Assembly: GCF_044704955.1 (NCBI RefSeq)
Contig: NC_091993.1
Coordinates: 117,118,001-117,182,000 of the forward strand
Direction: 5' to 3'
From: Pristiophorus japonicus
Lineage: Eukaryota
DNA: 64,000 bases
Part shown: positions 1 through 64,000 of the stretch, piece by piece
How positions within the stretch are numbered: position 1 is the first letter of the stretch
How the letters are laid out: each line of letters starts with the position of its first letter
The notes under the pieces: model-generated
What the model was told of the DNA's origin: nothing
Databases searched by the model: none
The model's input: only the letters and a program-made list of their open reading frames with translations
Made by a program: the position numbers and the translations under genes

Positions 1-217
1 AAAATTCCAACACCTCCACCTGTACCAGAACATATGAAATCTACCCTCTACCAAAAGTTCTTCGTTCACTGACGGATCGCACAAATTACAATATGCTAGT
101 CAAAAAAAAATGGTTTTGTTTGCTGAGCATTGCAATAGTCCCTCTTATCAGAACATTTAACACTTTATTTAAGTAAATAGGAACTGCTCATTAGGAAGAA
201 ATTAATGTGTAGCTTAC

Positions 218-541
218 ATTCAGAAACGTTCAGTTGTACTGGAACCATTTCGTCGTAGCCCATGATTGTAATGCCGCACCAGTAATGCCCCGCGTCCTCC
301 ATGGATAGTTCGGTTATGGTTACTGCAAACACCCCACTGGTCTGGTTGTCCATAGCAATGATCCTTTTGCCAACGGTTGCACGCTGTTTTTGAGTACGAG
401 CAATCACACTGCATGATTTTCTCTCCAACCCTTTGCACAAGTACTTCTCGTGGTGTTTGTAATATGATACACGATACTGACACTTTATGGTGACAGCTTC
501 TCCTAAGATCCCGTACACCTGTTTTGGCCCAGCTACTCCGG
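218..541 (-). CDS. Gene A exon 3, second V-set Ig domain; gene continues beyond the window
   Basis: 324 nt, CTGCAG| acceptor, T|GTAAGC donor, phase 1/1; VTIKC, KYLCKG..SC, DAGHYWCG. Confidence 0.92.
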
Positions 542-926
542 CTGCAGGTATAAGAGGACAATGTATAAGTGCTTAAGGTCATGCAGAGCACACACGGGCT
601 GTACAGAGTGAGAGCTAGCGCAGAATCGCAGTATTTTATGGCATTCGGCCCATCATGTCTGTGCTGGCTCTGTGAAAGAGCTGTCCACTTATTCCAATCC
701 CTTTGACTTTTAAAAGAGCAAAAAGTCCGTAGACTTTTAAAATATTATTTTTCAAGGATGGCCAGATCCTTCCTACTTTACCAGTCAAACTGATCCCTGA
801 AAGATCTTATGAAGTGACAGGGATAGATAATTCATTCATTTTTAGCCAAACAATTCACCTTGGTGGGCAATTTTGGGACAAATTCTATGTTCAACCTCAG
901 CTTTGAACACTAAAGCATCTTCTAGA

Positions 927-1228
927 GTTAAACCAAGGCCCCGTCTGTCTTCTCAGGTGGACGTAAAAGATCCTATTTCGAAGAAGAGCAGTGGAGTTAT
1001 CCCCGGTGTCCTAGGCAATATTTATCGCTCAATCAACATCACTAAAACAGATTATATGGTCATTATCACATTGCTGTTTGTGGGAGCTTGCTGTGCACAA
1101 ATTGGCTGCCGCGTTTCCTACATTACAATACTGACTATACTTAAAAAGTACTTCTTTGACTGTTAAGCACTTTGGGATGTCTGGTGGCCGTGAAAGTCGC
1201 TATATAAATGCAAGTCTTTCTTTCTTTT
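927..1228 (+). mobile_element. DeuSINE, 5'-truncated
   Basis: Matches 3885-4190. Confidence 0.85.
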
Positions 1229-1434
1229 CATTTAAGACTATTTTAATTTAATTCTTCTGCACTATCAGTCAAATGTACAGGTTATTTATTGTTCCTGAAT
1301 ATATAATTTAAGTCTAAGAATAATTTTTTAATCTCTGAGCAAGACCAAGAATGTTTAAACAGGTAACAGCCACAGGGAACAGTTTATTATTGGCATGCTT
1401 ATATTGTACTTGAAGTAAAATGGTGATTAATTAC

Positions 1435-1764
1435 TTAGCTTATCTTCAAGGACGTTCAATTTGACAGGAGCCATTTCATCCTTTCCCAGCATTGTTATCC
1501 CACACCAATACCACCCTGCATCTTCGAATGATAATTGTTTCATTGTCACAGAAAATATCCCACTGGTTTTGTTGTCCACAACGTTGAATCTTTCCTGCCA
1601 TCTTCTTTGAGTGCCAGCCATCACTGTGCAGGAATATCTCCGTGTTCCTTTACACCAGTATTTCTCGGAATTCCTGTTAAGTGGTGTGCTGTAGCGACAA
1701 TCGACAGTGACGGATCCTCCTAACTTTCCGTTCACCTCCTGTGGTCCCGATATTCCGTGGGAAC
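1435..1764 (-). CDS. Gene A exon 2, first V-set Ig domain (CD300/pIgR-like)
   Basis: CCAACAG| acceptor; GGSVTVDC, KYWCKG..SC, DAGWYWCG; expected donor reads ATAAG, in-phase GTAATT donor 9 nt further on (3' end less certain). Confidence 0.9.
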
Positions 1765-1805
1765 CTGTTGGAACAGAGAGCAGTGGGTTGTGTCCTGACC
1801 ATGTA

Positions 1806-2190
1806 TCCAAAGCTAATGGGGCTCGACAAGGTGGATGAAGAGAGGTTATTTCCACTCATAGGGGAAACTAAAACTAGGGGGCATAGTCTCAGAATAAGGG
1901 GCTTCCCATTTAAAACTGAGACGAGGAGGAATTTCTTCTCTCAGAGGGTTGTAAATCTGTGGAATTCTCTGCCCCAGAGAGCTGTGGAGGCTGGATCATT
2001 GAATATATTTAAGGTGGAGATAGACAGAATTTTGAGTGATAAGGGAATAGGGGTTATGGGGAGTGGGCAGGGAAGTGGAGCTGAGTCCATGATCGCATCA
2101 GCCATGATCTTATTAAATGGCGGAGCAGGCTCGAGGGACCAAATGGCCTACTCCTGCTCCTATTTATTATGATGTTATGCTCTTATAAGA
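1806..2190 (+). mobile_element. CR1 3' fragment
   Basis: TRGHSLRI..FFSQRVVNLWNSLP and CR1 3'UTR. Confidence 0.9.
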
Positions 2191-2499
2191 AAGCATGGAT
2201 AGGGAAAAAGGCCACTCAATCTAGCGAGCCCGTTCTTCCACTGACCATGTCTAATCTGGCCTATTGTAGACAACTGAATGATACCAAGAGCACTACTTAT
2301 CAAGTCCCTTCATGATCATAAAGCTACAGAGTGCAAATCATTCAAAAGGCCAGACTGAAATGTTAGTGACTGGTCATTTGTAACTGGTCACGTTCTCTAG
2401 ATGTCTGTATGAATTTGTGTTCTACTTGAGTGTTCCACACAAAAATCTTCCACCAATCTTATTACTATGGTTATGTTCAGTCAAAAGTCCTCCTCCCAG

Positions 2500-2930
2500 T
2501 CACATGAAAAATCAGAGGTTATACCTCTCAGGAAAGATTGAACAGGCTGGGGCTCTTTTCTCCAGAAAAAAGACTGAGGGTTGAGCTGATAGAGGTGTTC
2601 AAGATTATAAAAGAGTTTAATAGGATAGACATAGAGCAGATGTAGGCGAGACCAGCCCGAGGGGCCATATACGTAAGTTAGTCACTAATGAATCCAATCG
2701 GGAATTCAGGAGAAACCTAACTACCCAGAATGTAATTACCCAGAGATTGATCAGAATGTGGACCTCGCTACCACAGGGAGTGGTTGAGGCGAGTAGCGTC
2801 AATATGAAGAAGAAAGGATATGTTGATGGGGTTGGATGAAGAGGGGTGGGAGGAGTTCATGTGGAGCATAAATACTGACAAGGACCTGGTGGGTTGAATA
2901 GCCTGTAAATACTTTGTTAATAATTTGTAA
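2500..2930 (+). mobile_element. Degenerate CR1 3' fragment
   Basis: Similar to the 44990-45426 copy. Confidence 0.7.
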
Positions 2931-3734
2931 GTAAAAATATAAAATAATAAACACATGTTATTCAACCCAATAGCTATGTTGATTTTATTATCCTAAATAA
3001 TAAACATAAATTAAAAATTGATGATTCAGTGGAGCCGATTTTCATTCCGCTGCCTGGCGGGAATAGGGCAGTAGCATAATTAAAATGACAGCACAGCACT
3101 TACCGCCCGATCCCCGTCAACATCCAGGTCACCATCATTTTTCCAGGGGCCGTGAAATAGATGGCCCAGGTGCCTGCCACAAACACGGAAATTGGGATCC
3201 TATGCCATCTATAGGACCCTGATGCAGTTTTATGAGTACCAATGGGTGGCGTATGTGTCGCGTACCTCTGCGCATTGGTACTTGGTATCGAGTAGCCTAA
3301 CCAGCAGTCCTTAAAGGGCCGCTGCAGCCCACTCAAATAAAGTATTACAGGAAAGGGTCTTAAAATGATTTTTATCAGATGGGGAGTATCACTAAAACTC
3401 CTCCCAGTCCCATAAATATCAGCGCCCCACCCCCACTTTTGTCTGGCCTTCTGGAACCCTCCTCCCCCCTTTAAATTACCTGCATGAGGCTGGGCTCTGT
3501 AGTGGAGATGCCAGATCTCCCAACCCTTCTGATTGGCGAGCTGCTCCAAAAGCGCGAGCAGTCGCTGGAAATGGATCAGACCTTGGGCCACCTCCACCGG
3601 TTAGGTGGCAGGGCCAATCTGCCCGCCTCCCACCCACCTCCCACACACCCGAGGGAATCGGTCACTTGGCCATCTATCCCATTAAATGAGAACCTAAACT
3701 TAACAAAATTAAAAGTAAATCTTATAGCTCTTGC

Positions 3735-4190
3735 TGTGGCTTAGTGGGTAGCACACTAGCCTCTACGTCAGAAGGTTGTGGGTTCAAGGCCCACTCCAGA
3801 GATTTGAGCACATAAATCTAGGCTGACATTGCAGTGCTGAAGGAGTGCTGCACTGTTGGAGGTGCTGTCTTTTGGATGAGATGTTAAACCGAGGCTCCGT
3901 CTGTTCTCTCAGGTGGATGCAAAAGATCCCGTGACATTATTTCAAAGAAGAGCAGGGGGAGTTATCCCCGGTGTCCTGGCCAATATTTATCCCTCAATCA
4001 ACATAACAAAACAACAGATTATCTGGTCATTATCATATTGCTGTTTGTGGGAGCTTGCTATGCGCAAATTGTCTGCTGCGTTTCCCACAATACAAGAGTG
4101 ACGACACTTCAAAAGTGCTTCATTGGCTGTATAGCGCTTTGAGACGTCCGGTGGTCGTGAAAGACACTCTATAAATGCAAGTCATTTTCT
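3735..4190 (+). mobile_element. Full-length tRNA-derived DeuSINE (SacSINE1/AmnSINE-like)
   Basis: A-box TGGCTTAGTGG, B-box GGTTCAAGGCCC, conserved body repeated >10 times in the window, L2-like tail CTATAAATGCAAGT. Confidence 0.85.
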
Positions 4191-4480
4191 TACATATCAT
4201 TCCTCGATTTAACAGTGGTAATGTCCTGAGTATGGTTTGTGGGGCATTGGGGCGGGGTTGCAAGAAATTGGGTGAATAATATGGGGTAAAATGACTAAAC
4301 ATTTGGAGAAACAAGAGTTCACCAGAAACAAAAAAAGAAAGAAGATGCTGGAAGCACTGAGCAGGTCAGTCAGCATCTGTGGAGTGAAACAGGCAAGTTA
4401 ATGTTTTGTGTGAAACTTCATAACTGCAAAATAAAAGTTGGACAGGTGTGTTAATACAATCAGAAAAAGGAAAGGGGGAA

Positions 4481-4530
4481 TGTATATATATATATACACA
4501 CATATATAGATACATATATATTATATATGT
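4481..4530. repeat. Imperfect (TA)n microsatellite
   Basis: Seen directly. Confidence 0.8.
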
Positions 4531-5109
4531 AAAATAAATAAAAAGCAGGCAAACCCAGAGAGGAATATGAGTAGAATAATGTAACAGATCAATCTCATTC
4601 AAGCAATGGATAGAAGCATTAAAGAAGCAAAAGGTGGGTGAATAGCAAAGAAAGTGGGAGGCCTGGGGAAGTCCCAGATGTGGGCGTGTGGCAGGAAGTG
4701 ATTGGGCAGGTGTTCCATCTCCTGCGGTTTCACAGGAAGCCAGCTGGCAGTAAGCCTCCCACTTTGCTGTTCACCACCCCGATTGCTTCCTTAATGCCTT
4801 AAATCTTCCATCCATTATTTGACGATGATCCTCTACATCATTGCACTCAAGATGCCTCTGTTTGTTCGTTATGTACAATTTCCGCCCTCCTTTTTATCAT
4901 TGCATCGATATATGCTTGCCTGCCTCTCTGAAGCAGGGTCCGCACCTGAAAGGTTACGGGCCAGAATTTGATGGGAAAGAAGCGATGAGTTTAATGCACA
5001 GGCTGTTAATAGTGCGGACTCATTGATCATACGTTCAAGAGCTGACCTTCCAAGATTCCACACTCCTTAATCTTCTCAAAGTACCAGACGGGAGGTTACA
5101 AGAGAAAAT

Positions 5110-6880
5110 GAAAGTGTAACTAGTGGCAGGGTAGCAAACTGGATTAAGCATTGGTTAGCGGAGAAAAACATAGTCGGAGTTAAGGGAAATTTTTCAGTGG
5201 CTGGTGATGGATAGTGTGCAGCTTTCAGGATAGTGTTCTGGGACCACTTTGGCTCACTGTGTATATCAATCGTTTGGATGTAGGTCTAGAGGGAATGGCG
5301 TTGATATTTACAGATGATACCAAAATAGGAGGAATAGTTAATTGACTCGAAGATGGGGCATGGGCTAATAAGTGGCAGATAGAATTCATTGTGAATATGA
5401 CATGCATTTTGATAAGAGAAACTTCACTAATTATACTCTGAATGGAAATAGGTTCAGCACTGTAGAGGAACAGAGGGATTTGGTTCACTTGACATTAAAA
5501 GCACCACCTTAGGTTGCAAAGGCTGTAAAAAAACGAATGGAATTCTAGGATTTATCACAAGAGGTATAGAATATAAAAGCCAGGAGGTAATGTTGAGCTT
5601 ATATAAAACCTTAAGGCCCCAGTCAGAGTACAGTGCAGTGTTGGGCTCCACGCTATAGGATAGACATTGAGGTTTGAGAGAGGGTACAGTGCAGATGCCT
5701 GGTGTGAGGAAATACAAATACAAAAATGACTTGAAAAACTGCGACATTTTTCAATAGAACAACGCAGATTATGGAGTAACTGTTTAAAGAAAGAAATATT
5801 TGCATTTATATTGCGCATTTATCATGATCTCAGAACGTCCCAAAGCACTTTACAGCCAATGAAGTACTTTTGAAGTGTAGTCATTGTTGTAATGTGGGAA
5901 ATGCGGCAGCCAACTTGCACACATCAAGCTCCCACAAACAGCAACGTGATAACAACCAGATAATCTTTTTTTGTGATGTTAATTGAGGGATGAATATTGG
6001 TGAGGACACCAGAGATAACTCCCCTGCCCTTCTTCAAAATAGCATCCTGGGATCTTGTATGTCCACGTGAGAGAGCAGACGGGATCTCGATTTAATGTCT
6101 CATCCAAAAGACGGTACCTCCGATAGTGCAGCACTCCCTCAGTACGGGCCAGTCCACACTGCGATATGTGTGCGCACTAGGTCCGTGCAGCAGAGCAGGT
6201 CTCCAGTCGTCTTGGATAACTCTTGCCACTGGACCAAGGCCTAGCTCTGTCAAGCCCGTGTGGTGGCTGATGTGCAACGGCCACCCCACGTTAAAAAAAT
6301 CCACACACAGGCATCTTCCACCTTTCAGGATGTAGTTCGGGACCTGGAATATTAGGTCCTTCATTGAAACACCTGTGAACTCATCCTTTTTTGGTGTGGA
6401 TACAAGTCATCCTCGTTTCGAGGGACCACCTATGATGATGATGACTGAGAATTTTTGTGCTTGAGTCTCTGGAGTGGGGCTTGAACCTTCTGACCTTCTG
6501 ACTCCGAGTCGAAAGTGCAACCAACTGAGGCACGGCTGATGAAAGAATGGGACAGGGCCGATAGAAGAAGGCTGTTTCCAGTAGTTGAGGGGTCAAGAAG
6601 GAGCAGCCATATTTACAAGATCGCATGTAAGATTTAGAACAGAAGAGAGAAGAAACTTATTCACACAGAGAATTGCCAGGCTGTGGAATTTACTTCCAGG
6701 CTCTGTGGCTCAGGCAGGAAATGTCAACATTCAAGATTAGATTAGATAGGTGGGTGAAGAGAAAGAGATGAAAGAGATATGGGGACAGGGCGAGTAAATG
6801 TGATTGGAACTATCACATTTGGCAAACACTGGCAGAGATTGGTTGGGCCAAATGGCCTTTTATAACCACTGCGTATTTCT
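5110..6880 (+). mobile_element. Old CR1 RT fragment interrupted by a minus-strand DeuSINE (5790-6540), itself interrupted by an RTE-tailed element (6146-6442)
   Basis: FTDDTK-like remnant; SINE body resumes after the insertion; ATG-repeat tail at ~6432-6443. Confidence 0.75.
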
Positions 6881-7711
6881 CTGTCCGTGAGTTAGCCTTT
6901 GAGAACATCTACGTGCTTGCAATAATCCAGTTCCAGCAGAAAATCCACCCTCTTGTTTTTTAGTCCGAACACTCAGATTCATGTTAAAATATTACTGGCA
7001 GGTCCATTCTTGAACCTTTCCACAATGACCTAAAGTAACCACTTTTATATAATCTGATAAGAAAAGCGATAAAATCCAGAGCTTATTTTTGTTGCAAAGT
7101 GCCGTCGAACAAAGTTAGTAATAACTTACAGCAATTTACGTGCGCGCTGTACACGAAAGGTGATTTTGCAAATGACCTATCTGAAGTGTTTTTGCTGCTG
7201 ACTCATAGGGTCAGGACTGAATTCCAGGCAGACCATCTCGCGACCGTTGAATCAGGACTTTAAATGGGTCACCAATGTCATTGACATATCATCGAATTCC
7301 ATCTGATTGTAAGAGTAACCAACAGTCCAGATCTGTCCCCTTGTCAAAGGTTGGTTGCCATGGCTGTTCTTTTCAGTAAGTTACAGATTTGACTAATCTC
7401 GGCTTGTGCCACAGAACATTAGATTGTGAATCGAACATGCATTTCTTTAGTGCGATGGTTTGAGCTCATAGCAAAAGTATTACCTACAGGCCACCGACCA
7501 TGACTTGCTTTTAAATATTGAACCATAATGGCCTTAGCCCAGAATATTCCTTAAAACTAACATCTCTCTACATATACTTTAATCAGCAATTTTGGGGACA
7601 AAACTGTTTATTTTCAGCTGCTTTCTCAATCACAGCTACTGGTTCTATATTCTTTCTGGCCACAGTTGGAGACCTGATGTTAGAATGACTAACCTGTGCA
7701 ACCAACTTCAC

Positions 7712-7878
7712 CTCCCCCACCTCCCCACCCCCCAACACCACCTCCCCACCCCCCAACACCACCTCCCCACCCCCCAACACCACCTCCCCACCCCCCAACA
7801 CCACCTCCCCACCCCCCAACACCACCTCCCCACCCCCCAACACCACCTCCCCACCCCCCAACACCACCTCCCCACCCC
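7712..7878. repeat. 21-bp C-rich minisatellite (CACCACCTCCCCACCCCCCAA) x ~7.5
   Basis: Exact tandem units. Confidence 0.95.
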
Positions 7879-7984
7879 GCCGCCCCACCAGATGCTCAGT
7901 GTGATAGATGGTGTCTTTCTCAGCCTTGAAGCTATTTTTCCAGACTTAAATATTTTACATGTAACAGACGAATATTTGAAAGAA

Positions 7985-8270
7985 AAACTTGCATTTATAT
8001 AGCGCCTTTTGGATATCCTGAAGCGCTTTACAGCCAATGAAGTACTTTTTGAAGTGTGATCACTGTTGTAATGTAGGAAATGCAGCAGCCAATTTGCGCT
8101 CAGCGAGCTCCCACAAACAGCACTGACCAGACAATATGTGTTTTGTTATGTTGATTGAGGGATAAATAGTGACCAGGTCACTAGGGAGAACTCCCCTGCT
8201 CTTCGTCGAAATAGTGCCATGGGATCTTTTGCGTCCCCCCGAGAGAGCAGACTGGGCCTCGGTTTTAGGT
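7985..8270 (-). mobile_element. DeuSINE, 5'-truncated
   Basis: Reverse complement of the SINE body. Confidence 0.85.
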
Positions 8271-8949
8271 CTCTGCATTTTACAGCTTATGCCATAAGTG
8301 AGCAAAGCTTTATAAGTTATGAGTGACACAATTGAATTATGAAGGTTTTATTCAAGCAAGTACTAAGTTGCCTATTCCATTTTGCCTTCTGTTGTTGGAA
8401 TTAATGCTGAGATAATTATGTTTCTTGTTATTTTCAATTCATTTTTAAGTTTTACTCTAGTTTACTATTAGCAAGGAATATACTATAATATGAGCCATGT
8501 GAGGTGCTTCACATACCTCTTTTGGCACAACTAGCCCCGATCTTAAAAATGACCTTACCATCGGTGAATGTACTATTATGTGAATATATGAACAATGACT
8601 GACAGGGAAAGACCCTCTTGTCCCACATAATTGAGACACTTTGTATATCACAATATATACATACTGCACCCAACCCAAAACCACGAAAAAACAAATAAAA
8701 ACACAGGCTAATTTTGGGGAAGAAAATCTGAGAAATTCATCTCCGAACCCCCTAGCTGATCAAACCTAAACCAGAAGACCATTCTGTGTAGCACCTACCC
8801 TTTTGTACAGGGTGATCTCCGCAGTATGCAAAAACAGGTCCGGCTTAAAGGAATTCAACGAATCGGCATCCACCGCACGTGAAGTATTCAATTTACAGGG
8901 CCTCTTCATCTTAGAATTGGAATTCTTTCACAAGTTAGTCATAAGAAGT

Positions 8950-9190
8950 GTGGATAGAATCTACCTCGCGCAGAGCTGGAGTTGTGCTGAGATGGTGGCG
9001 GGTAGCATGCTGCGGGATGGAGTCGAGGACACTCGTGTCAAAGGCAGAGTCTCGGTTAAGGAGGTCCTCGAAGTGCTGCACCGGGATTTCCAATGGGTCC
9101 TGACTGCCTCGGTGTCCTTCATGAGTGTCTCCCCATTCTTGGCCAGCAGTGGGGTGGGCCTTGGGTGCTTGGGCCGCAGATGGGCTTGAC
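8950..9190 (-). mobile_element. RTE-clade LINE ORF2 internal fragment
   Basis: HFEDLLNRDS..VLDSIPQ..PALREV resembles the RTE linker region. Confidence 0.65.
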
Positions 9191-9359
9191 TGTGGTGAAG
9201 AATCCTTGCACATCATGGCTGTCGGCCAGCTGCTGAAACTCCTGTGCTTTCTCCACCCATCATCTATTCTTTAGGTCGCGGGTTTTTTGTTGGACCTCAG
9301 CCTTCAGCCGTCTGCTTCATGGCTTTATAACTCCTGACTTCGTCACAGCCTTGATCTAG

Positions 9360-10500
9360 ACATCGATGCAAGGACTGAATACTGGAGAGCTGTTTGTGGC
9401 ATTAGGGCAGCATTCAACCAATATAGTACCAAGGACTCCTCCCAAAACTGAGGGCCAAAAGGAAAATCCTCCTGTGGCCGGAGTCATACCTGACAAAGGA
9501 AGGTGGTTGTGATAGTGGAAGGCCAATTATCATAGAACTTGCTACAATATTGTTGCTGCCATTCCTCAGGGCAACGTCCTAGGCCCAACCATCCTCAGAT
9601 GCTTCATCAATAGTCTCTCTGTCATAAAGTCAAAGGTGCGTCTATTTGCTGATGATTGTACAGAGGGCAGCTATATTCATAACTCCTTTGACAATGTCTA
9701 AAGCAGGAGCTAGACAGCATCCAGGCTTGGGTTGATGACTAGCAAGTAACATTTGCACCAAATGAGGACCATCTCCAACAAGAAAAGGCCCAATGACCTC
9801 TCCCTGACAACAGCAAAACCAAGTCGTCAACATCCACACCGTGGGGCACCATTGACTAGAAAGGAACTAAACTAGCCATATCGACACAGTGGCCACTAGT
9901 GCAGTGCAGAGGTTGGGTATTCTGCAATGAGTGGCCCCCTCCTGACTTCCTCAAGACCTCTCCATTAGTTACAAGGCTCCAGTCAGGGGTAGGATGGAAA
10001 ACTTAGCCATTGCTAGGAAAGGTGCAGCTCCAACAATACTATAGGATCTCAACACCTTTCAGAATAAACCAGTCTGTTTGCTTAGCGCTGCTATAATGGA
10101 GTTCAATAGCCATCCATTCCACCACCATGGCACTGTGGTTGCAGCACGTACTATTTATAGTATGCACTGTAACCACTCAGCAAGGTTTGTTCAACAGCAC
10201 CTCTCGGCCCCTTAACTTCTACCTCTGAGAACAACAAGGACAGCGAATAAATGGAAACGCCATCACCTGCAAGGAACCCTCCAAGTCACACGCCACCCTG
10301 ACTTTGACATATAACTGCCATTCCTTCATCGGTGCTGGCTCAATATCCTGGAATTCCCTTCCTGGCACCATTGTGGGAGCACCATCACCACAAGGGCTGC
10401 AAGTGCTCACGGAGAAATACCAGCACAACGTTCTCAGGCCAACTACGGATGGGCAATAAATCCAAAATTGGCAACATTGCCAACATCCCGAAACAAACAA
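9360..10500 (+). mobile_element. Old CR1/L2-superclade LINE (RT to 3' end)
   Basis: Decayed PQG-VLGP-IF-FIN and FADD; tail GGGCAATAAA...CACATCC also at ~10870, 33240 and 54490. Confidence 0.7.
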
Positions 10501-11220
10501 TGAAAGAAAATCTAGCAAATTCATCGTCGGAAAGAAGCTCAGATCTTGCCACTGCAGTCTCCTGCGGTAAGTGTGGTCCTACTTTAGCTATAACGCAGCT
10601 ATAGTTTATGGTGGGAATTGGGTAGTAGTCGTTTCTGTTCCTGTGTTATCAGCGCTATATAAATACAAGTTGTTGTTGTTATCAAATCATGCAAGAAATT
10701 TCCAATCACAAAATTGTTTTTTAATTGCTTAATGTACTAGGAAAAGAGCAATAATCTATTGACATCACATAACCTTCAGTTTAATTTATTAGTTCAGTGT
10801 AATTATCATGGACTGCTGCGGTTCAAGAAGGCGGCTCACCACCACCTTCTCAAGGGCAACTAGGGACAGGCAATAAATGCCGGACTTGCCAGCGATGCCC
10901 ACATCCTGTCACTGAATTAAAAAATCCACTGAACTAATTAATTCAGCAGGGCTGAAAATCTGCAGATCCACTCCACCACTCTAATAATAGCCACTCGGGT
11001 ACGCGTTTGACCCCGTTGGAATAACAAGGATCAGGCAATTTACATAGTGAATGGGTGCCACGCCCCAGTATTGGTGCAGCTGGGCACCCACTGGAGAGAG
11101 GGGTGGACATTGTCGAGTTGTCAGCGAACCGCTGAGGTGGATTACTGGCAGGCCCAGTGGAAGAAAGAATAAAGATTGGCCCCTATTCCACAAAGGTCTT
11201 TTTCCCTTGCAGTCTCTGAT

Positions 11221-11500
11221 CATAAGAAATAGGAGTAGGAGTAGGCCATTTGGCCCCTCGAGCCTGCTCCGCCATTTAATAAGATCATAGCTGATCTGAT
11301 CGTGGGCTCAGCTCCACTTCCCTGCCCACTCCCCATAACCCTTTACTCCCTTATCGCTCAAAAATCTGTCCATCTCCACCTTAAACATATTCAATGATCC
11401 AGCCTCCACAGTTCCATAGATTTACAACACTCGGAGAGAAGAAATTCTTCCCCATCTCAGTTCTAAATGGGCGACCCCTTATTCTTAAACTATGCCCCCT
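11221..11500 (-). mobile_element. CR1 3' fragment
   Basis: RGHSLRIRGRPFRTEM and CR1 3'UTR. Confidence 0.85.
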
Positions 11501-11759
11501 GTCGGGGTTGCTCTGAGAAAACCGTGTCTTTACCAAGCTGATGGTCCCCATGCCCACCTTCCAGAAAGCATTGTGCATCAACCAATACATTGGGAGTGCC
11601 AAAGCGGGTGAAGTTATCTTGCCAGGCAGGCACTGGAACTGCCCTACTCCCAGCCTCTCCCCACAAACTAGAACACCGCTCTAATGAGGCAAAAACCAGA
11701 GTAACAAGAGCCTCCTCCTTCAGCAGCCCCAGCAGAGCTGAATACCCTGAAAATGTCGT

Positions 11760-12354
11760 GGGGGAGAAGTTTGGGTGGATAGCGCCCCCTTGCGAGGGTC
11801 GGAACAGAGGCGCTAAAGGGTTGGGGAGCCGCGAGCGCCGGCATTCGCGTCGCTTGGCAAATTCCGTGTGCCGGTACTGGCGGCGCTGAGGAGTATCGCC
11901 CGGGAGCATCGCGCCGGATGGAAAATTTGGTTTGCGCTGCACCCGTAGCGCCCCCTAGTGACCGCGCTAGAGGAAGCTCGCGTGCAGAGCTGTCCTGGGG
12001 CACTACGGGAAGGAATGACTGCATGAGGTAAGTGTGACTGATATTTGTTTTTTGCAATTTAACTCTATTTGGGGTGAGTAATGTATCAGGTCTTTTTTGG
12101 GTTTTTTTTTCTGATGCGTTTTTTTGCAGGGAGGCCTCTCTTAGGGTGCTACGTAGCCGGCTCTTTAGTACAGGATATTCAGTTGCTCACCCGGCCTAGC
12201 GCCCTAAGAGAGGTGTGGAACGTTTCCCTTAGCGCTCTGCTCCACTCTCAGGGAGCAACCACTGAATTTTGTGGCTGCCGTCGCTAACCATTTTCAGCCG
12301 CTAAATTTAGCAACCGCCCGACATTAAAAAATCTTCACCCGAATTTCCAGCCCC
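11760..12354. mobile_element. CpG-rich non-autonomous element (probably Harbinger-group MITE)
   Basis: GGGG..TTT / AATTT..CCCC ends; internal homology to 13476-14103. Confidence 0.6.
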
Positions 12355-13018
12355 ATCAACAGTACATCTAATGAGTAGAAAAACCACCACAGAATCAGAC
12401 TAAAATCTAAAAGCTGGCAGGGTCTTGGAGGGCAGAGAGTATAAAAGTGACATGGAAAGATTAATGTTTAGCACTAGCATACTTAATGAACTCTCACAAC
12501 AACCTCGTCACTTCAATGTGTCATAGAAATATTATATGTGACATGATGAATGAAACTGACAGAAATGAATCTTTGATTTTCAGCAGGCAATTGCTTAGTG
12601 CATTCATATAATCCATTAATGCTAGCCGGGTAAAGTAACGGGACTGTCATAACTTCTTAATCATTAATATTCTAAATTTGCTGTCATTTCTATGCTAATA
12701 CTTTGTTAACATGCATAATATTATCTGAATCTACTGAATATAAAAACACATCTTCCTGCATTCTGGAAATCGGACTTTATTTAAAAAGTTAACCTTTATG
12801 GGCACAACCATAGATCCCTATGGACAAATAAAACATTGCATGGTCCGTCAAATACAAGATGTAGTTTTTAACAGTAAAACTCCTTGTCTTTGCAAGCACC
12901 CAAGGAGAAAGGTCACAAAGTAATTTGTCAAACCTGGACTCCGATAGGTGAAACTCTGCCATAACCAGAGGTGTAAGCCTAGCTTGTTATAAAAGTTCTA
13001 TTCTATTTTCTTCCTTAC

Positions 13019-13067
13019 CAGGTAACGAAACAGTGATGACGATGATAGTAAATGCAATGTTTCTCAT
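13019..13067 (-). CDS. Gene A exon 1 (signal peptide MRNIAFTIIVITVSLP+G)
   Basis: ATG, hydrophobic core, phase-1 donor CTG|GTAAGG; joins exon 2 to give ...VSLPGSHG-ISGP, parallel to gene B. Confidence 0.75.
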
Positions 13068-13475
13068 GTTTAAAAAGATCCAGCCAATATCGCAGACAGA
13101 ATGACACTTTGTACAGTCCTGTTTTATTCAGGAACTGTGTACTCCCTCCTATCTGGGAGGTAGAAATCATGGACTTGGCAATAATGAAATGTTTGCGATT
13201 AGTTGCGCAAGGGCTACTGCGAGGTCATCTGTTACCCAAAGCAATGCTGGTCATGTCACTCCAGTTAGCGGTTTGAGACTTTGCTGTATCAGGTGATATT
13301 CTAATAGTCGCTCATTTACATCTCTTGCCCACCTTTCACACACCCAATCACAACTATAGCCTGCCCACAAGTCTACGCATTCACTGTCACAAATATCGAA
13401 TACACAACTGAAACATTCTATTAAACAGACTGCACTGCATTCATTCTATGACAATGAAAATACTCAAAATATTTT

Positions 13476-14103
13476 GGGCTGGATTTTCGGTCGTCTGCCG
13501 CTCCTCTTAGCGCCCCGGAGCGGGCGGCAATGGCGGCGGTGAGCATTTGCGTTCGGGCGGCAAGTTTCCAGCGTCCCGCCGGGACATTCGGTGCCAGTAT
13601 CGACGGGACACGGAGCATTGCCGCCCGGAAGTGGCGAGCCGGTGTGCAACGCCCCTGGTGGCCGCCCGACCCTTAGCGCTCTGAAGCGCGCCCTGGTGGG
13701 AGCGCCTGTGAAAGCTGCCATTCCGAGCTGTCGCGGCCGCAGTGAGGTAAGTGATGCTGACCGCAGGTAAGTGTGATGTTTAAAAAAAACGTTGCTTCGC
13801 GATTTATGATGTGGTGGTGTGAGCTATGTACTGGGGATGTATTAGGTGGTTTTTGTTCAGGTATTTCCCCCCCCCCCCACCACCCTCCCCGGGTCTCTGT
13901 TACGGCGCTCCGAGGCCGGCTGTTTAGCTTGGGATATTTCCTTGCTCAGCCGGCCTAGCACCCTAAAAGAGGTGTGAATGCCTCCCTTAGCACTCTGCTC
14001 CAAACCCCGGGCCCAGCTGACGAATCTTACAGTGGCTGGTGCAAAATTTACTGCCCCCCCCCGGGACACCACCCCAACTGAGGCGCAACCAGATTTCTCC
14101 ACC
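13476..14103. mobile_element. CpG-rich non-autonomous element related to 11760-12354
   Basis: Shared block CCGGCCTAGC..CCCTAA.AGAGGTGTG..CCCTTAGC.CTCTGCTCC; GGGCTGGATTTT start. Confidence 0.6.
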
Positions 14104-14339
14104 GAATTTAAGAATTACAAGAAGCTTAGTTGGCATGGGATAATGATGTATTTGGAGGATGAAGTGGCAGATACTTATATTACTGCCTACATATGTTGTT
14201 TGATCACTAAGTTCTGTAAAAGCCAAGCGATTAAACTGGGTTTTTCAGCTAGTTGGATAACACTCCCAAATTCCACCTCCATCCCCCCTGGATTTCTGTA
14301 CCAGTATCTGGGAGTATATGACTGATGTGAATACTGCTG

Positions 14340-14865
14340 TGTCAGTTGTGGCAGCTCTGAGTCAGAAGATTGTGGGTTCAAGTCCCACTCCAGAGACTTG
14401 AGCACATAAGGCAAGGCCGACACTTCAGCGCAGTGCTGAGGGAGTGCCGCACTGTCGGAGGCGCCGTCTTTCAGATGAGAAGAAAATGAGGCCTTGTTTT
14501 CCTTCTCAGGTGGTCATAAAAGATCCCATGGTACTATTCGAAGAAGAGCAGGAGAGTTCTCCAGGTACGCTTATCCCTTAACCAACATCACTAAAACAGA
14601 TGATCTCATTGATGAAGGGTCATCAACCTGAAATATCAACTGTTTCTTTCTCCACAGATGCTGCTTGATTTGCTGAGTGTTTCCAGCATTTTCTGTTTTT
14701 AAAACAGATGAACCATTCATTTATTTCATTGCCGTTTGTGGAATTTTGCTGTGCTCAAACTAGCTGCCACGTTTCCTAGTGACTTCACTTTAAAAGTAAT
14801 TTATTAGTTGTAAATCACTTTAGGATATGTGAGGTTCTGAAAGGTGCATTATAAATGCAAGTCTT
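14340..14865 (+). mobile_element. DeuSINE with a short Penelope-like insertion (~14605-14700)
   Basis: SINE head, body and tail; TAAAACAGATGA repeated on both sides of the insertion. Confidence 0.8.
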
Positions 14866-14915
14866 CCATAATTCTTTCTGTGAAGTAGAAGTAACTTCTT
14901 ATATGCTTTTGTTCC

Positions 14916-15281
14916 TGTTATATATGCAGACTATAGATATACTCTCTGTGTAGTCACTGTATAGTTGCATAAGATGGAGACTTGGTACCTGATGTACTAT
15001 CAATAAGGTTTACACTGTGTATATACTATGCTGGCACCACTCGAGGGTGTAACTGGTGGAGACCGGGGTTTCCTGCCCCTGTGGCAGAGGCTGTCCACCA
15101 GAGGGCACTGCAGTGGGAGACCTGAGGGTCACCTGCATAGGTGTGCCGGGCCCAGTGTAAAAGGCTGCACACCATGCCTGTGCCTCACTCTGGAGTTACG
15201 AATAAAGGACCAAGGGCACTACAGTTTGAGTACAACACATTACCTCGTGGGGTCATTCATAAGTGCATTACAGACATAATA
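14916..15281 (+). mobile_element. Solo LTR (Gypsy-like)
   Basis: TGTTAT..CATAATA ends, TATA-like GTAAAAGG, AATAAA at 15201, degenerate 5-bp TSD GTTCC/GCTCT; shares CCTCACTCTGGAG block with the LTR at 55987. Confidence 0.7.
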
Positions 15282-15534
15282 GCTCTCTGGCTGGTTTGGG
15301 CTTCAGTGTTCCAGGGAAAAACCCTCCTTTGACACAAAGAAATGCTGTTTCCCTGACTCTGTTGGGTGAGGCTCTTGGACGCCTCTCAGGAAAGATCCTT
15401 GAGCTTTGGTGGAACTTCTTGCAGGGAGTCAAAAATGGACATGACTTGTTCACCAAGCAGCCTCCTCCAACTAATCGATAGCTCGGACATCCTTTTTTGA
15501 AGGGGAGGTGAAAATCCTGATATTTGTAACCAGT

Positions 15535-16235
15535 GGGACTCAGGAGAGGTCGGGGCCCAGGAGCGAGGTCAGGAGGAGCAGCAAGGTCGGGGCCCTGCAG
15601 TGAGGTCAGGGCCCAGGAGCGAGGTCGGGGCCCAGGAGCGAGGTCAGGAGGAGCTGGGCCTGGGAGAGGTGTAGTGAGGTCGGGGCCCAGGAGCAAGGTC
15701 GGGGCCCAGGAGCGAGGTCAGGAGGAGCAGCAAGGTCCAGGCCCAGCAGTGAGGTCAAGGCCCAGGAGCGAGGTCGGGGCCCAGGAGCAAGATCAAGGCC
15801 TAGGAGCAAGGTCGGGGCCCAGCAGCGAGGTCAGGTGGAGCGAGGTCAGGAGGAGCAGCGAGTTCAAGGCCCAGGAGCAAGGTCGGGGCCCAGGGAAGGT
15901 GCAGCATGGGCCAGCAGCGAGGTCGGAAGAGAGGACCTGTGGGAAGGAGGGAGGGGGACAGTAGGAATATGTGTGTGTGTGGGTGTGCTAGGCCCATTCA
16001 GCAGAGCCTGGTCTGCAATCGTCTTTGATTAACTTGCCATTGGACCAAGACCTTATTCTGTCAAGTCCGTGTGGTGGCTGGTGAACAACGGCCACCCCAC
16101 GTTAAAAGAATTCACGCACAGGCATCTTCCACCCTTTAAAATGAAAGTTGGGACCTGGAACGTCAGCACCCTCATGGCTCATCAGTCACCTGAGAACTCC
16201 TATTAGTGTGGAAGCAAGTCATCCTCAACTCCAAG
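15535..16235 (+). mobile_element. Non-autonomous RTE-tailed repeat with expanded GC-rich 5' minisatellite (GGGCCCAGGAGCGAGGTC units)
   Basis: 3' part shared with 6146-6442, 20288-20555, 35105-35560, 40310-40740, 62520-62745. Confidence 0.7.
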
Positions 16236-16337
16236 AAGATTTGTAACCAGACAAACCTGCCAAGAATTATTCCCTCACCACCATATCAAACCATCCTGAC
16301 GTGCAATTTTGCTATCATTAGTCTAAAGCCTAACTTA

Positions 16338-17228
16338 AGAACATAAGAATTAGGAGCAGGAGTAGGCCATTCAGCCCTTTGGGCCTGCTCTGTCATTCAA
16401 TAAGATCATGGCTGATCTTCTACCTCAACTCCAGCTTCCTGCACTGTCCCCATATCTCTTGATTCTCTTAATATCCAAAAATCTATTGTCTCTGACTTGA
16501 ATATACTCAATGACTGAGCAGCCGTAGCCCTTGAGGTAGAGAATTCCAAAGATTCACAACCCTCTGAGTGAAGAAGTTTCTCCTCATCTCAGTCCTAAAT
16601 GGCCAACCTCTTATTCTGAGACTGTGACCCTTGGTTCTAGACTCCCCAACCAAAACTGTACACTATATTCCAGGTGTTGTCTCACCAAGGCCCTATATAA
16701 TTTCAGTAAATCTTTACTCTTATACTCCAATCCTTTTATAATAAAGGCTAACATACAATTTGCTTTCTTTTGTCAGCTGTGGCTCAGTGGGTAGTACTCT
16801 CGCCTCTGAGTCAGAAGGTTGTGAGTTCAAGTCTCACTCCAGGGACTTGAGCACATAAACCTAGGCTGACACTCCCAGTGCAGTGTTGAGGGAGTGCTGG
16901 AGGTGCCGTCTTTCGGTGGACATAAAAGATCCCATGGCACTATTTCGAAGAAGAGCAGGGGAGTTATCCCCGGTGTCCTGGCCAGTATTTATCCCTCAAA
17001 AAACAGATTATCTGGTCATTATCACGTTGCTGTTTGTGGAAGCTTGCTGTGCACAAATTGGCTGTTGTGTTTCCTACATTACAACAGTGACTACACTTCA
17101 AAAGTACTTCATTGGCTGTGAAGTGCTTTTAGATGTTTGGTGGTTATGAAAGGCGCTATATAAATATAAGTATTTCTTGCTGCACCTGCATGCTGACTTT
17201 CAGTGATTCATGTACAAGGACACCCAGA
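16338..17228 (-). mobile_element. CR1 3' fragment split by a plus-strand DeuSINE (16772-17175)
   Basis: CR1 tail at 16338; CR1 sequence resumes after the SINE tail. Confidence 0.8.
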
Positions 17229-17541
17229 GCAAAGGAAACTTGTAGAAGTGTACAAGGTCTATTTATGTTGAAATGGTATCATCATCCAATATTGGTCAGC
17301 AACCTAGAATCTGTTGTGAAATATTTGTGACTAGGTGTTCAGTCCCAGGAGCATCAGAAGATGCTGGCAGTGGACCTTGCACCTTGGTTCCCCCATCAGA
17401 TCAGAGGATCTGAAGGGGACAGGCAGCAAGGCAAAGGAGGGTGGAAAGGTGTTGCTTTCCTCTTGCAGCCTCCCAACAGATCATTGTGTCCAAAGGCATC
17501 GGGCGGGTCCCTGTCCTCCAATGGCGGATTACTTCCCATAT

Positions 17542-17850
17542 TCATCATCATAGGCAGTCCCTCGAAATCGAGGAAGATTTGCTTCCACTCTTAAAAGTGA
17601 GTTCTCAGGTGACTGTACAGTCCAATACAGGAATAACAATCTCTGTCACAGGTGGGACAGACAGTGGTTGAAGGAAAGGGTGTGTGGGACTGGTTTGCCG
17701 CACGCTCCTTCCGCTGCCTGCGCTTGTTTTCCGCATGCTCTCGGTGACGAGACTCTAGGTGCTCAGCGCCCTCCCGGATGCTCTTCCTCCACTTAGGGCA
17801 GTCTTGGAAAGGGATTCCCAGGTGTCGGTGGGGATGTTGCACTTTATCAG
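17542..17850 (-). mobile_element. RTE-clade LINE 3' end
   Basis: WRKSIREG..KRRQRKER..CPTC..IGLYSHLRTH, (ATG)n tail. Confidence 0.85.
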
Positions 17851-19730
17851 AATTACATGATAAAGACAACATTGCTAATTTGCCAAGGTCTGCACCCCGA
17901 GTTTTGGATCTGTGCTGTTGTTGGGCAAGGGACCACACCAACTCTTAAATAGCAACCCCTCTTCAACCTTTGTATTTTGAATGCAATTTACATCATTTAA
18001 CAAATGAAAGGTAAAACTAAAAGCCACATACTCAGAGCAAGTGTTTGTAAAGTTTTAATGTCATTGTGGAGGAAAAGAAAAGTACAATAATTTAAAGACG
18101 TAATAAAGAGGTTGCACACATGATAAAATAACAGGTATCTGAGTGTTAACAATCCTTCACCTTCTGCAAAGTTAGATTAAAAAAATTGTGAATTAGTCTG
18201 CTATTAGTACCTCAGTAAATACATCAGGTAAGTTGTATGTGGTTTCCTAAATAGGTTGAATGTAGCTATCACCCTTTGAAAATCAGTAACTGTTATGCAA
18301 GTCATTTCTAAACCTATTCCTTTGAATTCATGTACAGCTCTGGTTCAAGATTGATAAAACAAATAGGATTTCGAACTTTCATTTGCACAATTGCAGCCTT
18401 TAGTTTTGTTTCTGTATCTGGGAACAAATATTCAAGACTTAACAATAGTTTATAGCACAATTCCTTATCTGCAACATTTCATGTCATCCTACTGTTTATC
18501 CATTGTGCTGAAACGAACAGACTCAACGATGGAGACTATTTGTCAGCCTTAGGATTCCTTCGTAATAAATTATGAACATTCAGTTCATTCTTGGCCTCTG
18601 GTTGATTGTGTATTTGACACTATACATGTTTCTTTTTCGCAATAGTCACGTGTAAGATTTGATGCAATATAGGTTAACCGTAGAGCTCAGTAATTATTGA
18701 TCAGCTTGGCAAAGGACTGTTGACAACATGGACGAAGACTTTAATATAAATTGAAAGAAGAACTTGACTCTACTTAGCAATGATTTCATTAAAGTTGCCG
18801 ATTGGCTATGGGCTCTCAAATGTCGGCGCACGCCAAAGGTGCCAATTGCCGATCACTTTGGCTTCCCCCTCGACTGCCATCTGGTTTAAACATTAACCTT
18901 ATTCAAAAGGTAATTCTGAAGTGATTCCTCCTTACACATTACAAATTTAAATCTCCACAGGTGTGTATGGACAGTGTGCGATGTTGAATTGTGGAGAAAT
19001 TTAATTTTTGAACCTAAATAAATTAATAAAGTTTGACTTTGGTACCTTTAGGTGGAGTTTGTGCCTTAAAACCAATTTGGAAGATATCCTTTAACATAAA
19101 AAGTCACGAGCAAATTTGATTTCTGACTCTGCCATTCAGCTTATTAGTTCTATGTGGAATTTACAACTCAGAAACAGGCCATTCCCTCTAACCGTTCTGT
19201 GCCGGTGTTTATGCTCCACATGAGCCTCCTCCCACTCTATTTACGTCATCTAATCCTATCAGCATATTATTCTCTTCCTTTCTCCCTCATGTATTTATCT
19301 AGCTTCCAATTAACGGCATCTATGATATTCGCCTCAACCACTCCCCGTGGTAACAAGTTCCACATTCTCACCACTCTCTAAGTAGTGGTCCAGTCTAGCC
19401 AAAAATGGATGCATAAATAATCAAGATCTTCTCTCACAGATGCCTGTCACGATAAAAATATCCATTAATCCGTCTTTTCCTCGACAGGTGTGAATTTACA
19501 GCAAAAAGTTTTACAGGACAAATAAGCGTTAAAATGTTTCAAATAAAGTTTTGCAGAATGAAAGTGGCCCTGATGTTGCAAGGACATGGAAACAGAGCAT
19601 TCTCAGGGTGTTGCAATGGCGTTTATTTCACATCAAGAATCATCATCTGTGCTGCAGCATCACTCTGCATGCACGGAGTTACAGCAAAAGGGCAAGACCT
19701 GAGAAAATTCACCCCATTATAGGGGAGATT

Positions 19731-19858
19731 CCCAATAGCTGTAAACAATAGTGTTAACACTGCCCATTGCCAATAGCTGTAAACAATAGTGTTAACACTG
19801 CCCATTGCCAATAGCTGTAAACAATAGTGTTAACACTGCCCATTCCCAATTGCTGTAA
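19731..19858. repeat. 38-bp tandem repeat x ~3
   Basis: CCCATTGCCAATAGCTGTAAACAATAGTGTTAACACTG. Confidence 0.9.
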
Positions 19859-20287
19859 CTGAGAGCAGTGTTCGCACCATTCCTAGTTACTCAATTTTAT
19901 GATGGGCACCAATGGTAAAAGTGTCCCCCAACCAATGTTCATGTTAAGCTACAGGGCTGCGCAGCTGCCCTGAGCTGCCTCGCAGACGGGGCACCAGCTT
20001 TTAAATTAAAAAAAACACAGGCAAGTCCATTAAAGGGGCCGCACACGCAAAAAAAATCTCAAAGGAAGAACTTCCCTCTTGTTAATGAACAGCTGTGCAT
20101 TCAGATTCATGGTTTGTTTACAATAGAGCGACGGGCTGCATCTTTCTGATTTTCCAGTACTGGCTGAGCACGTCCACCATGGCTCCATCATGTTAAATAA
20201 TGCCCAGCACCCTGGGCACCTTCAGTGCAGAGAGTAACCCGGAGAACAGGACTCCGAGGGTAGTATGCCGTCAGTGTTGAATAAAAT

Positions 20288-20555
20288 CATTGTCATAGGC
20301 AGTCCCTCGAAGCGAGGATGACTTGCTTCCACACCAAAAAGGGATAAGTTCACAGGTGTTTCAATGATGGACCTAATATTCCAGATCCTGAACTACATCC
20401 TGAAGGGGTGGAAGATGCCTGTGCGTGGATTTTTTTAATGTGTGGTGGCCGTTGCACACCAGCCACCACATGGGGCTTGACAGAGCTAGGTCTTGGTCCA
20501 GTGGCCAGGATTACCCAAGACGACTGGAGACCAGTTCTGCTGCACGGACCTAGTT
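20288..20555 (-). mobile_element. RTE-tailed non-autonomous element
   Basis: Tail CATAGGCAGTCCCTCG..TTGCTTCCAC shared with the RTE at 17542. Confidence 0.75.
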
Positions 20556-20900
20556 CCACGCCACGCCAAATAAAAACAGGCTCGCTAACAGCAAGTGCAA
20601 TGACTGTAAGCGAGAAAGCATTACGGGGAACCGTTGTGATTCTCTACAAATCACTGCAGAAACAATTATTGCCACTTTGCACTAAATTGTTAAATGTCGT
20701 CAAAAGAGCAATTAAATATTATTTTGCCTACACATAGTTAATAGTCAGGAAGAAATTACGGCTGTGTATATTGTCCGGTGTTGTTCTGGTGCTGTATGTG
20801 CCTGAATGGCACAGCCACAGCCCACGTACAGGTCCATAAAAACACAGGACTGTGCTTCACCCATCCATCCATCCTTTTGTAACGTAACAAGATACTTTGT

Positions 20901-20906
20901 TTTATT
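20901..20906 (-). promoter_or_regulatory. Candidate polyadenylation signal of gene B
   Basis: First AATAAA I found on the minus strand after the stop, ~650 nt downstream; use not demonstrable. Confidence 0.3.
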
Positions 20907-21012
20907 CTTCTGCTTTCTCCCAGTTTTGAAAAGTGGCTGGCATTTTTGCCAGAGTGAGGGTGACTGCTTAGTTAAGCAGGCTGTCAGTGATACTGACTGA
21001 GATATTATAGGT

Positions 21013-21340
21013 ACATAAGAACAGGATTACCCCTTGAGCCGGTTCCACGATTCAATGAGATTATGGCTGCTTTGTATGTTAACTCCATCTACCCGCCTTG
21101 GCTCCGGAACCCTTAATACCTTTGCCTAACAAACATCTACCTATTTCAGTTTAGAAATTTTCAATTGATCCCCAGCAGCTTTTTAGGAGAAGAGAGGTTC
21201 AGATTTCCTCTACTCTTTGCGTAAAGAAGTGCTTCCTGACAGCACCCTTGAATGGCCTAGCTCTAATTTTAAGGTTGTGCTCCCTTGCTCTGGACACCTC
21301 CATCAGAACAATCGTTTTTCCCTAGCCACCCTGTCAGGTT
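21013..21340 (-). mobile_element. Degenerate CR1 3' fragment in the putative gene B 3'UTR
   Basis: Similarity to the other CR1 3' ends in the window. Confidence 0.65.
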
Positions 21341-21558
21341 CAAAGGGCACCTGAGGGCAAAGGTTGCAAGGATCTATGCCGCTGGCAAATATTGGAAAAA
21401 TGCGGGCACTCTGCCTGTGACTTTTCCGACATGCACCAGCTAGTCGCGAGGTGCAAAGTTATACTCATGCTCTTAATGGAATCATTTACAATTTACAGGG
21501 ATATCGTGCTTCAGAAAATGGGTGAGAACTAGCCTGCAGAAGTCATGTTGGAAAAAAA

Positions 21559-21750
21559 TTACTTTTTGAACACAATTGTAGAATACTCCATTGGTTCTGA
21601 AGCAGGAGTCTCAATAACTGAAGGCTTGATTGCCTCTTGACTGTTGGAAGGTTTCACGTTATCGTAAGTAGGAGCGTCCTCCTGAGGGCGATCGCTGGGC
21701 AGAATCGTCACAGTGGCATAAGTAACTCCTTCTGCCAGCTCTTTGGACAA
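21559..21750 (-). CDS. Gene B exon 6, terminal cytoplasmic exon with ITIM and two further Tyr motifs
   Basis: CCTTCAG| acceptor phase 0; VTYATV (ITIM consensus), PTYDNV (YxN), MEYSTI; TAA at 21561-21559. Confidence 0.9.
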   Translation of the reverse strand: MSKELAEGVTYATVTILPSDRPQEDAPTYDNVKPSNSQEAIKPSVIETPASEPMEYSTIVFKK

Positions 21751-22694
21751 CTGAAGGCAAAGAGTACAAGGAAGTGATTAATGGGAATGGAGCAACGAAT
21801 CAATTCAGCATTAAAATACAAAAATGAAAATTTAGATAATCTTTTATTTTAGAAAAAAACACTTTACATTACTGTACTATCTGTAAATAGGGAGTCAAAT
21901 CGATATCAAATGCAACTACTTGGGTTAATCAACAACTTTGTTTTTGGAAAGAATTTTAACCATTGCAGCACCACTCTCAAGTTCAAGGGATCACTGGCTA
22001 TTGGTCGGGCCTCCGTCACAGTTTGATGTATAAAAATGCCTCAGTAATTGACTTTTTCCAGTTCTGACAAAGAGTCACAGACCTGAAACGTTAACTCTGC
22101 TTCTCGCTCCACAGATGCTGCCTGACCTGCTGAGCATTTCCCAGCATTTTCTGTGTTTATTTCAGCAATTGACCTGGTTGCATATATTACATGGCCAAGT
22201 CTCTTAGCTTCAAGGCTGGAGTCCAGCCAGTGAAAACCCAGGCCCCAAAATTCTGCTTGGGCCTTGGGTGCTTCTGCAACAAATGGAGAGCAGGAAAATG
22301 GGGAGGTGCCTCACAGCTGAAAATTTCCCCAACGGGGAAGGGAGGAAGAGGGCAAGCCTTCCACTACTCCCCTCCCACCCCATGTCAAGGGGACATGTTG
22401 AGGGTGTGGGGGGGGGGGGGGGAGCTCACAGGCTACCCTGATAATACTGACCATTAACTCCTCGGGAAGCCTGAGCAAAATTTTCACCAGCTGAGAGCCG
22501 GTGAGAGTCCCGCTGAGGCCCTGGGGAAAGGCCCGAGAACTCGCGCAGCTGGAGGTGATCGATTACTTTAAGTGGCCCAGTGCTCCCTTGAGTTACAATT
22601 CTCCAACATGCCTTTACAGGCAAGGGCTGCCCTCCTTGATTTTACAGTGGTGGCCATGCTCTGGATTCAGGAAGGGGCCTGGGCCTTTGTCCAT

Positions 22695-23055
22695 CATAGG
22701 GACAGGAGGAGGCCATTCAGCCCCTCGAGCCTGTTCCGCCATTCAATGAGATCATGGCTGATCTGCGACCTAACTCCAAATACCTGCCTTTCCCCCATAT
22801 CTCTCAATACCTTTGTTTAACAAAAAGCTAATCAATCTCAGATTTAAAATCAACAATGGACCTTGCATTGACCGCCATTTACAGAACAGAAGGCCAAACT
22901 TCTGCCACCTTTGTGTTTAGAAATGTTTCCTAACAATACTTCTGAAAGGCCTGGCTTTAATTTTTAGACTATGCCCCCTAGTCCTAGATTCCCCAACTAG
23001 CAGAAATACTTTCTCTCAATCTACCCTATCTGTTCCCCTTAATATCTTAAAAACT
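22695..23055 (-). mobile_element. CR1 3' fragment
   Basis: Similarity to the other CR1 3' ends. Confidence 0.7.
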
Positions 23056-23239
23056 GCAAGCTCAGGTCTTGCTTTGCCTCAATGGCTGGGGGAAGAGAGG
23101 GATGGGGGAGGGAAATTGAATTTTGGCCTTTGCCCCAAGTTTTGCTAACCAATCCTCCCACATACACAATAAATATTGGGAGCCAGGCAGAAGAAGAAAC
23201 CAGGTAGTTCAGAGATTCCAAACTGCAAGCTGTAGGGAT

Positions 23240-23505
23240 AACAACAATAAATTGTATTTATATAGCGCCTTTAACGCAGTAAAACTTCCCAGGAGTGTTA
23301 TAAGGCACAAATTTGACACCGAGCCACATAAGGAAAAATTAGGGCAGGTGACCAAAACCTTGGTCAAAGAGGTAGATCTTAAGGAGTTTCTTAAAAGAGG
23401 AAAGAGAGGTGGAGAAGTTTAGGTATGAAATTCCAGAGCTTGAGGCCGAGGCAACAGAAGGCACGGCCTCCAATAGTGGAGCGATTATCATCAGGGGTGA
23501 TCAAA
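23240..23505 (-). mobile_element. L2-like LINE 3' end
   Basis: (TTG)n tail and GGCGCTATATAAAT end shared with the DeuSINE. Confidence 0.75.
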
Positions 23506-23605
23506 ACCTTAAAAACAATAGGATAGACCTGATTAGGTTAAAAATAAATAAATTAAAGTTAAAAATTGGATAAGGAATGGGAGAAAAAGAAAATAGTGAG
23601 GATGA

Positions 23606-25842
23606 AGATGGGTGACTTTAATATGTATATAGATTCGGCTAACCAAACTGGAAACAATACGGTGGAGGAGGATTTCCTGGAGTGCATAAGGGATGGTTTT
23701 CTAGACCAATATGTCGAGGAACCAACTAGGGGAGAGGCTGTCTTAGACTGGGTGTTGTGTAATGAGAGAGGATTAATTTGCAATCTCGTTGTGCGAGGCC
23801 CCTTGGGGAAGAGTGACCATAATATGGTGGAATTCTACATTAGGATGGAGAATGAAACAATTAATTCAGAGACCATGGTCCAGAACTTAAAGAAGGGTAA
23901 CTTTGAAGGTATGAGGCGTGAATTGGCTAGGATAGATTGGTGAATGATACTTAAGGGGTTGACAGTGGATGGGCAATGGCAGACATTTAGAGACCGCATG
24001 GATGAACTACAACAATTGTACATCCCTGTCTGGTGTAAAAATAAAAAAGGGAAGATGGCTCAACCGTGGCTATCAAGGGAAATCAGGGATAGTATTAAAG
24101 CCAAGGAAGTGGCATACAAATTGGCCAGAAATAGCAGCGAACCCGGGGACTGGGAGAAATTTAGAACTCAGCAGAGGAGGACAAAAGGTTTGATTAGGGC
24201 AGGGAAAATAGAGTATGAGAGATAGCTTGCAGGGAACATTAAAATGGACTGCAAAAGCTTCTATAGATATGTAAAGAGAAAAAGGTTAGTAAAGACAAAC
24301 GTAGGTCCCCTGCAGTCAGAATCAGGGGAAGTCATAACTGACAGTCATTTTCCAACATTCCATTGACTCTGGATCAGTTCCTATGGAGTGGAGGGTAGCC
24401 AATGTAACCCCACTTTTTAAAAAAGGAGGGAGAGAGAAAACAGGGAATTATAGACCAGTCAGCCTGACATCGGTAGTGGGTAAAATGATGGAATCAATTA
24501 TTAAGGATGTCATAGCAGCGCATTTGGAAAGAGGTGACATGATAGGTCCAAGTCAGCATGGATTTGTGAAAGGGAAATCATGCTTGACAAATCTTCTGGA
24601 ATTTTTTGAGGATGTTTCCAGTAGAGTGGACAAGGGAGAACCAGTTGATGTGGTGTATTTGGACTTTCAGAAGGCTTTCGACAAGGTCCCACACAAGAGA
24701 TTAATGTGCAAAGTTAAAGCACATGGGATTGGGGGTAGTGTGCTGACATGGATTGAGAACTGCTTTCCAGACAGGAAGCAAAGAGTAGGAGTAAATGGGT
24801 ACTTTTCAGAATGGCAGACAGTGACTAGTGGGGTACCGCAAGGTTCTGTGCTGGGGCCCCAGCTGTTTACACTGTACATTAATGATTTGGACGAGGGGAT
24901 TAAATGTAGTATCTCCAAGTTTGCGGATGACACTAAGTTGGGTGGCAGTGTGAGGTCGAGGAGGATGCTATGAGGCTGCAGAGTGACTTGGATAGGTTAG
25001 GTGAGTGGGCAAATGCATGGAAGATGAAGTATAATGTGGATAAATGTGAGGTAATCCACTTTGGTTGTAAAAACAGAGAGACAGACTATTATCTGAATGG
25101 TGACAGATTAGGAAAAGGGGAGGTGCAACGAGACCTGGGTGTCATGGTACATCAGTCATTGAAGGTTGGCATGCAGGTACAGCAGGCAGTTAAGAAGGCA
25201 AATCGCATGTTGGTCTTCATAGCGAGGGGATTTGAGTACAGGGGCAGGGATGTGTTACTACAGTTGTACAGGGCCTTGGTGAGGCCACACCTGGAGTATT
25301 GTGTACAGTTTTGGTCTCCTAACTTGAGGAAGGACATTCTTGCTATTGAGGGAGTGCAGCGAAGGTTCACCAGACTGATTCCCGGGATGGCGGGACTGAC
25401 ATATCAAGAAAGACTGGATCAATTGGGCTTGTATTCACTGGAGTTCAGAAGAATGAGAGGGGGTCTCATAGAAACGTTTAAAATTCTGATGGGTTTAGAC
25501 AGGTTAGATGCAGGAAGAATGTTCCCAATGTTGGGGAAGTCCTGAACCAGGGGTCACAGTCTAAGGATAAGGGATAAACCATTTAGGACCGAGATGAGGA
25601 GAAACTTCTTCACCCAGAGAGTGGTGAACCTGTGGAATTCTCTACCACAGAAAGTTGTTGAGGCCAATTCACCAAATATATTCAAAAGGGAGTTACTACT
25701 AAGGGGATCAAGGGGTATGGCGAGAAAGCAGGAATGGGGTACTGAAGTTGCATGTTCAGCCATGAACTCATTGAATGGCAGTGCAGGCTCGAAGGGTCGA
25801 ATGGCCTACTCCTGCATCTATTTTCTATGCTTCTATGTTTCT
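23606..25842 (+). mobile_element. 5'-truncated CR1, same subfamily as 49059-54004, with ~250-bp internal deletion near 24340
   Basis: ORF2 peptides nearly identical to those of the full copy; TTCTATG tail. Confidence 0.95.
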
Positions 25843-25894
25843 AAAATTAAAATATCTTTTTGGTATTTAATAATTTTTTAATTTTAAGTAAGCA

Positions 25895-26026
25895 TGACAT
25901 CTGTGTGCCAGGAACAAAGCAAAAGGGAATACTTATAGCAGAATTTTAAGTAAAATAATTTATACTTTTAATTCAAATTCTGCTGTAAGTATTCCCTTTT
26001 GTGCTGTTCCCTGCTCACAGATATCA
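25895..26026. other. 132-nt imperfect palindrome (hairpin with ~61-bp stem, 10-nt loop)
   Basis: CAAAAGGGAATACTTATAGCAGAATTT pairs with AAATTCTGCTGTAAGTATTCCCTTTTG. Confidence 0.85.
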
Positions 26027-26131
26027 AGGTTAATACTTAATTTTATATGCTTTGTTGGGAATATTAGACTTATGAAATTTTCACAGGAGCTTTGAAATTA
26101 CATTGCAGAATAATAAGTATGAACATTTGTT

Positions 26132-26435
26132 AGAAACATAGAAACATAGAAAATAAGTGCAGGAGCAGGCCATTCGACCCTTCGAGACTGCACCACAATT
26201 CAATATGACCATGGTTGATCATGCAACTTTAGTTCCCCACTCCCACCTTCTCGCCATAACCCCTGATCCCTTTAGCCGTAAGGGCCACACCTAACTCCCT
26301 GTTGAATATGTCCAACGAACTGGACTCAACAACTTTCTGTGGTAGAGAATTCCACAGGTTTACCACTCTCTGGGTGAAAAAGTTTCTCCTCATCTTGGTC
26401 CTATATGGCTTACCCCTTATCCTTAGACTGTGACC
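26132..26435 (-). mobile_element. CR1 3' fragment
   Basis: AGAAACATAGAAACATAG tail, matches 49059-49360. Confidence 0.85.
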
Positions 26436-26489
26436 ATTTGAAACTCCTTTCCTGCTCTTTCAAACAGGTTGACAACTCACAAAAATGGC

Positions 26490-26950
26490 TGCAGTCCCAT
26501 TTCCCCATTTCCCCTGTGCTCGCTGATCTACATTGGCTCTTGGCCCAGCAATGCCTCAAATTTTAAAATTCTCAACCTTGTTTTCAAATCCCTCCTTAAT
26601 CTTGCTCCTCCGTATCTCTGTGACCTCCTCCAGCCCTATAAACCATCCGAGATCTCTGCGCTCCTCCAATGCTGGCCTCTTGCGAATTCCCGATTTTCAG
26701 CGCTCCACCATTGACGGCCGTGCCTTCAGCTGCCTAGACCCTAAGCTCTGAAATTCCCTCCCTAAATCTCTCTGCCTCTCTACAGCTCTCTTCTCCTTTA
26801 AGAGGCTCCTTAAATCCTGACTCTTTGACCTATCCGATTATCTCCTTCTGTGGCTCGGTATCACAATGTGTTTGATAACCCTCCTGTGAAGCGCCTTGGG
26901 ACGTTTTACTACATTAACAGTGCTATATAAATGCAAGTTGTTGTTGTTGA
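26490..26950 (+). mobile_element. L2-like LINE 3' end
   Basis: FKIL.LVFKSL..LAPPYL, RSLRSS, GRAFS; (TTG)n tail. Confidence 0.85.
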
Positions 26951-27063
26951 GAGAGAAATTTCAACTGAATGCATAAACGTGTACATCTTTGATCCCAACA
27001 CACCACTTCAGGCTAGTAGATTTAGATAAACCACCCTGTTTCAATGAGAGGTTGGAGCCTTAC

Positions 27064-27119
27064 CACAGAGTTCGACTTTGGAATAGAATTTTCTATTGTT
27101 GACTCTTTCTCTCTGTTAT
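27064..27119 (-). CDS. Gene B exon 5, cytoplasmic (DNREKESTIENSIPKSNSV)
   Basis: TTTTCTAG| acceptor, GTG|GTAAGG donor, 56 nt, phase 1 to 0, open frame linking exons 4 and 6. Confidence 0.8.
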
Positions 27120-27849
27120 CTAGAAAATACAAATGTGAAGGTAATGAATGAAGCCAAGTAAAACAGCAGGAAGATTCACAATGTAACTCTTTTTTCAGTT
27201 GTGTTAAATGTCATTTAAAAAAATTTATTGCACTTTTTAATATTCCCAAGTCAATATTAGATGAAAAACTGGGCTCAATTAGAGTATTGAGCTAATTTTG
27301 GGGAAATTAAACTGGACTATACTGCACGACAACTTCAGCCATTGTGTAACAGTTAAAACCTCGCCTCACAACAATTCATTGCATAATAAAACATTGACAT
27401 CAAACATGGGTTTGTATTGGTTACTTATTGTTCGGTAAAATGCTTCCAATCTGTGTCAGGCAGTTATATTAAGACCCATTATATTTTCCGATATTGTTTC
27501 ACTGCTCAATCACCTTTCATTAACTTTTAATTGGATCCTGCAATTGTTTTTATATTTAGCTATTAGTAGGATTTTTGCTAATTGTGTTTTCTTGCGTATT
27601 AAATATTTGATCTCTTGTGGCAATTCTCTTGGGCAAAAGTGTAAAAACAACTCTGCCCCAATTTGCTTTCCTGTTTTTTTTTCTCATCTTTCCCACAGCA
27701 GCTGTTGATGATTCTGCCATCGCCATTTACACCCTATCTAGACTCATCTTTTGTTTCTTAACTTGCCCCATTACCATCTCCTTTTGCCTTGCAACATCAT
27801 CTCTTTTTGTCTCTTAATCTGTCCTGCCTTCCACCCTATCTTATATTGA

Positions 27850-28615
27850 ACCATAGAAATTTACAGTACGGAAGGAAACGATTTCGGCCGACAAGAGGTA
27901 TTCAAGCCTAACCCCACTTTCCAGCTCTTATTCCGTAGCACTGTAGGTTACAGCACTTCAAGTGCACATCCAAGTATCTTTTAAATGTGGTGAGGGTTCC
28001 TGCCTCTACCACCCTTTCAGGCAGTGAGTTCCAGACCCCCACCACCCTCTGAGTGAAGAGATTTTCCCTCGTATCTCCTCTAAACCTCCCCCCAATTACT
28101 TTTAATCTATGCCCCCTCGTTGTTGACCCCTCTGCCAAGGGAAACAGAGGTCCTTCCTATCCACTCCATCCAGGCCCCTCATAATTTTATACACCTCAAT
28201 CAGGTCTCCCCTTAGCCTCCTCTGTTCCAAAGAAAACAGACAAGCCCATCCAATCTTTCCTCATAGCCAAAATTCTCCAGTCTAGGCAACATTCTTGTAA
28301 ATCTCCTCTGAACTCTTTCCAGTGCAATCACATCTTTCCTGTAATGTGGTGACCAGAACTGCATGCAGTACTCCAGCTGCGGCCTAACCAGTGTTTTATA
28401 CAGTTCAAGCATAACCCCCCTGCTCTTGTATTCTATGCCTCAACTTATAAAGGCAAGTATTCCATATGCCTTCTTAACCACGTCATCAACCTGGCCTGCT
28501 ACCTTCAGGGATCTGTGGACCTGCACTCTTTTTTCCTCTACACTTTTCAGTGAGGTACCATTTAATGTTTATTGCCTTGCTTTGTTAGACCTCCCCAAAA
28601 GCATTACCTTACACT
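27850..28615 (-). mobile_element. CR1 3' fragment inserted into a Penelope-like 3' end (27690-27840 and 28615-28735)
   Basis: LVRPQLEYC, FTQRVVGVWNSLP; flanks match 40850-41200. Confidence 0.8.
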
Positions 28616-28987
28616 TATCTCTAACTTTTCCCAGTTCTGACGAAGGGTCAGCGACCTGAAACGTGAACTCTGTTTTTCTCTCTCTACAGATGCTGCCTGA
28701 CTTGCTGAGTAATTCCAGCATTTTCTGTTTTTATTATATATGTAAAAAAAAGTCTTAGTCTTACTGCAAAAACTGACTGCTAGCTTCTAAAATGGTGACA
28801 TATCCCCCAAAAAGGTGACAGACATAAATATAGACCTTATGACACATGGGCTCATCTTAACTTAAGCTGCAGGGATACCCAACATTCCATCACTTTTATT
28901 GCAGGCGGACAAATCTAAGTTACTTCCAGCTCCTTCCAGGCATACTACAGTGCTGACTTATGGCATGGCAGCTCACAATCACCTCAT

Positions 28988-30018
28988 GTAAGAATCAGAG
29001 AATGGTTACAGCATGGACGAATGCTATTCGGCCCGTTGAGCCTGTGCCGGCTTCTGCAAGAGCACCTCAGCTAGTCCCACTCCACCCGCCTTTTCCCTGT
29101 AGCCCTGCAATTTTTTTTCTTTCAAGTACTTATCCAACTCCTTCTTGAAAGCCACGATTGAGTCTGCCTCCACCACCCTTTCAGGTCGTGCATTCCAGAT
29201 CCTAACCACTCGCTGCATTAAAAAGCTTTTCCTCATGTCGCCTTTGATTCTTATGGCAATCACCTTAAATTTGTGTCCTTTGGTTCTTGACCCTTCCGCC
29301 AATGGGAAATGTTTCTCTCTAGCTACTCTGTCCAGACCTCTCATATTGATAGCCATAAAACAGGGAGTCAGCTGTGTGACTGATTGGTCACTTGTCTACA
29401 GACTTATTGGGTTTCCCATCCCCCTCGTTTATGCCGGTCATGTTTTGATCCTCTTCCCCTGGACAGATAAGAACAGAAGAAATAGGGGCAGGAATAGGCC
29501 ATACGGCCCCTCGAGCCTGCGCCACCATTTAATACGATCATGGCTGATCCGATCATGGACTCAAGTCCACTTCCCTGCCCGCTCCCCATAACCCTTTATT
29601 TCCTTATCGGTTAAGAAATTGTCTATCTCTGTCTTACATTTATTCAATGACCCAGCTTCCACAGCTCTCTGAAGCAGCGAATTCCACAGGTTTACAACTC
29701 TCTGAGAGAAGAAATTCCTCCTCATCTCTGTTTTAAATGGGCGGCCCCTTATTCTAAGATCATGCCCCCTAGTTCTAGTCTCCCCCATCAGTGGAAACAT
29801 CTTCTCTGCATCTACATTGCCAAGCCCCCTCATAATCTTATACGTTTCGATAAGATCACCTCTCATTCTTCTGAGTAGAGGCCCAACCTACTCAACCTTT
29901 CCTCATAAGTCAAATCCCTCATCTCCGGAATCCAGCTAGTGAACTTTTTCTGAACTGCCTCCAAAGCAAGTATATCCTTTCTTAAATATGGAAACCAAAA
30001 CTGCACGCAGTATTCCAG
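28988..30018 (-). mobile_element. Two adjacent CR1 3' fragments (28988-29345, 29465-30018)
   Basis: ORFs 29024-29356 and 29561-29866 encode the CR1 RT C-terminus. Confidence 0.85.
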
Positions 30019-31267
30019 AAGCTGCCAATGGATTAAGATGTCTTTTTCTTAGCCTTTCCAATGGGTGTAAAAATGTTTGTCACTTGCCTTTAAATGCCTG
30101 CATCCCTTTAAATTGCACTCTGCACCCGTCCAACGCGTCACCTGGCGCTGTGAATCATTAAACACAAGGGCTGATTCACAAGCAATTGCCAACTACAGAT
30201 TACCATTCAGGTGAGATTTGTACGATTGAACTAACATATTAATTATATGGAAATTGGCCCCATTAACTGGTCATTTGTTTCAGTTATTGTTTGCAGGGCC
30301 TTGCTATAAATTGTTCTTTTGTTCTTTACAACCCAACCCCTCCCCCTTTCAGCACTAAGAATCTGTTACATTTCGAACTATTGTCAGTTCTGACGAAGGG
30401 TCATCGCCCTGAAACGTTAACTCTGTTTCTCGCCACAGATGCTGCCTGACCCGCTGAGATTTCCAGCATTTTCAGTTTCTATTATAAATTGTATTATTTG
30501 GCTGCCCTATTTGTCTACTTAACAATGATGACACTTCAAGAGTAATTCATTGAATGTAAAGTGTCTCGGGGTGACCCGAGGGTGCTGTATAAAAGGAATC
30601 CCTTTTTGTTTTCTACATGCTTTTGGAGTTGAGGACTATCTGCCTCCTCTAATTATTCTCGAAGCTAAGAGCACAGAAGACTAACTATTCGCAGAACAAC
30701 AAATATGCAATTTGCAGGCGATTCCGCCTGAGATTACCCATCAGGTAATTAGATAATAGCACTTCTATTTACAAAGGAATCATTTAGTATTTAATAACTC
30801 ATTCATTCATGATATTTGTTCGAGATATTATAATTGTTTCGTTTCTCCATCCAGTACCAAACCGGAGCATGGTTTTCACTCTCCACACACAAATGATCGA
30901 ACAAATACAGACAAGTAGTCCTTTTAATTAAGAAATAAAATCACCTTTGTGTTGCTAACGTGACTCCCAAGCATTTTAAAATCATCAGCGAGAAACAATA
31001 CACGTTGCTATGTGCCACATACAAATTGCCGGAATGTTACTGGCAATCCTGTCACCATTATATTGTGCTGAATAGACAGTGCAACAGAGTTTCTATTCTT
31101 CCAAAGAACTACAGGAAGTACCGTCACTTTTGGCTGACTGCTTCACTGAGATTAGTGCCAGATTGGAATGAAAATATGAGGAGATTTCTGTGCTGACGAG
31201 ACGTACGTACTGCTGAACTGCAGATATATGTAGAACCTCAACTGCAAATCAAGACACGATCCGTGAA

Positions 31268-32240
31268 AGAACATAAGAACATAAGAAATAGGAACAGGAG
31301 TAGGCCATACGGCCCCTCGAGCCTTCTCCGCCATTCAATAAGATCATGGACTCAGGTCCACTTCCCCGCCCGCTCCCCATAACCCCTTATCGTTTAAGAA
31401 ACTGTCTATCTCTATCTTACATTTATTCAATGTCCCAGCTTCTACAGCTCTCTGAGGCAGCAAATTCCACAGATTTACAACTCTCTGAGAGAAGAAATTT
31501 CTCCTCATCTCTGTTTTAAATGGGCGGCCCCTTATTCTAAGATCACGCCCTCTAGTTCTAGTCTCCCCCATCAGTGGAAACATCCTCTCTGCATCCACCT
31601 TGTCAAGCCCCCTCGTAATCTTATATGTTTCAATCAGATCACCTCTCATTCTTCTGAATTCCAATGAGTAGAGGTCCAACCTACTCAACCTTTCCTCATA
31701 AGTCAACCCCCTCATCCCCGGGATCAACCTAGTGAACCTTCTCTGAACTGCCTCCACAGCAAGTATATCCTTTCTTAAATATGGAAACCAAAACTGCACG
31801 CAGTATTCCAGGTGTGGCCTCACCAATACCTTATATAGCTGTAGCAAGACTTCCCTGCTTTTATACTCCATCCCCTTTGCAATAAAGGCCAAGATTCCAT
31901 TGGCCTTCCTGATCACTTGCTGTACCTGCATACTATCCTTTTGTGTTTTATGCACAAGTACCCCCAGATCCCGCTGTACTGCAGCACTTTGCAATCTTTC
32001 TTCATTTAAATAATAACTTACTCTTCGATTTTTTTTCTGCCAAAGTTCATGACCTCACACTTTCCGACATTATACTCCATCTGCCAAATTTTTGCCCTCT
32101 CACTTAGTCTGTCTATGTCCTTTTGCAGATTTTTTGTGTCCTCCTCGCACGCACATTGCTTTTTCTCCCATCTTTGTATCATCAGCAAACTTGGCTATGT
32201 TACACTCAGTCCCTTCTTCCAAGTCGTTAATATACATTGT
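31268..32240 (-). mobile_element. 5'-truncated CR1 (RT C-terminus plus TTCTTATG tail)
   Basis: YINDL, FADDTK, LVRPHLEYC, FFSQRVVNLWN. Confidence 0.93.
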
Positions 32241-32338
32241 AGAAGGTTGTTCCATATCACATGGTTGGTTTTCGTCTAGTTCCTTTGAAAGATAGAATGA
32301 CTCCGCTGCATGAAAATTGGTTAAGTTTCTGAACTTAC

Positions 32339-32439
32339 CGTTATCTTTGTGCTTTCTTATTTTTTTGATAACTAGGATCACAAGTCCGAGAAGCATCATC
32401 GCCAAAGTCCCAAAGATTATCCCGAGTATTATGAAAAGC
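32339..32439 (-). CDS. Gene B exon 4, transmembrane plus basic stop-transfer (LFIILGIIFGTLAMMLLGLVILVI-KKIRKHKDN)
   Basis: 24 apolar residues with no charge followed by KKIRK; AAG| acceptor, G|GTAAGT donor, phase 2 to 1. Confidence 0.9.
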
Positions 32440-33159
32440 CTTGGCAGTTTATGAAAAACAGAGAAGTTCTATGAGTATAGGGACAGACATAATCAGCCAT
32501 ATATGGACCAGGATAGGTAATCCTGCACAGTAACACAACATTTTACAATATTTGCAATATCTCCCAGATGATATGACAGGGTATCGGACTGGACTATTGT
32601 CCCATGTCACTGATTTAATGGTCCAACTATGATAGTTTAATGACTCAGGGGGGTAGACTTTCCTGAGAGCCCCTCAACGCCTGATTGCCCACCAAGAAAA
32701 AACACTAACATTTTGTAAGTAACGCCGGTGAAAATTTCCACTTTTAAATTAAAACTAATCACCCAGCGAGAAAATGGGTCTTGCACCATTATTCTCGGTG
32801 GTTAAAAGGGGAAAGGAGTTCTGATGAAAAGTCATCCACTTGAAGCATTATCCCTGTATCTCTCTCTCCACAGATGCTGCCTGACTTGCTGAGTGTTTTC
32901 TGTTTTTATATTATGATTGTTTAATCCTCAGGCAATTCCAGTCTCCCTGGGCTGATCATTTTTAAATTTTCAGCTCATGCACTGTGATGCTGAAACAAAT
33001 GACCTCATTACAGTAATGGCAAGATTAACTTTGTTATTGTAACGTTAACCATAGATAACCAAAATAGTACAGGAGTATCATCAGACAAAATGTGACACCG
33101 AGCCACATAAGGAGATATTAGGACAGGTGACCAAAAACTTAGTCAAAGAGATAAGCTAA

Positions 33160-33748
33160 ATTGTCTGAGTTGCGCATCCTAGATTTATTTTGCTCCACCA
33201 TTGGCAGCCATGCTGGCTTTTTAAAAAATGTGTTTATGGGATGTGGGTGTCACTGGCAAGGCCAGCATTTATTGCCCATCCCTAATTGCTGCAATCCATG
33301 TGGTGAAGGTGCTCCCACAGTGCTGTTAGGGAGGGAGTTCCAGGATTTTGACCTAGTGACGATGAAGGAATGGCAATATGATTCCAAGTCAGAATGGTGT
33401 GTGACTTGGAGGGGAACGTGGAGGTGGTGGTGTTCCCATGCGCCTGCTGCCCTTGTCCTTCTAGGTGGTAGAGGTCGTGGGTTTGGGAGATGCTGCCGAA
33501 GAAGCCTTGGCCTAGGCCCTTAGTTCTCGAATTCCCCTCCCTAAACCTCTCTGCCTCTCTCCTCCTTTAAGTCACTCCTTAAAACGTACCTCTTTCACTA
33601 AGCTTTTGGTTGCCTGCCCTAATATCTCTTTATAGGGCAGGCAACCAAAAGCTCAGCATCAAATTTTGTCTGATAACCCTCCTGTAAAGCATCTTGGGAC
33701 GTTTTACTACATTAAAGGCGCAATATAAATGCAAGTTGTTGTTGTTAT
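33160..33748 (+). mobile_element. L2-like 3' end interrupted by another LINE tail (33215-33510, minus)
   Basis: Matches 26690-26950 on both sides of the insertion. Confidence 0.7.
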
Positions 33749-34294
33749 GAATGTCAAATTATAAAGCATTTACTACTGCTTGTCCAGTTGTCCCTTTCCC
33801 CCTCCAAGCTCTTTTCTTTTCATCTCCTATTTTTAACATTCGCCTTTGTTTCGAACACACCATGGAATAAAATTCCTGCAGGGGCTGTCCCGATCTCCCA
33901 GCAAAACCTCAACAGATGATCAGAGGAAATCCTGGAGAAACAGCTCACCCCTCCTTTAAAAATAAATAGATTTTTTTTTTCCAGTTTACCTACCTTTCTG
34001 AGCCTGCAGGTCCTACCATTCAGTAGACACAGAATTGAACCACCCCATCGTGCAAATGGCTTAACTAAACTAAAATTTGGAAAATATTGCACGATTACCA
34101 CACAACACTCTATTCTACCATTGTCACAAGCCAAAGAGAAGATCTAAACTTTCGATAGTTCTCCACCATCGAGGGTTTGTCTTGGATCATGTCTGGGTCT
34201 GTTGTAGACCAAACTGATAGAGATTTATTGCTATGGTTAGTCAACAACTCCATTATCGTTGTATCATGTGACTGACAGGGTGGTTAAAAACAAA

Positions 34295-34713
34295 GACTTG
34301 CATTTATGTAGCGCCTTTCACGACCTCAGAACGTCTCAAAGTGCTTTACAGCCAATGAAGTACTTTTTTGAAGTGTAGTCACTGTTGTAATGTAGGAAAC
34401 GCAGCAGTCAAGCTCCCACAAACGGCAATGTGATAATGATCAGATAATCTGTTTTAGTGCTGTTAAGTGAGGGATAAATATTGACCAGGACACCGGGGGT
34501 AACTCCCCTGCTTCTCTTCAAAATAGTGCCATCATTAATGCCCACGTGAGAGAGCAGGGGGGCCTCGGTTTAACATCTCATCTGAAAGACAGCATCTCCG
34601 AGAGTGCAGCACTCCCTCGGCATTGCACTGGAGTATCAGCCTAGATTTTCTGGAGTGGGACTTGAACCCACAACCTTCTGACTCAGAGGCAAGTGTGCCA
34701 CCCACTGAGCCAC
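34295..34713 (-). mobile_element. Full-length DeuSINE
   Basis: Head TGTGGCTCAGTGG to tail on the minus strand. Confidence 0.85.
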
Positions 34714-35104
34714 ATTAGAAAATGAAGTGGGTAGACCTCGGCCTTCTTTTGTCTAGCAATTCCGATGTTCCTCAACTCAGCCCCAGGCTGGAGGCTGATA
34801 CTTTATATCACTGTGCAGACTATGAAAAGCGAGTGTGTATTGACTGCACAGTCTTTATCCAACACTGATATTTCTCCATAATTTGGACCATAGGTATCAG
34901 GCAAGACCCTATATTGACTCTGTTTCTGCATCCATAAAACAATGAAAAGCGTTTTAAGTTCTATTACTTAATCAGGTAACCATTGTAAATACAGGACACC
35001 CATGAATCCTAGTCTGACGTGCTCTTGGATATCCTCGAGTTATGCAGTGGATTCATTACATGAATGTCGTATCACACTGGGACCCAGCACTTCAATCAAC
35101 ATCA

Positions 35105-35560
35105 CCATCATCATCATAGGCGGTCCCTCGAACAAGGATGACTTGCTTCCACGAGTTCACAGGTGTTTAGATGAAGGACCCCAATGTTCCAGTCCTGAAC
35201 TCCAATTGAGGGGGTGGAAGATGCCTGTGCATGGATTTTTCTTAACGTATGTTGGCCGTTCCACACCAACCACCACACGGGCTTGACAGAGCTAGGCCTT
35301 TATCCAGTGGCAAGGGTTAACCTTGGACTGGAGACTTGCTCTGCTGCATGGACCTAGTGTCGCAGTGTGGGCTGGCCCGTGCTGCCCCAGGCCCTCGGCT
35401 CTTCTGGGCCCCTCTGTCGTAGCTCCGTCACGATCTCGCGCCGCTCCTCCGCCATAAACATTCACCGCATCTCGCCACAAACACTCGCTGCTCATCCGCC
35501 CCGACCTTCCCACTCCTCTGTACCTGGGCCCTGCCGATGTTCCTGCCCATGCTCCAAAAT
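35105..35560 (-). mobile_element. RTE-tailed non-autonomous element
   Basis: Same family as 40310-40740. Confidence 0.75.
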
Positions 35561-35644
35561 GGCTTCAATCAACACATAGATGTTAAATGACAAACCTGTC
35601 TTACTGTTACAAACTGTTATGATGCGCTGTTAAGTAGAGTTATG

Positions 35645-36315
35645 CTACAGCAAGCAATAAGGAAGGCAAATGGCATGTTGTCCTTTATTGCAACGGGGTT
35701 GGAGTATAAGAGTAAGGAAGTCTTACTACAATTGTACAGGGCCTTGGTGAAACCACACCTGGAGTACTGTACACAGTTTTGGTCTCCTTATCTAAGGAAG
35801 GATATACTTGTCTTGGAGGTGGTGCAACGAAGGTTCACTAGATTGATCCCTGGGATGAGAGGGTTGTCTTATGATGAGAGATTGTGTAGAATGGGCCGAT
35901 ACTCTCTGGAGTGTAGAAGGATGAGAGGTGACCTCATTGAAACATACACGATTCTGAAGGAGATTGACAGGGTAGATGCTGAGAGGTTGTTTCCCCTAGC
36001 TGGAGTGTCGAGAGCTAGGGAACACAGTCTCAGGATAAGAGGTCAGAAATTTAAGACTGAGATGAGGAGGAACTTCTTCACTCAGAGGGTTGTGAATCTT
36101 TGGAATTCTCTGCCTCAGCGGGCTGTGGATGCTGAGTCTCTGAATATATTCACGGTAGATAGATTTTTGGGGGCTAGGGAAATCAAGGGATATGGGGATC
36201 GGGCGGGAAAGTGGAGTTGAGGTCGATGATCAGCCATGGTCTTATTGAATGGCGGAGCAGACTCGAGGGGCAGTATGGCCTACTCCGACTCCTAGTTCTT
36301 ATGTTCTTATATTCT
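35645..36315 (+). mobile_element. CR1 3' fragment
   Basis: 192-aa ORF of the CR1 ORF2 C-terminus, TTCTTATG tail. Confidence 0.9.
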
Positions 36316-37871
36316 TAAATATTACAAGCAGTTTTAGTCAAAGATTTTTAGTTATTGCAGTTCTAGGATGTGGTTGACTTGTAAAATATGGAATTAAAGG
36401 ACCAGTATGAAAGATACATTTCTCTAAAGGTCAGAATTAAACTTGTATCACAAATAAGGTAACAATTACACCTTTTAAAAATTGCAGTCTTGTCATTTGA
36501 AGTTATTTTTCTGATTTTAATGACTATAGCTTCAGAAATGCATAATAGGTGAAATCACACTCTGATCACTCCTATCTCTTGCAGAGAGCCAGCACGGGTT
36601 TGATGGGCTGAATGGCCTTCTTCCGTGCTGTAACCATTGCGATCTCTTGGATTTCTGCTAGTTATGGGGGTAATTTTACGAATTCTTGCTCCTGGCAGGG
36701 AGCTTTGCCCTTCGGGTGCACATATTGAATATTTGGGTTGGCGCTGCCCATTATATTCTGACCAATCATTTTAATGGTCAGAATGGGCCTGAATTTCCAA
36801 CAGGCACTTGTGGTCAGCGGGGCTCCTCATTAGGACTTCAGACGTGTAAGGTTACTGTTGTGGAGTTAGAATTAGTTGGGTGAAGGTCAGAAATCAGGAG
36901 CATAAATACATGAACTGTGTCTCTACATTAATACATGAATGGTGTTTCCTACATTACAACAGTGACTACACTTCAAAAAAAGTACTTTGGGGTGTCCGGT
37001 GGTCGTGAAAGGTGTGACTGATTCGATCTCCATTGGGAAGCTGAAATAAATAAATAATTGAGAAAGGGACACTAATTTTCCATCCTAGTTATCTTTATCA
37101 TCCACCTGTACATAAGAATGGCTAAAACAATTTGGCTGCAATGGATTGGCACATACATAACTACACCAGCACCTACACATGCATTGAACACTAAATATAA
37201 AGAAAGCAATCTTGCATATTTATGATAGCGTTTTTACTGTAGGCATACTAATAATACGGTTGTACAGGACGGTGAGGTTTGAAAAATGCCTTTTCATCGC
37301 TGGAAGCTGTGTTTGAATCCAACTCAAGCTGATGGGATGATGATCTCTTCTCCTCGCCTACTCTAAAGATTTGGGTTCGAGTAGTCTTAGCCCAGTCCAC
37401 AGAAGGCAAAGGTCAACGGCACCAAAACACCCATAATTCCGCACCAGTTGCCAATTCTTTGGCAGTTGGGCGACAGGGGTTGCGGGTGGCAAATGGAATT
37501 GGCGCAGTAGATGGCTGTCCTCGGAGTCGAAGGGGGTGAATTCCCTCAGCGCCGTTACTTCACCAGTAGCCTCGATTACACCCTGACCCTCTGCCGAAGT
37601 TACACCGGCGGAACGGAAGCAGCCCCCAGGAAATTAACCCCACCTCCCCCACCTAGTTTCAAGCACAATGTTAAGTCGGTGCTGGTGCTGAACATGAAAG
37701 CCATTCTACAGCATCGACATTCCTCACTTTGGGATCACAGTCACCTGGACTCCACCAGAGAAACAATAGCACAATATCTCACATGGCAGCAGGAGATATC
37801 TCATTATTCTACCTGTGCAGATATAAAACAAACGCTCAGAATACAGCAGTGCAAATACATTTGACTTTTAC

Positions 37872-37908
37872 CTTAGTCTTTCCTTGTCCGAAGGAAATAG
37901 CTTTTGAC
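37872..37908 (-). CDS. Gene B exon 3, 37-nt stalk exon (GQKLFPSDKERLR)
   Basis: TTTTTAACAG| acceptor and AG|GTAAAA donor; phase 1 to 2, exactly what is needed to join the Ig exon to the TM exon. Confidence 0.8.
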
Positions 37909-38222
37909 CTGTTAAAAATGATGCATAAAAATATTATTTGATTATTTACTATCCTCGTGTTATAGATTCACTCAAAACTGTCAATATACTTTAGCAGTAA
38001 TTACCGATAAAAGTTCAAAATTCTGATTAGATAGGATCCTGAAAAGTGTTTTTCAGTATTGTCTTGGCTCATTCTTAACAGAGTTATAATTTAAACACTC
38101 TACTGAGAAATTAGGATCTTGGAGGTTTTGAAAAATATATAATAAAGCATGTATCAAATTAAATAAACTTGTTATTGAACAAAAGTATATTTGAAAAATG
38201 TACACACTACATTGTGTCCTAC

Positions 38223-38555
38223 CTTCAGTAACTTTAAGTTCTGTGGGACTTAAATAGTCCAGAAGGTGATGTCTTTCTATTCCACACCAGTACCACCCCT
38301 TATCGTTGGTTGTTAATTGATCCATTTGTACCGTAAGTTGTCCATTTTTATTATCAGCTGAAATTTTTATTTTGCCATCATGGCTTTTCATCATAGGACC
38401 GTGGGTCTGTACTAACACATGACAGGTCGCCCTGTTGTAGCCTCTGCACCAATACTTTTGATGATTGCTGTAATACGGGTCAAATCTGCAAGTGATAGTG
38501 ACTGGTCTTCCCACGGTTGCACTCGTTACCTTTGGTCCACTTATTGCATGCGCAA
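38223..38555 (-). CDS. Gene B exon 2, V-set Ig domain of CD300/pIgR/TREM type
   Basis: 333 nt, acceptor TTACAG|, donor G|GTAGGA, phase 1/1; motifs VTITC, KYWCRG..C (extra C-C' Cys pair), DKGWYWCG. Confidence 0.95.
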
Positions 38556-39121
38556 CTGTAAGTGTGAAAATATAACCATACATTTTAAAGTACAATAGTT
38601 GAACACTTGTGCTGTTGCACTCAGAAACATTAAAAAAATTGACGTTCCATTGCAACTGTCTCTCTAATGCCATTAACTGTGCCACTCATTTTTTCTCTGT
38701 GACCTCCTCTGTCTCTTTGCTTGCCTTCCTTCCACTCTTTCATTCTCTCTGCACGCTGCCTCGTTGTACTTTCTTTTCCTCTCTGTTTGTCAGACTGTTC
38801 TTTATCCACTCATTCAGACTCACTTGGTCACGATGACTCCCCTCTCACTTCTGTATTTCCCTCTGTGTCTACACGTACCTCACCCATTTATCGAGTTTTG
38901 TTGCTTTAAAAAAAATTTAAGGACGGAGGAACACAGCAAGGAACCAAAACGTGCTGGGTCGGTGAAGGGGATTCGGGCCAGGCCGCTGAGGCCAGGTGAG
39001 GGCGGGGAGCAGCCTTCTGGCCGATTCCAAAATACACACGGATTTCAGAGAAACTGGGGGAGTGGGCGGGAAGGAATAGGGGCCTAGTTGGACTGTATGG
39101 GGGTAGATTCTGATCAGGGAA

Positions 39122-39472
39122 CATTGAAACATACAAGATTCTGAAGGGGACTGACAGGGTAGATGCTGAGAGGTTGTTTCCCCTGGCTAGAGTGTACACA
39201 ACTTGGGGGCACAGTCTCAGGATAAGGGGTAGGCCATTTAAGACAGAAATGAGGAGGAATTTCTCTTCTCAGAGGATTGTGAATCTTTGGAATTCTCTGC
39301 CCCAGAAGCCTGTGGATGCCGAGTCTCTTAATATATTCAAGGTTGAGATAGATAGATTTTTGGAATCTGGGGGAATCAAGGGATATGAAAGTGGAGTTGA
39401 GGTTGATGATCACCTTTGATCTTATTGAATGGCCTACTCCTGCTCCTATTTTTTATGTTCTTAGGTTCTTAT
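39122..39472 (+). mobile_element. CR1 3' fragment
   Basis: GHSLRIRGRPFKTEMRRNF and tail. Confidence 0.85.
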
Positions 39473-40309
39473 GGGAGAGCACAATGGATCTGAAATGTAC
39501 CCTGGATTGATTGAAGTTGTAACGGGTCTGGAGTTGCTGAGAGAGGGCGAGAGAGAAAAACAGGGGGCACCAGTTTGGGTTGGAGTGAGAGGCTAGATGA
39601 TAGAGCAGGGAATCCACGGGTTTCAAGAATGGGACAAGGCCTAGGTAAAGTGGGGGAGAGTGGAGCTTAACCTGAAGACGAAAGGTGGAAGGAACATGAG
39701 AGTGAAAGCTATTGACAGCTGGAGGAATGTTGCAAGGGAGCTGGGCGCACAGTTAGGTATGTGGTAGACTGGTAGTGCGAGTGTTAAGAGGGTGCTTAGG
39801 TTTGGTGAGAACAGCTGATTTCCTTAGCACTGATCTTGCTATTTCTCAGGTTTAATTTGAGAAGCACTGGAAGTAGCAAATCTAATGGTCCCAAATTAGA
39901 GTGAGACTGTCCACCCAATTTACCTTAGGCTTCAAATATTTAGCACCACTCCATTGTATGTTTGACTTGGGGTGTGCGGCTTTCAACTGGGAGATCAGTG
40001 AGAGGGGACATAGTAGCAGGACTAAAGCCCGCAGCCTTGTAGAAGAGTAGGACTGGAGCCATTGTCCTGTGATGAAAAGAATGGAACCGACATACTGGAA
40101 GCAGGCCTCGGTGGGAGAGAGGGAGCAGAGTCAGATCTAGAATGCTTGGGTTGGCTCGGAGAGGGAAGAGACCCAGAGCTGGAGCTGTTGGGAGTGGGCC
40201 TGGGAAGGAAGGAGAGAGAGAATGAGTGGTGCATTCATAGCAGTCTCGGTTGGGGAGCTGCACCAGGAATACTTGGCTTGACTTGGGGTATCGAACCTAG
40301 TTTACATTA

Positions 40310-40740
40310 CATTTGTGGGCTGCCCCGACCTGTGAGAGAACACCACCGCAGGTCGGGGCTATAAATAGAGCTGGAGCGCCGGGCCCTGGAACATCGTGGG
40401 CGAAGGTGCGGCGAATGAGGGTACGGGGCCCAGAAGAGTCGAGGGCCCAGGGGCAGCACGGGCCAGCCCACACTGTGATATGTGTTCGCACTAGATCCGT
40501 GCAGCAGAGCTGGTCTCCAGTCGTCCTGGTTCAGCCCTTGCCACTGGATAAAGGCCTAGCTCTGTCAAGCCCGTGTGGTGGATGATATGCAACGGTCACC
40601 ACACGTTAAAAAAATCCACGCACAGACATCTTCCACCCCCTCAATTGGAGTTCAGGACTGGAACATCAGGTCCTTCATTGAAACATCTGTGAACTCTTGT
40701 GAAGCAAGTCATCCTCGTTCGAGGGACTGCCTATGATAAT
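40310..40740 (+). mobile_element. RTE-tailed non-autonomous element
   Basis: Same family as 35105-35560. Confidence 0.75.
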
Positions 40741-40849
40741 TGACATTACAGGAATTAGATGTGGTGTATTTGTAGAACAGTTTGTTCCCACTTATTCATA
40801 CTCAAATTTCCTCTTATTGAGTTCGGGAAACAAGGGGTGAAGGTGCAAA

Positions 40850-41410
40850 AGCAAAATACTGCAGATGCTGGAATCTGAAATAAAAACAGAAAATGCTGCA
40901 AATACTCAGTAGGTCAGGCAGCATTTGTGGAGAGAGAAACAGAGTTAACATTTCAGGTCGATGACCCTTCGTCAGAACTGGAAAAATTAGAGTTGTATCA
41001 AGTTTTTAAGCAAGTGCAGGGGCAGGGAAAGGGGGAGGAAAGAACAAAAGGGAAGGTCTGTGATAGGGTGGAAGGCAGGAGAGATTAGAGAGACAAAAGA
41101 GATGATGGTTGCAAGGCAGAAGGAAACGGTAATGGGACAAGTTAAGAAAAAAAGATGAGTCTAGATAGGGTGCAAATGGGAATGGCGGAATCGTCAACAG
41201 CTGTTGTGGGGAAGAGAAAAAAGCAGAAAAGAAGAAAAAAAAAAATATGGTAGAGGTTATGATCTGAAATTGTTGAACTCGATGTTGAGTCCAGAAAGCT
41301 GTAAAGTGCCTAAACCGAAAGATGAGCTGCCGTTCCTCGAGCTTGCGTTGAGCTTCACTGGAACAGTGCGAGAGGCCGAGGATGGAGAGGTCAGAGTGGG
41401 AATGGAGCTG
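40850..41410 (-). mobile_element. Penelope-like element 3' end
   Basis: C-terminal LGTLQ.SGLNIEFNNF-like coding remnant; terminal repeat also at ~4330, 14610, 22060, 28630, 30385, 32820. Confidence 0.65.
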
Positions 41411-41948
41411 TGAAAGTGGTTGTGTCGATAATTAAAATGCCTGTATCCATGTCCGGGTCAGACCTCCTCAGTCAGTAGCTGCTGTTCCAGGAGCTGATAT
41501 AACATGTCACAATAATGCCTGGTGAATTGAGCCGTCACAGGCCAATGTGAGTTTCAAGAAAATGCAAGCTGAGTTGTTTGCAAGAATACCACAGAGCGGT
41601 ATATCAATCACCTCTGAAACTCGTTACATCAGGTATGATCTTTATAGTGCACATTGATGAAGTCTGTGGGGTGGTTTTGGTTTGCTCTTTCTGTGGTGAC
41701 ATCCTGCTATATAGACCTTAGCCTTTCATCTTGGTTTCTCAATAATTAAAACAAATATATAGATAGTCTATAGAAAGAACATTTCCTACAAAGGGACCAT
41801 TATTTATGCATTATTTTTTGAATCTATTTTCAAGTTATTGCTCTCACCTATTAACCTAACTTCTTGAGCATTTCTTTATTCCTCTCTACATATAGCATAA
41901 GGTCTTCCTACATTACAACAGTGACTACACTTCAAAAGTACTTATTTG

Positions 41949-42528
41949 GTTGTACAGGGCCTTGGTGAGACCACACCTTGAATATTGTGTACAGTTTTGG
42001 TCTCCTAATCGGTGGAAGGACGTTCTTGCTATTGAGAGAGTGCAGCGAAGGTTCACCAGACTGATTCCCGGGATGACAGGACTGACATATGAAGAAAGAC
42101 TGGATCGACCAGGCTTATATTCACTGGAATTTAGAAGAATGAAAGGGGATCTCATAGAAACATATAAAATTCTGACGGGATTGGACAGGTTAGATGCAGG
42201 AAGAATGTTCCCGATGTTGGGGAAATCCAGAACCAGGGGTCACAGTCTAAGGGTAAGGGGTAAGCCATTTAAGACCGAGATGAGGAGAAACTTCTTCACT
42301 CAGAGAATTGTGAACCTGTGGAATTCTCTACCACAGAAAGCTGTTGAGGCCAGTTCGTTAGATATATTCAAAAGGGAGTTAGATGTGGCCCTTACAGCTA
42401 AAGGGATCAAGGGGTATGGAGAGAAAGCAGGAAAGGGGTACTGAAGTTGCATGATCAGCCATGATCATATTGAATGGTGGTGCAGGCTCGAAGGGCCGAA
42501 TGGCCTACTCCTGCACCTATTTTCTATG
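41949..42528 (+). mobile_element. CR1 3' fragment inserted into a DeuSINE tail (41905-41948 and 42529-42590)
   Basis: 164-aa ORF2 C-terminus; SINE sequence continuous across the insertion. Confidence 0.9.
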
Positions 42529-43127
42529 TAAAGCACTTTGGGACGTCCGGTAGTTGTGAAAGGCGCTAAAGAAATTCAAGTCTTTCTTTCATCCGAAGCC
42601 TCAATGTTGTGGCCCCATGAAGTGGTCATAACTCTAGTTAACGTGGTTCTACAATGTCCTGGGTCTTTGAGTAGAGTAGAAGTGATCCCACTTACATTTA
42701 GGTGAAATTAAGAGCGCCAGGAAGAATGGAGGATGAATAGTGAGCATACAATATATGTGTGCGCCGTTCTTTAAAGGCTGCAATTGCATATATTGTCTGG
42801 TGATGGAGTTTCTCAGCTGGATTTTATGGGTGGACAGACAGAAGTGGCAGCCAGGGACATCCAGTGGGGGGGGGGTGTCCTTTGACATAAGCCAGCATTC
42901 CATTTCTGGAGGAGCCCTTGGAAAAGTACCACCTCTTTTAAATAGCCGGACTGCCACTGGATATAAACTGGGCCTAAATATCTGTCATCTTCTCTATGAG
43001 GAGTAAAACCAGCTCATGTGGTGGATGCTGATGCGCAGAATTTCTTTCAAGCGAGAGTTGGACCTGTTTTTGGCTGGGACGGAGATCACCTCTTACAATC
43101 AGTATGTACCTGGTAACGTTAATCAAT

Positions 43128-43600
43128 AACAACAACTTGTATTTATATAGCGCCTTTATCGTAGTGAAAACATCCCAAGGTGCCTCACAGGAGTATTATG
43201 AGATTAAATATTTGACACCGAGCCAAGCAAGTAGAAATTAGGGCAGGTGACCAAAAGCTTGGTCAAAGAGGTAGGCTTTAAGGAGCGTCTCGAAGGAGGA
43301 AAGAGAGGGAGAGAGGCGGAGAGGTTTAGGCAGGGAGTTCCAGACCTTGCGGTCTAGGCAATAGAAGACACCAATGGTTGAGCGATTATAATTAGGGATG
43401 CTCTAGAGGGCAGATTTAGAGGATCACAGGGGTTGTGGGGCTGGAGGACATTACAGAGATAGGGAGGGGTGAGGCCATGGAGGGATTTGAAAACAAGGAT
43501 GAGAATTTTGAAATCGAGGCGTTGTTTAACCGGAAGTCAATGTAGGTCAGCGAGCGGTGATGGGTGAGCGGGACTTGGTGCGACTTAGGAGACGAGCAGC
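43128..43600 (-). mobile_element. L2-like LINE 3' end
   Basis: Matches 48740-49058 and 62955-63315. Confidence 0.8.
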
Positions 43601-43765
43601 CAAGTGGTCTCCTGGATTAGTTTTGATCGCCTAATGGGGTCAGAGAGGAATTTTCCACAATTTTTATACCCTATTTGTTATCTGTTTTTATGCTTCTCCC
43701 AGGGGATTACTTGGCTCTGGGTGGGGTGGGGAGTGACTGTACTCTGATGCACGAGACATCACAAC

Positions 43766-43928
43766 CAACGTTGCCGCTAAACTGCACAGCCGTGCAACTG
43801 TCTGGAGGTCCTGTGCAGGCCGCTCACCGGCTTTTCAATGGGAATAACTGCACATATGTGAAAATTTGGATGGGACTTGCAGCTCTTTAAAGGAACTGTG
43901 CACCAAAAAAAAATTAGGGGGAACTTTG
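43766..43928. mobile_element. hAT-like MITE
   Basis: TIRs CAACGTTGCCGCTAA / TTAGGGGGAACTTTG, 8-bp TSD ATCACAAC/ATCACTTC; decayed relative at ~19933-20075. Confidence 0.65.
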
Positions 43929-44034
43929 ATCACTTCTGCATGGGACAGGCTGGATGCACCAGTAGCTCTTTTCCTGTCCCTCATTTTTGCACTTGTACAT
44001 GACTTATGACAGTACCTTTTGTCACCAAGTCCTA

Positions 44035-44425
44035 TTCCAAAGACTGGAGCACATAAATCTAGGCTGACACTCCAGTACAGTGCTGAGGGAGTGCTGCACT
44101 GTCGGAAGTGCCGTCATTCGGATGAGGCGTTAAACCGAGGCCCCGTCTACTCTCTGGAACTGGATGTAAAAGATCCTATGGCACTATTTTGAAGAAAAGC
44201 AGGGGAGTTATCCCCGGTGTCCTGGCCAATATTTATCCCTCAATGAACATCACAAAAACAGATTATCTGGACATTATCACATTGCTGATTGTGGGAGTTG
44301 CTGTGCAAAAATTGGCTGCTGCGTTGCTCACATTACAACAGTGACTACACTCCAAAGGTACTTAATTGGCTGTCCGGTGGTCATGAAAGGCGCTATATAA
44401 ATGCAAGACTTTCTTTTTTCTTTTT
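44035..44425 (+). mobile_element. DeuSINE
   Basis: Matches 3790-4190. Confidence 0.85.
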
Positions 44426-44989
44426 AAGCATACACAAGGAGGGACTATGTGAACACATTTTAAATGAGAACTAATGCAAGCAATATTTCTGTTCATTAAC
44501 CGAACGGTAAATCACTTTGAGAATCGGAGGTAAAAGATGTCAAACTGGCTGAAAATAAGTGTTGACCCAATGAATTAAGTTGCACCTTGCATCCTCTGTT
44601 TTAATTTGAAATCAGTGTTGTTTCTGGTTTTCAACAGCAAAGTATTTTTGCTCATTAAAGGATGTTTCTTAAAGAGTATGGAAGACTTTGAAGAGCAGTA
44701 ACTCAGTGAGGTTCCTGCTGTACCACCTTTAAAACTTGTTGTGTGTGTACATTTAGCTTCCTGTTTAAATAGGCTTAAGATAAAACTGTGTGGTAAATGT
44801 GGGCAAAGCAGCACGACTTTAAAGATGTAGAGGTAAAAATTTACGCGAGCTGCCAAGGCCTGTTGTGCCTCCACAGGCAGCTTGCTTATTTTAATTGCAA
44901 GAAAAGAAGCCCTGGGTTTTGAGAGGAGGCAGGGAGGGATTTCAGCAGCAATGGCCCTTCTAAACTCCACAGGAAGGTTTTTTTTTTAA

Positions 44990-45426
44990 AACATAGGATT
45001 ACATAGGATATATGGCACAGAAACAGGCCATTCGGCCCAACCAGTCCATACCGGCGTTTATGCTCCACTCGAGCCTCCTTCCGTCTTTCCTCATCTAACT
45101 CTCTCAGCATAACCCTCTATTCCCTTCTCCCTCATACGCTTGTCCAGCCTCCCCTTAAATGCATCGATACTATTCACTTCAACCACTCCCTGTGGCAGCG
45201 AGTCCCACATTCTCACCACTCTCTGGGTAAAGAAGTTTCTTCTGAATTCCCGATTGGATTTCTTGGTAACTATCTTATATTGATGGCCTCTCGTTATGCT
45301 CCTTCCCACAAGTGGGAACGTTCTCTCTGTCTCCACTCTGTCAAAACCTTTCATAATTTTAAAGGCCTCTATTAGGTCACCCCTCAGCCTTCTTTTTTCA
45401 AGAGAAAAGAGACCCAGCCTGTTCAT
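44990..45426 (-). mobile_element. CR1 3' fragment (different subfamily)
   Basis: LGLFSLEKRRLRGDLIE..FFTQRVVRMW. Confidence 0.88.
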
Positions 45427-45735
45427 TTAAATTTGTTTGAAAAAAAACGTATCTTTTGGGGACAGCTGCTGAAGAATCTTGAATGGGGCAGGCCCAACGC
45501 CCGAACAAAGGCCCAATCCAAGTTTGGGTCGGCTGCTTTTCATGCTCCCTTTGGGCGCAGGACATTGATCTATGAAAATGGGCCTTGTTGAGCCCGTTTT
45601 AGGTGCGAAAATGGGCGTGAATGAGGTCCAAAAGAAAGACTTGCATTTCTATTGCACCTTTTGCGACCACTGGATGTCCCAAAGCACTTTACAAACAATG
45701 AAGTACTTTTTGAAGTGTAGTCACTGTTGTAGTGT

Positions 45736-47391
45736 CAGAAACAGAAAGTAAACATTATTGTTAAATAATCTTGTGACCATTTTTAATGGTGAAATTTTAG
45801 CTTCCAATTGTCGAATAAACTATCCCATGTCTTTGCTGATCCGTATGAACGTCAAAGTCTATAAAGTGAACAAAACGGTTTTATGCTCATGTTGACCAAA
45901 AGGGGAATTTCACTTCCCTGCGTGTTAAACAGGAAGAATCCGACAACAATCTGTTGCAACATTCTGCCTTTTTATCGGTAGTTCTGATTAACTTATTTAA
46001 CTGTGTTTTTAAGTCATGAAATATTTTCACTATTGTTGACAATAAACCAAAAATTGTCTCTATTTTGCACCTTCGGGAAATACTCGGTACCATTAGCAAC
46101 CAGAGGACCTCATTTTGGCTCCATTATAAGTCGTCTTTCTGCCTGTTTCATGTGGGTTTCTCTGAACGATTGTAAAAGCCCTGTAAAACCGCTCACACCT
46201 AACTTATCTCCAAGCACAGCATTACTTTCCGGACACGTGTTGAATTTTAAGGACAGAGCTCATTATTTTGTAAAACAATGACTGTTTATTGAAATAATCA
46301 GATGCAAATCTAAATATCTTTGTCATGTTTCAAATGCTATCTAGATATGTTTTTAGAGACAAATGACAATGGATGCTATTTCCTGCAACATTGTCATCTC
46401 CCAAATAACATAACGACTCAGATTTTTATAAAGCAGTGATTGGTGAGGCAGAATGGTCAGTATGTTTGATTGTGGATAGTTTATATAAAGAGCTTTAAAC
46501 CGAAGCAAGTGGATTTGGTGACAGTGGTGGCTTTAAGTTGGCCGGTCAATATTCCGAGCATGCTAAGTTCTTCTGGATCTATCCAGTTTTAACTAAAAAT
46601 GGGAAATGCCTATCACAGATAACTCTCTGCCTTTTCTAACCTCTCCCCACAATACTAGGCCTGGTAAAACAGAAGAAAATATAAATATTAAAATAAGTTC
46701 ACAGACCTTTCTTTATTGAGATTGTTCTAGTATAGATGCCACCCTCTTGCCTGTGACCCATTATTCTGCCAAAGAAAATGATCTCTTACGAATGATCTCA
46801 TCTGCACATTTAATAAAGGCACTGGACAAAATCAATTTGAAATAGCTTCCCGAACTTGCAAAGGAACTCAAGATTGCCAATTTGGGTGATCTTGGCTCTT
46901 AGTAATTACCAACATCACTAAAACAGATTCCCCTGGTCATTGTCACATTGCTGTTTGTGGGAGCTTGCTGTGCGCAAATTGGCCCTCTTGTTGCTAATGG
47001 TACCGAGTATTTCCCAAAGATAATAAATACAAACAATTTTTGGTTTATTATCAACAATAGTGAAAATATTTCATGACTTAAAAACAGTTAAAAAAAAGTT
47101 AATCAGGACTACCGATAAAAAAAAAGGCAGAATCTTGCAACGGGTTGATTACAAAATTCTTCCTGTTTAACCCGGAGAGAAGTGAAATTCCCCTTTTGGT
47201 CAACGTGACCGTGTTGTTCACTTTATAGACTTTGACGTTAGCAAAGACCTATTAGCAAAGACATGGCATTTCTCCCCATGTCAGATGTAGTCACCACATT
47301 GCATAGGCAAGTTTATTCGATAATTAGAAGCTAAAATCTCACCATTAAAAATGATCGCAAGGTTATTTAACAATGTTACTTTCTGTTTCTG
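45736..47391. repeat. Long inverted repeat, arms ~45736-46107 and ~46983-47391
   Basis: Arms are diverged reverse complements, e.g. GGGAAATACTCGGTACCATTAGCAAC / GTTGCTAATGGTACCGAGTATTTCCC. Confidence 0.92.
45902..45936. promoter_or_regulatory. Candidate leukocyte enhancer core: kB-like site overlapping an EICE, plus an ETS site
   Basis: GGGGAATTTC 45902-45911; GGAAGTGAAA (minus) 45908-45917; ACAGGAAG 45929-45936. Confidence 0.45.
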
Positions 47392-47999
47392 CTTTGGTAA
47401 TTCTGAAAGTGACAGGAAATGCAGCGTTTGAGAGATTTAAAATGGTGATTATATGATGTCTTGTTTTCACCTAATAGTTACCCGCTGGTTGCATATATAT
47501 TGATGTTAGTAAACATTATGTATTAAACGCGAACTCGAAATTAGTTGGTTTCACAACCAATTTATTAACTAAATTTTAACTGATAGGCTGAACAAGTCAG
47601 TACATATAAAATGCCCAGATTATACTATGCATAAAGTCCCATTAATTACAACTTCAGATAGAGCAGAAAAATAATCCGTCTGATCCGAGAATTCACCTCA
47701 TCCACATTTCAGCTCCGAGCTTCACAACAATTAAGACCAAAGAAAATGATAATGAAAGCAGGTTTGAATTGATAAAATGAGGTTCGATTGTATTACTTGT
47801 AGTGTAAAATAGGAGACATGTACTTAATTTTTCCTCAAAGGCAATCAATGCTGATCTTGAAAAAGAATCGCATTTTGAAAAGCAGTTGGAAGATATTTCT
47901 TAGTAGAGGTTTCCCAACAGATGACATTTCTGGTCAGACTTGTGTCAATAAATGTTTCCAATACTTCCAAAAATCCAAATAAGACCAATATTTTCTTAC

Positions 48000-48039
48000 C
48001 TGATAGGAAAGCAATGAACAGCAGAAAGGTAAACCCCAT
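48000..48039 (-). CDS. Gene B exon 1 (signal peptide MGFTFLLFIAFLS+G) of CD300/pIgR-like inhibitory receptor
   Basis: ATG at 48039, 13 hydrophobic codons, phase-1 donor CAG|GTAAGA; joins exon 2 to give MGFTFLLFIAFLSVAHA-ISGP. Confidence 0.85.
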
Positions 48040-48739
48040 TTTTTAAAAAACGTTTTACAACTTCACTTTCCACACACAGATCTTTACTTCACGGACCCTG
48101 CTTCCGCACTGAAGTATCGAACCATTCGTTTGCTTCCCTTTAACACTTGTGAGATCGTGACCACTACCATAACTGAGCACAGAAAGTGCAGCTTTCAGTT
48201 GTGACACCCTCAGACCTTACAACATGTCTAGTTTGAATAAATAAGTACCAAGGCATTCATGGTACAACACTCTGGTGCTATATAAAAGCCTAATTGTTTC
48301 CTTTCTTAGCCCAGTGTGAAGAATTGGATCAACTGTTTTAATTGTTGGTGACAAAATGACTGCTGCACGTAGAGTTAAAATCTTATAGCTTGTGCAATCT
48401 CTATTAAATCGTTTAAATTCTGTACAGTGTATTCAATAAGATGTGCTTTGTGATTCGTTTAATTTGCTTTGCACCATTTGTATTCTTGGGATTGTTTGTC
48501 TAAATGCAGAAGCACAACTTCAATGCACTGAAAGACTTTCCAGAAAATAAAATCCACTTGATAGATAATTAACCCTTAGACTTATCCATTGTCAATCTGG
48601 GAAGCTGTTTTTAAATTTGCATTTAAATTTTTTACAAATATAGCCTTTATGTGATATACAAGGAAGACAAGGAAAGCGAGCTAATTTGACATTGAAGTGA
48701 TTCGACAGCATCTCCCAAACCCACGGCCTCCACCACCTA

Positions 48740-49058
48740 CAACAATAACAATAATTTGTATTTATATAGCGCCTTTAATGTGGTGAAACATCCCAAGGCG
48801 CTTCACAGGAGTGTTATGAGGTAAAAAAATTTGACACGAGCTGCATAAGTAGAAATTAGCGCAGGTGACCAAAAGGTTGGTCAAAGAGGTAGGTTTTAAG
48901 GAGCGTCTTAAAGGAGAAAGGAGAGGTAGCGAGGCAGAGAGGTTTAGGCAGGGAGTTCCAGAGCTTGGGGCCTAGGCAACAGAAGGCACGGCCACCGATG
49001 GTTGAGCGATTACAATCAGGGATGCTCAAGAGGGCAGAATTAGAGGAGCGCAGAAATA
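48740..49058 (-). mobile_element. L2-like LINE 3' end
   Basis: GGRAFCCLGPKLWNSLP..FKTLLKTYLF; (TTG)n tail. Confidence 0.85.
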
Positions 49059-49154
49059 TAAACATAGAAACATAGAAAATAGTCGCAGGAGCAGGCCGTT
49101 CAGCTCTTCTAGCCTGCACCGCCATTCAATGAGTTCATGGCTGAACATGAAACT

Positions 49155-52135
49155 TCAGTACCCCCTTCCTGCTTTCACGCCATACCCCTTGATCCCCCGA
49201 GTAGTAAGGACTTCATCTAACTCCCTTTTGAATATATTTCGTGAATTGGCCTCAACTACTTTCTGTGGTAGAGAATTCCACAGGTTCACCACTCTCTGGG
49301 TGAAGAAGTTTCTCCTCATCTCGGTCCTAAATGGCTTACCCCTTATCCTTAGACTGTGACCCCTGGTTCTGGACTTCCCCAACATTGGGAACATTCTTCC
49401 TACATCCAACCTGTCCAAACCCGTCAGAATTTTAAACGTTTCTATGAGGTCCCCTCTCACTCTTCTGAACTCCAGTGAATACAAGCCCAGTTGATCCAGT
49501 CTCTCTTGATAGGTCAGTCCCACCATCCCGGGAATCAGTCTGGTGAATCTTCGCTGCACTCCCTCAATAGCAAGAATGTCCTTCCTCAAGTTAGGAGACC
49601 AAAACTGTACACAATACTCCAGGTGTGGCCTCACCAAGACCCTGTACAACTGTAGCAACACCTCCCTGCCCCTGTACTCAAATCCCCTCGCTATGAAGGC
49701 CAACATGCCATTTGCTTTCTTAACCACCTGCTGTAACTGCATGCCAACCTTCAATGACTGATGTACCATGACACCCAGGTCTCGTTGCACCTCCCCTTTT
49801 CCTAATCTGTCAACATTCAGATAATAGTCTGTCTCTCTGTTTTTACCACCAAAGTGGATAACCTCACATTTATCCACATTATACTTCATCTGCCACGCAT
49901 TTGCCCACTCACCTAACCTATCCAAGTCACTCTGCAGCCTCATAGCATCCTCCTCGCAGCTCACACTGCCACCCAACTTAGTGTCATCCGCAAATTTGGA
50001 GATACTACATTTAATCCCCTCGTCTAAATCATTAAAGTACAATGTAAACAGCTGGGGCCCCAGCACAGAACCTTGCGGTACCCCACTAGTCACTGCCTGC
50101 CACTCTGAAAAGTACCCATTTACTCCGACTCTTTGCTTCCTGTCTGGCAACCAGTTCTCAATCCACGTCAGCACACTACCCCCAATCCCATGTGCTTTAA
50201 CTTTGCACATTAATCTCTTGTGTGGGACCTTGTCGAAAGCCTTCTGAAAGTCCAAATATACCCATCAACTGGTTCTCCTTTGTCCACTTTACTGGAAACA
50301 TCCTCAAAAAATTCCAGAAGATTTGTCAAGCATGATCTCCCTTTCACAAATCCATGCTGACTTGGACCTATCATATTACCTCTTTCCAAATGCGCTGCTA
50401 TGACATCCTTAATAATTGATTCCATCATTTTACCCACTACTGAGGTCAGGCTGACCGGTCTATAATTCCCTGTTTTCTCTCTCCCTCCTTTTTTAAAAAG
50501 TGGGGTTACATTGGCTACCCTCCACTCCATAGGAACTGATCCAGAGTCAATGGAATGTTGGAAAATGACTGTCAATGCATCCGCTATTTCCAAGGCCACC
50601 TCCTTAAGTACTCTGGGATGCAGTCCATCAGGCCCTGGGGATTTATCGGCCTTCAATCCCATCAATTTCCCCAACACAATTTCCCGACTAATAAAGATTT
50701 CCCTCAGTTCCTCCTCCTTACTAGACCCTCTGACCCCTTTTATATCCGGAAGGTTGTTTGTGTCCTCCTTAGTGAATACCGAACCAAAGTACTTGTTCAA
50801 TTGGTCTGCCATTTCTTTGTTCCCCGTTATGAATTCCCCTGATTCTGACTGCAGGGGACCTATGTTTGTCTTTACTAACCTTTTTCTCTTTACATACCTA
50901 TAGAAACTTTTGCAATCCGCCTTAATGTTCCCTGCAAGCTTCTTCTCGTACTCCATTTTCCCTGCCCTAATCAAACCCTTTGTCCTCCTCTGCTGAGTTC
51001 TAAATTTCTCCCAGTCCCCAGGTTCGCTGCTATTTCTGGCCAATTTGTATGCCACTTCCTTGGCTTTAATACTATCCCTGATTTCCCTAGATAGCCACGG
51101 TTGAGCCACCTGCCCTTTTTTATTTTTACGCCAGACAGGAATGTACAATTGTTGTAATTCATCCATGCGGTCTCCAAATGTCTGCCATTGCCCATCCACA
51201 GTCAACCCCTTAAGTATCATTCGCCAATCTATCTTAGCCAATTCACGCCTCATACCTTCAAAGTTACCCTTCTTTAAGGTCTGGACCATGGTCTCTGAAT
51301 TAACTGTTTCATTCTCCATCCTAATGTAGAATTCTACCATATTATGGTCACTCTTCCCCAAGTACCTCGCACAATGAGATTGTTAATTAATCCTCTCTCA
51401 TTACACAACACCCAGTCTGAGATGGCCCCCCCCCCTAGTTGGTTCCTCGACATATTGGTCTAGAAAACCATCCCTTATGCACTCCAGGAAATCCTCCTCC
51501 ACCATATTGCTTCCAGTTTGGCTAGTCCAAGCTATGTGCATATTAAAGTCACCCATTATAACTGCTGCACCTTTATTGCATGCACTCCTAATTTCTTGTT
51601 TGATGCCCTCCCCAACATCACTACTACTGTTTGGAGGTCTGTACACAACTCCCACTAACGTTTTTTGCCCTTTAGTGTTCTGCAGCTCTACCCATATAGA
51701 TTCCACATCATCCAAGCTAATGTCTTTCCTAACTATTGCATTAATCTCCTCTTTAACCAGCAATGCTACCCCACCTCCTTTTCCTTTTATTCTATCCTTC
51801 CTGAATGTTGAATACCCCTGGATGTTGAGTTCCCAGCCCTGATCATCCTGGAGCCACGTCTCCGTAATCCCAATCACATCATATTTGTTAACATCTATTT
51901 GCACAATTAATTCATCCACTTTATTGCGGATACTCCTTGCATTAAGACACAAAGCCTTCAGGCTTGCTTTTTTAACACCCTTTGTCCTTTTAGAATTTTG
52001 CTGTACAGTGGCCCTTTTTGTTCTTTGCTTTGGGTTTCTCTGCCCTCCACTTTTCCTCATCTCCTTTCTGTCTTTTGCTTTTGCCTCATTTTTGTCTCCC
52101 TCTGTCTCCCTGCATAGGTTCCCATCCCCCTGCAA
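49155..52135 (-). pseudogene. CR1 ORF2 (AP endonuclease plus reverse transcriptase), frameshifted
   Basis: [32 protein letters not shown]; split over three ORFs with breaks near 51400 and 50260. Confidence 0.93.
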
Positions 52136-52137
52136 TA

Positions 52138-53064
52138 TTAGTTTAACTCCTCCCCAACAGCACTAGCAAACACTCCCCCTAGGATATTGGTTCCGGTCCT
52201 GCCCAGGTGCAGACCGTCCGGTTTGTACTAGTCCCACCTCCCCCAGAACCGGTTCCAATGCCCCAGGAATTTGAATCCCTCCCTGCTGCACCACTGCTCA
52301 AGCCATGTATTCATCTGCGCTATCCTGCGATTCCTACTCTGACTAGCACGTGGCACTGGTAGCAATCCCGAGATTACTACTTTTGAGGTCCTACTTTTTA
52401 ATTTAGCTCCTAGCTCCTTAAATTCTTTTCGTAGGACCTCATCCCTTTTTTTACCTATGTCGTTGGTACCAATGTGCACCACAACAACTGACTGTTCTAC
52501 CTCCCATTTTAGAATGTCCTGCACCCGCTCCGAGACATCCTTGACCCTTGCACCAGGGAGGCAACATACCATCCTGGAGTCTCGGTTGCGGCCGCAGAAA
52601 CGCCTATCTATTCCCCTCACCATTGAATCCCCTATCACTATCGCACTCTCAATCTTTTTCCTGCCCTCCTGTGCAGCAGAGCCAGCCTCGGTGCCATGAA
52701 CTTGGCTGCTGCTGCCCTCCCCTGATGAGTCATCCCCCCCAACAGTACTCAAAGCAGTGTATCTGTTTTGCAGGGGGATGACCACAGGGGACCCCTGCAC
52801 TATCTTTCTTGCACTGCTCTTCCTGCTGGTCTTCCATTCCCTATCTGGCTGTGGACCCTTCTCCTGCGGTAAGACCAACTCACTACACGTGATACTCACG
52901 TCATTCTCAGCATCGTGGATGCTCCAGAGTGAATCCACCCTCAGCTCCAACTCCGCAACGCGGACCATCAAGAGCTCAAGGCGGATACACTTCCCACACA
53001 CATAGCGCCCAGGGACACCGGAAGTGTCCCTGAGTCCCCACATGGTACAGGAGGAGCATATCAC
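52138..53064 (-). pseudogene. CR1 ORF1 (Cys-rich zinc finger/leucine zipper plus SGNH esterase)
   Basis: CxxC..CxxC, VIGDS, HIGTND, DGLH motifs; in-frame TAG at 52230-52228 just before DGLH. Confidence 0.9.
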
Positions 53065-53272
53065 GTGACCGAGCTCTCCTGCAATGTCTTAACCCTTAGA
53101 TACCCTTAAATTGTTAGTAACAATGCTAAAGTTCACTTACTGATATAAAAAAGAATAAGAAAAGCTACTCACCAATCACCAGCCAATCACTTACCCCATT
53201 GGCTGTGACGTCACTTTTTGATTCCTTTCTACTTCTATTTTGCTTTCTCTCCCACTGTAGCTGCACCGGTCG

Positions 53273-54004
53273 CCTTTTATAGGCCGCTCCCCTCTCACCA
53301 ACTGCCGCTGGCTCTCGATCTCCCGCTGGGCCTTTTATAGGCCGCTCCCCTCTCACCAACTGCCGCTGGCTCTCGATCTCCTGCTGGGCCTTTTATAGGC
53401 CGCTCCCCTCTCACCAACTGCCGCTGGCTCTCGATCTCCTGCTGGGCCTTTTATAGGCCGCTCCCCTCTCACCAACTGCCGCTGGCTCTCGATCTCCTGC
53501 TGGGCCTTTTATAGGCCACTCCCCTCTCACCAACTGCCGCTGGCTCTCGATCTCCCGCTGGGCCTTTTATAGGTCGCTCCCCTCTCACCAACTGCTGCTG
53601 GCTCTCGATCTCCCGCTGGGCCTTTTATAGGCCGCTCCCCTCTCACCAACTGCTGCTGGCTCTCGATCTCCCGCTGGGCCTTTTATAGGTAGCTCCCCTC
53701 TCACCAACTGCTGCTGGCTCTCGATCTCCCGCTGGGCCTTTTATAGGTCGCTCCCCTCTCACCAACTGCCGCTGGCTCTCGATCTCCCGCTGGGCTTTTG
53801 ATAGGTCGCACCTCTCTCACCAACTGCTGCTGGCTCTCGATCTCCCGCTGGGCCTTTTATAGGCCGCTCCCCTCTCACCAACTGCTGCTGGCTCTCGATC
53901 TCCCGCTGGGCCTTTTATAGGTAGCTCCCCTCTCACCAACTGCTGCTGGCTCTCGATCTCCCGCTGGGCCTTTTATAGGTCGCTCCCCTCTCACCAACTG
54001 CCGC
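53273..54004 (-). repeat. 58-bp tandem monomer array (~12.6 copies) forming the CR1 5' end
   Basis: Plus-strand unit starting CCTTTTATAGGCCGCTCCCC recurs every 58 nt from 53273 to 53969. Confidence 0.95.
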
Positions 54005-54464
54005 GGGCTGGCAGCCTCCTAGCATGTTAGCCATTACTGAGGTGCAGGGTGTGACCTATTTGCTGTATGTACCATGCATTGGGTAGTAGCGATCCTGGAA
54101 ATACACCTTCTATGGGACTTGAACTTCCTGGACTGTGTTTTCCTGCTGTTCCTGCTCCAGCTCGTCACCTGTGGCTCAGTGGGTAGCACTTTCTTCATTG
54201 GCTGTGAAACGCTTTGGGACGTCCGGCGGTTGCGAAAGGTGCTATATAAATGCAAGTCTTTCTTTTCCAAAATATCAATATCCACACTACAGAGTTCATT
54301 GAAAAGCTACTCTTTTAAAAACATAGGAATGGGAGGAGGTCTATTCAGCCCCTTCAACCTGTTCAGTTAGATCCTGGCTGATCTGCATTTTAACTCCATT
54401 TACTCGCCTCCTTGCCTAACAAAAATCAATCAAACTCAGTTTCGAAATTTTAAATTGATCCCTA

Positions 54465-54871
54465 GCTTTTTTTAAATTCATTCGCAGGATGTGGGTGTCA
54501 TTGGCAAACCAGTATTTATTACCCATCCCTAATTGCCCTTGAGAAGGTGGAGGTTTGGTACAACTGAGTGGCTTGCTAGGCCATTTCAGAGGGCAGCTAA
54601 GAGTCAACTACCTTGCTGTGGGGCTGGAGTCATGTTTAGGCCCAGACCAGGGTAAGGACAGCAGATTTCCTGCCCTAAAGGACATTAGTGAACCAGATGT
54701 TTTTTTCTGACAATCTGGTAGTTTCATGGTCACCATTATTCATACTAGCTTTTTATTCCACATTTTATTTCATTAACTGAGTTTAAATTCCCCAGCTACC
54801 CTGGTGGGATTTGAACTTCTATACTCCTTAGATCATTAGCTCGGGCCTCTGGATTACTAGTCAAGTAACAT
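54465..54871 (-). mobile_element. tRNA-derived SINE (head continues at 56798-56820)
   Basis: B-box GTTCAAATCCC; A-box part GTAGCATAGTGG on the far side of the transposon; LINE-shared tail. Confidence 0.75.
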
Positions 54872-55360
54872 GGGCTCAATTTTGGCCAGGAGTTGCTCCG
54901 TTTTTTTTTGGAGTAGGCTGCTTTTTCTGGTGTAACTTAAAAATCCCCAGTTTCCCCAATCAATTTGCACCAGCGTAACTCACTTAGTTAGGCTTTTTTT
55001 TTAGGTTATTTTTTTTTTTCTCAAAAGAGGGCATTACCAGCCAGTTCTGCCCATTTAGGCAACTTTGGCCAGCTAATAGTTATTCCATTTCTATTTAGGC
55101 CAGCGTATGTGGCCTTGAGAAAACCCTTGCGGAGAGATAAAGAAATCGGCACAGGTAGGTACATCAGAGGCCATTCGGCCTGGCATAGGGGCGGGAAGCG
55201 GAGAGGATCTGGACCTAAACCAACCAAGCCTTACCTTTAGCAATGTTTGCAAACAAAAACTACTAACAATTTTATAAGAATAAAAAATTAAAGTCCTACC
55301 TTCATCTTCAAACTGCAATTCGCCTTTCTGCACTTGGCACGGGGAGGCAGCGGGCCAGTG

Positions 55361-55843
55361 CGGGAGGCCACTCAGCCTGGGCTAGGGGCAGGACAACACA
55401 CCAGGAGGCCACTCGGCCTGGGCTAGGGGCGGGACAACACACCGGGAGGCCATGCGGCCTGGGCTAGGGGCGGGACAACATACCGGGAGGCCATGCGGCC
55501 TGGGCTAGGGGCGGGACAACACACCAGGAGGCCATGCGGCCTGGGCTAGGGGCGGGACAACACACCGGGAGGCCACTCAGCCTGGGCTAGGGGCGGGACA
55601 ACACACCAGGAGGCCACTCGGCCTGGGCTAGGGGCGGGACAACACACCAGGAGGCCATGCGGCCTGGGCTAGGGGCGGGACAACACACCGGGAGGCCACT
55701 CGGCCTGGGCTAGGGGCGGGACAACACACCGGGAGGTCACTCGGCCTGGGCTAGGGGCGGGACAACACACCAGGAGGCCACTCGGCCTGGGCTAGGGGCG
55801 GGACAACACACCGGGAGGCCACTCGGCCTGGGCTAGGGGCGGG
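55361..55843. repeat. 41-bp GC-rich tandem repeat, ~12 copies
   Basis: GGAGGCCACTCGGCCTGGGCTAGGGGCGGGACAACACACC(A/G), period 41. Confidence 0.95.
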
Positions 55844-55986
55844 AACGATTGAACTGGCAGGCATCGGGATTCAACGGCGAGGCTGCAAGCAAATCAACTG
55901 AGAGGCTGGTGGTGGGGCGGGGGAAGAGGGAGGGAGGGAGCTGGTAAGCATCGGGGGCTACAGAAAGGGAGAGGCTGCAGTAAACA

Positions 55987-56197
55987 TATTGTGTTCCTAA
56001 CACAGATGAGACTGCACACAGGGAGGTTAAAGTAACAGTGACCTTAGTCTTTAATAAGACACTCCAGAGTGAGGAACAGGCCTTAGGGGCCGGCTTATAT
56101 ACAGTGCTCCCAAGGGATGCTGGGATCCCTTGGGGCTTCAGGGGATGAGCTCCCTGGTGGCGGAACATGGGAGTGCATGCCTTTCAGATACACAACA
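55987..56197 (-). mobile_element. Solo LTR (Gypsy-like), 211 bp
   Basis: Perfect 5-bp TSD AAACA, TGTTGTG start, TATATAA, ATTAAA, ..CACAATA end. Confidence 0.85.
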
Positions 56198-58897
56198 AAA
56201 CACAGTTAAATAAATCTATAGGGAACTTTGATTCAGTAAAAGTAGAAGTGGCTTTTCAGTTCTGTCATATCAGACCATAAATATCGGGGCCTTTTTCTCA
56301 GAATTGTTGTATTTCGACGTTTCTCGTTTGGTTAGGTGTAGTTTATGAAAAGTGCACATTGACCAGAATTCTGAATTATTCGTGCTCTGAGAAATGAGTG
56401 GAAACAAAAAGTCTAGTATCTTCTGTTGGATGAATTACTTGTAATAAGTAATCCCTGAGTGAATTGATGAAAAACAAGAAAGCAAGATATTCAGCTCAGA
56501 AATGTGGTTGCGAAGACACAAGCAGCTCTTTAAAGGCCGATTGCCAACTCGCAGCGCTACTGCGCATGCGCGGACATCACCATTCTCCACTGCGCATGTG
56601 CAGACATCCCAGCACATTGTCCAGCGCAGAACGCAGGCTCCATCCCCCGAGTCGACTGGCCACGCTGCGCGCCTGCAATGAAGAGGCCAGACAGCGGCCA
56701 AAGTTGCAGCATTTTTTTACGGCGCATCTCCGAACGTACATAAGCGGCACAACTCCGGTAAGTGCTCTGAAAAACGGGCTCGGCCAAAATTGAGCCCATA
56801 GCCACTATGCTACTGTACTTTGGAGGCGAGAGCTCTGGATTTCCAATATATCAATATATCCGACACAGCATTTGAACTCGACTGATAAGAGGAATGAACA
56901 TACTGTTACAATGAAATATATTCTCAGCAATTTGCATGTTCTCCATCAATTTCTACTTAACAAACATTTAACAAACAAACAGAAAATATTATCAGGCCTG
57001 GGTTAATACGTATTACAGATATTTACTCCGAGATGCAAGCCAGGGCGAAAGAGTACGGCCACTGCATTAATACCAACTCGCATAATTAGCATCCCCTAGC
57101 ACACATTAGCACTAGTGCGCTGGCCCTGACGCACTAACCCCACCAATGTGACATACAAAAACAGGAAAAAGAAAGAAATTAGATATCCTCGTGTGGTGCA
57201 AGTGGCAAATCGCCAGCCGTTCGATCGGGTCTTTCTTTGAACTGGATGGTATAGTGCGTTAAAACCCCGCCCATTCACATCTGGTACTAGTGCTTGAATC
57301 CAAGCTGCACTATGTGATAAAAGTCTCCTTTCAGTGCTGGCTCAAAGAAACAAGCACGAAATAAGTCCGGCAGACTTTACCCGCAAAGGTTAAACTTTCG
57401 AGTCGGCCAGAAAGCGGGTACGGGGATCGCGATATATGATTTAAAGCTAGCCTCCACTTTTAAACGCAGTCTGCACTTCTTAAAGGGAAGGTGCATTCTG
57501 CATTCCGCTCCTCATTGAACTGGTTGTCAAGGCAACTGTTATGGCTCAACAGGACAGAGAAAGGTCACCCTAGGTTCTCAGATGCAGCACTGGAGAATTT
57601 GGTGCAGGGGTTAGAATGGAGAAGACATGTCCTCTGCCCACGGGGGCCAGGAGGCCCTCCAGACTCACAGTAAGAAGGCATGGGAGCAGGTAGCTGATGC
57701 GGTCAGTGCCAGCATTTCTTGCGCTGGGGAATTGGATCCAGTGCTGAAAGAAGCTTAATGACCTCATATGAGTGGTCAAGGTCAGTGAATGCATCTTCAA
57801 AAGCCATCTCCCACCAACAGCACCACTAGCCTCACACACTGCTCAATGCCTCACAACCCCATCACTCACCTACCAACAATTCCTGGCAATCACAACTCAC
57901 ACCTCACATTCATAGCTTTACCTCACCCTCACACACTTACCGCTACTGCAAGCCTCACACCCACATCTCACACCCAGCTATTCAACCATGACAGGCACAT
58001 CACGGTTTTGTTAACTCTACTTACCGCCAGGCTTGTTTTATTTCAACATTAAAAAAAGGCTGTGTTTAACTTTTGTGGAATTCAATCTTTTCAAACTGAC
58101 TCTGCCTCAATAGAGTCAGACTTAACCAGTAACTTCTTTAACCAGAGAGTGGTAAGAATATGGAACTCGCTGCCACAGGGAGTAATTGAGGCGAATAGCA
58201 TCGATGCATTTAAGGGGAAGCTAGATAAGTATGAGAGGGAGAAAGGAATAGAAGTATATGCTGATGGGGTTCGATAAAGTAGGATGGGAGGAGGCTTGTG
58301 TGCGGCGTAAACACCGACATGGACCAGTTGGGCTGAATGGCCTGTTTATGTGCTGTTAATTCCATATAATCACCCAAACACATTGCACCACACTGACTGA
58401 CACACTTCCCTTTATCTTGCAGGACAAGGTGACGTATAACAGGAGACAGCAGAAGCTAGCCAGCAGAGAACAGGCATGGCTGCATATCCTGAGCCAGCTG
58501 GAGTAGACGATGCTTGACATTATTGGCGGGGCCGTCACTGAGGCCGTGGCAATCGGTAAGGCTGAAACCATTGAAGATGTCGGTTTGCTCAGACCTAATC
58601 CTCCTTCTCACATCCCACTTCCCCCTCATCCCACAATCTCTTCTCACTTACAAGCTGCAGATGGTGTAAGCATGCACATCTTGCTTTCCACGCCATCCCT
58701 CACTGCAGCCCAGCCCTTGTGTCTTCGTCCTTTCACATAATCAAGAACTCCAATCCCCCCAGCCAGTGCAGGAAGAACAAGAGGAGAGAGATAGAGATGA
58801 AGAGACACGGTCACTCGATCTGACATTCACAGGCACTAGCTCAGAAACTGGCACTGCGCATACTTTGGAGGGCAGTATAGAGGTGGGATCTGCACAT

Positions 58898-60717
58898 AAG
58901 AGCATAAGAAATAGGATCAAGAGTAGGCCATTTTGCCCCTCGACCATTCATGGCTGATCTGATCTCGGGCTCATCTCCACTTCCCTGCCCGCTCCCCATA
59001 ACCCTTTATTCCCTTATCGCTCAAAAATCTGTCTATCTCCACCTTAAATATATTCAATGACCCGGCCTCCACAGCTCTCTGGGGCAGAGAATTCCACAGA
59101 TTTACAACCCTCTGAGAGAAGAAATTCCTCCTCATCTTAGTTTTAAATAGGCGGCCCCTTATTCTGAAACTATGCTCCCTAGTTCTAGATTTCCCCACAA
59201 GGGGAAACATCCTCTCTGCATCTACCTTGTCGAGCCCCCTCAGTATCTTATTTGTTTCACGAAGATTATCTATCATTCTTCTAAACTCCAATGAGTATAG
59301 GCCCAATCTACTCCACCTTTCCTCATAAGTCAACCCCTTCACCTCAGGAATCAACCTAGTGAACCTTCTCTGAACTGCCTCCAATGCAAGTATATCCCTC
59401 CTTAAATAAGGAGACCAAAACTGTACGCAGTACTCCAGGTGGTCTCACCAATACCCTGTACAGTTGTAGCAGGACTTCTCTGCTTTTATATTCCATCCCC
59501 TTTGCAATAAAGGCCATCATTCCATTTGCCTTCCTGATTACTTGCTGTACCTACATACTAAACTTTTGTGCTTCATGCACAAAGACCCCCAGGTCCCATT
59601 GTACTGCAGCATTTTGTAATTTCTCTCCATTTAAATAATGATTTACTTTTTTTATTTTTCATGCCAAAGTTAATAACCTCACACTTTCCCACATTATACT
59701 CCATCTGCCAAATGTTTGCCCACTCACTGAGCCTGTCTATATCCCTTTGAAGATTTTTTGTGTCCTCCTCACAACTTGCTTTCCGACTCATCTTTGTATC
59801 ATCAGCAAACTTGGCTACATTACACTTGGTGCCTTCATCCAAGTCATTAATATAAATTGTAAATAGATGAGGCCCCTGCACTGATCCCTGCGGCAGCCCA
59901 CTAGTTATCGTTTGCCAACGAGAATATGACCCATTTATCTCAACTCTCTGCTTTCTGTTATTTAGCCAATCTGCTATCCATGCTAATATATTACCCCCAA
60001 CCCAGTGAGCTTTTATCTTGTGCAGTAACCTCTTATGTGGCACCTTATCGAATGCTTTCTGGAAATCCAAATACACCACATCCACTGGTTCCCTCTTATC
60101 TACCCTGCTCGTCACATCCTCAAAGAACTCTAGCAAATTTGTCAAACATGATTTCACTTTCATAAAACCATGCTGACTCTGCTTGACTGTAGTATACTTT
60201 TCCAAATGTCCTGCTAATGCTTCCTTAATAATGGACTCTAGCATTTTCCCAATAAGAGATGTTCGGCTAACTGGTCTATAGTTTCCTGCTTTCTGTCTGC
60301 CTCCTTTTTTAAATAGGGGCGTTACATTTGCGGTTTTCCAAGGCGCTGAGACCTCAACAGAATCCAGGGAGTTTTGGTAGATTACAACCAATGCTTCCAC
60401 TATCTCTGCAGTCATTTCTTTTAAGATCCTAGGATGCACGCCATCAGGTCCAGGGGGAGTTGGATATGGCCCTTACGGCTAAAGGGATCAAGGGGTATGG
60501 CGAGAAGGCAGGAAAGGGGTACTGAGGGAATGATCAGCCATGATCTTATTGAATGGTGGTGCAGGTTCGAAGGGCCGAATGGCCTACTCCTATTTTCTAT
60601 GTTTCTATGTTTCTATGTTTAGTCCCATTATTTTACCGAGAACTTTTTCTTTAGTGATAGTGATTATTATAAGTTCCTCCCTCCCGATAGCCCCCTGATT
60701 ATCCATTATTGGGATTG
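58898..60717 (-). mobile_element. 5'-truncated CR1 inserted in the Harbinger element; itself contains a plus-strand CR1 tail (60453-60619)
   Basis: RT motifs in ORFs 59573-60439 and 58971-59384; flanking direct repeat GCACAT (58892-58897, 60718-60723). Confidence 0.92.
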
Positions 60718-61177
60718 GCACATGGTGAGTCACTGGGCACGAGTGACCTGTAGCCAGGGCAGGGGGAAAGGGTAGCACAGGTGCCAGCTCCCCGAAGGGC
60801 GAGGTCACACACGAGTTTTGCTACAGAGGACTCAGATGAGGACTTCGATGGGGTGGGCTACAAAACAAGGGCGATGGGCATGATAAAGAGCCAATATTGC
60901 ACAAGGCTTTGCGTAGAGGCTATGATTTCCAGGATTGACATGGTGGGCAATTTCATTAGAGCACTCGTGAGCCCAACCATGATGTGGGGTCCGATGGGCG
61001 ATGTCTCAGCTTCCACTGCAGCACAAGCAGAAGCGACCGAACATCTGAGTGTTACAGTGGAAGCTCAAACCTCTGCCATGCAAACTCAACTTGCTGCCAT
61101 CGAGGCTTGATTTACCAGTGTGGAAAGGGACTTGCAGGGTGCCACATCAGCCCAGCAATCTGTCCTCCAACAGATTA

Positions 61178-61636
61178 CCGGTTGAACCTCCCTTATCCAG
61201 CACCCTGCAGACCTGGCCTGTCCCGAATGAGGGATTTTGCCGGATGAGGGGAGGTCACGTGTTTGGGTGGTCTGCGCCTTTAAGCGCTGTTGCTGGGGTT
61301 AGTGTGTGTGTGTGCTGATTGGCTGGACTGACTGTCAGTCAGTCAGTCCAGCCAATCAGTGTGCAGGGGGCCCAGCAGAGCTGGCGGGCCCAGAAGAGTC
61401 GGTCCGACGCCTCTCGGAGGGGGCGCTGCGGGGAGGAGCGGCGAGCTCGAAGATTGTGGCTGAAGGAGTTCCAGCAGGGTGACGAGGAGGAGGCAGCCGA
61501 TCGAGGAGAAAGATTATATTGGGGAGTAGGATTTTGACGGTCGCGATCTGCGCATGCGCCACCCAGCGGCCGGGAATGGTTCCGGACGAGGGGTGGTGCC
61601 GGATAAGGGAGTCCCGGATAAGAGCAGTTCAACCTG
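61178..61636. mobile_element. Tc1/mariner (Tigger/pogo-like) MITE
   Basis: Imperfect ~23-bp TIRs C(C/A)GGTTGAAC..CTTATCC, TA duplication; host frame QQI|TRIAE rejoins on removal. Confidence 0.85.
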
Positions 61637-62155
61637 TACTCGGATTGCTGAGGCGCTGCCTCGGGGGAACGGCAGTGACTCCATGGAGCATGAACCCGCT
61701 GTCCTCTCTCAGAATGACAACATTCGTACTGCCACCACTGCCGCTCTGCCAGAGCTGTTGACTGTCAGCCAGCCATCCCAGACTGCTGCCGCCCATGCCG
61801 AGGTGGTGCAGTCTACATTCGGGCCCTCTAGGCCCAGAGCTGCTTGAGGTTGTCCCTGCAAGGCCATCTGCAGCCCTTCCCACTGAAAGTCAGCAGCTTC
61901 CCATCAGCCCTGCTGCAGCCAAAGGTGCGGCACTCGGACAGGCAAAGGCACACAGAAGACAGGCGCTAAGGGAATGCACAAGGGTGACTAGTTGACTTTG
62001 TAGTATTGGATTGAATGATTACTAAATGTGGTATGGAAAGTTTGTTTTGTGGTGGCTTTCATTTCAGCATTGTGGCCAAGAGGATGCTGTGATGTTCCGT
62101 GACAGAGGGATGGTAAGGTGAGGAATTGTTGAGCAACGGGGGTCTGGGGATTCAT

Positions 62156-62955
62156 TCAGAGGAACCGGAGTCTGATGATGCCTGTCCGGAACGTGGATAT
62201 GCAGGCTGCCACCTCCCTTCCTCCTCCTCCCCCCCCTCCTCCTTCTCCTCCTCCTGAGTTGATCATAGAACCTGTGGTGGCAAAGGCTGCACCCTCATGA
62301 TGGCCAAGTTGTGGGGGATGCAGTAGACCACCACAAATTGGAACACCCGCTTCAGGCAAGTACTGGAGGGCTCCTCCCGAACGGTCAAGGCAGCGGAATC
62401 GTTGCTTCAGCACCCCGATGGTCTGCTCGATAATGTTCCTCGTGGCAGCATGCCTCTCCTTGCATGAGTGCTGGCCATGAGTGGCGGGGTTGTGGAGGGG
62501 GTCAACAGCTAGGTGTCAGAGCTGGTCTCCAGTCGTCTTGGTTAACCCTTGCCACTGGACCAAGACCTAGCTTGGCCACCACACGTTAAAAAAATCCACG
62601 CAAGGCATCTTCCACCCTTCAATATGTAGTTTGTTTCCTGGAATATCAGGTCCTTCATCGAAACACCTGTTTTTATTTCATATTTCCAGGATCTGCAGTA
62701 TTTTTCTGTGGAAGCAAATCATCCTCGATATGAGGGATCACCTAAGAGAGAGATGTAGAGCGAAGAATCCTTGTCACCTAGCAGCCACCCTCATATTCGA
62801 AGTGGTGGCTGGAAGATTGCTGGCACAATGGAATGGCGTGGGATGAAGGCATCATAACTGTTGCCAGGGTACCGGGCATTCACCATCATGGTGTGCTGGG
62901 TGTGGTTACACACCGACTGCTCATTAAGTGAGTGGTAGCCTTTGCAGTTACGGAA
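62156..62955 (-). pseudogene. Harbinger (HARBI1-like, DDE_Tnp_4) transposase C-terminal half
   Basis: FRNCKGYHSLN..VC..ARYPGNSYDAFI; HAATRNIIEQTIGVLKQRFRCL; (GGA)n tract typical of an acidic tail; interrupted at 62520-62745. Confidence 0.85.
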
Positions 62956-63315
62956 CAATAACAACAACTTATATTTATATAGCGCCTTTAACGTAGTAAA
63001 ACATCCCAAAGCGCTTCGCAGGAGTGTTATATGACCAGAAATATGACACCGAGCCACATCAGGGGAAATTAGGGCAGCTGACCAAAGGCTTGGTCACAGA
63101 GGTAGGTTTTAAGGAGAGGAAAGAGAGGTAGAGAGGCGGAGAGGCTTTGGCAGGGAGTTCCAGAGCTTGGGGCCAAGGCAACAGAAGGCACGGCCACCAG
63201 TGGTTGAACGATTCTAATCAGGTATGCTCAAGAGGTCAGAATTAGAGGAGCACCGAAATCTCGGAGGGTTGTGGGGCTGGAGGAGATTACAGAAATAGGG
63301 AGAGACGAGGCCCTG
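62956..63315 (-). mobile_element. L2-like LINE 3' end abutting the Harbinger transposase
   Basis: Same family as 48740-49058. Confidence 0.8.
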
Positions 63316-64000
63316 AAGTGCGAGGCCTGCCAGAGGTGAGCTGTTTCGTACTGAAAGGGGAGCGAGGAATAGCATTGTTGGCCACGAATGTCCTTATGCT
63401 ACCCTGTAATCATGCGGCATCAATGGCTGTGGTATCAAAATAGATAACCTGCTGCGACAATGTCTTCCGCAAAGCAGTTAAACCGCATTTCCTTTTATTA
63501 GGAGTAATCATACTCTGGTTTATTGTAAAACAATTTAATTTTGCGATAGTAGGTGACATAACAGAAAAATACAATTGATTTATAGGACAAAATAACAACA
63601 ACGACAGTAATGGAGCACAAAGAAATCGTGTTTTCAGTTTTTGTTATGAAGCTAATTTCTGACAGTGCATTTCTGGCAAGGAGCCTCAGCCACCAGGTGT
63701 GTGCATCGGAAGCATGGATGTTCTGCAAGCCCACAATTTTCTGACCAATACTTTAAACGATTGGGAAATGCTGCTTGAATTCCCAGCAAGGCTTTCCCAA
63801 CTGCTGAGCAAAAGGGCGCAGTCATAAAATGTCCCCAGGTATATATTCCATGAAATTCCATAGGGATTCTCCCAAGCTCCCAACTTTGACGGGATATTAG
63901 AGAAACTTCCGGACAAACGGCGTAAGGTTACTGCAGGAGATCCGGAGAACCCCTGAAGAATTTCCAGTCCATTGTACACATTGAAGATGCAGCCTCATGG

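Follow-up and report, generated by a model that had tools for sequence, protein, structure and literature searches.

A tandem V-domain gene of the CD300/pIgR family in Pristiophorus japonicus keeps a CD300lf-type pocket and is unlikely to be the sought-after transporter of shark antibodies

Analysis of a 64-kb stretch of Pristiophorus japonicus DNA (64,000 nucleotides of contig NC_091993.1, here the window) revealed a leader exon and two tandem V exons of a gene, gene A. It belongs to the double-disulfide V receptors of the CD300/pIgR family, is old and occurs throughout the chondrichthyans. On balance the comparisons favour a CD300-like receptor that would bind lipids and serve in tethering, uptake or as a decoy, unlike pIgR, and gene A is unlikely to be the antibody transporter that sharks seem to lack. 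The movement of shark antibodies into secretions is treated as an open question in the sections cited here of a 2026 review (PMC13337447); those sections, and the ones cited of PMC4016189, report no pIgR in cartilaginous fish, in agreement with the initial annotation of this DNA, which held that no true pIgR is established there. Database names make gene A look like such a transporter, and fused models supply much of its 'multi-domain' length.

The layout initially proposed, a leader exon, an intron of ~11.3 kb and two V exons ~0.9 kb apart, was borne out (Table 1): both quoted peptides are present with open frames, and the leader resembles the N-termini of orthologues (71% over 17 aa to P0003). 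Both exons match the Pfam V-set (E 2e-15 for V1 and 2e-12 for V2) and encode the proposed double-disulfide domains of pIgR/CD300 type; the second, CC' disulfide is Cx7C in 11/11 V1 and 18/18 V2 domains, the family criterion being Cx6-9C. V1 and V2 are 51% (tblastn) or 53% (global) identical versus 35–37% for each against the V domain of the neighbouring gene B, and their lineages form one clade in the tree described below, which upholds the claimed internal duplication of the V exon. No further V exon was found in the window, intron 1 included, by tblastn with the three V domains (next-best E 0.039), and no non-family protein gene was identified within the 64 kb. The window stops 217 nt past V2; the domain count, transmembrane segment (TM) and tail of gene A are taken from orthologues. 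In runs X22-X24 coverage was limited to the intronic repeats of gene A and is uninformative on expression.

Table 1. Coordinates of gene A and gene B features in the window
Feature	Position	Strand	Details
Gene A leader exon	13019..13067	(-)	49 nt, ATG to phase-1 GT donor
Gene A intron 1	1765..13018	(-)	11,254 nt; contains repeat and LINE-like pieces
Gene A V1 exon, ancestral length	1444..1764	(-)	321 nt, frame open, 4 Cys with Cx7C CC' pair
V1 donor region	1429..1443	(-)	ancestral +1 position reads A
Gene A intron 2	542..1443	(-)	902 nt; high-copy repeat pieces near 613-726, 898-1239
Gene A V2 exon	218..541	(-)	324 nt, 4 Cys, AG acceptor, GT donor, phase 1/1, canonical sites
Gene B, complete in window	21559..48039	(-)	leader 48039-48000; single V 38555-38223
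Gene B stalk exon	near 37908-37872	(-)	
Gene B TM exon	near 32440-32340	(-)	uncharged
Gene B tail exons	near 27120-27061, 21750-21559	(-)	two ITIM/ITSM-type motifs

The residues of the Ca2+/phospholipid pocket of CD300lf are those named in the cited portion of PMC6166816. With the register taken from spans of equal length (query 2-43 on 6C74 66-107, position C+8 being non-homologous where loop lengths differ), sequence comparison placed Tyr34, Trp89, Gly96, Asp98 and Met100 in the V1 exon, and the pocket residues are conserved in V2 as well. Tyr34, Trp89, Gly96 and Asp98 are all present in 10/11 V1, 16/18 V2 and 13/15 tetrapod CD300-like domains (eight of these 15 rows being near-duplicate bat CD300LG), and in none of the domains of gene B (0/6), gene C (0/4), pIgR/FcAMR D1 (0/30) or the rest of pIgR/FcAMR (0/69). 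The pocket residues are near-invariant over sharks, rays and chimaera. At the position of Arg42, which orients the phosphate in CD300lf, V1 has an aromatic residue and V2 a basic one. Because Trp, Gly and Asp also occur in 7 of 36 ray-finned pIgR-like domains, the family probably inherited the motif from its common ancestor, and as a feature of sequence it speaks for retention and not for a present-day function.

Searched as single domains against the PDB, V1 scored 81 bits with mouse CD300lf versus 57 with human pIgR D1, and V2 77 versus 43. Whole-chain E-values favouring pIgR were discarded, its five summed domains explaining them. Models of V1 and V2 (pLDDT 93–94), whose input alignments held CD300-type rows and may be biased towards CD300, both retrieved CD300lf first, with Z 19.7 and rmsd 1.6 over 105 aligned residues for V1 (pIgR domains 17.0–17.3, trout pIgR at 17.3) and Z 18.4 and rmsd 1.9 over 105 for V2 (trout pIgR 17.2, human D1 16.5). 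Trout pIgR (5F1S) follows next after CD300lf in the structural ranking; with V2 it lies 1.2 Z units below and yet shows a lower rmsd (1.4).

The features of tetrapod pIgR bear on whether gene A could be the orthologue or direct ancestor of pIgR/FcAMR, with V1 as D1. The CDR1 of V1 spans 13–14 residues versus 15–16 in tetrapod pIgR D1, and an equivalent of Arg34 is found in 0/11 V1 and 2/18 V2 (with a 13-residue CDR1) versus 30/30 D1, a comparison set chosen by CDR1 length in which only the Arg count is independent. The extra cysteines of D5, which join CDR1 to the DE loop and make the covalent link to IgA according to the cited parts of PMC4786434 and PMC10680632, are absent from V1 and V2, each with four Cys only. 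In favour of such descent, the CDR1 of shark V1 is one residue above the usual 13 and has an Asn-Arg pair resembling that of D1; in the chimaera this loop is a plain 13 residues, and the longer shark loop thus looks shark-derived. In a free tree whose 94 domains were drawn from the window and 39 proteins (31 out of 68 in the first sets and 8 out of 142 new ones in a later set, omitting near-duplicate domains, Stegostoma, most birds, bona fide teleost pIgR, mammalian pIgR and MDIR), the V1 and V2 lineages pair as sister groups (96/97) outside the D1 clade (98/91), and gene A groups with neither pIgR/FcAMR nor tetrapod CD300. Three AU tests rejected no hypothesis, neither gene A with CD300 (p 0.35) nor with all pIgR/FcAMR domains (p 0.25), nor V1 with D1 (p 0.11). 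Weighed against these unrejected placements, the Arg34 counts, the chimaera loop, the sister relationship of V1 and V2 and the lack of D5-type cysteines make either relation of gene A to tetrapod pIgR/FcAMR, orthology or direct ancestry, highly improbable.

Orthologues of gene A were recovered from 10 shark species, one chimaera and five rays, with 64–80% identity per domain to the shark orthologues. Their models hold between one and four V domains: two in 9/10 sharks and in the chimaera, three in S. torazame, and one to four in the rays, with a single V in 3/5 and near-identical copies making up the four of the skate. The V domains are followed by a short stalk (~25 residues), a TM without charge and a tail ~65–90 residues long in which the ITIMs have decayed. 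With this count in sharks, no Ig-binding features of D1 or D5 and a CD300lf-type pocket kept, the multi-domain pIgR-like architecture once suggested finds no support in the tetrapod sense. The orthologues are already in RefSeq/GenBank, from sharks, rays and chimaera, under the automatic names 'polymeric immunoglobulin receptor-like' or 'CMRF35-like molecule 5' (e.g. XP_007897677.1, GCB70550.1, XP_051890740.1), and many of the models fuse gene A to the adjacent B or C and so come out too long and with too many domains. Such B+A or A+C read-through polyproteins are probable model artefacts, their joining stretches differing in every species.

Gene A could instead resemble the two-domain pIgR of teleosts, as a CD300-grade receptor co-opted to carry polymeric IgM, IgNAR or IgW across epithelium or endothelium, its ITIM-less tail sorting through Tyr motifs. 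Two V domains and an uncharged TM in the orthologues are common to both plans, trout pIgR comes second only to CD300lf in the structure ranking, and YxxPhi motifs of sorting type occur in 6 of the 8 gene A tails aligned. CD300LG binds IgA and IgM. It is also tied to traffic across capillary endothelium in the cited passage of PMC11349297. Teleost pIgR likewise lacks the mammalian Ig-binding CDR residues (PMC4786434, in the part cited) and, by an account relayed in PMC11955638, may stand nearer CD300, so that the failed D1 comparison does not by itself dispose of an Ig-carrying gene A. Against this, a V number of one to four and tail Tyr motifs that vary among lineages would be unusual in a dedicated transporter, a ligand other than Ig is suggested by the intact lipid pocket, the surrounding cluster consists of inhibitory and Arg-TM receptors, the ancestral V1 donor is lost in P. 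japonicus, and the C-terminus of shark J-chain is poorly conserved, making mammal-like transport unlikely according to the cited section of PMC4279169. Ig carriage of the teleost kind is therefore judged quite improbable, and it is just as doubtful that gene A is the functional pIgR counterpart of cartilaginous fish, working without the D1/J-chain mechanism of tetrapods; were it so, the CD300/pIgR family would have given rise to Ig carriers more than once.

Gene A is flanked by two ITIM receptors, B on one side and C on the other, the latter seen in orthologue models, and the family cluster also includes relatives with an Arg-bearing TM (gene B lies in the window; the rest is known from orthologue models). 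The V domain of gene B is without the pocket residues Gly96 and Asp98, and in the tail alignment the two ITIMs of B and of C fall on the decayed motifs of gene A. Adjoining its paralogue B in the same orientation and without intact ITIMs, gene A might be taken for the activating partner of inhibitory B, and a paired partner receptor had been suggested earlier. A classical activating partner is unsupported by the TM cores, of which 0/13 in the orthologues hold a charged residue (one window edge in that scan caught an Asp); the ectodomains of A and B share only the identity given above, and their FG loops differ. A better partner for B would be a receptor of the whale shark P0022 type, whose last V groups with gene B (98/94) and is followed by an Arg-bearing TM, and whose accession adjoins a gene A model. 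An activating role for gene A opposite B is scarcely credible on these grounds.

Both V exons had been described as phase 1/1, which stands for V2 and is not borne out for V1: the intron after V1 (last exon base 1444) starts with AT at the ancestral donor, and the homologous V2 intron with GT. A contig of DNA run X1 spanning 1205-1790 shows 0 differences to the window and thus gives no obvious reason to take the AT for an assembly error, with the provisos that X1 could itself be the sample that was assembled and that contigs drop rare alleles. The sole in-phase GT within ~60 nt of the V1 end follows base 1435, 9 nt downstream; it adds three codons and is weak, lacking G at both -1 and +5. Judged from these sites, V1 of P. 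japonicus would be either retained through the cryptic donor, with three extra linker residues, or skipped, which preserves the reading frame and would leave a one-domain form as in some rays. The defect invites the reading that the lineage is CD300-like with a protein ligand or an adhesive role, or that the P. japonicus copy is non-functional, and the deep placements that the AU tests fail to separate and the remainder of gene A beyond the window add to it. However, both V frames are open, the terminal branches of V1 and V2 are short (0.10 and 0.08), skipping of V1 keeps the frame and the pocket is near-invariant across the class, and this reading is considered unlikely, if a serious one.

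In the preferred reading of gene A as a CD300-like lipid-binding receptor, each V domain would form a cleft, bounded by the CC' and FG (CDR3) loops, in which Ca2+ held by Asp binds the head group of a phospholipid, supplied for example by dying cells, lipoproteins or microbes, and the tandem copies would add avidity or reach. The uncharged TM would leave it unpaired with adaptors of DAP12/FcRgamma type and the decayed ITIMs would allow little signalling; because of these two features it is expected to tether, take up or act as a decoy alongside the inhibitory B and C and the Arg-TM paralogues. A link of zebrafish pIgR-like proteins to phospholipids is relayed at second hand in the cited part of PMC4384117. 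If true, the lipid pocket would date back to the origin of jawed vertebrates, and the cluster would divide the work, A keeping the pocket and losing the ITIMs, B and C keeping the ITIMs and losing the pocket.

Among known systems, mouse CD300lf (CLM-1; PDB 6C74, 1ZOX, 6C6Q) is the best single-domain match to V1 and V2 in sequence and structure, sharing the double-disulfide V fold with Cx7C and the Tyr34/Trp89/Gly96/Asp98/Met100 set. Gene A differs from it in having two tandem V domains, a shark CDR1 one residue longer, decayed ITIMs and a V1 without Arg42, and, with two V exons in P. japonicus and in the majority of sharks, departs from the single V of mammalian CD300s. The skate MDIRs (ABC86796, ABC86797, ABC86799), known here by their description in the cited part of PMC3031540, are likewise a cartilaginous-fish multigene family of CD300/TREM/pIgR-like receptors, activating and inhibitory; no protein named MDIR was among the database matches retrieved with gene A family queries. 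Teleost pIgR and PIGRL resemble gene A in having two V domains that lack the D1 CDR residues of mammals and in their multigene clusters, whereas V1 and V2 of gene A are closely related to each other and stem from a duplication in chondrichthyans. Tetrapod pIgR/FcAMR shares the domain family and the tandem V exons in phase 1; tetrapod pIgR, in contrast to gene A, has 4–5 divergent domains, with a long D1 CDR1 bearing Arg34, a D1-type CDR3 and the D5 cysteines.

The gene under study (gene A) contributes, as the initial annotation had claimed, a leader exon and two V exons, V1 and V2; the peptides quoted there are present in the gene. Both V frames are open, and both V exons match the Pfam V-set model. 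Apart from the V of gene B, no further V exons were found in the 64-kb window. The two domains share 51–53% identity, against 35–37% between each of them and the V domain (38555-38223) of gene B, the adjoining paralogue with ITIMs, which bears out the closer mutual resemblance reported earlier. Compared with the majority of its shark orthologues, V1 lacks three residues ahead of strand D (~1575-1590), a gap also seen in Mustelus.

Features located in the window
Feature	Position	Strand	Description
Gene A leader exon	13067-13019	-	49 nt, phase-1 GT donor at end
Gene A V1 exon	from 1764	-	11,254 nt beyond leader; open frame, Pfam V-set match
Gene A V2 exon	541-218	-	902 nt beyond V1; open frame, Pfam V-set match
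Gene B	21559-48039	-	single V, two ITIM/ITSM-type motifs, inhibitory receptor, differing FG loop
Tandem array	53272-54009		58-nt unit
Tandem array	55361-55844		41-nt unit

Both V exons had been described as phase 1/1, which stands for V2 and is not confirmed for V1: the V1 intron starts with AT where that of V2 starts with GT, the following five bases being the same (window 1429-1443), a difference previously missed. The nearest in-phase GT, the sole one nearby, lies 9 nt beyond the ancestral donor and lacks both the -1G and the +5G, a weak combination. The DNA contig from sequencing run X1 shows 0 differences from window 1205-1790, and V1 shows no further sign of decay (terminal branch 0.10 versus 0.08 for V2). 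Given the AT donor and the weak in-phase GT, this genome may encode a two-domain protein whose linker is slightly lengthened, or else a one-domain protein through in-frame skipping of V1. The rays examined have V2-type domains only, and a loss of V1 here could be independent.

Orthologue models were recovered for 10 species of shark, 5 rays and the chimaera Callorhinchus by cluster look-ups and by searches that used V1, V2 and the protein of S. torazame as queries; the shark domains are 64–80% identical to those of the window. Their plan comprises a leader, V1, V2, a stalk of 21–34 residues, a TM and a tail; the TM is uncharged in 13 of 13 orthologues examined, which argues against the paired-partner (classical activating) role suggested for gene A. 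Two V domains are present in nine of the ten sharks (three in S. torazame) and in the chimaera, whereas the number varies among rays: a single V domain in sawfish and two mantas, two in stingray, and four copies, nearly identical, in little skate. Those ray domains that were included in the tree fall with V2. Four Logan proteins, on contigs of 1.1–1.3 kb, carry in a single frame a whole or partial V, a stalk, a TM and a tail identical to that of the little skate model, and are presumably spliced transcripts.

Many database models of 530–770 residues fuse gene A to upstream gene B or to downstream gene C, a further ITIM paralogue. These joined models give the order B-A-C (A-C already in chimaera) and account for the long entries named 'pIgR-like'. 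Within the window gene B is whole, with its own stop codon ~8.5 kb ahead of the ATG of gene A. The segment 13068-13224, upstream of that ATG, is conserved, since it is matched by joining segments of fused shark models; the fusions are probably model artefacts on this conserved 5' region, with read-through as a putative alternative. In several sharks the models that fuse B to A, or A to C, are three-TM proteins. At 21559-21564 a GT overlaps the gene B stop codon, and an exon-like extra piece near 30148-30086 in gene B is matched by the Heterodontus model only, among 8 compared. Long reverse-transcriptase remnants of LINEs, presumably CR1-like, lie at 23500-25900, 49100-53100 and 58900-60500.

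When the tail of gene A is aligned with the tails of genes B and C, the proximal ITIM of the latter two coincides with a Tyr motif in shark A whose +3 hydrophobic residue has been lost. At their terminal ITIM, chimaera A has a Tyr-to-Phe version and shark A is cut off; ray tails have lost both equivalents. A consensus ITIM at another site occurs in one of eight aligned tails (S. torazame), and also in S. canicula. Arg-bearing TMs are found in the shark and ray relatives P0107, P0119, P0121 and P0022; some of these also have another Ig domain, not of V type, and several are on contigs as long as those of A or B models. The last V of P0022 (whale shark) clusters with that of gene B (98/94), and the accession of this protein adjoins that of the gene A model. 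These four are candidate activating members or MDIRs of the cluster. With ITIMs decayed in its own tail and Arg-bearing TMs in relatives elsewhere, gene A is predicted to be neither an inhibitory nor a classical activating member.

The multi-domain pIgR-like architecture initially proposed, taken in the tetrapod sense, is not upheld by the two-domain plan of nine of ten sharks, nor by the residues. Passages of PMC4786434 and PMC10680632 place the Ig-binding features of pIgR in CDR1 (Arg31, His32, Arg34) and CDR3 of domain 1 (D1) and in the cysteines of domain 5, Arg34 being conserved from amphibians to mammals. Its equivalent is present in 30/30 tetrapod D1 (a set chosen by CDR1 length 15–16), 0/11 V1 and 2/18 V2, and just four cysteines are present in each of V1 and V2. 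In favour of the initial proposal, the CDR1 of shark V1 spans 14 residues and includes an Asn-Arg pair; that of chimaera is a plain 13-residue loop. In a tree of 94 domains a single clade (96/97), separate from D1 (98/91), unites V1 and V2 with their relatives in rays and chimaera, on an unsettled backbone, and AU tests rejected neither V1+D1 (p 0.11), gene A+pIgR/FcAMR (p 0.25) nor gene A+tetrapod CD300-like (p 0.35). With this backbone and these tests, the tree supports the internal duplication already proposed and leaves deep orthology undecided. That no pIgR is established in cartilaginous fish, as the initial annotation stated, agrees with passages of PMC4016189 and PMC13337447, which describe it as absent.

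Taken domain by domain, the closest solved protein in sequence is mouse CD300lf (V1, 81 bits versus 57 for human pIgR D1; V2, 77 versus 43), which also ranks first by structure among the 996 chains aligned for each domain (V1, Z 19.7, rmsd 1.6; V2, Z 18.4, rmsd 1.9; 105 aligned in each), ahead of trout pIgR (Z 17.3 and 17.2) and human D1 (17.0 and 16.5). According to sections of PMC6166816, the floor of its phosphocholine cleft comprises Cys36-Cys44, Tyr34, Trp89, Gln41, Arg42 and Met100, and the ligands of Ca2+ are Asp98 and the carbonyls of residues 94 and 96. In alignment spans of equal length, the corresponding V2 residues (Trp, Gly, Asp and Met) fall on positions 89, 96, 98 and 100. Tyr34, Trp89, Gly96 and Asp98 occur together in 10/11 V1, 16/18 V2 and 13/15 tetrapod CD300-like domains (8 being bat near-duplicates), and in 0/6 gene B, 0/4 gene C and 0/99 pIgR/FcAMR domains; with Cx7C and Met100 added, the counts are 10/11 V1 and 15/18 V2. 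A basic residue at position 42 is present in V2 and absent from V1. The Trp/Gly/Asp trio also appears in 7/36 ray-finned pIgR-like domains, so the motif is probably ancestral.

Anatomy, duplication, conservation and residue patterns are shown by the sequences of gene A and its orthologues. From these, each V domain would bind phospholipid head groups in a Ca2+-dependent manner, the tandem copies would add avidity, and the protein would signal little and may therefore serve tethering, uptake or a decoy role beside B and C; we modestly favour this function. An Ig carrier of the teleost pIgR kind, the main rival, appears improbable: a passage of PMC4279169 doubts mammal-like transport in sharks. 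Teleost pIgR also carries two domains, which lack the CDR residues of mammals (in part of PMC4786434), and a closer link to CD300 has been suggested for it (second-hand, in part of PMC11955638). The failed D1 test therefore weakens identity with pIgR far more than a pIgR-like function.

In cartilaginous fish this family goes by the name MDIR (excerpts of PMC3031540), and gene A orthologues already carry automatic pIgR-like or CMRF35-like names; no report of gene A or of the B-A-C split was found in the literature searched, mostly outside subscription journals. Portions of PMC9321927, PMC10801876, PMC10081254, PMC7916673, PMC11349297 and bioRxiv 10.1101/2022.04.21.489081 provided further background. 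Compared with tetrapod pIgR, gene A orthologues in sharks typically have two V domains. Teleost pIgR and gene A have in common both the two V domains and the lack of mammalian CDR residues, and with mouse CD300lf gene A shares most residues of the lipid pocket, here borne on tandem domains.

Follow-up and report, generated by a model that had tools for sequence, protein, structure and literature searches.

Structure of the gene

The window analysed here, a stretch of 64 kb from the Japanese sawshark (Pristiophorus japonicus), contains only repeats and members of the receptor family described below. On its minus strand lies a gene of six GT-AG exons (40+333+37+101+56+192 = 759 nt) that encodes 252 amino acids and a stop codon, with introns in phases 1, 1, 2, 1 and 0. 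Exon 1 (48000..48039, minus strand, 40 nt) opens with the start codon, an ATG in an A-rich Kozak context, encodes the greater part of the signal peptide (MGFTFLLFIAFLS, residues 1-13 of the protein P0001) and ends in phase 1 at the donor GTAAGA. The likely site of signal peptide cleavage, after AHA, is encoded in exon 2 (38223..38555, minus strand, 333 nt, phase 1-1), which lies between the acceptor ...CTTACAG and the donor GTAGGA and carries the V-set Ig domain. A short stalk, QKLFPSDKERL, comes from exon 3 (37872..37908, minus strand, 37 nt, donor GTAAAA), and the transmembrane (TM) helix from exon 4 (32339..32439, minus strand, 101 nt), whose acceptor, ...CTGCCAAG, is weak and whose donor is GTAAGT. 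Exon 5 (27064..27119, minus strand, 56 nt, donor GTAAGG) encodes the cytoplasmic NREKESTIENSIPKSNSV, and exon 6 (21559..21750, minus strand, 192 nt including TAA) the tail with its tyrosine motifs. The introns are full of LINE/SINE debris.

The preliminary description of this DNA, which had rightly placed it in a shark genome, arrived at the same six in-phase exons by hand, and that model proved exact: translated exon by exon, it gives P0001 (UniRef, 252 aa, Pristiophorus japonicus, "TMIGD3-like") without a difference. Two exons were said to be absent from the track of open reading frames. This holds for the 37-nt exon 3, which lies in no ORF of at least 30 aa; the 56-nt exon 5 does sit inside an ORF (27022-27132), and is missing from the track because that ORF, at 36 aa, falls below the default cut of 60 aa.

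Two further forms of the gene can be considered. If the exon 3 donor (AG/GTAA) were read through, an Arg and a stop codon would follow, and a soluble isoform of 137 aa is possible; isoform X2 of Stegostoma (P0004) ends in ...KERLR, which may be compared with such a read-through. In batoids, isoforms X1 contain a cassette exon, located between exons 4 and 5, that lengthens the protein by 24 aa. A tblastn search with residues 172-193 of P0009 finds its counterpart in the sawshark at 30084..30147 on the minus strand (64% identity, E = 1.5e-5). The AG acceptor is retained there, codon 23 is an in-frame TGA, and the sole GT would end the exon at 64 nt and therefore shift the frame. Judged by its sequence, this is a decayed relic of the batoid cassette exon, outside the 252-aa product.

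Evidence for transcription

Contigs of two runs, X1 and X2 (table 8, records 1 and 8), join exons 2, 3 and 4. They cover the 3' part of exon 2, and exon 4 is covered in both runs; exon 3 fits the 36-letter gap between the exon 2 and exon 4 pieces of the contigs as well as the depth in bin 37725-37924. Unique intron bins have a depth of 0 in X1 and X2, and it is from this exon-only coverage that we infer the RNA nature of the two runs, whose kind is not on record. Past exon 4 the X2 contig continues for 4 nt that include one mismatch, as expected if the ATAA of exon 5 stands there and not the GTAA of the intron; this suggests a join of exon 4 to exon 5. Of the junctions predicted earlier, those directly seen are therefore exon 2 to 3 and 3 to 4, the junction of exons 4 and 5 is indicated by the overhang, and exon 1 to 2 and exon 5 to 6 are not among them.

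The V domain

Exon 2 alone matches the Pfam V-set family PF07686 with E = 1e-13; there is one match, at residues 21-122. The domain contains four cysteines (C36, C50, C58 and C104), a KYWC..C motif and the FG region GWYWCGIERHHLLD, and its cysteines follow the two-disulfide pattern of pIgR domains in printed pIgR alignments. Against PDB sequences, phmmer gives CLM-6 57 bits, CD300LF 56.8, CD300A 54.5 and pIgR D4 53; weaker scores go to NKp44 (39.6), TREM (about 28) and antibodies (at most 38). In a fold search the best matches are NKp44, CD300lf, pIgR D1 and TREM2, with TM-scores by target of 0.68-0.78; the structure model is of modest confidence (mean pLDDT 56; about 55-79 in the V domain). 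The closest atlas clusters are CMRF35-like molecule 3/1 and pIgR-like, with scores of 0.94-0.96. By sequence and predicted fold the domain belongs to the CD300/pIgR/TREM/NKp44 group, nearer to CD300 and pIgR than to other V-sets, in agreement with the group proposed for it before.

Such a domain could also belong to a receptor that binds immunoglobulins, of the pIgR, Fc alpha-mu or FcmuR kind, and not to a CD300-type lipid sensor. Individual pIgR domains score 44-53 bits, and the gene adjoins multi-V "pIgR-like" genes. Against this, there is one V domain with a stalk of 13 residues, and the tail is of the ITIM type and not of the transcytosis type; we consider an immunoglobulin-binding role very unlikely. 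Membership of pIgR itself was rejected on domain count, one V exon lying between the signal and TM exons where pIgR has two or more tandem V domains, and pIgR and the multi-V genes together two to five.

Transmembrane segment and tail

A signal peptide and one TM helix make the protein type I; the structure model predicts a helix over residues 130-170. The TM segment, LFIILGIIFGTLAMMLLGLVILVI, is free of D, E, K, R and H and is followed by the basic stop-transfer sequence KKIRKHKDN. Three tyrosine motifs lie in the tail, which is predicted to be disordered. Y200 (codon 21720-21718) is within VTYATV, the sole canonical ITIM of the sawshark protein. Y218 (codon 21666-21664) is within TYDNV, a Grb2-type YxN motif. 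Y245 (codon 21585-21583) is within the C-terminal MEYSTIVFKK, where EYSTI is ITIM/ITSM-like; having Met at position -2, it is in the sawshark neither a textbook ITIM nor a textbook ITSM, while in orthologues the site is one or the other. No YxxM (PI3K) motif is present in the sawshark protein, and no N-glycosylation sequon in its ectodomain.

All 11 orthologues compared have Y200 and Y245, and 9 of them also have Y218. The exon 5 core ENSxPKSNS is likewise kept in the 11, apart from a single position in Rhinoraja where G replaces E. The tail profile also matches CLM-like proteins of coelacanth, paddlefish and turtle, together with shark paralogues. Signal peptide, four-cysteine V domain, uncharged TM and ITIM tail, all part of the preliminary description, are borne out by the translation and Pfam. 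Its further reading, inhibition by recruitment of SHP phosphatases, is reasonable since an uncharged TM is combined with an ITIM-bearing tail, and we take it as a prediction from these features.

Orthologues and siblings

Full-length orthologues, 54-76% identical, exist in at least 10 elasmobranchs and are mostly named "CMRF35-like molecule 1". This bears on the suspicion that the model is mis-predicted or non-functional, its frame open by chance. LINE/SINE-packed introns, a weak exon 4 acceptor and the decay of one ancestral cassette exon could be cited for it. The frame is intact, however, spliced contigs occur in two runs, and the signalling tyrosines are invariant across sharks and rays in those full-length orthologues. 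A chance open frame is excluded because the translation is 100% identical to an independent gene model and has such orthologues; we regard a non-functional model as extremely unlikely.

It also bears on novelty. The receptor had been thought to be probably uncharacterised, yet the same 252-aa model is public and many elasmobranchs have orthologues annotated under the name CMRF35-like molecule 1, so that the structure is largely on record already. A literature search found no paper on the sawshark gene. The gene is an ordinary family member, present in public annotation with orthologues across sharks and rays, and since automatic annotation already holds it and them it is not a discovery.

In the V-domain tree, 12 orthologues and four short chondrichthyan proteins form a clade (starred) with support 98/91, and this clade, as defined by V-domain sequences, is chondrichthyan-wide and reaches the chimaera. 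The short siblings have 170-176 aa and no tail; the Arg found in the TM segment of three of the four suggests that they are activating partners. What is new here is this chondrichthyan clade with its short siblings, the recurrence of the tail pattern in coelacanth, paddlefish and turtle, the decayed state of the batoid cassette exon in the window, and the closest single-V tetrapod relative that we found, which is the TMIGD3-like portion of a caecilian gene model fused to ADORA3.

Relation to CD300LF and to TMIGD3

The name given in the preliminary description, CD300LF-like, is fair as a statement of likeness; the V-domain tree does not establish one-to-one orthology with CD300LF. If the NCBI naming of the orthologues in other elasmobranchs, as CMRF35-like molecule 1, is followed, the gene would be in strict 1:1 orthology with mammalian CD300LF (CLM-1). 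CD300LF is among the best single-domain PDB matches, the combination of an ITIM, a Grb2-type YxN and a distal ITIM/ITSM is similar to what has been described for CD300f, and atlas clusters named CLM-1 often have the same sub-threshold SIT-type tail signal. Automatic names, however, track best matches, and the V domain scores equally against pIgR D4, CLM-6 and CD300A. Only one mammalian CD300 was included in the tree, Grammomys CLM-3, and it is not part of the group in which the chondrichthyan clade lies (85/83); an AU test does not reject joining the two (p = 0.078). CD300 expansions appear to be lineage-specific, and the lack of YxxM also speaks against this identity. We think strict orthology unlikely. 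The CD300 gene cluster lies at 17q25 in human and on chromosome 11 in mouse.

Another potential counterpart is tetrapod TMIGD3, an orphan Ig/TM gene that has an exon in common with ADORA3. If the chondrichthyan gene were its orthologue and not that of CD300LF, the expected ITIM-type inhibition would be unchanged. The public name of the sawshark protein, "TMIGD3-like", points this way, and so does the caecilian protein P0133 ("adenosine receptor A3-like"), in which a single V domain, a TM and a tail follow ADORA3. This V-TM-tail part can be aligned collinearly with P0001 as far as the C-terminal residues (28% identity, E = 3e-25), with VIYSSI against VTYATV and VEYSTISYK against MEYSTIVFK. Among about 190 family proteins scanned, P0133 is the only one outside the orthologue set with the FG motif GWYWCGIERxHLLD. 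In the ML tree P0133 and domain 2 of coelacanth CLM-8 are the sister of the chondrichthyan clade, and the sawshark gene agrees in exon number with human TMIGD3 i3, whose six exons are T1-T6 (PMC5133659). This sister placement is nevertheless weakly supported (69/83), and AU tests keep placements with mammalian CD300/pIgR-like rows (p = 0.078) and with elasmobranch multi-V paralogues (p = 0.32). The caecilian Ig part is assigned to TMIGD3 only on account of its fusion to ADORA3. A tblastn search with the ADORA3 part of P0133 found no ADORA3 exon in the 64-kb window, which is too short to exclude adjacency in the genome of a shark. We hold TMIGD3 orthology to be possible, if tentative.

Possible function

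Very likely, then, this is a functional, transcribed sawshark gene for a 252-aa CD300/pIgR-like type I receptor, the long-tailed, inhibitory-type member of a chondrichthyan lineage. Several suggestions can be made regarding its action. By analogy with CD300, the V domain may bind a lipid or another membrane-exposed ligand. Src-family kinases would phosphorylate Y200 (ITIM VTYATV) and Y245 (EYSTI); the phosphorylated tyrosines would recruit SHP-1/SHP-2, and ITAM-driven activation would be damped. Y218 (YDNV) may add Grb2 coupling, as in CD300f. In a paired-receptor system, the probable activating partners would be the 170-176-aa siblings that other chondrichthyans possess. The definition of the CD300 family, and CD300f signalling by ITIM, Grb2 and SHP-1/2, are described in PMC7247439 and PMC4415817.

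The interest of the gene is comparative: sharks and rays have in common a putative CD300-like inhibitory receptor whose signalling tyrosines do not vary. It probably has an activating sibling, and a link to TMIGD3 is possible. Such a receptor pair is testable and could serve in dating innate sensing that pairs ITIMs with adaptors. If TMIGD3 orthology is correct, TMIGD3 would descend from an ITIM-bearing CD300-like inhibitory receptor with a charged-TM partner; the ligand-facing FG loop, GWYWCGIERxHLLD, would then have persisted from the time when cartilaginous and bony vertebrates diverged, and this would point to one ancient, conserved ligand.

Comparison with known systems

We know of several systems with which the sawshark receptor can be compared. 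It shares the V-domain family and the cysteine pattern with pIgR and the neighbouring elasmobranch multi-V genes, and its three-tyrosine tail with the shark multi-V paralogues P0025 and P0079; the domains of the neighbouring multi-V gene, in contrast, lie outside the starred clade that holds its V domain. The MDIRs of skate and zebrafish, long present in the literature, are a multigene family with activating and inhibitory members whose V domains resemble those of CD300, TREM and pIgR, according to PMC3031540, and a CD300/pIgR/TREM-like receptor of cartilaginous fish is thus no novelty. Their likeness to the sawshark receptor is drawn from this description.

The TM and tail match SIT1, the SHP2-interacting transmembrane adaptor (PF15330), end to end, with E = 3e-4 to 0.11; SIT lacks an Ig domain. 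Membership of SIT was rejected, as the scores of 13.5 bits (P0001) and 18-22 bits (orthologues) are below the Pfam gathering score of 27.6. Many atlas clusters named CLM-1 carry a PF15330 match.

With TMIGD3 the sawshark gene shares a single V domain, a TM, a tail and six exons, and with the caecilian TMIGD3-like sequence the FG loop and the C-terminal VEYSTI; it differs in that the ADORA3 exon is absent from the window. The function of TMIGD3 is barely known, and to our knowledge no ITIM-type role has been reported for it.

The V domains of CD300 are only 25-28% identical to that of the sawshark in the fold search, and mammalian CD300f differs from the sawshark protein, which has a very short stalk and neither a sequon nor YxxM. 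The overall plan is nonetheless that of CD300LF/CLM-1 and CD300A: a type I protein in which one two-disulfide IgV-like domain is followed by a TM without charge and by a long tail. This tail carries an ITIM, a Grb2-type motif and, furthest from the membrane, an ITIM/ITSM-like tyrosine. As in the paired CD300 receptors, there are short-tailed siblings, most of them with a charged residue in the TM.

The gene, its protein and its annotation

The sawshark gene (window 21559-48039, minus strand) has six exons: 48039-48000 (exon 1, 40 nt), 38555-38223 (exon 2, 333 nt), 37908-37872 (exon 3, 37 nt), 32439-32339 (exon 4, 101 nt), 27119-27064 (exon 5, 56 nt) and 21750-21559 (exon 6, 192 nt, the TAA included). 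They were read from the sequence, and an automated search for open frames bounded by AG and GT agreed with them. Every intron is GT-AG, the phases are 1, 1, 2, 1 and 0, the exons translated one by one give 252 amino acids, and there are no runs of N in the window. Exon 2 alone yields a Pfam V-set match (E = 1e-13). No charged residue is present in the transmembrane segment (TM), LFIILGIIFGTLAMMLLGLVILVI, and the tail carries VTYATV (Y200), TYDNV (Y218) and MEYSTIVFKK (Y245). By this reading and scan, every element of the receptor model proposed in the preliminary description was found in its place.

When exon 2 was used as a database query within its surrounding ORF, with scoring confined to the exon, it returned the UniRef entry P0001, a 252-aa P. 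japonicus protein named 'transmembrane domain-containing protein TMIGD3-like', at 100% identity. A script comparison of the joined exon translations with P0001 gave no differences; the model made by hand is the public automatic model. The receptor cannot be called new, as the exact model and its orthologues are already in public annotation. CD300/pIgR/TREM-like receptors of cartilaginous fish, the MDIRs, are also already in the literature (PMC3031540). A literature search for CD300/CMRF35-like receptors of sharks and other cartilaginous fish gave nothing specific and no paper on the sawshark gene. The gene is experimentally uncharacterised, though not new; it is already known.

Transcripts and possible isoforms

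Exon 2 is present in two public sequencing runs, X1 and X2, both from one study. Their contigs were placed on window 32325-38324 only (6 kb). A 420-nt contig from run X1 and a 704-nt contig from run X2 both map to the end of exon 2 and to exon 4; in both, 36 letters separate the two pieces, and there is depth in the exon 3 bin. Within the 6 kb, unique intron bins have no depth, and intronic depth is found only on repeats. Judged from this coverage pattern alone, the runs contain spliced RNA. Of the predicted junctions, those joining exons 2, 3 and 4 are borne out by both contigs, and those between exons 1 and 2 and between exons 5 and 6 lie outside the span examined. The run X2 contig extends 4 nt beyond exon 4 with one mismatch. 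This fits ATAA, from exon 5, against GTAA, from the intron, and speaks for a direct join of exons 4 and 5. The same contig implies a 3' UTR of at least about 150 nt; the first AATAAA past the stop codon is at window 20906 on the minus strand, 652 nt downstream.

Two further isoforms can be considered. In the orthologue alignment, the protein isoforms X1 of batoids have a cassette exon, 24 aa in length, inserted between exons 4 and 5. Its homologue in sawshark intron 4 (window 30147-30084; 64% identity, E = 1.5e-5) retains the AG acceptor but runs into a TGA in frame at codon 23, and its sole GT would produce a 64-nt exon that shifts the frame. This stretch reads as a decayed or poison exon. 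At the intron 3 donor (window 37864-37871, AG|GTAAAAGT), read-through appends an Arg and then TAA. The resulting C-terminus, ...KERLR, is also that of isoform X2 as annotated in Stegostoma (P0004, 138 aa). It is possible that retention of intron 3 gives a secreted form of 137 aa, predicted to consist of the V domain only.

Orthologues and the age of the tail

Full-length orthologues are found in Heptranchias, Carcharodon, Rhincodon, Pristis, Mobula, Narcine, Rhinoraja and others, with 54-76% identity to the sawshark protein at 100% coverage; their commonest name is 'CMRF35-like molecule 1' (CLM-1). Invariant across the orthologue alignment are VTYAxV, EYST and, at the C-terminus, F-KK. The exon 5 core ENSxPKSNS is kept in 11 of 11 orthologues bar one substitution, and YxNV is present in nine of the 11. 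At position -2 of Y245 the sawshark has Met and the other orthologues have T, I or L (ITSM or ITIM).

A HMMER scan with the orthologue profile found 3353 relatives at E ≤ 0.001, and multi-V 'pIgR-like' proteins prevail among the top matches. The retrieved family proteins were also searched locally with a profile built from the cytoplasmic part. It matches the shark multi-V paralogues P0025 and P0079 and two proteins named 'CLM-1', from coelacanth (E = 1.5e-5) and paddlefish (E = 4e-4); a turtle protein is matched weakly. The matches share one order: an ITIM, then YxN(V/L/M), then VEYS(T/S/V)-x close to the C-terminus. Since this order is common to shark paralogues and to CLM-like proteins of bony vertebrates, the pattern is older than the divergence of cartilaginous from bony vertebrates. 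A word-index search for mammalian CD300A/LF, started from the tail of coelacanth CLM-1, returned the query alone. The tail exon matched no PDB sequence at E up to 10, which carries no information, as the CD300 chains with known structures probably do not include the tail.

Two other leads from the TM and tail were set aside. Pfam SIT covers this region end to end, yet below threshold, and was not used for membership; the same match is common in atlas clusters named CLM-1. TREM-like transcript 1, the sole atlas lead for the TM and tail query, was a weak one (score 0.85), under the trusted level.

CD300LF or TMIGD3?

Compared with CD300 sequences, the sawshark V domain scores 56.8 bits for CD300LF, 57 for CLM-6 and 54.5 for CD300A; individual pIgR domains score 44-53 bits, and all four V-domain cysteines line up in the pIgR alignments. 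NKp44 (39.6 bits), TREM-1/2 (about 28) and antibody V domains are far below. An AlphaFold model of the protein, built on the 11 orthologues, has modest confidence (mean pLDDT 56); it contains a beta-sandwich and a single long helix (residues 130-170), and the tail is disordered. Its top PDB fold matches are NKp44, CD300lf, pIgR D1, TREM2, CD300c and CD300a.

Public names differ, TMIGD3-like for the sawshark protein and CLM-1 for its orthologues. The caecilian protein P0133, 'adenosine receptor A3-like', joins ADORA3 to one V domain, a TM and a tail, in that order. Human TMIGD3 isoform 1 has its first exon in common with ADORA3, and the i3 form of TMIGD3 is made up of six exons (PMC5133659); given that shared first exon, the Ig part of P0133 is most likely TMIGD3. 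This Ig part can be aligned with the sawshark protein all the way from its V domain to its C-terminal end (28% identity, E = 3e-25). Among about 190 family proteins, P0133 is the only one outside the orthologue set with the FG motif GWYWCGIERxHLLD. In the maximum-likelihood tree P0133 and domain 2 of coelacanth 'CLM-8' are sister to the chondrichthyan clade, with support of only 69/83. In AU tests, p was 0.078 for joining the clade with mammalian CD300/pIgR-like rows and 0.32 for joining it with elasmobranch multi-V paralogues; none of the three groupings is rejected. No ADORA3 exon was found within the 64-kb window. 'CD300-like' is therefore the safe label, and 'CD300LF orthologue' goes beyond the evidence. 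The TMIGD3 link is the sole reading that would raise the interest of the gene.

Short siblings and the neighbouring gene

In a tree of 69 V domains, the sawshark domain falls within a starred clade of 12 elasmobranch orthologues, which together with four short proteins of 170-176 aa forms another starred clade, of 16 (support 98/91). The V domains of these short siblings are sister to the clade of the sawshark gene. P0065, P0120 and P0108, from Mustelus, Narcine and one Logan contig (170-173 aa), have an arginine in the TM (FIWSxLRWxFLAIL type) and no tail; P0087, from Callorhinchus (176 aa), groups with them but is without the LRW motif. In the CD300 family, activating partners that couple to adaptors are defined by a charged TM and the lack of a tail (PMC7247439). 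By that definition, the three arginine-bearing siblings may be activating partners in a paired-receptor system. No gene of this short type was found in the window.

What the window does contain is a gene with two V domains (218-13067). Its V-domain exons (213-545 and 1445-1786, minus strand) have 35-41% identity to the V domain of the sawshark gene and form a clade apart from it in the tree. Their identity is 68-69% to domains 2 and 1 of the Heptranchias 'pIgR-like' protein P0025 and 63-64% to domains of Stegostoma P0015; they belong to a multi-V family member that extends beyond the window start. The sawshark gene thus belongs to a local cluster. P0015 (Stegostoma tigrinum 'pIgR-like', 638 aa) combines an orthologue of the sawshark gene (residues 1-253, complete tail) with the neighbour's two V domains. 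Two genes have probably been merged in this model, which implies that they are adjacent in the zebra shark too.

Repeats are plentiful here. Directly upstream of the sawshark gene is a nearly full-length LINE (49155-53064, minus strand) with two reverse-transcriptase ORFs (366 and 383 aa), one that is endonuclease-like (244 aa) and one resembling ORF1 (278 aa). LINE-like fragments crowd the introns, e.g. 23566-25545 (+), 31344-31994 (-), 35642-36220 (+) and 41950-42444 (+). A minisatellite at 7583-8037, whose two strands read as (GGGEVVLG)n and (HHLPTPQ)n, gives long spurious ORFs in three frames.

A possible mechanism

Architecture, splicing and conservation of the tyrosines are the observed part of the mechanism; its other steps are taken from the behaviour of ITIM receptors and CD300a/f (PMC7247439, PMC4415817). 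By this analogy, the V domain would bind a ligand, a Src kinase would phosphorylate Y200 and Y245, and SHP-1/2 would be recruited, damping ITAM signals. Y218 (YxN) might be a Grb2 site. The likeness to mammalian CD300f has its limits: the sawshark stalk is only about 13 residues long, its ectodomain has no N-glycosylation sequon, and the protein is without a YxxM motif.

What the first reader, a model, noticed from the sequence alone, without database searches (positions are those of the whole stretch)
21559..21750. Three-tyrosine tail collinear with the distal tail of mammalian CD300LF
Seen: VTYATV, then QEDAPTYDNV, then EPMEYSTI at the C-terminus, all in one exon. From memory, human CD300LF ends ISYASL...QEPTYCNM...EPTEYSTI: same order, a YxN (Grb2-SH2 type) middle motif and a near-identical terminal motif. 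Inference: a mixed inhibitory/adaptor-recruiting tail conserved since the jawed-vertebrate ancestor, which is notable in a fast-evolving family. The middle motif ends in V, not M, so the PI3K p85 YxxM site would be missing.
Basis: partly seen in the sequence, partly recalled or inferred. Interest (0 to 1): 0.78.

Follow-up and report, generated by a model that had tools for sequence, protein, structure and literature searches.

The report
Sawshark inhibitory receptor tail exon
This is the real, expressed last exon of a shark immune-receptor gene whose tail carries two very conserved inhibitory docking sites and one optional adaptor site; it resembles the human CD300LF tail only in short motifs that unrelated receptors also carry.

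Summary
Observation confirmed. Minus-strand 21750-21559 encodes exactly the stated peptide, ending VFKK-stop. It is exon 6 of a six-exon gene (48039-21559) identical to the public 252-aa Pristiophorus japonicus model P0001. Contigs of 3 runs (one study) join exon 5 to exon 6 at canonical splice sites.

Interpretation partly supported. Against orthology:
- The IgV domain scores higher to mammalian TMIGD3 (63.5-77.4 bits) than to any solved CD300 domain (55.4 bits or less).
- A caecilian protein with the same first and last motifs groups with TMIGD3 (100/99).
- The middle YxN tyrosine is missing in 4 of 11 elasmobranch orthologues and in the caecilian.
- A tail profile finds only elasmobranch proteins among 1.84 billion.
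- A salmon pIgR-like tail aligns as well as the caecilian tail.
- Siglec-5/9, CD33 and gp130 carry near-identical cores.

Best reading: an inhibitory receptor with two invariant predicted SHP-docking tyrosines and a dispensable Grb2-type site. It is a new member of a known kind. The scan noted neighbouring receptor genes of this genome before, not this tail.

The parts
21559..21750 (-). Exon 6, the last coding exon: 63 codons plus TAA. It holds the ITIM VTYATV (Tyr200 of P0001), the YxN site PTYDNV (Tyr218) and the C-terminal MEYSTIVFKK (Tyr245). The 3'UTR continues below 21300.
   Evidence: sequence, acceptor, phase 0; spliced contigs in 3 runs; a contig runs past 21300; tyrosine positions.
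27064..27119 (-). Exon 5: cytoplasmic (D)NREKESTIENSIPKSNSV, 56 nt. It enters in phase 1 and leaves in phase 0; the donor is GTG|gtaagg.
   Evidence: the joint 21750->27064.
32339..32439 (-). Exon 4: transmembrane segment LFIILGIIFGTLAMMLLGLVILVI, with no charged residue, plus KKIRKHKDN. The donor is GATAACG|gtaagt.
37872..37908 (-). Exon 3: short stalk (G)QKLFPSDKERL(R), 37 nt.
38223..38555 (-). Exon 2: CD300/pIgR/TMIGD3-type IgV domain with four cysteines (two disulfides), phase 1-1.
   Evidence: Pfam V-set, E 8.1e-13; pIgR, CLM-1, CD300A.
48000..48039 (-). Exon 1, coding part: ATG and signal peptide MGFTFLLFIAFLS. The donor is TCAG|gtaaga.

Best explanation
The stretch is the terminal coding exon of an expressed type I membrane receptor gene of the Japanese sawshark. 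The public model is P0001, 252 aa: signal peptide, one CD300/pIgR/TMIGD3-type IgV domain, a short stalk, an uncharged transmembrane helix and an 88-residue tail.

Shown:
- the gene structure and the exon 5-6 splice;
- the domain type;
- one-to-one orthologues in sharks and rays;
- [GA]VTYA[TSA]V and EPxEYST[IV] unchanged in 11 of 11 orthologues, with a fixed Tyr-Tyr spacing of 45 in the 10 whose positions were tabulated;
- YxNV present in 7 of 11 orthologues.

Inferred mechanism: after ligand binding, Src-family kinases phosphorylate Tyr200 (a canonical ITIM) and Tyr245. Tyr245 is ITIM-like, and it fits the ITSM pattern TxYxxV in the 4 orthologues that have Thr at -2. The pair docks the tandem SH2 domains of SHP-2 or SHP-1, and possibly SOCS3, because the EYSTVV core equals the printed mouse gp130 SHP2/SOCS3 site. 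This damps activating receptors, such as the Arg-TM paralogues encoded nearby. Tyr218 (YDNV) is a Grb2-SH2-type pYxN site. It is an optional extra that was lost twice in sharks.

Evolution, inferred: the gene belongs with the TMIGD3 lineage at least as much as with CD300LF. The first and last motifs are shared with a caecilian TMIGD3-clade protein. That suggests they predate the split of cartilaginous and bony vertebrates, though the tail alignment itself is weak. The motif-level likeness to human CD300LF is real, but it cannot be told apart from deep paralogy or convergence on the same SH2 partners.
For: - Identity with P0001 and the exon map.
- Spliced contigs in 3 runs of one study.
- IgV type: V-set, 8.1e-13; pIgR domains, CLM-1 55 bits, CLM-6 55.4, CD300A 52.9.
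- Orthologues and motif conservation. The first and last motifs are present in 11 of 11. The middle Tyr is present in 7 of 11, namely Pristiophorus, Carcharodon, Pristis, Narcine, Mobula, Rhinoraja and P0012. It is absent in Heptranchias, Rhincodon, Chiloscyllium and P0042.
- TMIGD3 link: the same IgV query gives 77.4, 68.8, 67.0 and 63.5 bits to 4 mammalian TMIGD3 models and 78.5 to caecilian P0023. P0023 scores 92-114 bits to TMIGD3 but 57 or less to CLM-1. P0023 groups with the TMIGD3 sequences at 100/99. The P0023 tail reads ...EDGVTYSTV...PASTEYSTISYK.
- Human CLM1 distal peptide.
- CD300f signalling motifs in the literature.
- The gp130 SHP2/SOCS3 site VQYSTVVH / STASTVEYSTVVHS.
Against: - No binding or function was tested; the mechanism rests on motif rules.
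- The sawshark has Met at -2 of Tyr245, which fits neither the strict ITIM nor the ITSM pattern.
- The TMIGD3 link rests on bit scores and on a tree that holds no mammalian CD300 sequence. The node joining the elasmobranch clade to TMIGD3 is weak (77/92). A slower rate in TMIGD3 could mimic closeness.
- No ADORA3 exon, the mammalian partner of TMIGD3, lies in the 64-kb window.
- 4 of 4 mammalian TMIGD3 models lack any ITIM.
- The caecilian model could be a mis-joined prediction; its locus could not be fetched.
- The shark-caecilian tail alignment is only modestly above shuffles (score 45, z 3.6, 16 of 2000), and the salmon tail does as well (score 48, 24 of 2000).
Confidence: 0.6

Rival explanations
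1. One reading: the shark gene is the CD300LF orthologue. Its three-tyrosine distal tail (ITIM, YxN, EYSTI) has been kept by descent since the jawed-vertebrate ancestor as a mixed inhibitory and adaptor-recruiting module.
For: - The two distal human motifs are printed in the same order, with similar spacing (21 against 27) and a near-terminal position.
- By eye, 7 of 10 residues are identical around the last tyrosine. Six are identical around the middle one if a 2-residue gap is allowed.
- Three shark orthologues and the fused model P0042 read EPTEYST, the same seven letters as the human peptide.
- NCBI names most orthologues CMRF35-like molecule 1.
- YxNV is ancestral for elasmobranchs by parsimony: 5 of 5 batoids and both shark superorders have it.
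Against: - The IgV is closer to TMIGD3 than to any solved CD300 domain.
- The word search with the tail (7 hits of 16 candidates, all elasmobranch) and the tail profile (2 hits with E up to 0.001 in 1.84 billion, both elasmobranch) did not reach CD300LF.
- The tail profile and the single exon give 0 hits at E up to 10 in the PDB set. That set holds a 330-aa mouse CLM-1 chain, 5or7_C. Whether that chain includes the tail was not verified.
- The middle Tyr was lost in 4 of 11 orthologues and is absent in the caecilian.
- ISYASL is unverified.
Confidence: 0.2
2. Convergence: the likeness to CD300LF is not inherited. Tails of inhibitory receptors are short disordered strings. They drift freely except at SH2-docking cores, so selection for the same partners (SHP-1/2, Grb2) produced the same cores in the same workable order more than once.
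For: - Unrelated receptors print nearly the same cores. Siglec-5/9 have a proximal LHYASL and a distal TEYSEI (passage). CD33 has ELHYASLNFH...STEYSEVRTQ (table). gp130 has VQYSTVVH in human and STASTVEYSTVVHS in mouse as its SHP2/SOCS3 site (passage).
- Teleost pIgR-like tails repeat VTYSTV and end in YSTV, and one aligns as well as the caecilian tail.
- The middle site comes and goes within elasmobranchs.
Against: - Residues that SH2 rules do not require also match the human peptide: E-P at -4/-3 of the last Tyr, P-T before the middle Tyr, and Q-E upstream.
- The receptors share a homologous IgV domain anyway.
- The caecilian tail shares E[ED]GVTY and PAS..EYSTI with sharks.
Confidence: 0.3
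3. Artefact: a chance ORF or a decayed pseudo-exon next to repeats, wrongly added to a gene model.
For: The exon sits among dense LINE fragments. No listed run is on record as RNA.
Against: - Spliced contigs with canonical splice sites occur in 3 runs.
- The exon is 57-78% identical to the ten elasmobranch orthologues of alignment A2, without any indel.
- All six exons fit the public model.
Confidence: 0.02

Closest known systems
Mammalian CD300LF (CD300f, CLM-1, IREM-1, LMIR3)
   Same: - A single CD300-type IgV domain, an uncharged TM helix and a long tail with ITIMs.
- The printed human distal tail has PTYxN, then EPxEYSTI near the C-terminus, in the same order as the sawshark.
- Grb2 and SHP recruitment are reported for CD300f (passages).
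   Different: - The shark middle site is YDNV: YxN but not the YxxM p85 site.
- The spacing is 27, not 21.
- The shark tail has 3 tyrosines. Five for the human protein is recalled, from no call.
- The IgV scores only 55 bits, below TMIGD3.
- No library-level tail match was found.
- Orthology and exon phase were not testable.
TMIGD3 (transmembrane and immunoglobulin domain containing 3), including the caecilian protein P0023 that groups with it
   Same: - It is the best-scoring mammalian IgV relative among those tested, at 63.5-77.4 bits.
- UniRef names P0001 'TMIGD3-like'.
- Caecilian P0023 sits in the TMIGD3 clade at 100/99 and carries GVTYSTV ... TEYSTISYK, like the shark first and last motifs.
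   Different: - 4 of 4 mammalian TMIGD3 models have short tails without an ITIM.
- Three of those four are fused with ADORA3 exon 1, and no ADORA3 exon lies in the window.
- The caecilian has no middle YxN site.
- The node joining the shark and TMIGD3 clades is weak.
CD33-related Siglecs (Siglec-5, Siglec-9, CD33)
   Same: A proximal canonical ITIM plus a distal, near-C-terminal [ST]EYSx[IV] switch-like motif that recruits SHP phosphatases (passages).
   Different: Their ectodomains are unrelated: a sialic-acid-binding V-set domain plus C2 domains. No YxN site between the two motifs appears in the printed stretches. The distal core is YSE[IV], not YST[IV].
gp130 SHP2/SOCS3 docking site
   Same: The EYSTVV core of three shark orthologues and P0042 is letter for letter the printed mouse gp130 site. 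The human site is QYSTVV.
   Different: gp130 is a cytokine-receptor chain, so there is no family relation. This is a functional analogy only.
Skate and zebrafish MDIRs and teleost pIgR-like / CD300-like receptors
   Same: Clustered activating and inhibitory receptors with CD300/pIgR/TREM-like V domains in cartilaginous and bony fish (passage of PMC3031540). Teleost tails carry VTYSTV-type ITIMs.
   Different: The teleost genes fetched have two or more V domains and repeated ITIMs.

Membership tests
CD300 / CMRF35-like family (broad) | A single extracellular V-type Ig domain with the YWC(R/K) motif and a second disulfide | tested here: met
   Pfam V-set E 8.1e-13. PDB matches to CLM-1, CLM-6 and CD300A at about 1e-13. 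KYWCRG...C and GWYWCG align with pIgR domain 1 cysteines (alignment). The feature is defined in a passage of PMC3031540.
CD300 / CMRF35-like family (broad) | Inhibitory members have an uncharged TM helix and a long tail with ITIM(s) | tested here: met
   The TM segment LFIILGIIFGTLAMMLLGLVILVI has no charged residue. VTYATV fits (I/L/V)xYxx(L/V) as printed.
CD300LF orthologue | The IgV is closest to CD300LF among mammalian relatives (reciprocal best match) | tested here: not met
   The same query gives 55 bits to CLM-1 chains and 63.5-77.4 bits to 4 TMIGD3 models. Limit: only solved CD300 domains could be scored.
CD300LF orthologue | Conserved synteny with the CD300 cluster, and conserved last-exon boundary and phase | not testable with these tools
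Sawshark intron 5 is phase 0.
CD300LF orthologue | A p85 PI3K site (YxxM) in the tail | tested here: not met
   The sawshark tail tyrosines read YATV, YDNV and YSTI; none has Met at +3.
CD300LF orthologue | A tail detectably similar to CD300LF tails above background | tested here: inconclusive
   The motif-level match to the printed human peptide is real. However, the PDB searches gave 0 hits. The word and profile searches found only elasmobranch proteins. The human peptide was not put into any alignment tool, because it is not a stored sequence.
TMIGD3 orthologue | The IgV groups with TMIGD3 to the exclusion of other V domains | tested here: inconclusive
   It has the highest bits among the mammalian relatives tested. 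The caecilian bridge groups at 100/99. The shark-TMIGD3 node has only 77/92 support, and no CD300 sequence is in the tree.
TMIGD3 orthologue | Linkage or shared exons with ADORA3 | tested here: not met
   tblastn of two TMIGD3-ADORA3 fusion models against the window matches only the V exons. The window is only 64 kb, so linkage further away is not excluded.
ITIM / ITSM-bearing inhibitory receptor (functional class) | At least one (I/L/V/S)xYxx(L/V/I) motif, and often a second distal TxYxx(V/I) | tested here: met
   VTYATV is present in 11 of 11 orthologues. The distal site is TEYSTV in 4 (Heptranchias, Carcharodon, Rhincodon, P0042), [IL]EYSTI in 6, and MEYSTI in the sawshark. Binding was not tested.
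Grb2-SH2 docking site (pYxN) | Tyr followed by Asn at +2, conserved among orthologues | tested here: inconclusive
   It is present in the sawshark (YDNV) and in 7 of 11 orthologues. It is replaced by SNNV, LEKL (twice) and HEKV in 4, and is absent in the caecilian.

The most novel reading that the evidence does not exclude
TMIGD3 began as an ITIM-bearing, SHP-recruiting inhibitory receptor. The elasmobranch 'CLM-1-like' gene and the caecilian TMIGD3-clade gene keep the ancestral tail (E-x-G-V-T-Y-[AS]-T-V ... E-Y-S-T-I near the C-terminus), while mammals replaced it with a tyrosine-free tail. The distal tail of CD300LF would be a paralogous survivor of the same pre-gnathostome signalling module. 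A poorly understood human gene, TMIGD3, would then gain a testable ancestral function. The module would be among the oldest conserved inhibitory tails known.
Probability: 0.3. Interest if true: 0.55.

Novelty: new member of a known kind. Interest (0 to 1): 0.35.

Why it matters
It shows that a paired-receptor-type inhibitory IgV receptor has kept two docking tyrosines and their exact spacing through the whole radiation of sharks and rays, within an otherwise fast-evolving receptor cluster. That marks these two sites as the functional core and the YxN site as optional.

It also corrects the expectation raised by automatic names. The gene is not clearly CD300LF and may be the shark counterpart of TMIGD3. 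If the TMIGD3 link holds, it gives a concrete hypothesis for the ancestral role of an understudied human gene.

As a finding it is otherwise ordinary: the gene is already in public annotation, and ITIM tails of this style are common.

Tried and rejected
- PDB sequence searches with the last exon alone and with the 11-row tail profile A2 gave 0 hits at E up to 10. The mouse CLM-1 tail could therefore not be displayed or compared.
- The ESM Atlas search on tail residues 170-252 gave no usable hit by features. The structure hits were meaningless, as expected for a disordered tail.
- Pfam gave a sub-threshold SIT (PF15330) match on TM plus tail of 4 of 4 orthologues scanned (E 2.7e-4 to 0.11, 13.5-21.8 bits against a cut-off of 27.6). 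The match vanished when the 11 tails were scanned alone. Then no SIT match appeared, and only DUF4692/RHEX matched, in 4 of 11 at best E 0.013. I therefore rejected it as driven by the TM segment.
- The listing of cluster members on 4 proteins added only accession numbers.
- The look-up of sequencing runs listed no holder on record as RNA. The three holders of unknown kind nevertheless proved to carry the spliced form.
- Paper searches for elasmobranch CD300, MDIR and TMIGD3 evolution found no paper on this gene or its tail. 'Not in print' rests on those five searches of the held library only. The primary MDIR paper is not held.
- Motif search returned only noise from ordinary words. One search found nothing relevant. 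Papers PMC4151829 and PMC3596959 are not held.
- The supplements of PMC7242328 (its Table S3) were not seen and may list further CLM1 motifs.
- I considered a chance ORF and rejected it.
- I looked for a second tail-exon copy in the window and found none.
- I did no structure prediction, because the claim concerns a disordered tail.
Full report
WHAT IS THERE

The exon follows a good acceptor (ctttgccttcag|) and opens in phase 0.

A word search with the IgV-exon ORF returned one protein among 34 candidates. This is P0001, a 252-aa UniRef model from Pristiophorus japonicus named 'transmembrane domain-containing protein TMIGD3-like'. All 252 residues map at 100% identity to six minus-strand segments of the window. 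Reading the printed splice sites gives these bounds:
- exon 1: 48039-48000 (ATG and signal peptide);
- exon 2: 38555-38223 (IgV, phase 1-1);
- exon 3: 37908-37872 (stalk);
- exon 4: 32439-32339 (uncharged TM helix plus KKIRKHKDN);
- exon 5: 27119-27064;
- exon 6: 21750-21559.

The lengths sum to 759 nt. All donors are GT and all acceptors are AG. The window is therefore sawshark genome, and the finding is the last coding exon of an annotated gene.

IS IT REAL AND EXPRESSED

No listed run holding the stretch is on record as RNA. I laid the contigs of four runs on 21300-27200. Three of them (X9, X10, X11; one study; library kind unknown) carry a joint 21750->27064. It skips 5313 bases with ends CT..AC, which is GT..AG on the coding strand. 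The fourth run (X1) has no such joint.
- X9 has a 1283-nt contig that covers 21300-21750 and runs on past the laid stretch.
- A unique intron bin (22482-22678) has depth 0.
- Repeat-filled intron bins are very deep because of other copies.

So the exon 5-6 splice of the public model is seen in transcribed material, and the 3'UTR extends below 21300. These are contigs from one study, so I make no claim about expression level or tissue.

WHAT KIND OF RECEPTOR

The exon-2 ORF matches Pfam V-set (E 8.1e-13). Among solved structures it matches pIgR domains, CLM-1/CD300LF (55 bits), CLM-6 (55.4) and CD300A (52.9). The four cysteines align with those of pIgR domain 1. The tail exon and the TM exon match no Pfam family.

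The gene lies in a cluster:
- Two further V exons of the same type lie downstream at 1768-1433 and 545-219.
- Earlier notes of this scan place an Arg-TM activating relative just beyond the window end, and a two-V ITIM gene 124 kb before its start. I did not check either note.

CONSERVATION OF THE TAIL

The word search with residues 170-252 of P0001 found 7 proteins among 16 candidates, all elasmobranch. The search with the alignment profile added batoid orthologues. The profile search of 1.84 billion representatives returned two proteins: P0012, and P0042, a 638-aa fused model of an orectolobiform shark. Together these give 11 distinct orthologues:
- Pristiophorus, Heptranchias, Carcharodon, Rhincodon and Chiloscyllium;
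- P0042;
- Pristis, Narcine, Mobula and Rhinoraja;
- P0012.

In all 11 the first motif is [GA]VTYA[TSA]V and the last is EPxEYST[IV][VA]FKK-stop. The 63-residue exon has no indel. The tyrosines keep the spacings 18, 27 and 45.

The middle site behaves differently:
- It reads YDNV, YNNV or YANV in 7 of 11: Pristiophorus, Carcharodon, Pristis, Narcine, Mobula, Rhinoraja and P0012.
- It reads SNNV in Heptranchias, LEKL in Rhincodon and P0042, and HEKV in Chiloscyllium.

It is present in all five batoids and in both shark superorders. By parsimony it is ancestral for elasmobranchs and was lost twice, so it is dispensable.

THE COMPARISON WITH CD300LF

I could not fetch a mammalian CD300LF protein with the tools. 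A passage of it prints human CLM1 from residue 251, for the variant p.S251Y: YLTLGAEDQEPTYCNMGHLSSHLPGRGPEEPTEYSTIS.

By eye:
- Around the last tyrosine, 7 of 10 residues are identical (SEPMEYSTIV against EEPTEYSTIS).
- Three shark orthologues (Heptranchias, Carcharodon, Rhincodon) and P0042 read EPTEYST outright.
- Around the middle tyrosine, PTYxN is shared. QE upstream is also shared if a 2-residue gap is allowed.
- The Tyr-Tyr spacing is 21 in human against 27 in the sawshark.
- ISYASL was found in no paper. Only S251-L252 is consistent with it.

Passages in two papers say that CD300f has ITIMs plus Grb2 and p85 sites. A third describes two ITIMs, one ITSM and a p85 site. The resemblance is therefore real at the level of motifs.

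WHY I DO NOT ACCEPT ORTHOLOGY OR PROVEN DESCENT

1. The IgV is nearer to TMIGD3.
- With the same IgV query and the same program, four mammalian TMIGD3 models score 77.4, 68.8, 67.0 and 63.5 bits, and a caecilian protein (P0023) scores 78.5. No solved CD300 domain exceeds 55.4 bits.
- NCBI names P0023 'CMRF35-like molecule 1 isoform X2'. Yet it scores 92-114 bits to TMIGD3 and 57 or less to CLM-1. In a maximum-likelihood tree of 56 V domains it groups with the TMIGD3 sequences at 100/99.
- The tail of P0023 reads ...EDGVTYSTVVHHPSKFNEPCQFPASTEYSTISYK. That is the shark's first and last motifs with no middle tyrosine.
- The 4 of 4 mammalian TMIGD3 models have no ITIM.

2. Nothing outside elasmobranchs reaches significance with the tail.
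- The single exon and the profile each give 0 hits at E up to 10 in the PDB set, which holds a 330-aa mouse CLM-1 chain. Whether that chain includes the tail was not verified.
- The profile finds 2 proteins with E up to 0.001 in 1.84 billion, both elasmobranch.

3. Pairwise local alignment of the sawshark exon against ten other tails, with 2000 shuffles each:
- caecilian tail: score 45 (z 3.6; 16 of 2000 shuffles reach it);
- salmon pIgR-like tail: score 48 (z 2.9; 24 of 2000);
- Clarias: score 39 (93 of 2000);
- the three mammalian TMIGD3 tails: no better than shuffles for two (648 and 867 of 2000), and marginal for the third (Eptesicus, 88 of 2000).

A more distant ITIM tail thus aligns as well as the best candidate homologue.

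4. Unrelated receptors print almost the same cores.
- Siglec-5/9 have a proximal LHYASL and a distal TEYSEI.
- CD33 has ELHYASLNFH...STEYSEVRTQ.
- The gp130 SHP2/SOCS3 site is VQYSTVVH in human and STASTVEYSTVVHS in mouse.

The layout of a proximal ITIM plus a near-terminal xEYSx[IV] is therefore not specific to CD300LF. The features that remain specific are E-P before the last motif and the PTYxN site, and the latter is the unstable one.

LIMITS OF MY OWN READING

- The tree holds no mammalian CD300 sequence.
- The node joining the elasmobranch clade to TMIGD3 is weak (77/92).
- Bit scores can reflect evolutionary rate and not only kinship.
- No ADORA3 exon lies in the window.
For the same reason, synteny and the last-exon phase in other vertebrates were not compared.
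- The human peptide comes from a paper and is not a stored sequence. I did not put it into any alignment or shuffle test.

HOW IT MOST LIKELY WORKS

This is inferred from motif rules, not tested.
- The receptor is an inhibitory partner within a cluster of activating and inhibitory IgV receptors.
- Phosphorylated Tyr200 (VTYATV, a canonical ITIM) and Tyr245 would dock the two SH2 domains of SHP-2 or SHP-1. Tyr245 is MEYSTI in the sawshark and TEYSTV in four orthologues, where it fits the switch-motif pattern quoted.
- The fixed 45-residue spacing fits a two-point clamp.
- The identity of EYSTVV with the mouse gp130 site suggests SHP2 and perhaps SOCS3 as partners.
- Phosphorylated Tyr218 (YDNV) fits the Grb2 SH2 rule pYxN. 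That rule is established knowledge and comes from no call. This site adds an adaptor branch in the lineages that keep it.

NOVELTY

The gene is already in public annotation. ITIM receptors of this family are known in cartilaginous fish as MDIRs (passage). Five searches of the held library found no paper on this gene or tail.

I class it as a new member of a known kind, of modest interest. The more interesting open reading is that the shark and caecilian genes show TMIGD3 to have been an ITIM receptor ancestrally.

Noticed in passing
window 30083-30148 (-): Intron 4 holds APGDALDGCRVQFKGMQAFKGK. It is 64% identical to the 24-aa cassette exon found only in the long isoforms of batoid orthologues (P0005, P0008, P0010, P0011). 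The acceptor cacag| is intact. However, the frame meets TGA right after KGK, and the only GT there gives 64 nt instead of 72. It looks like a decayed cassette, or one that would truncate the protein before the ITIMs.
   Followed up: partly
window 1433-1768 and 219-545 (-): The two V exons of the next gene downstream pair at 98/85 and 95/94 with domains 2 and 3 of P0042, an orectolobiform model that fuses the ITIM-gene orthologue with a two-V gene. The gene order ITIM gene then two-V gene is therefore conserved between distant sharks.
   Followed up: partly
P0023 (Geotrypetes seraphini, XP_033775151.1): The protein is named CMRF35-like molecule 1 isoform X2, but its IgV groups with mammalian TMIGD3 (100/99). 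It carries an ITIM tail that 4 of 4 mammalian TMIGD3 models lack. Either the name is misleading, or the model is a mis-join.
   Followed up: partly
window 32271-32338 (-), start of intron 4: Read in frame past the exon-4 donor, the intron gives ...FYLSKELDE, which resembles the opening LSKELAE of exon 6, just before a LINE reverse-transcriptase fragment begins. This may be chance, or the stump of an old tail-exon copy broken by the insertion.
   Followed up: no
P0002, P0003 (precomputed Pfam column): The database lists PF27946.1 for the Heptranchias and Carcharodon orthologues. That family did not appear in my own Pfam scans of these two proteins, and I could not learn what it is.
   Followed up: no
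window 22088-27012: Intron 5 is filled with LINE/CR1-type fragments whose words are extremely deep in the contigs of all four runs (up to about 9e5). Copies of these elements elsewhere are therefore abundant in the same libraries.
   Followed up: no
P0013 (Stegostoma) and P0014 (Chiloscyllium): These models of 138 and 180 aa, named CMRF35-like molecule 3 and 5, have IgV domains that pair tightly (100/91 and 100/95) with those of the ITIM-gene orthologues P0042 and P0007. They end before or instead of the TM helix. They may be soluble or truncated isoforms, or annotation fragments.
   Followed up: no
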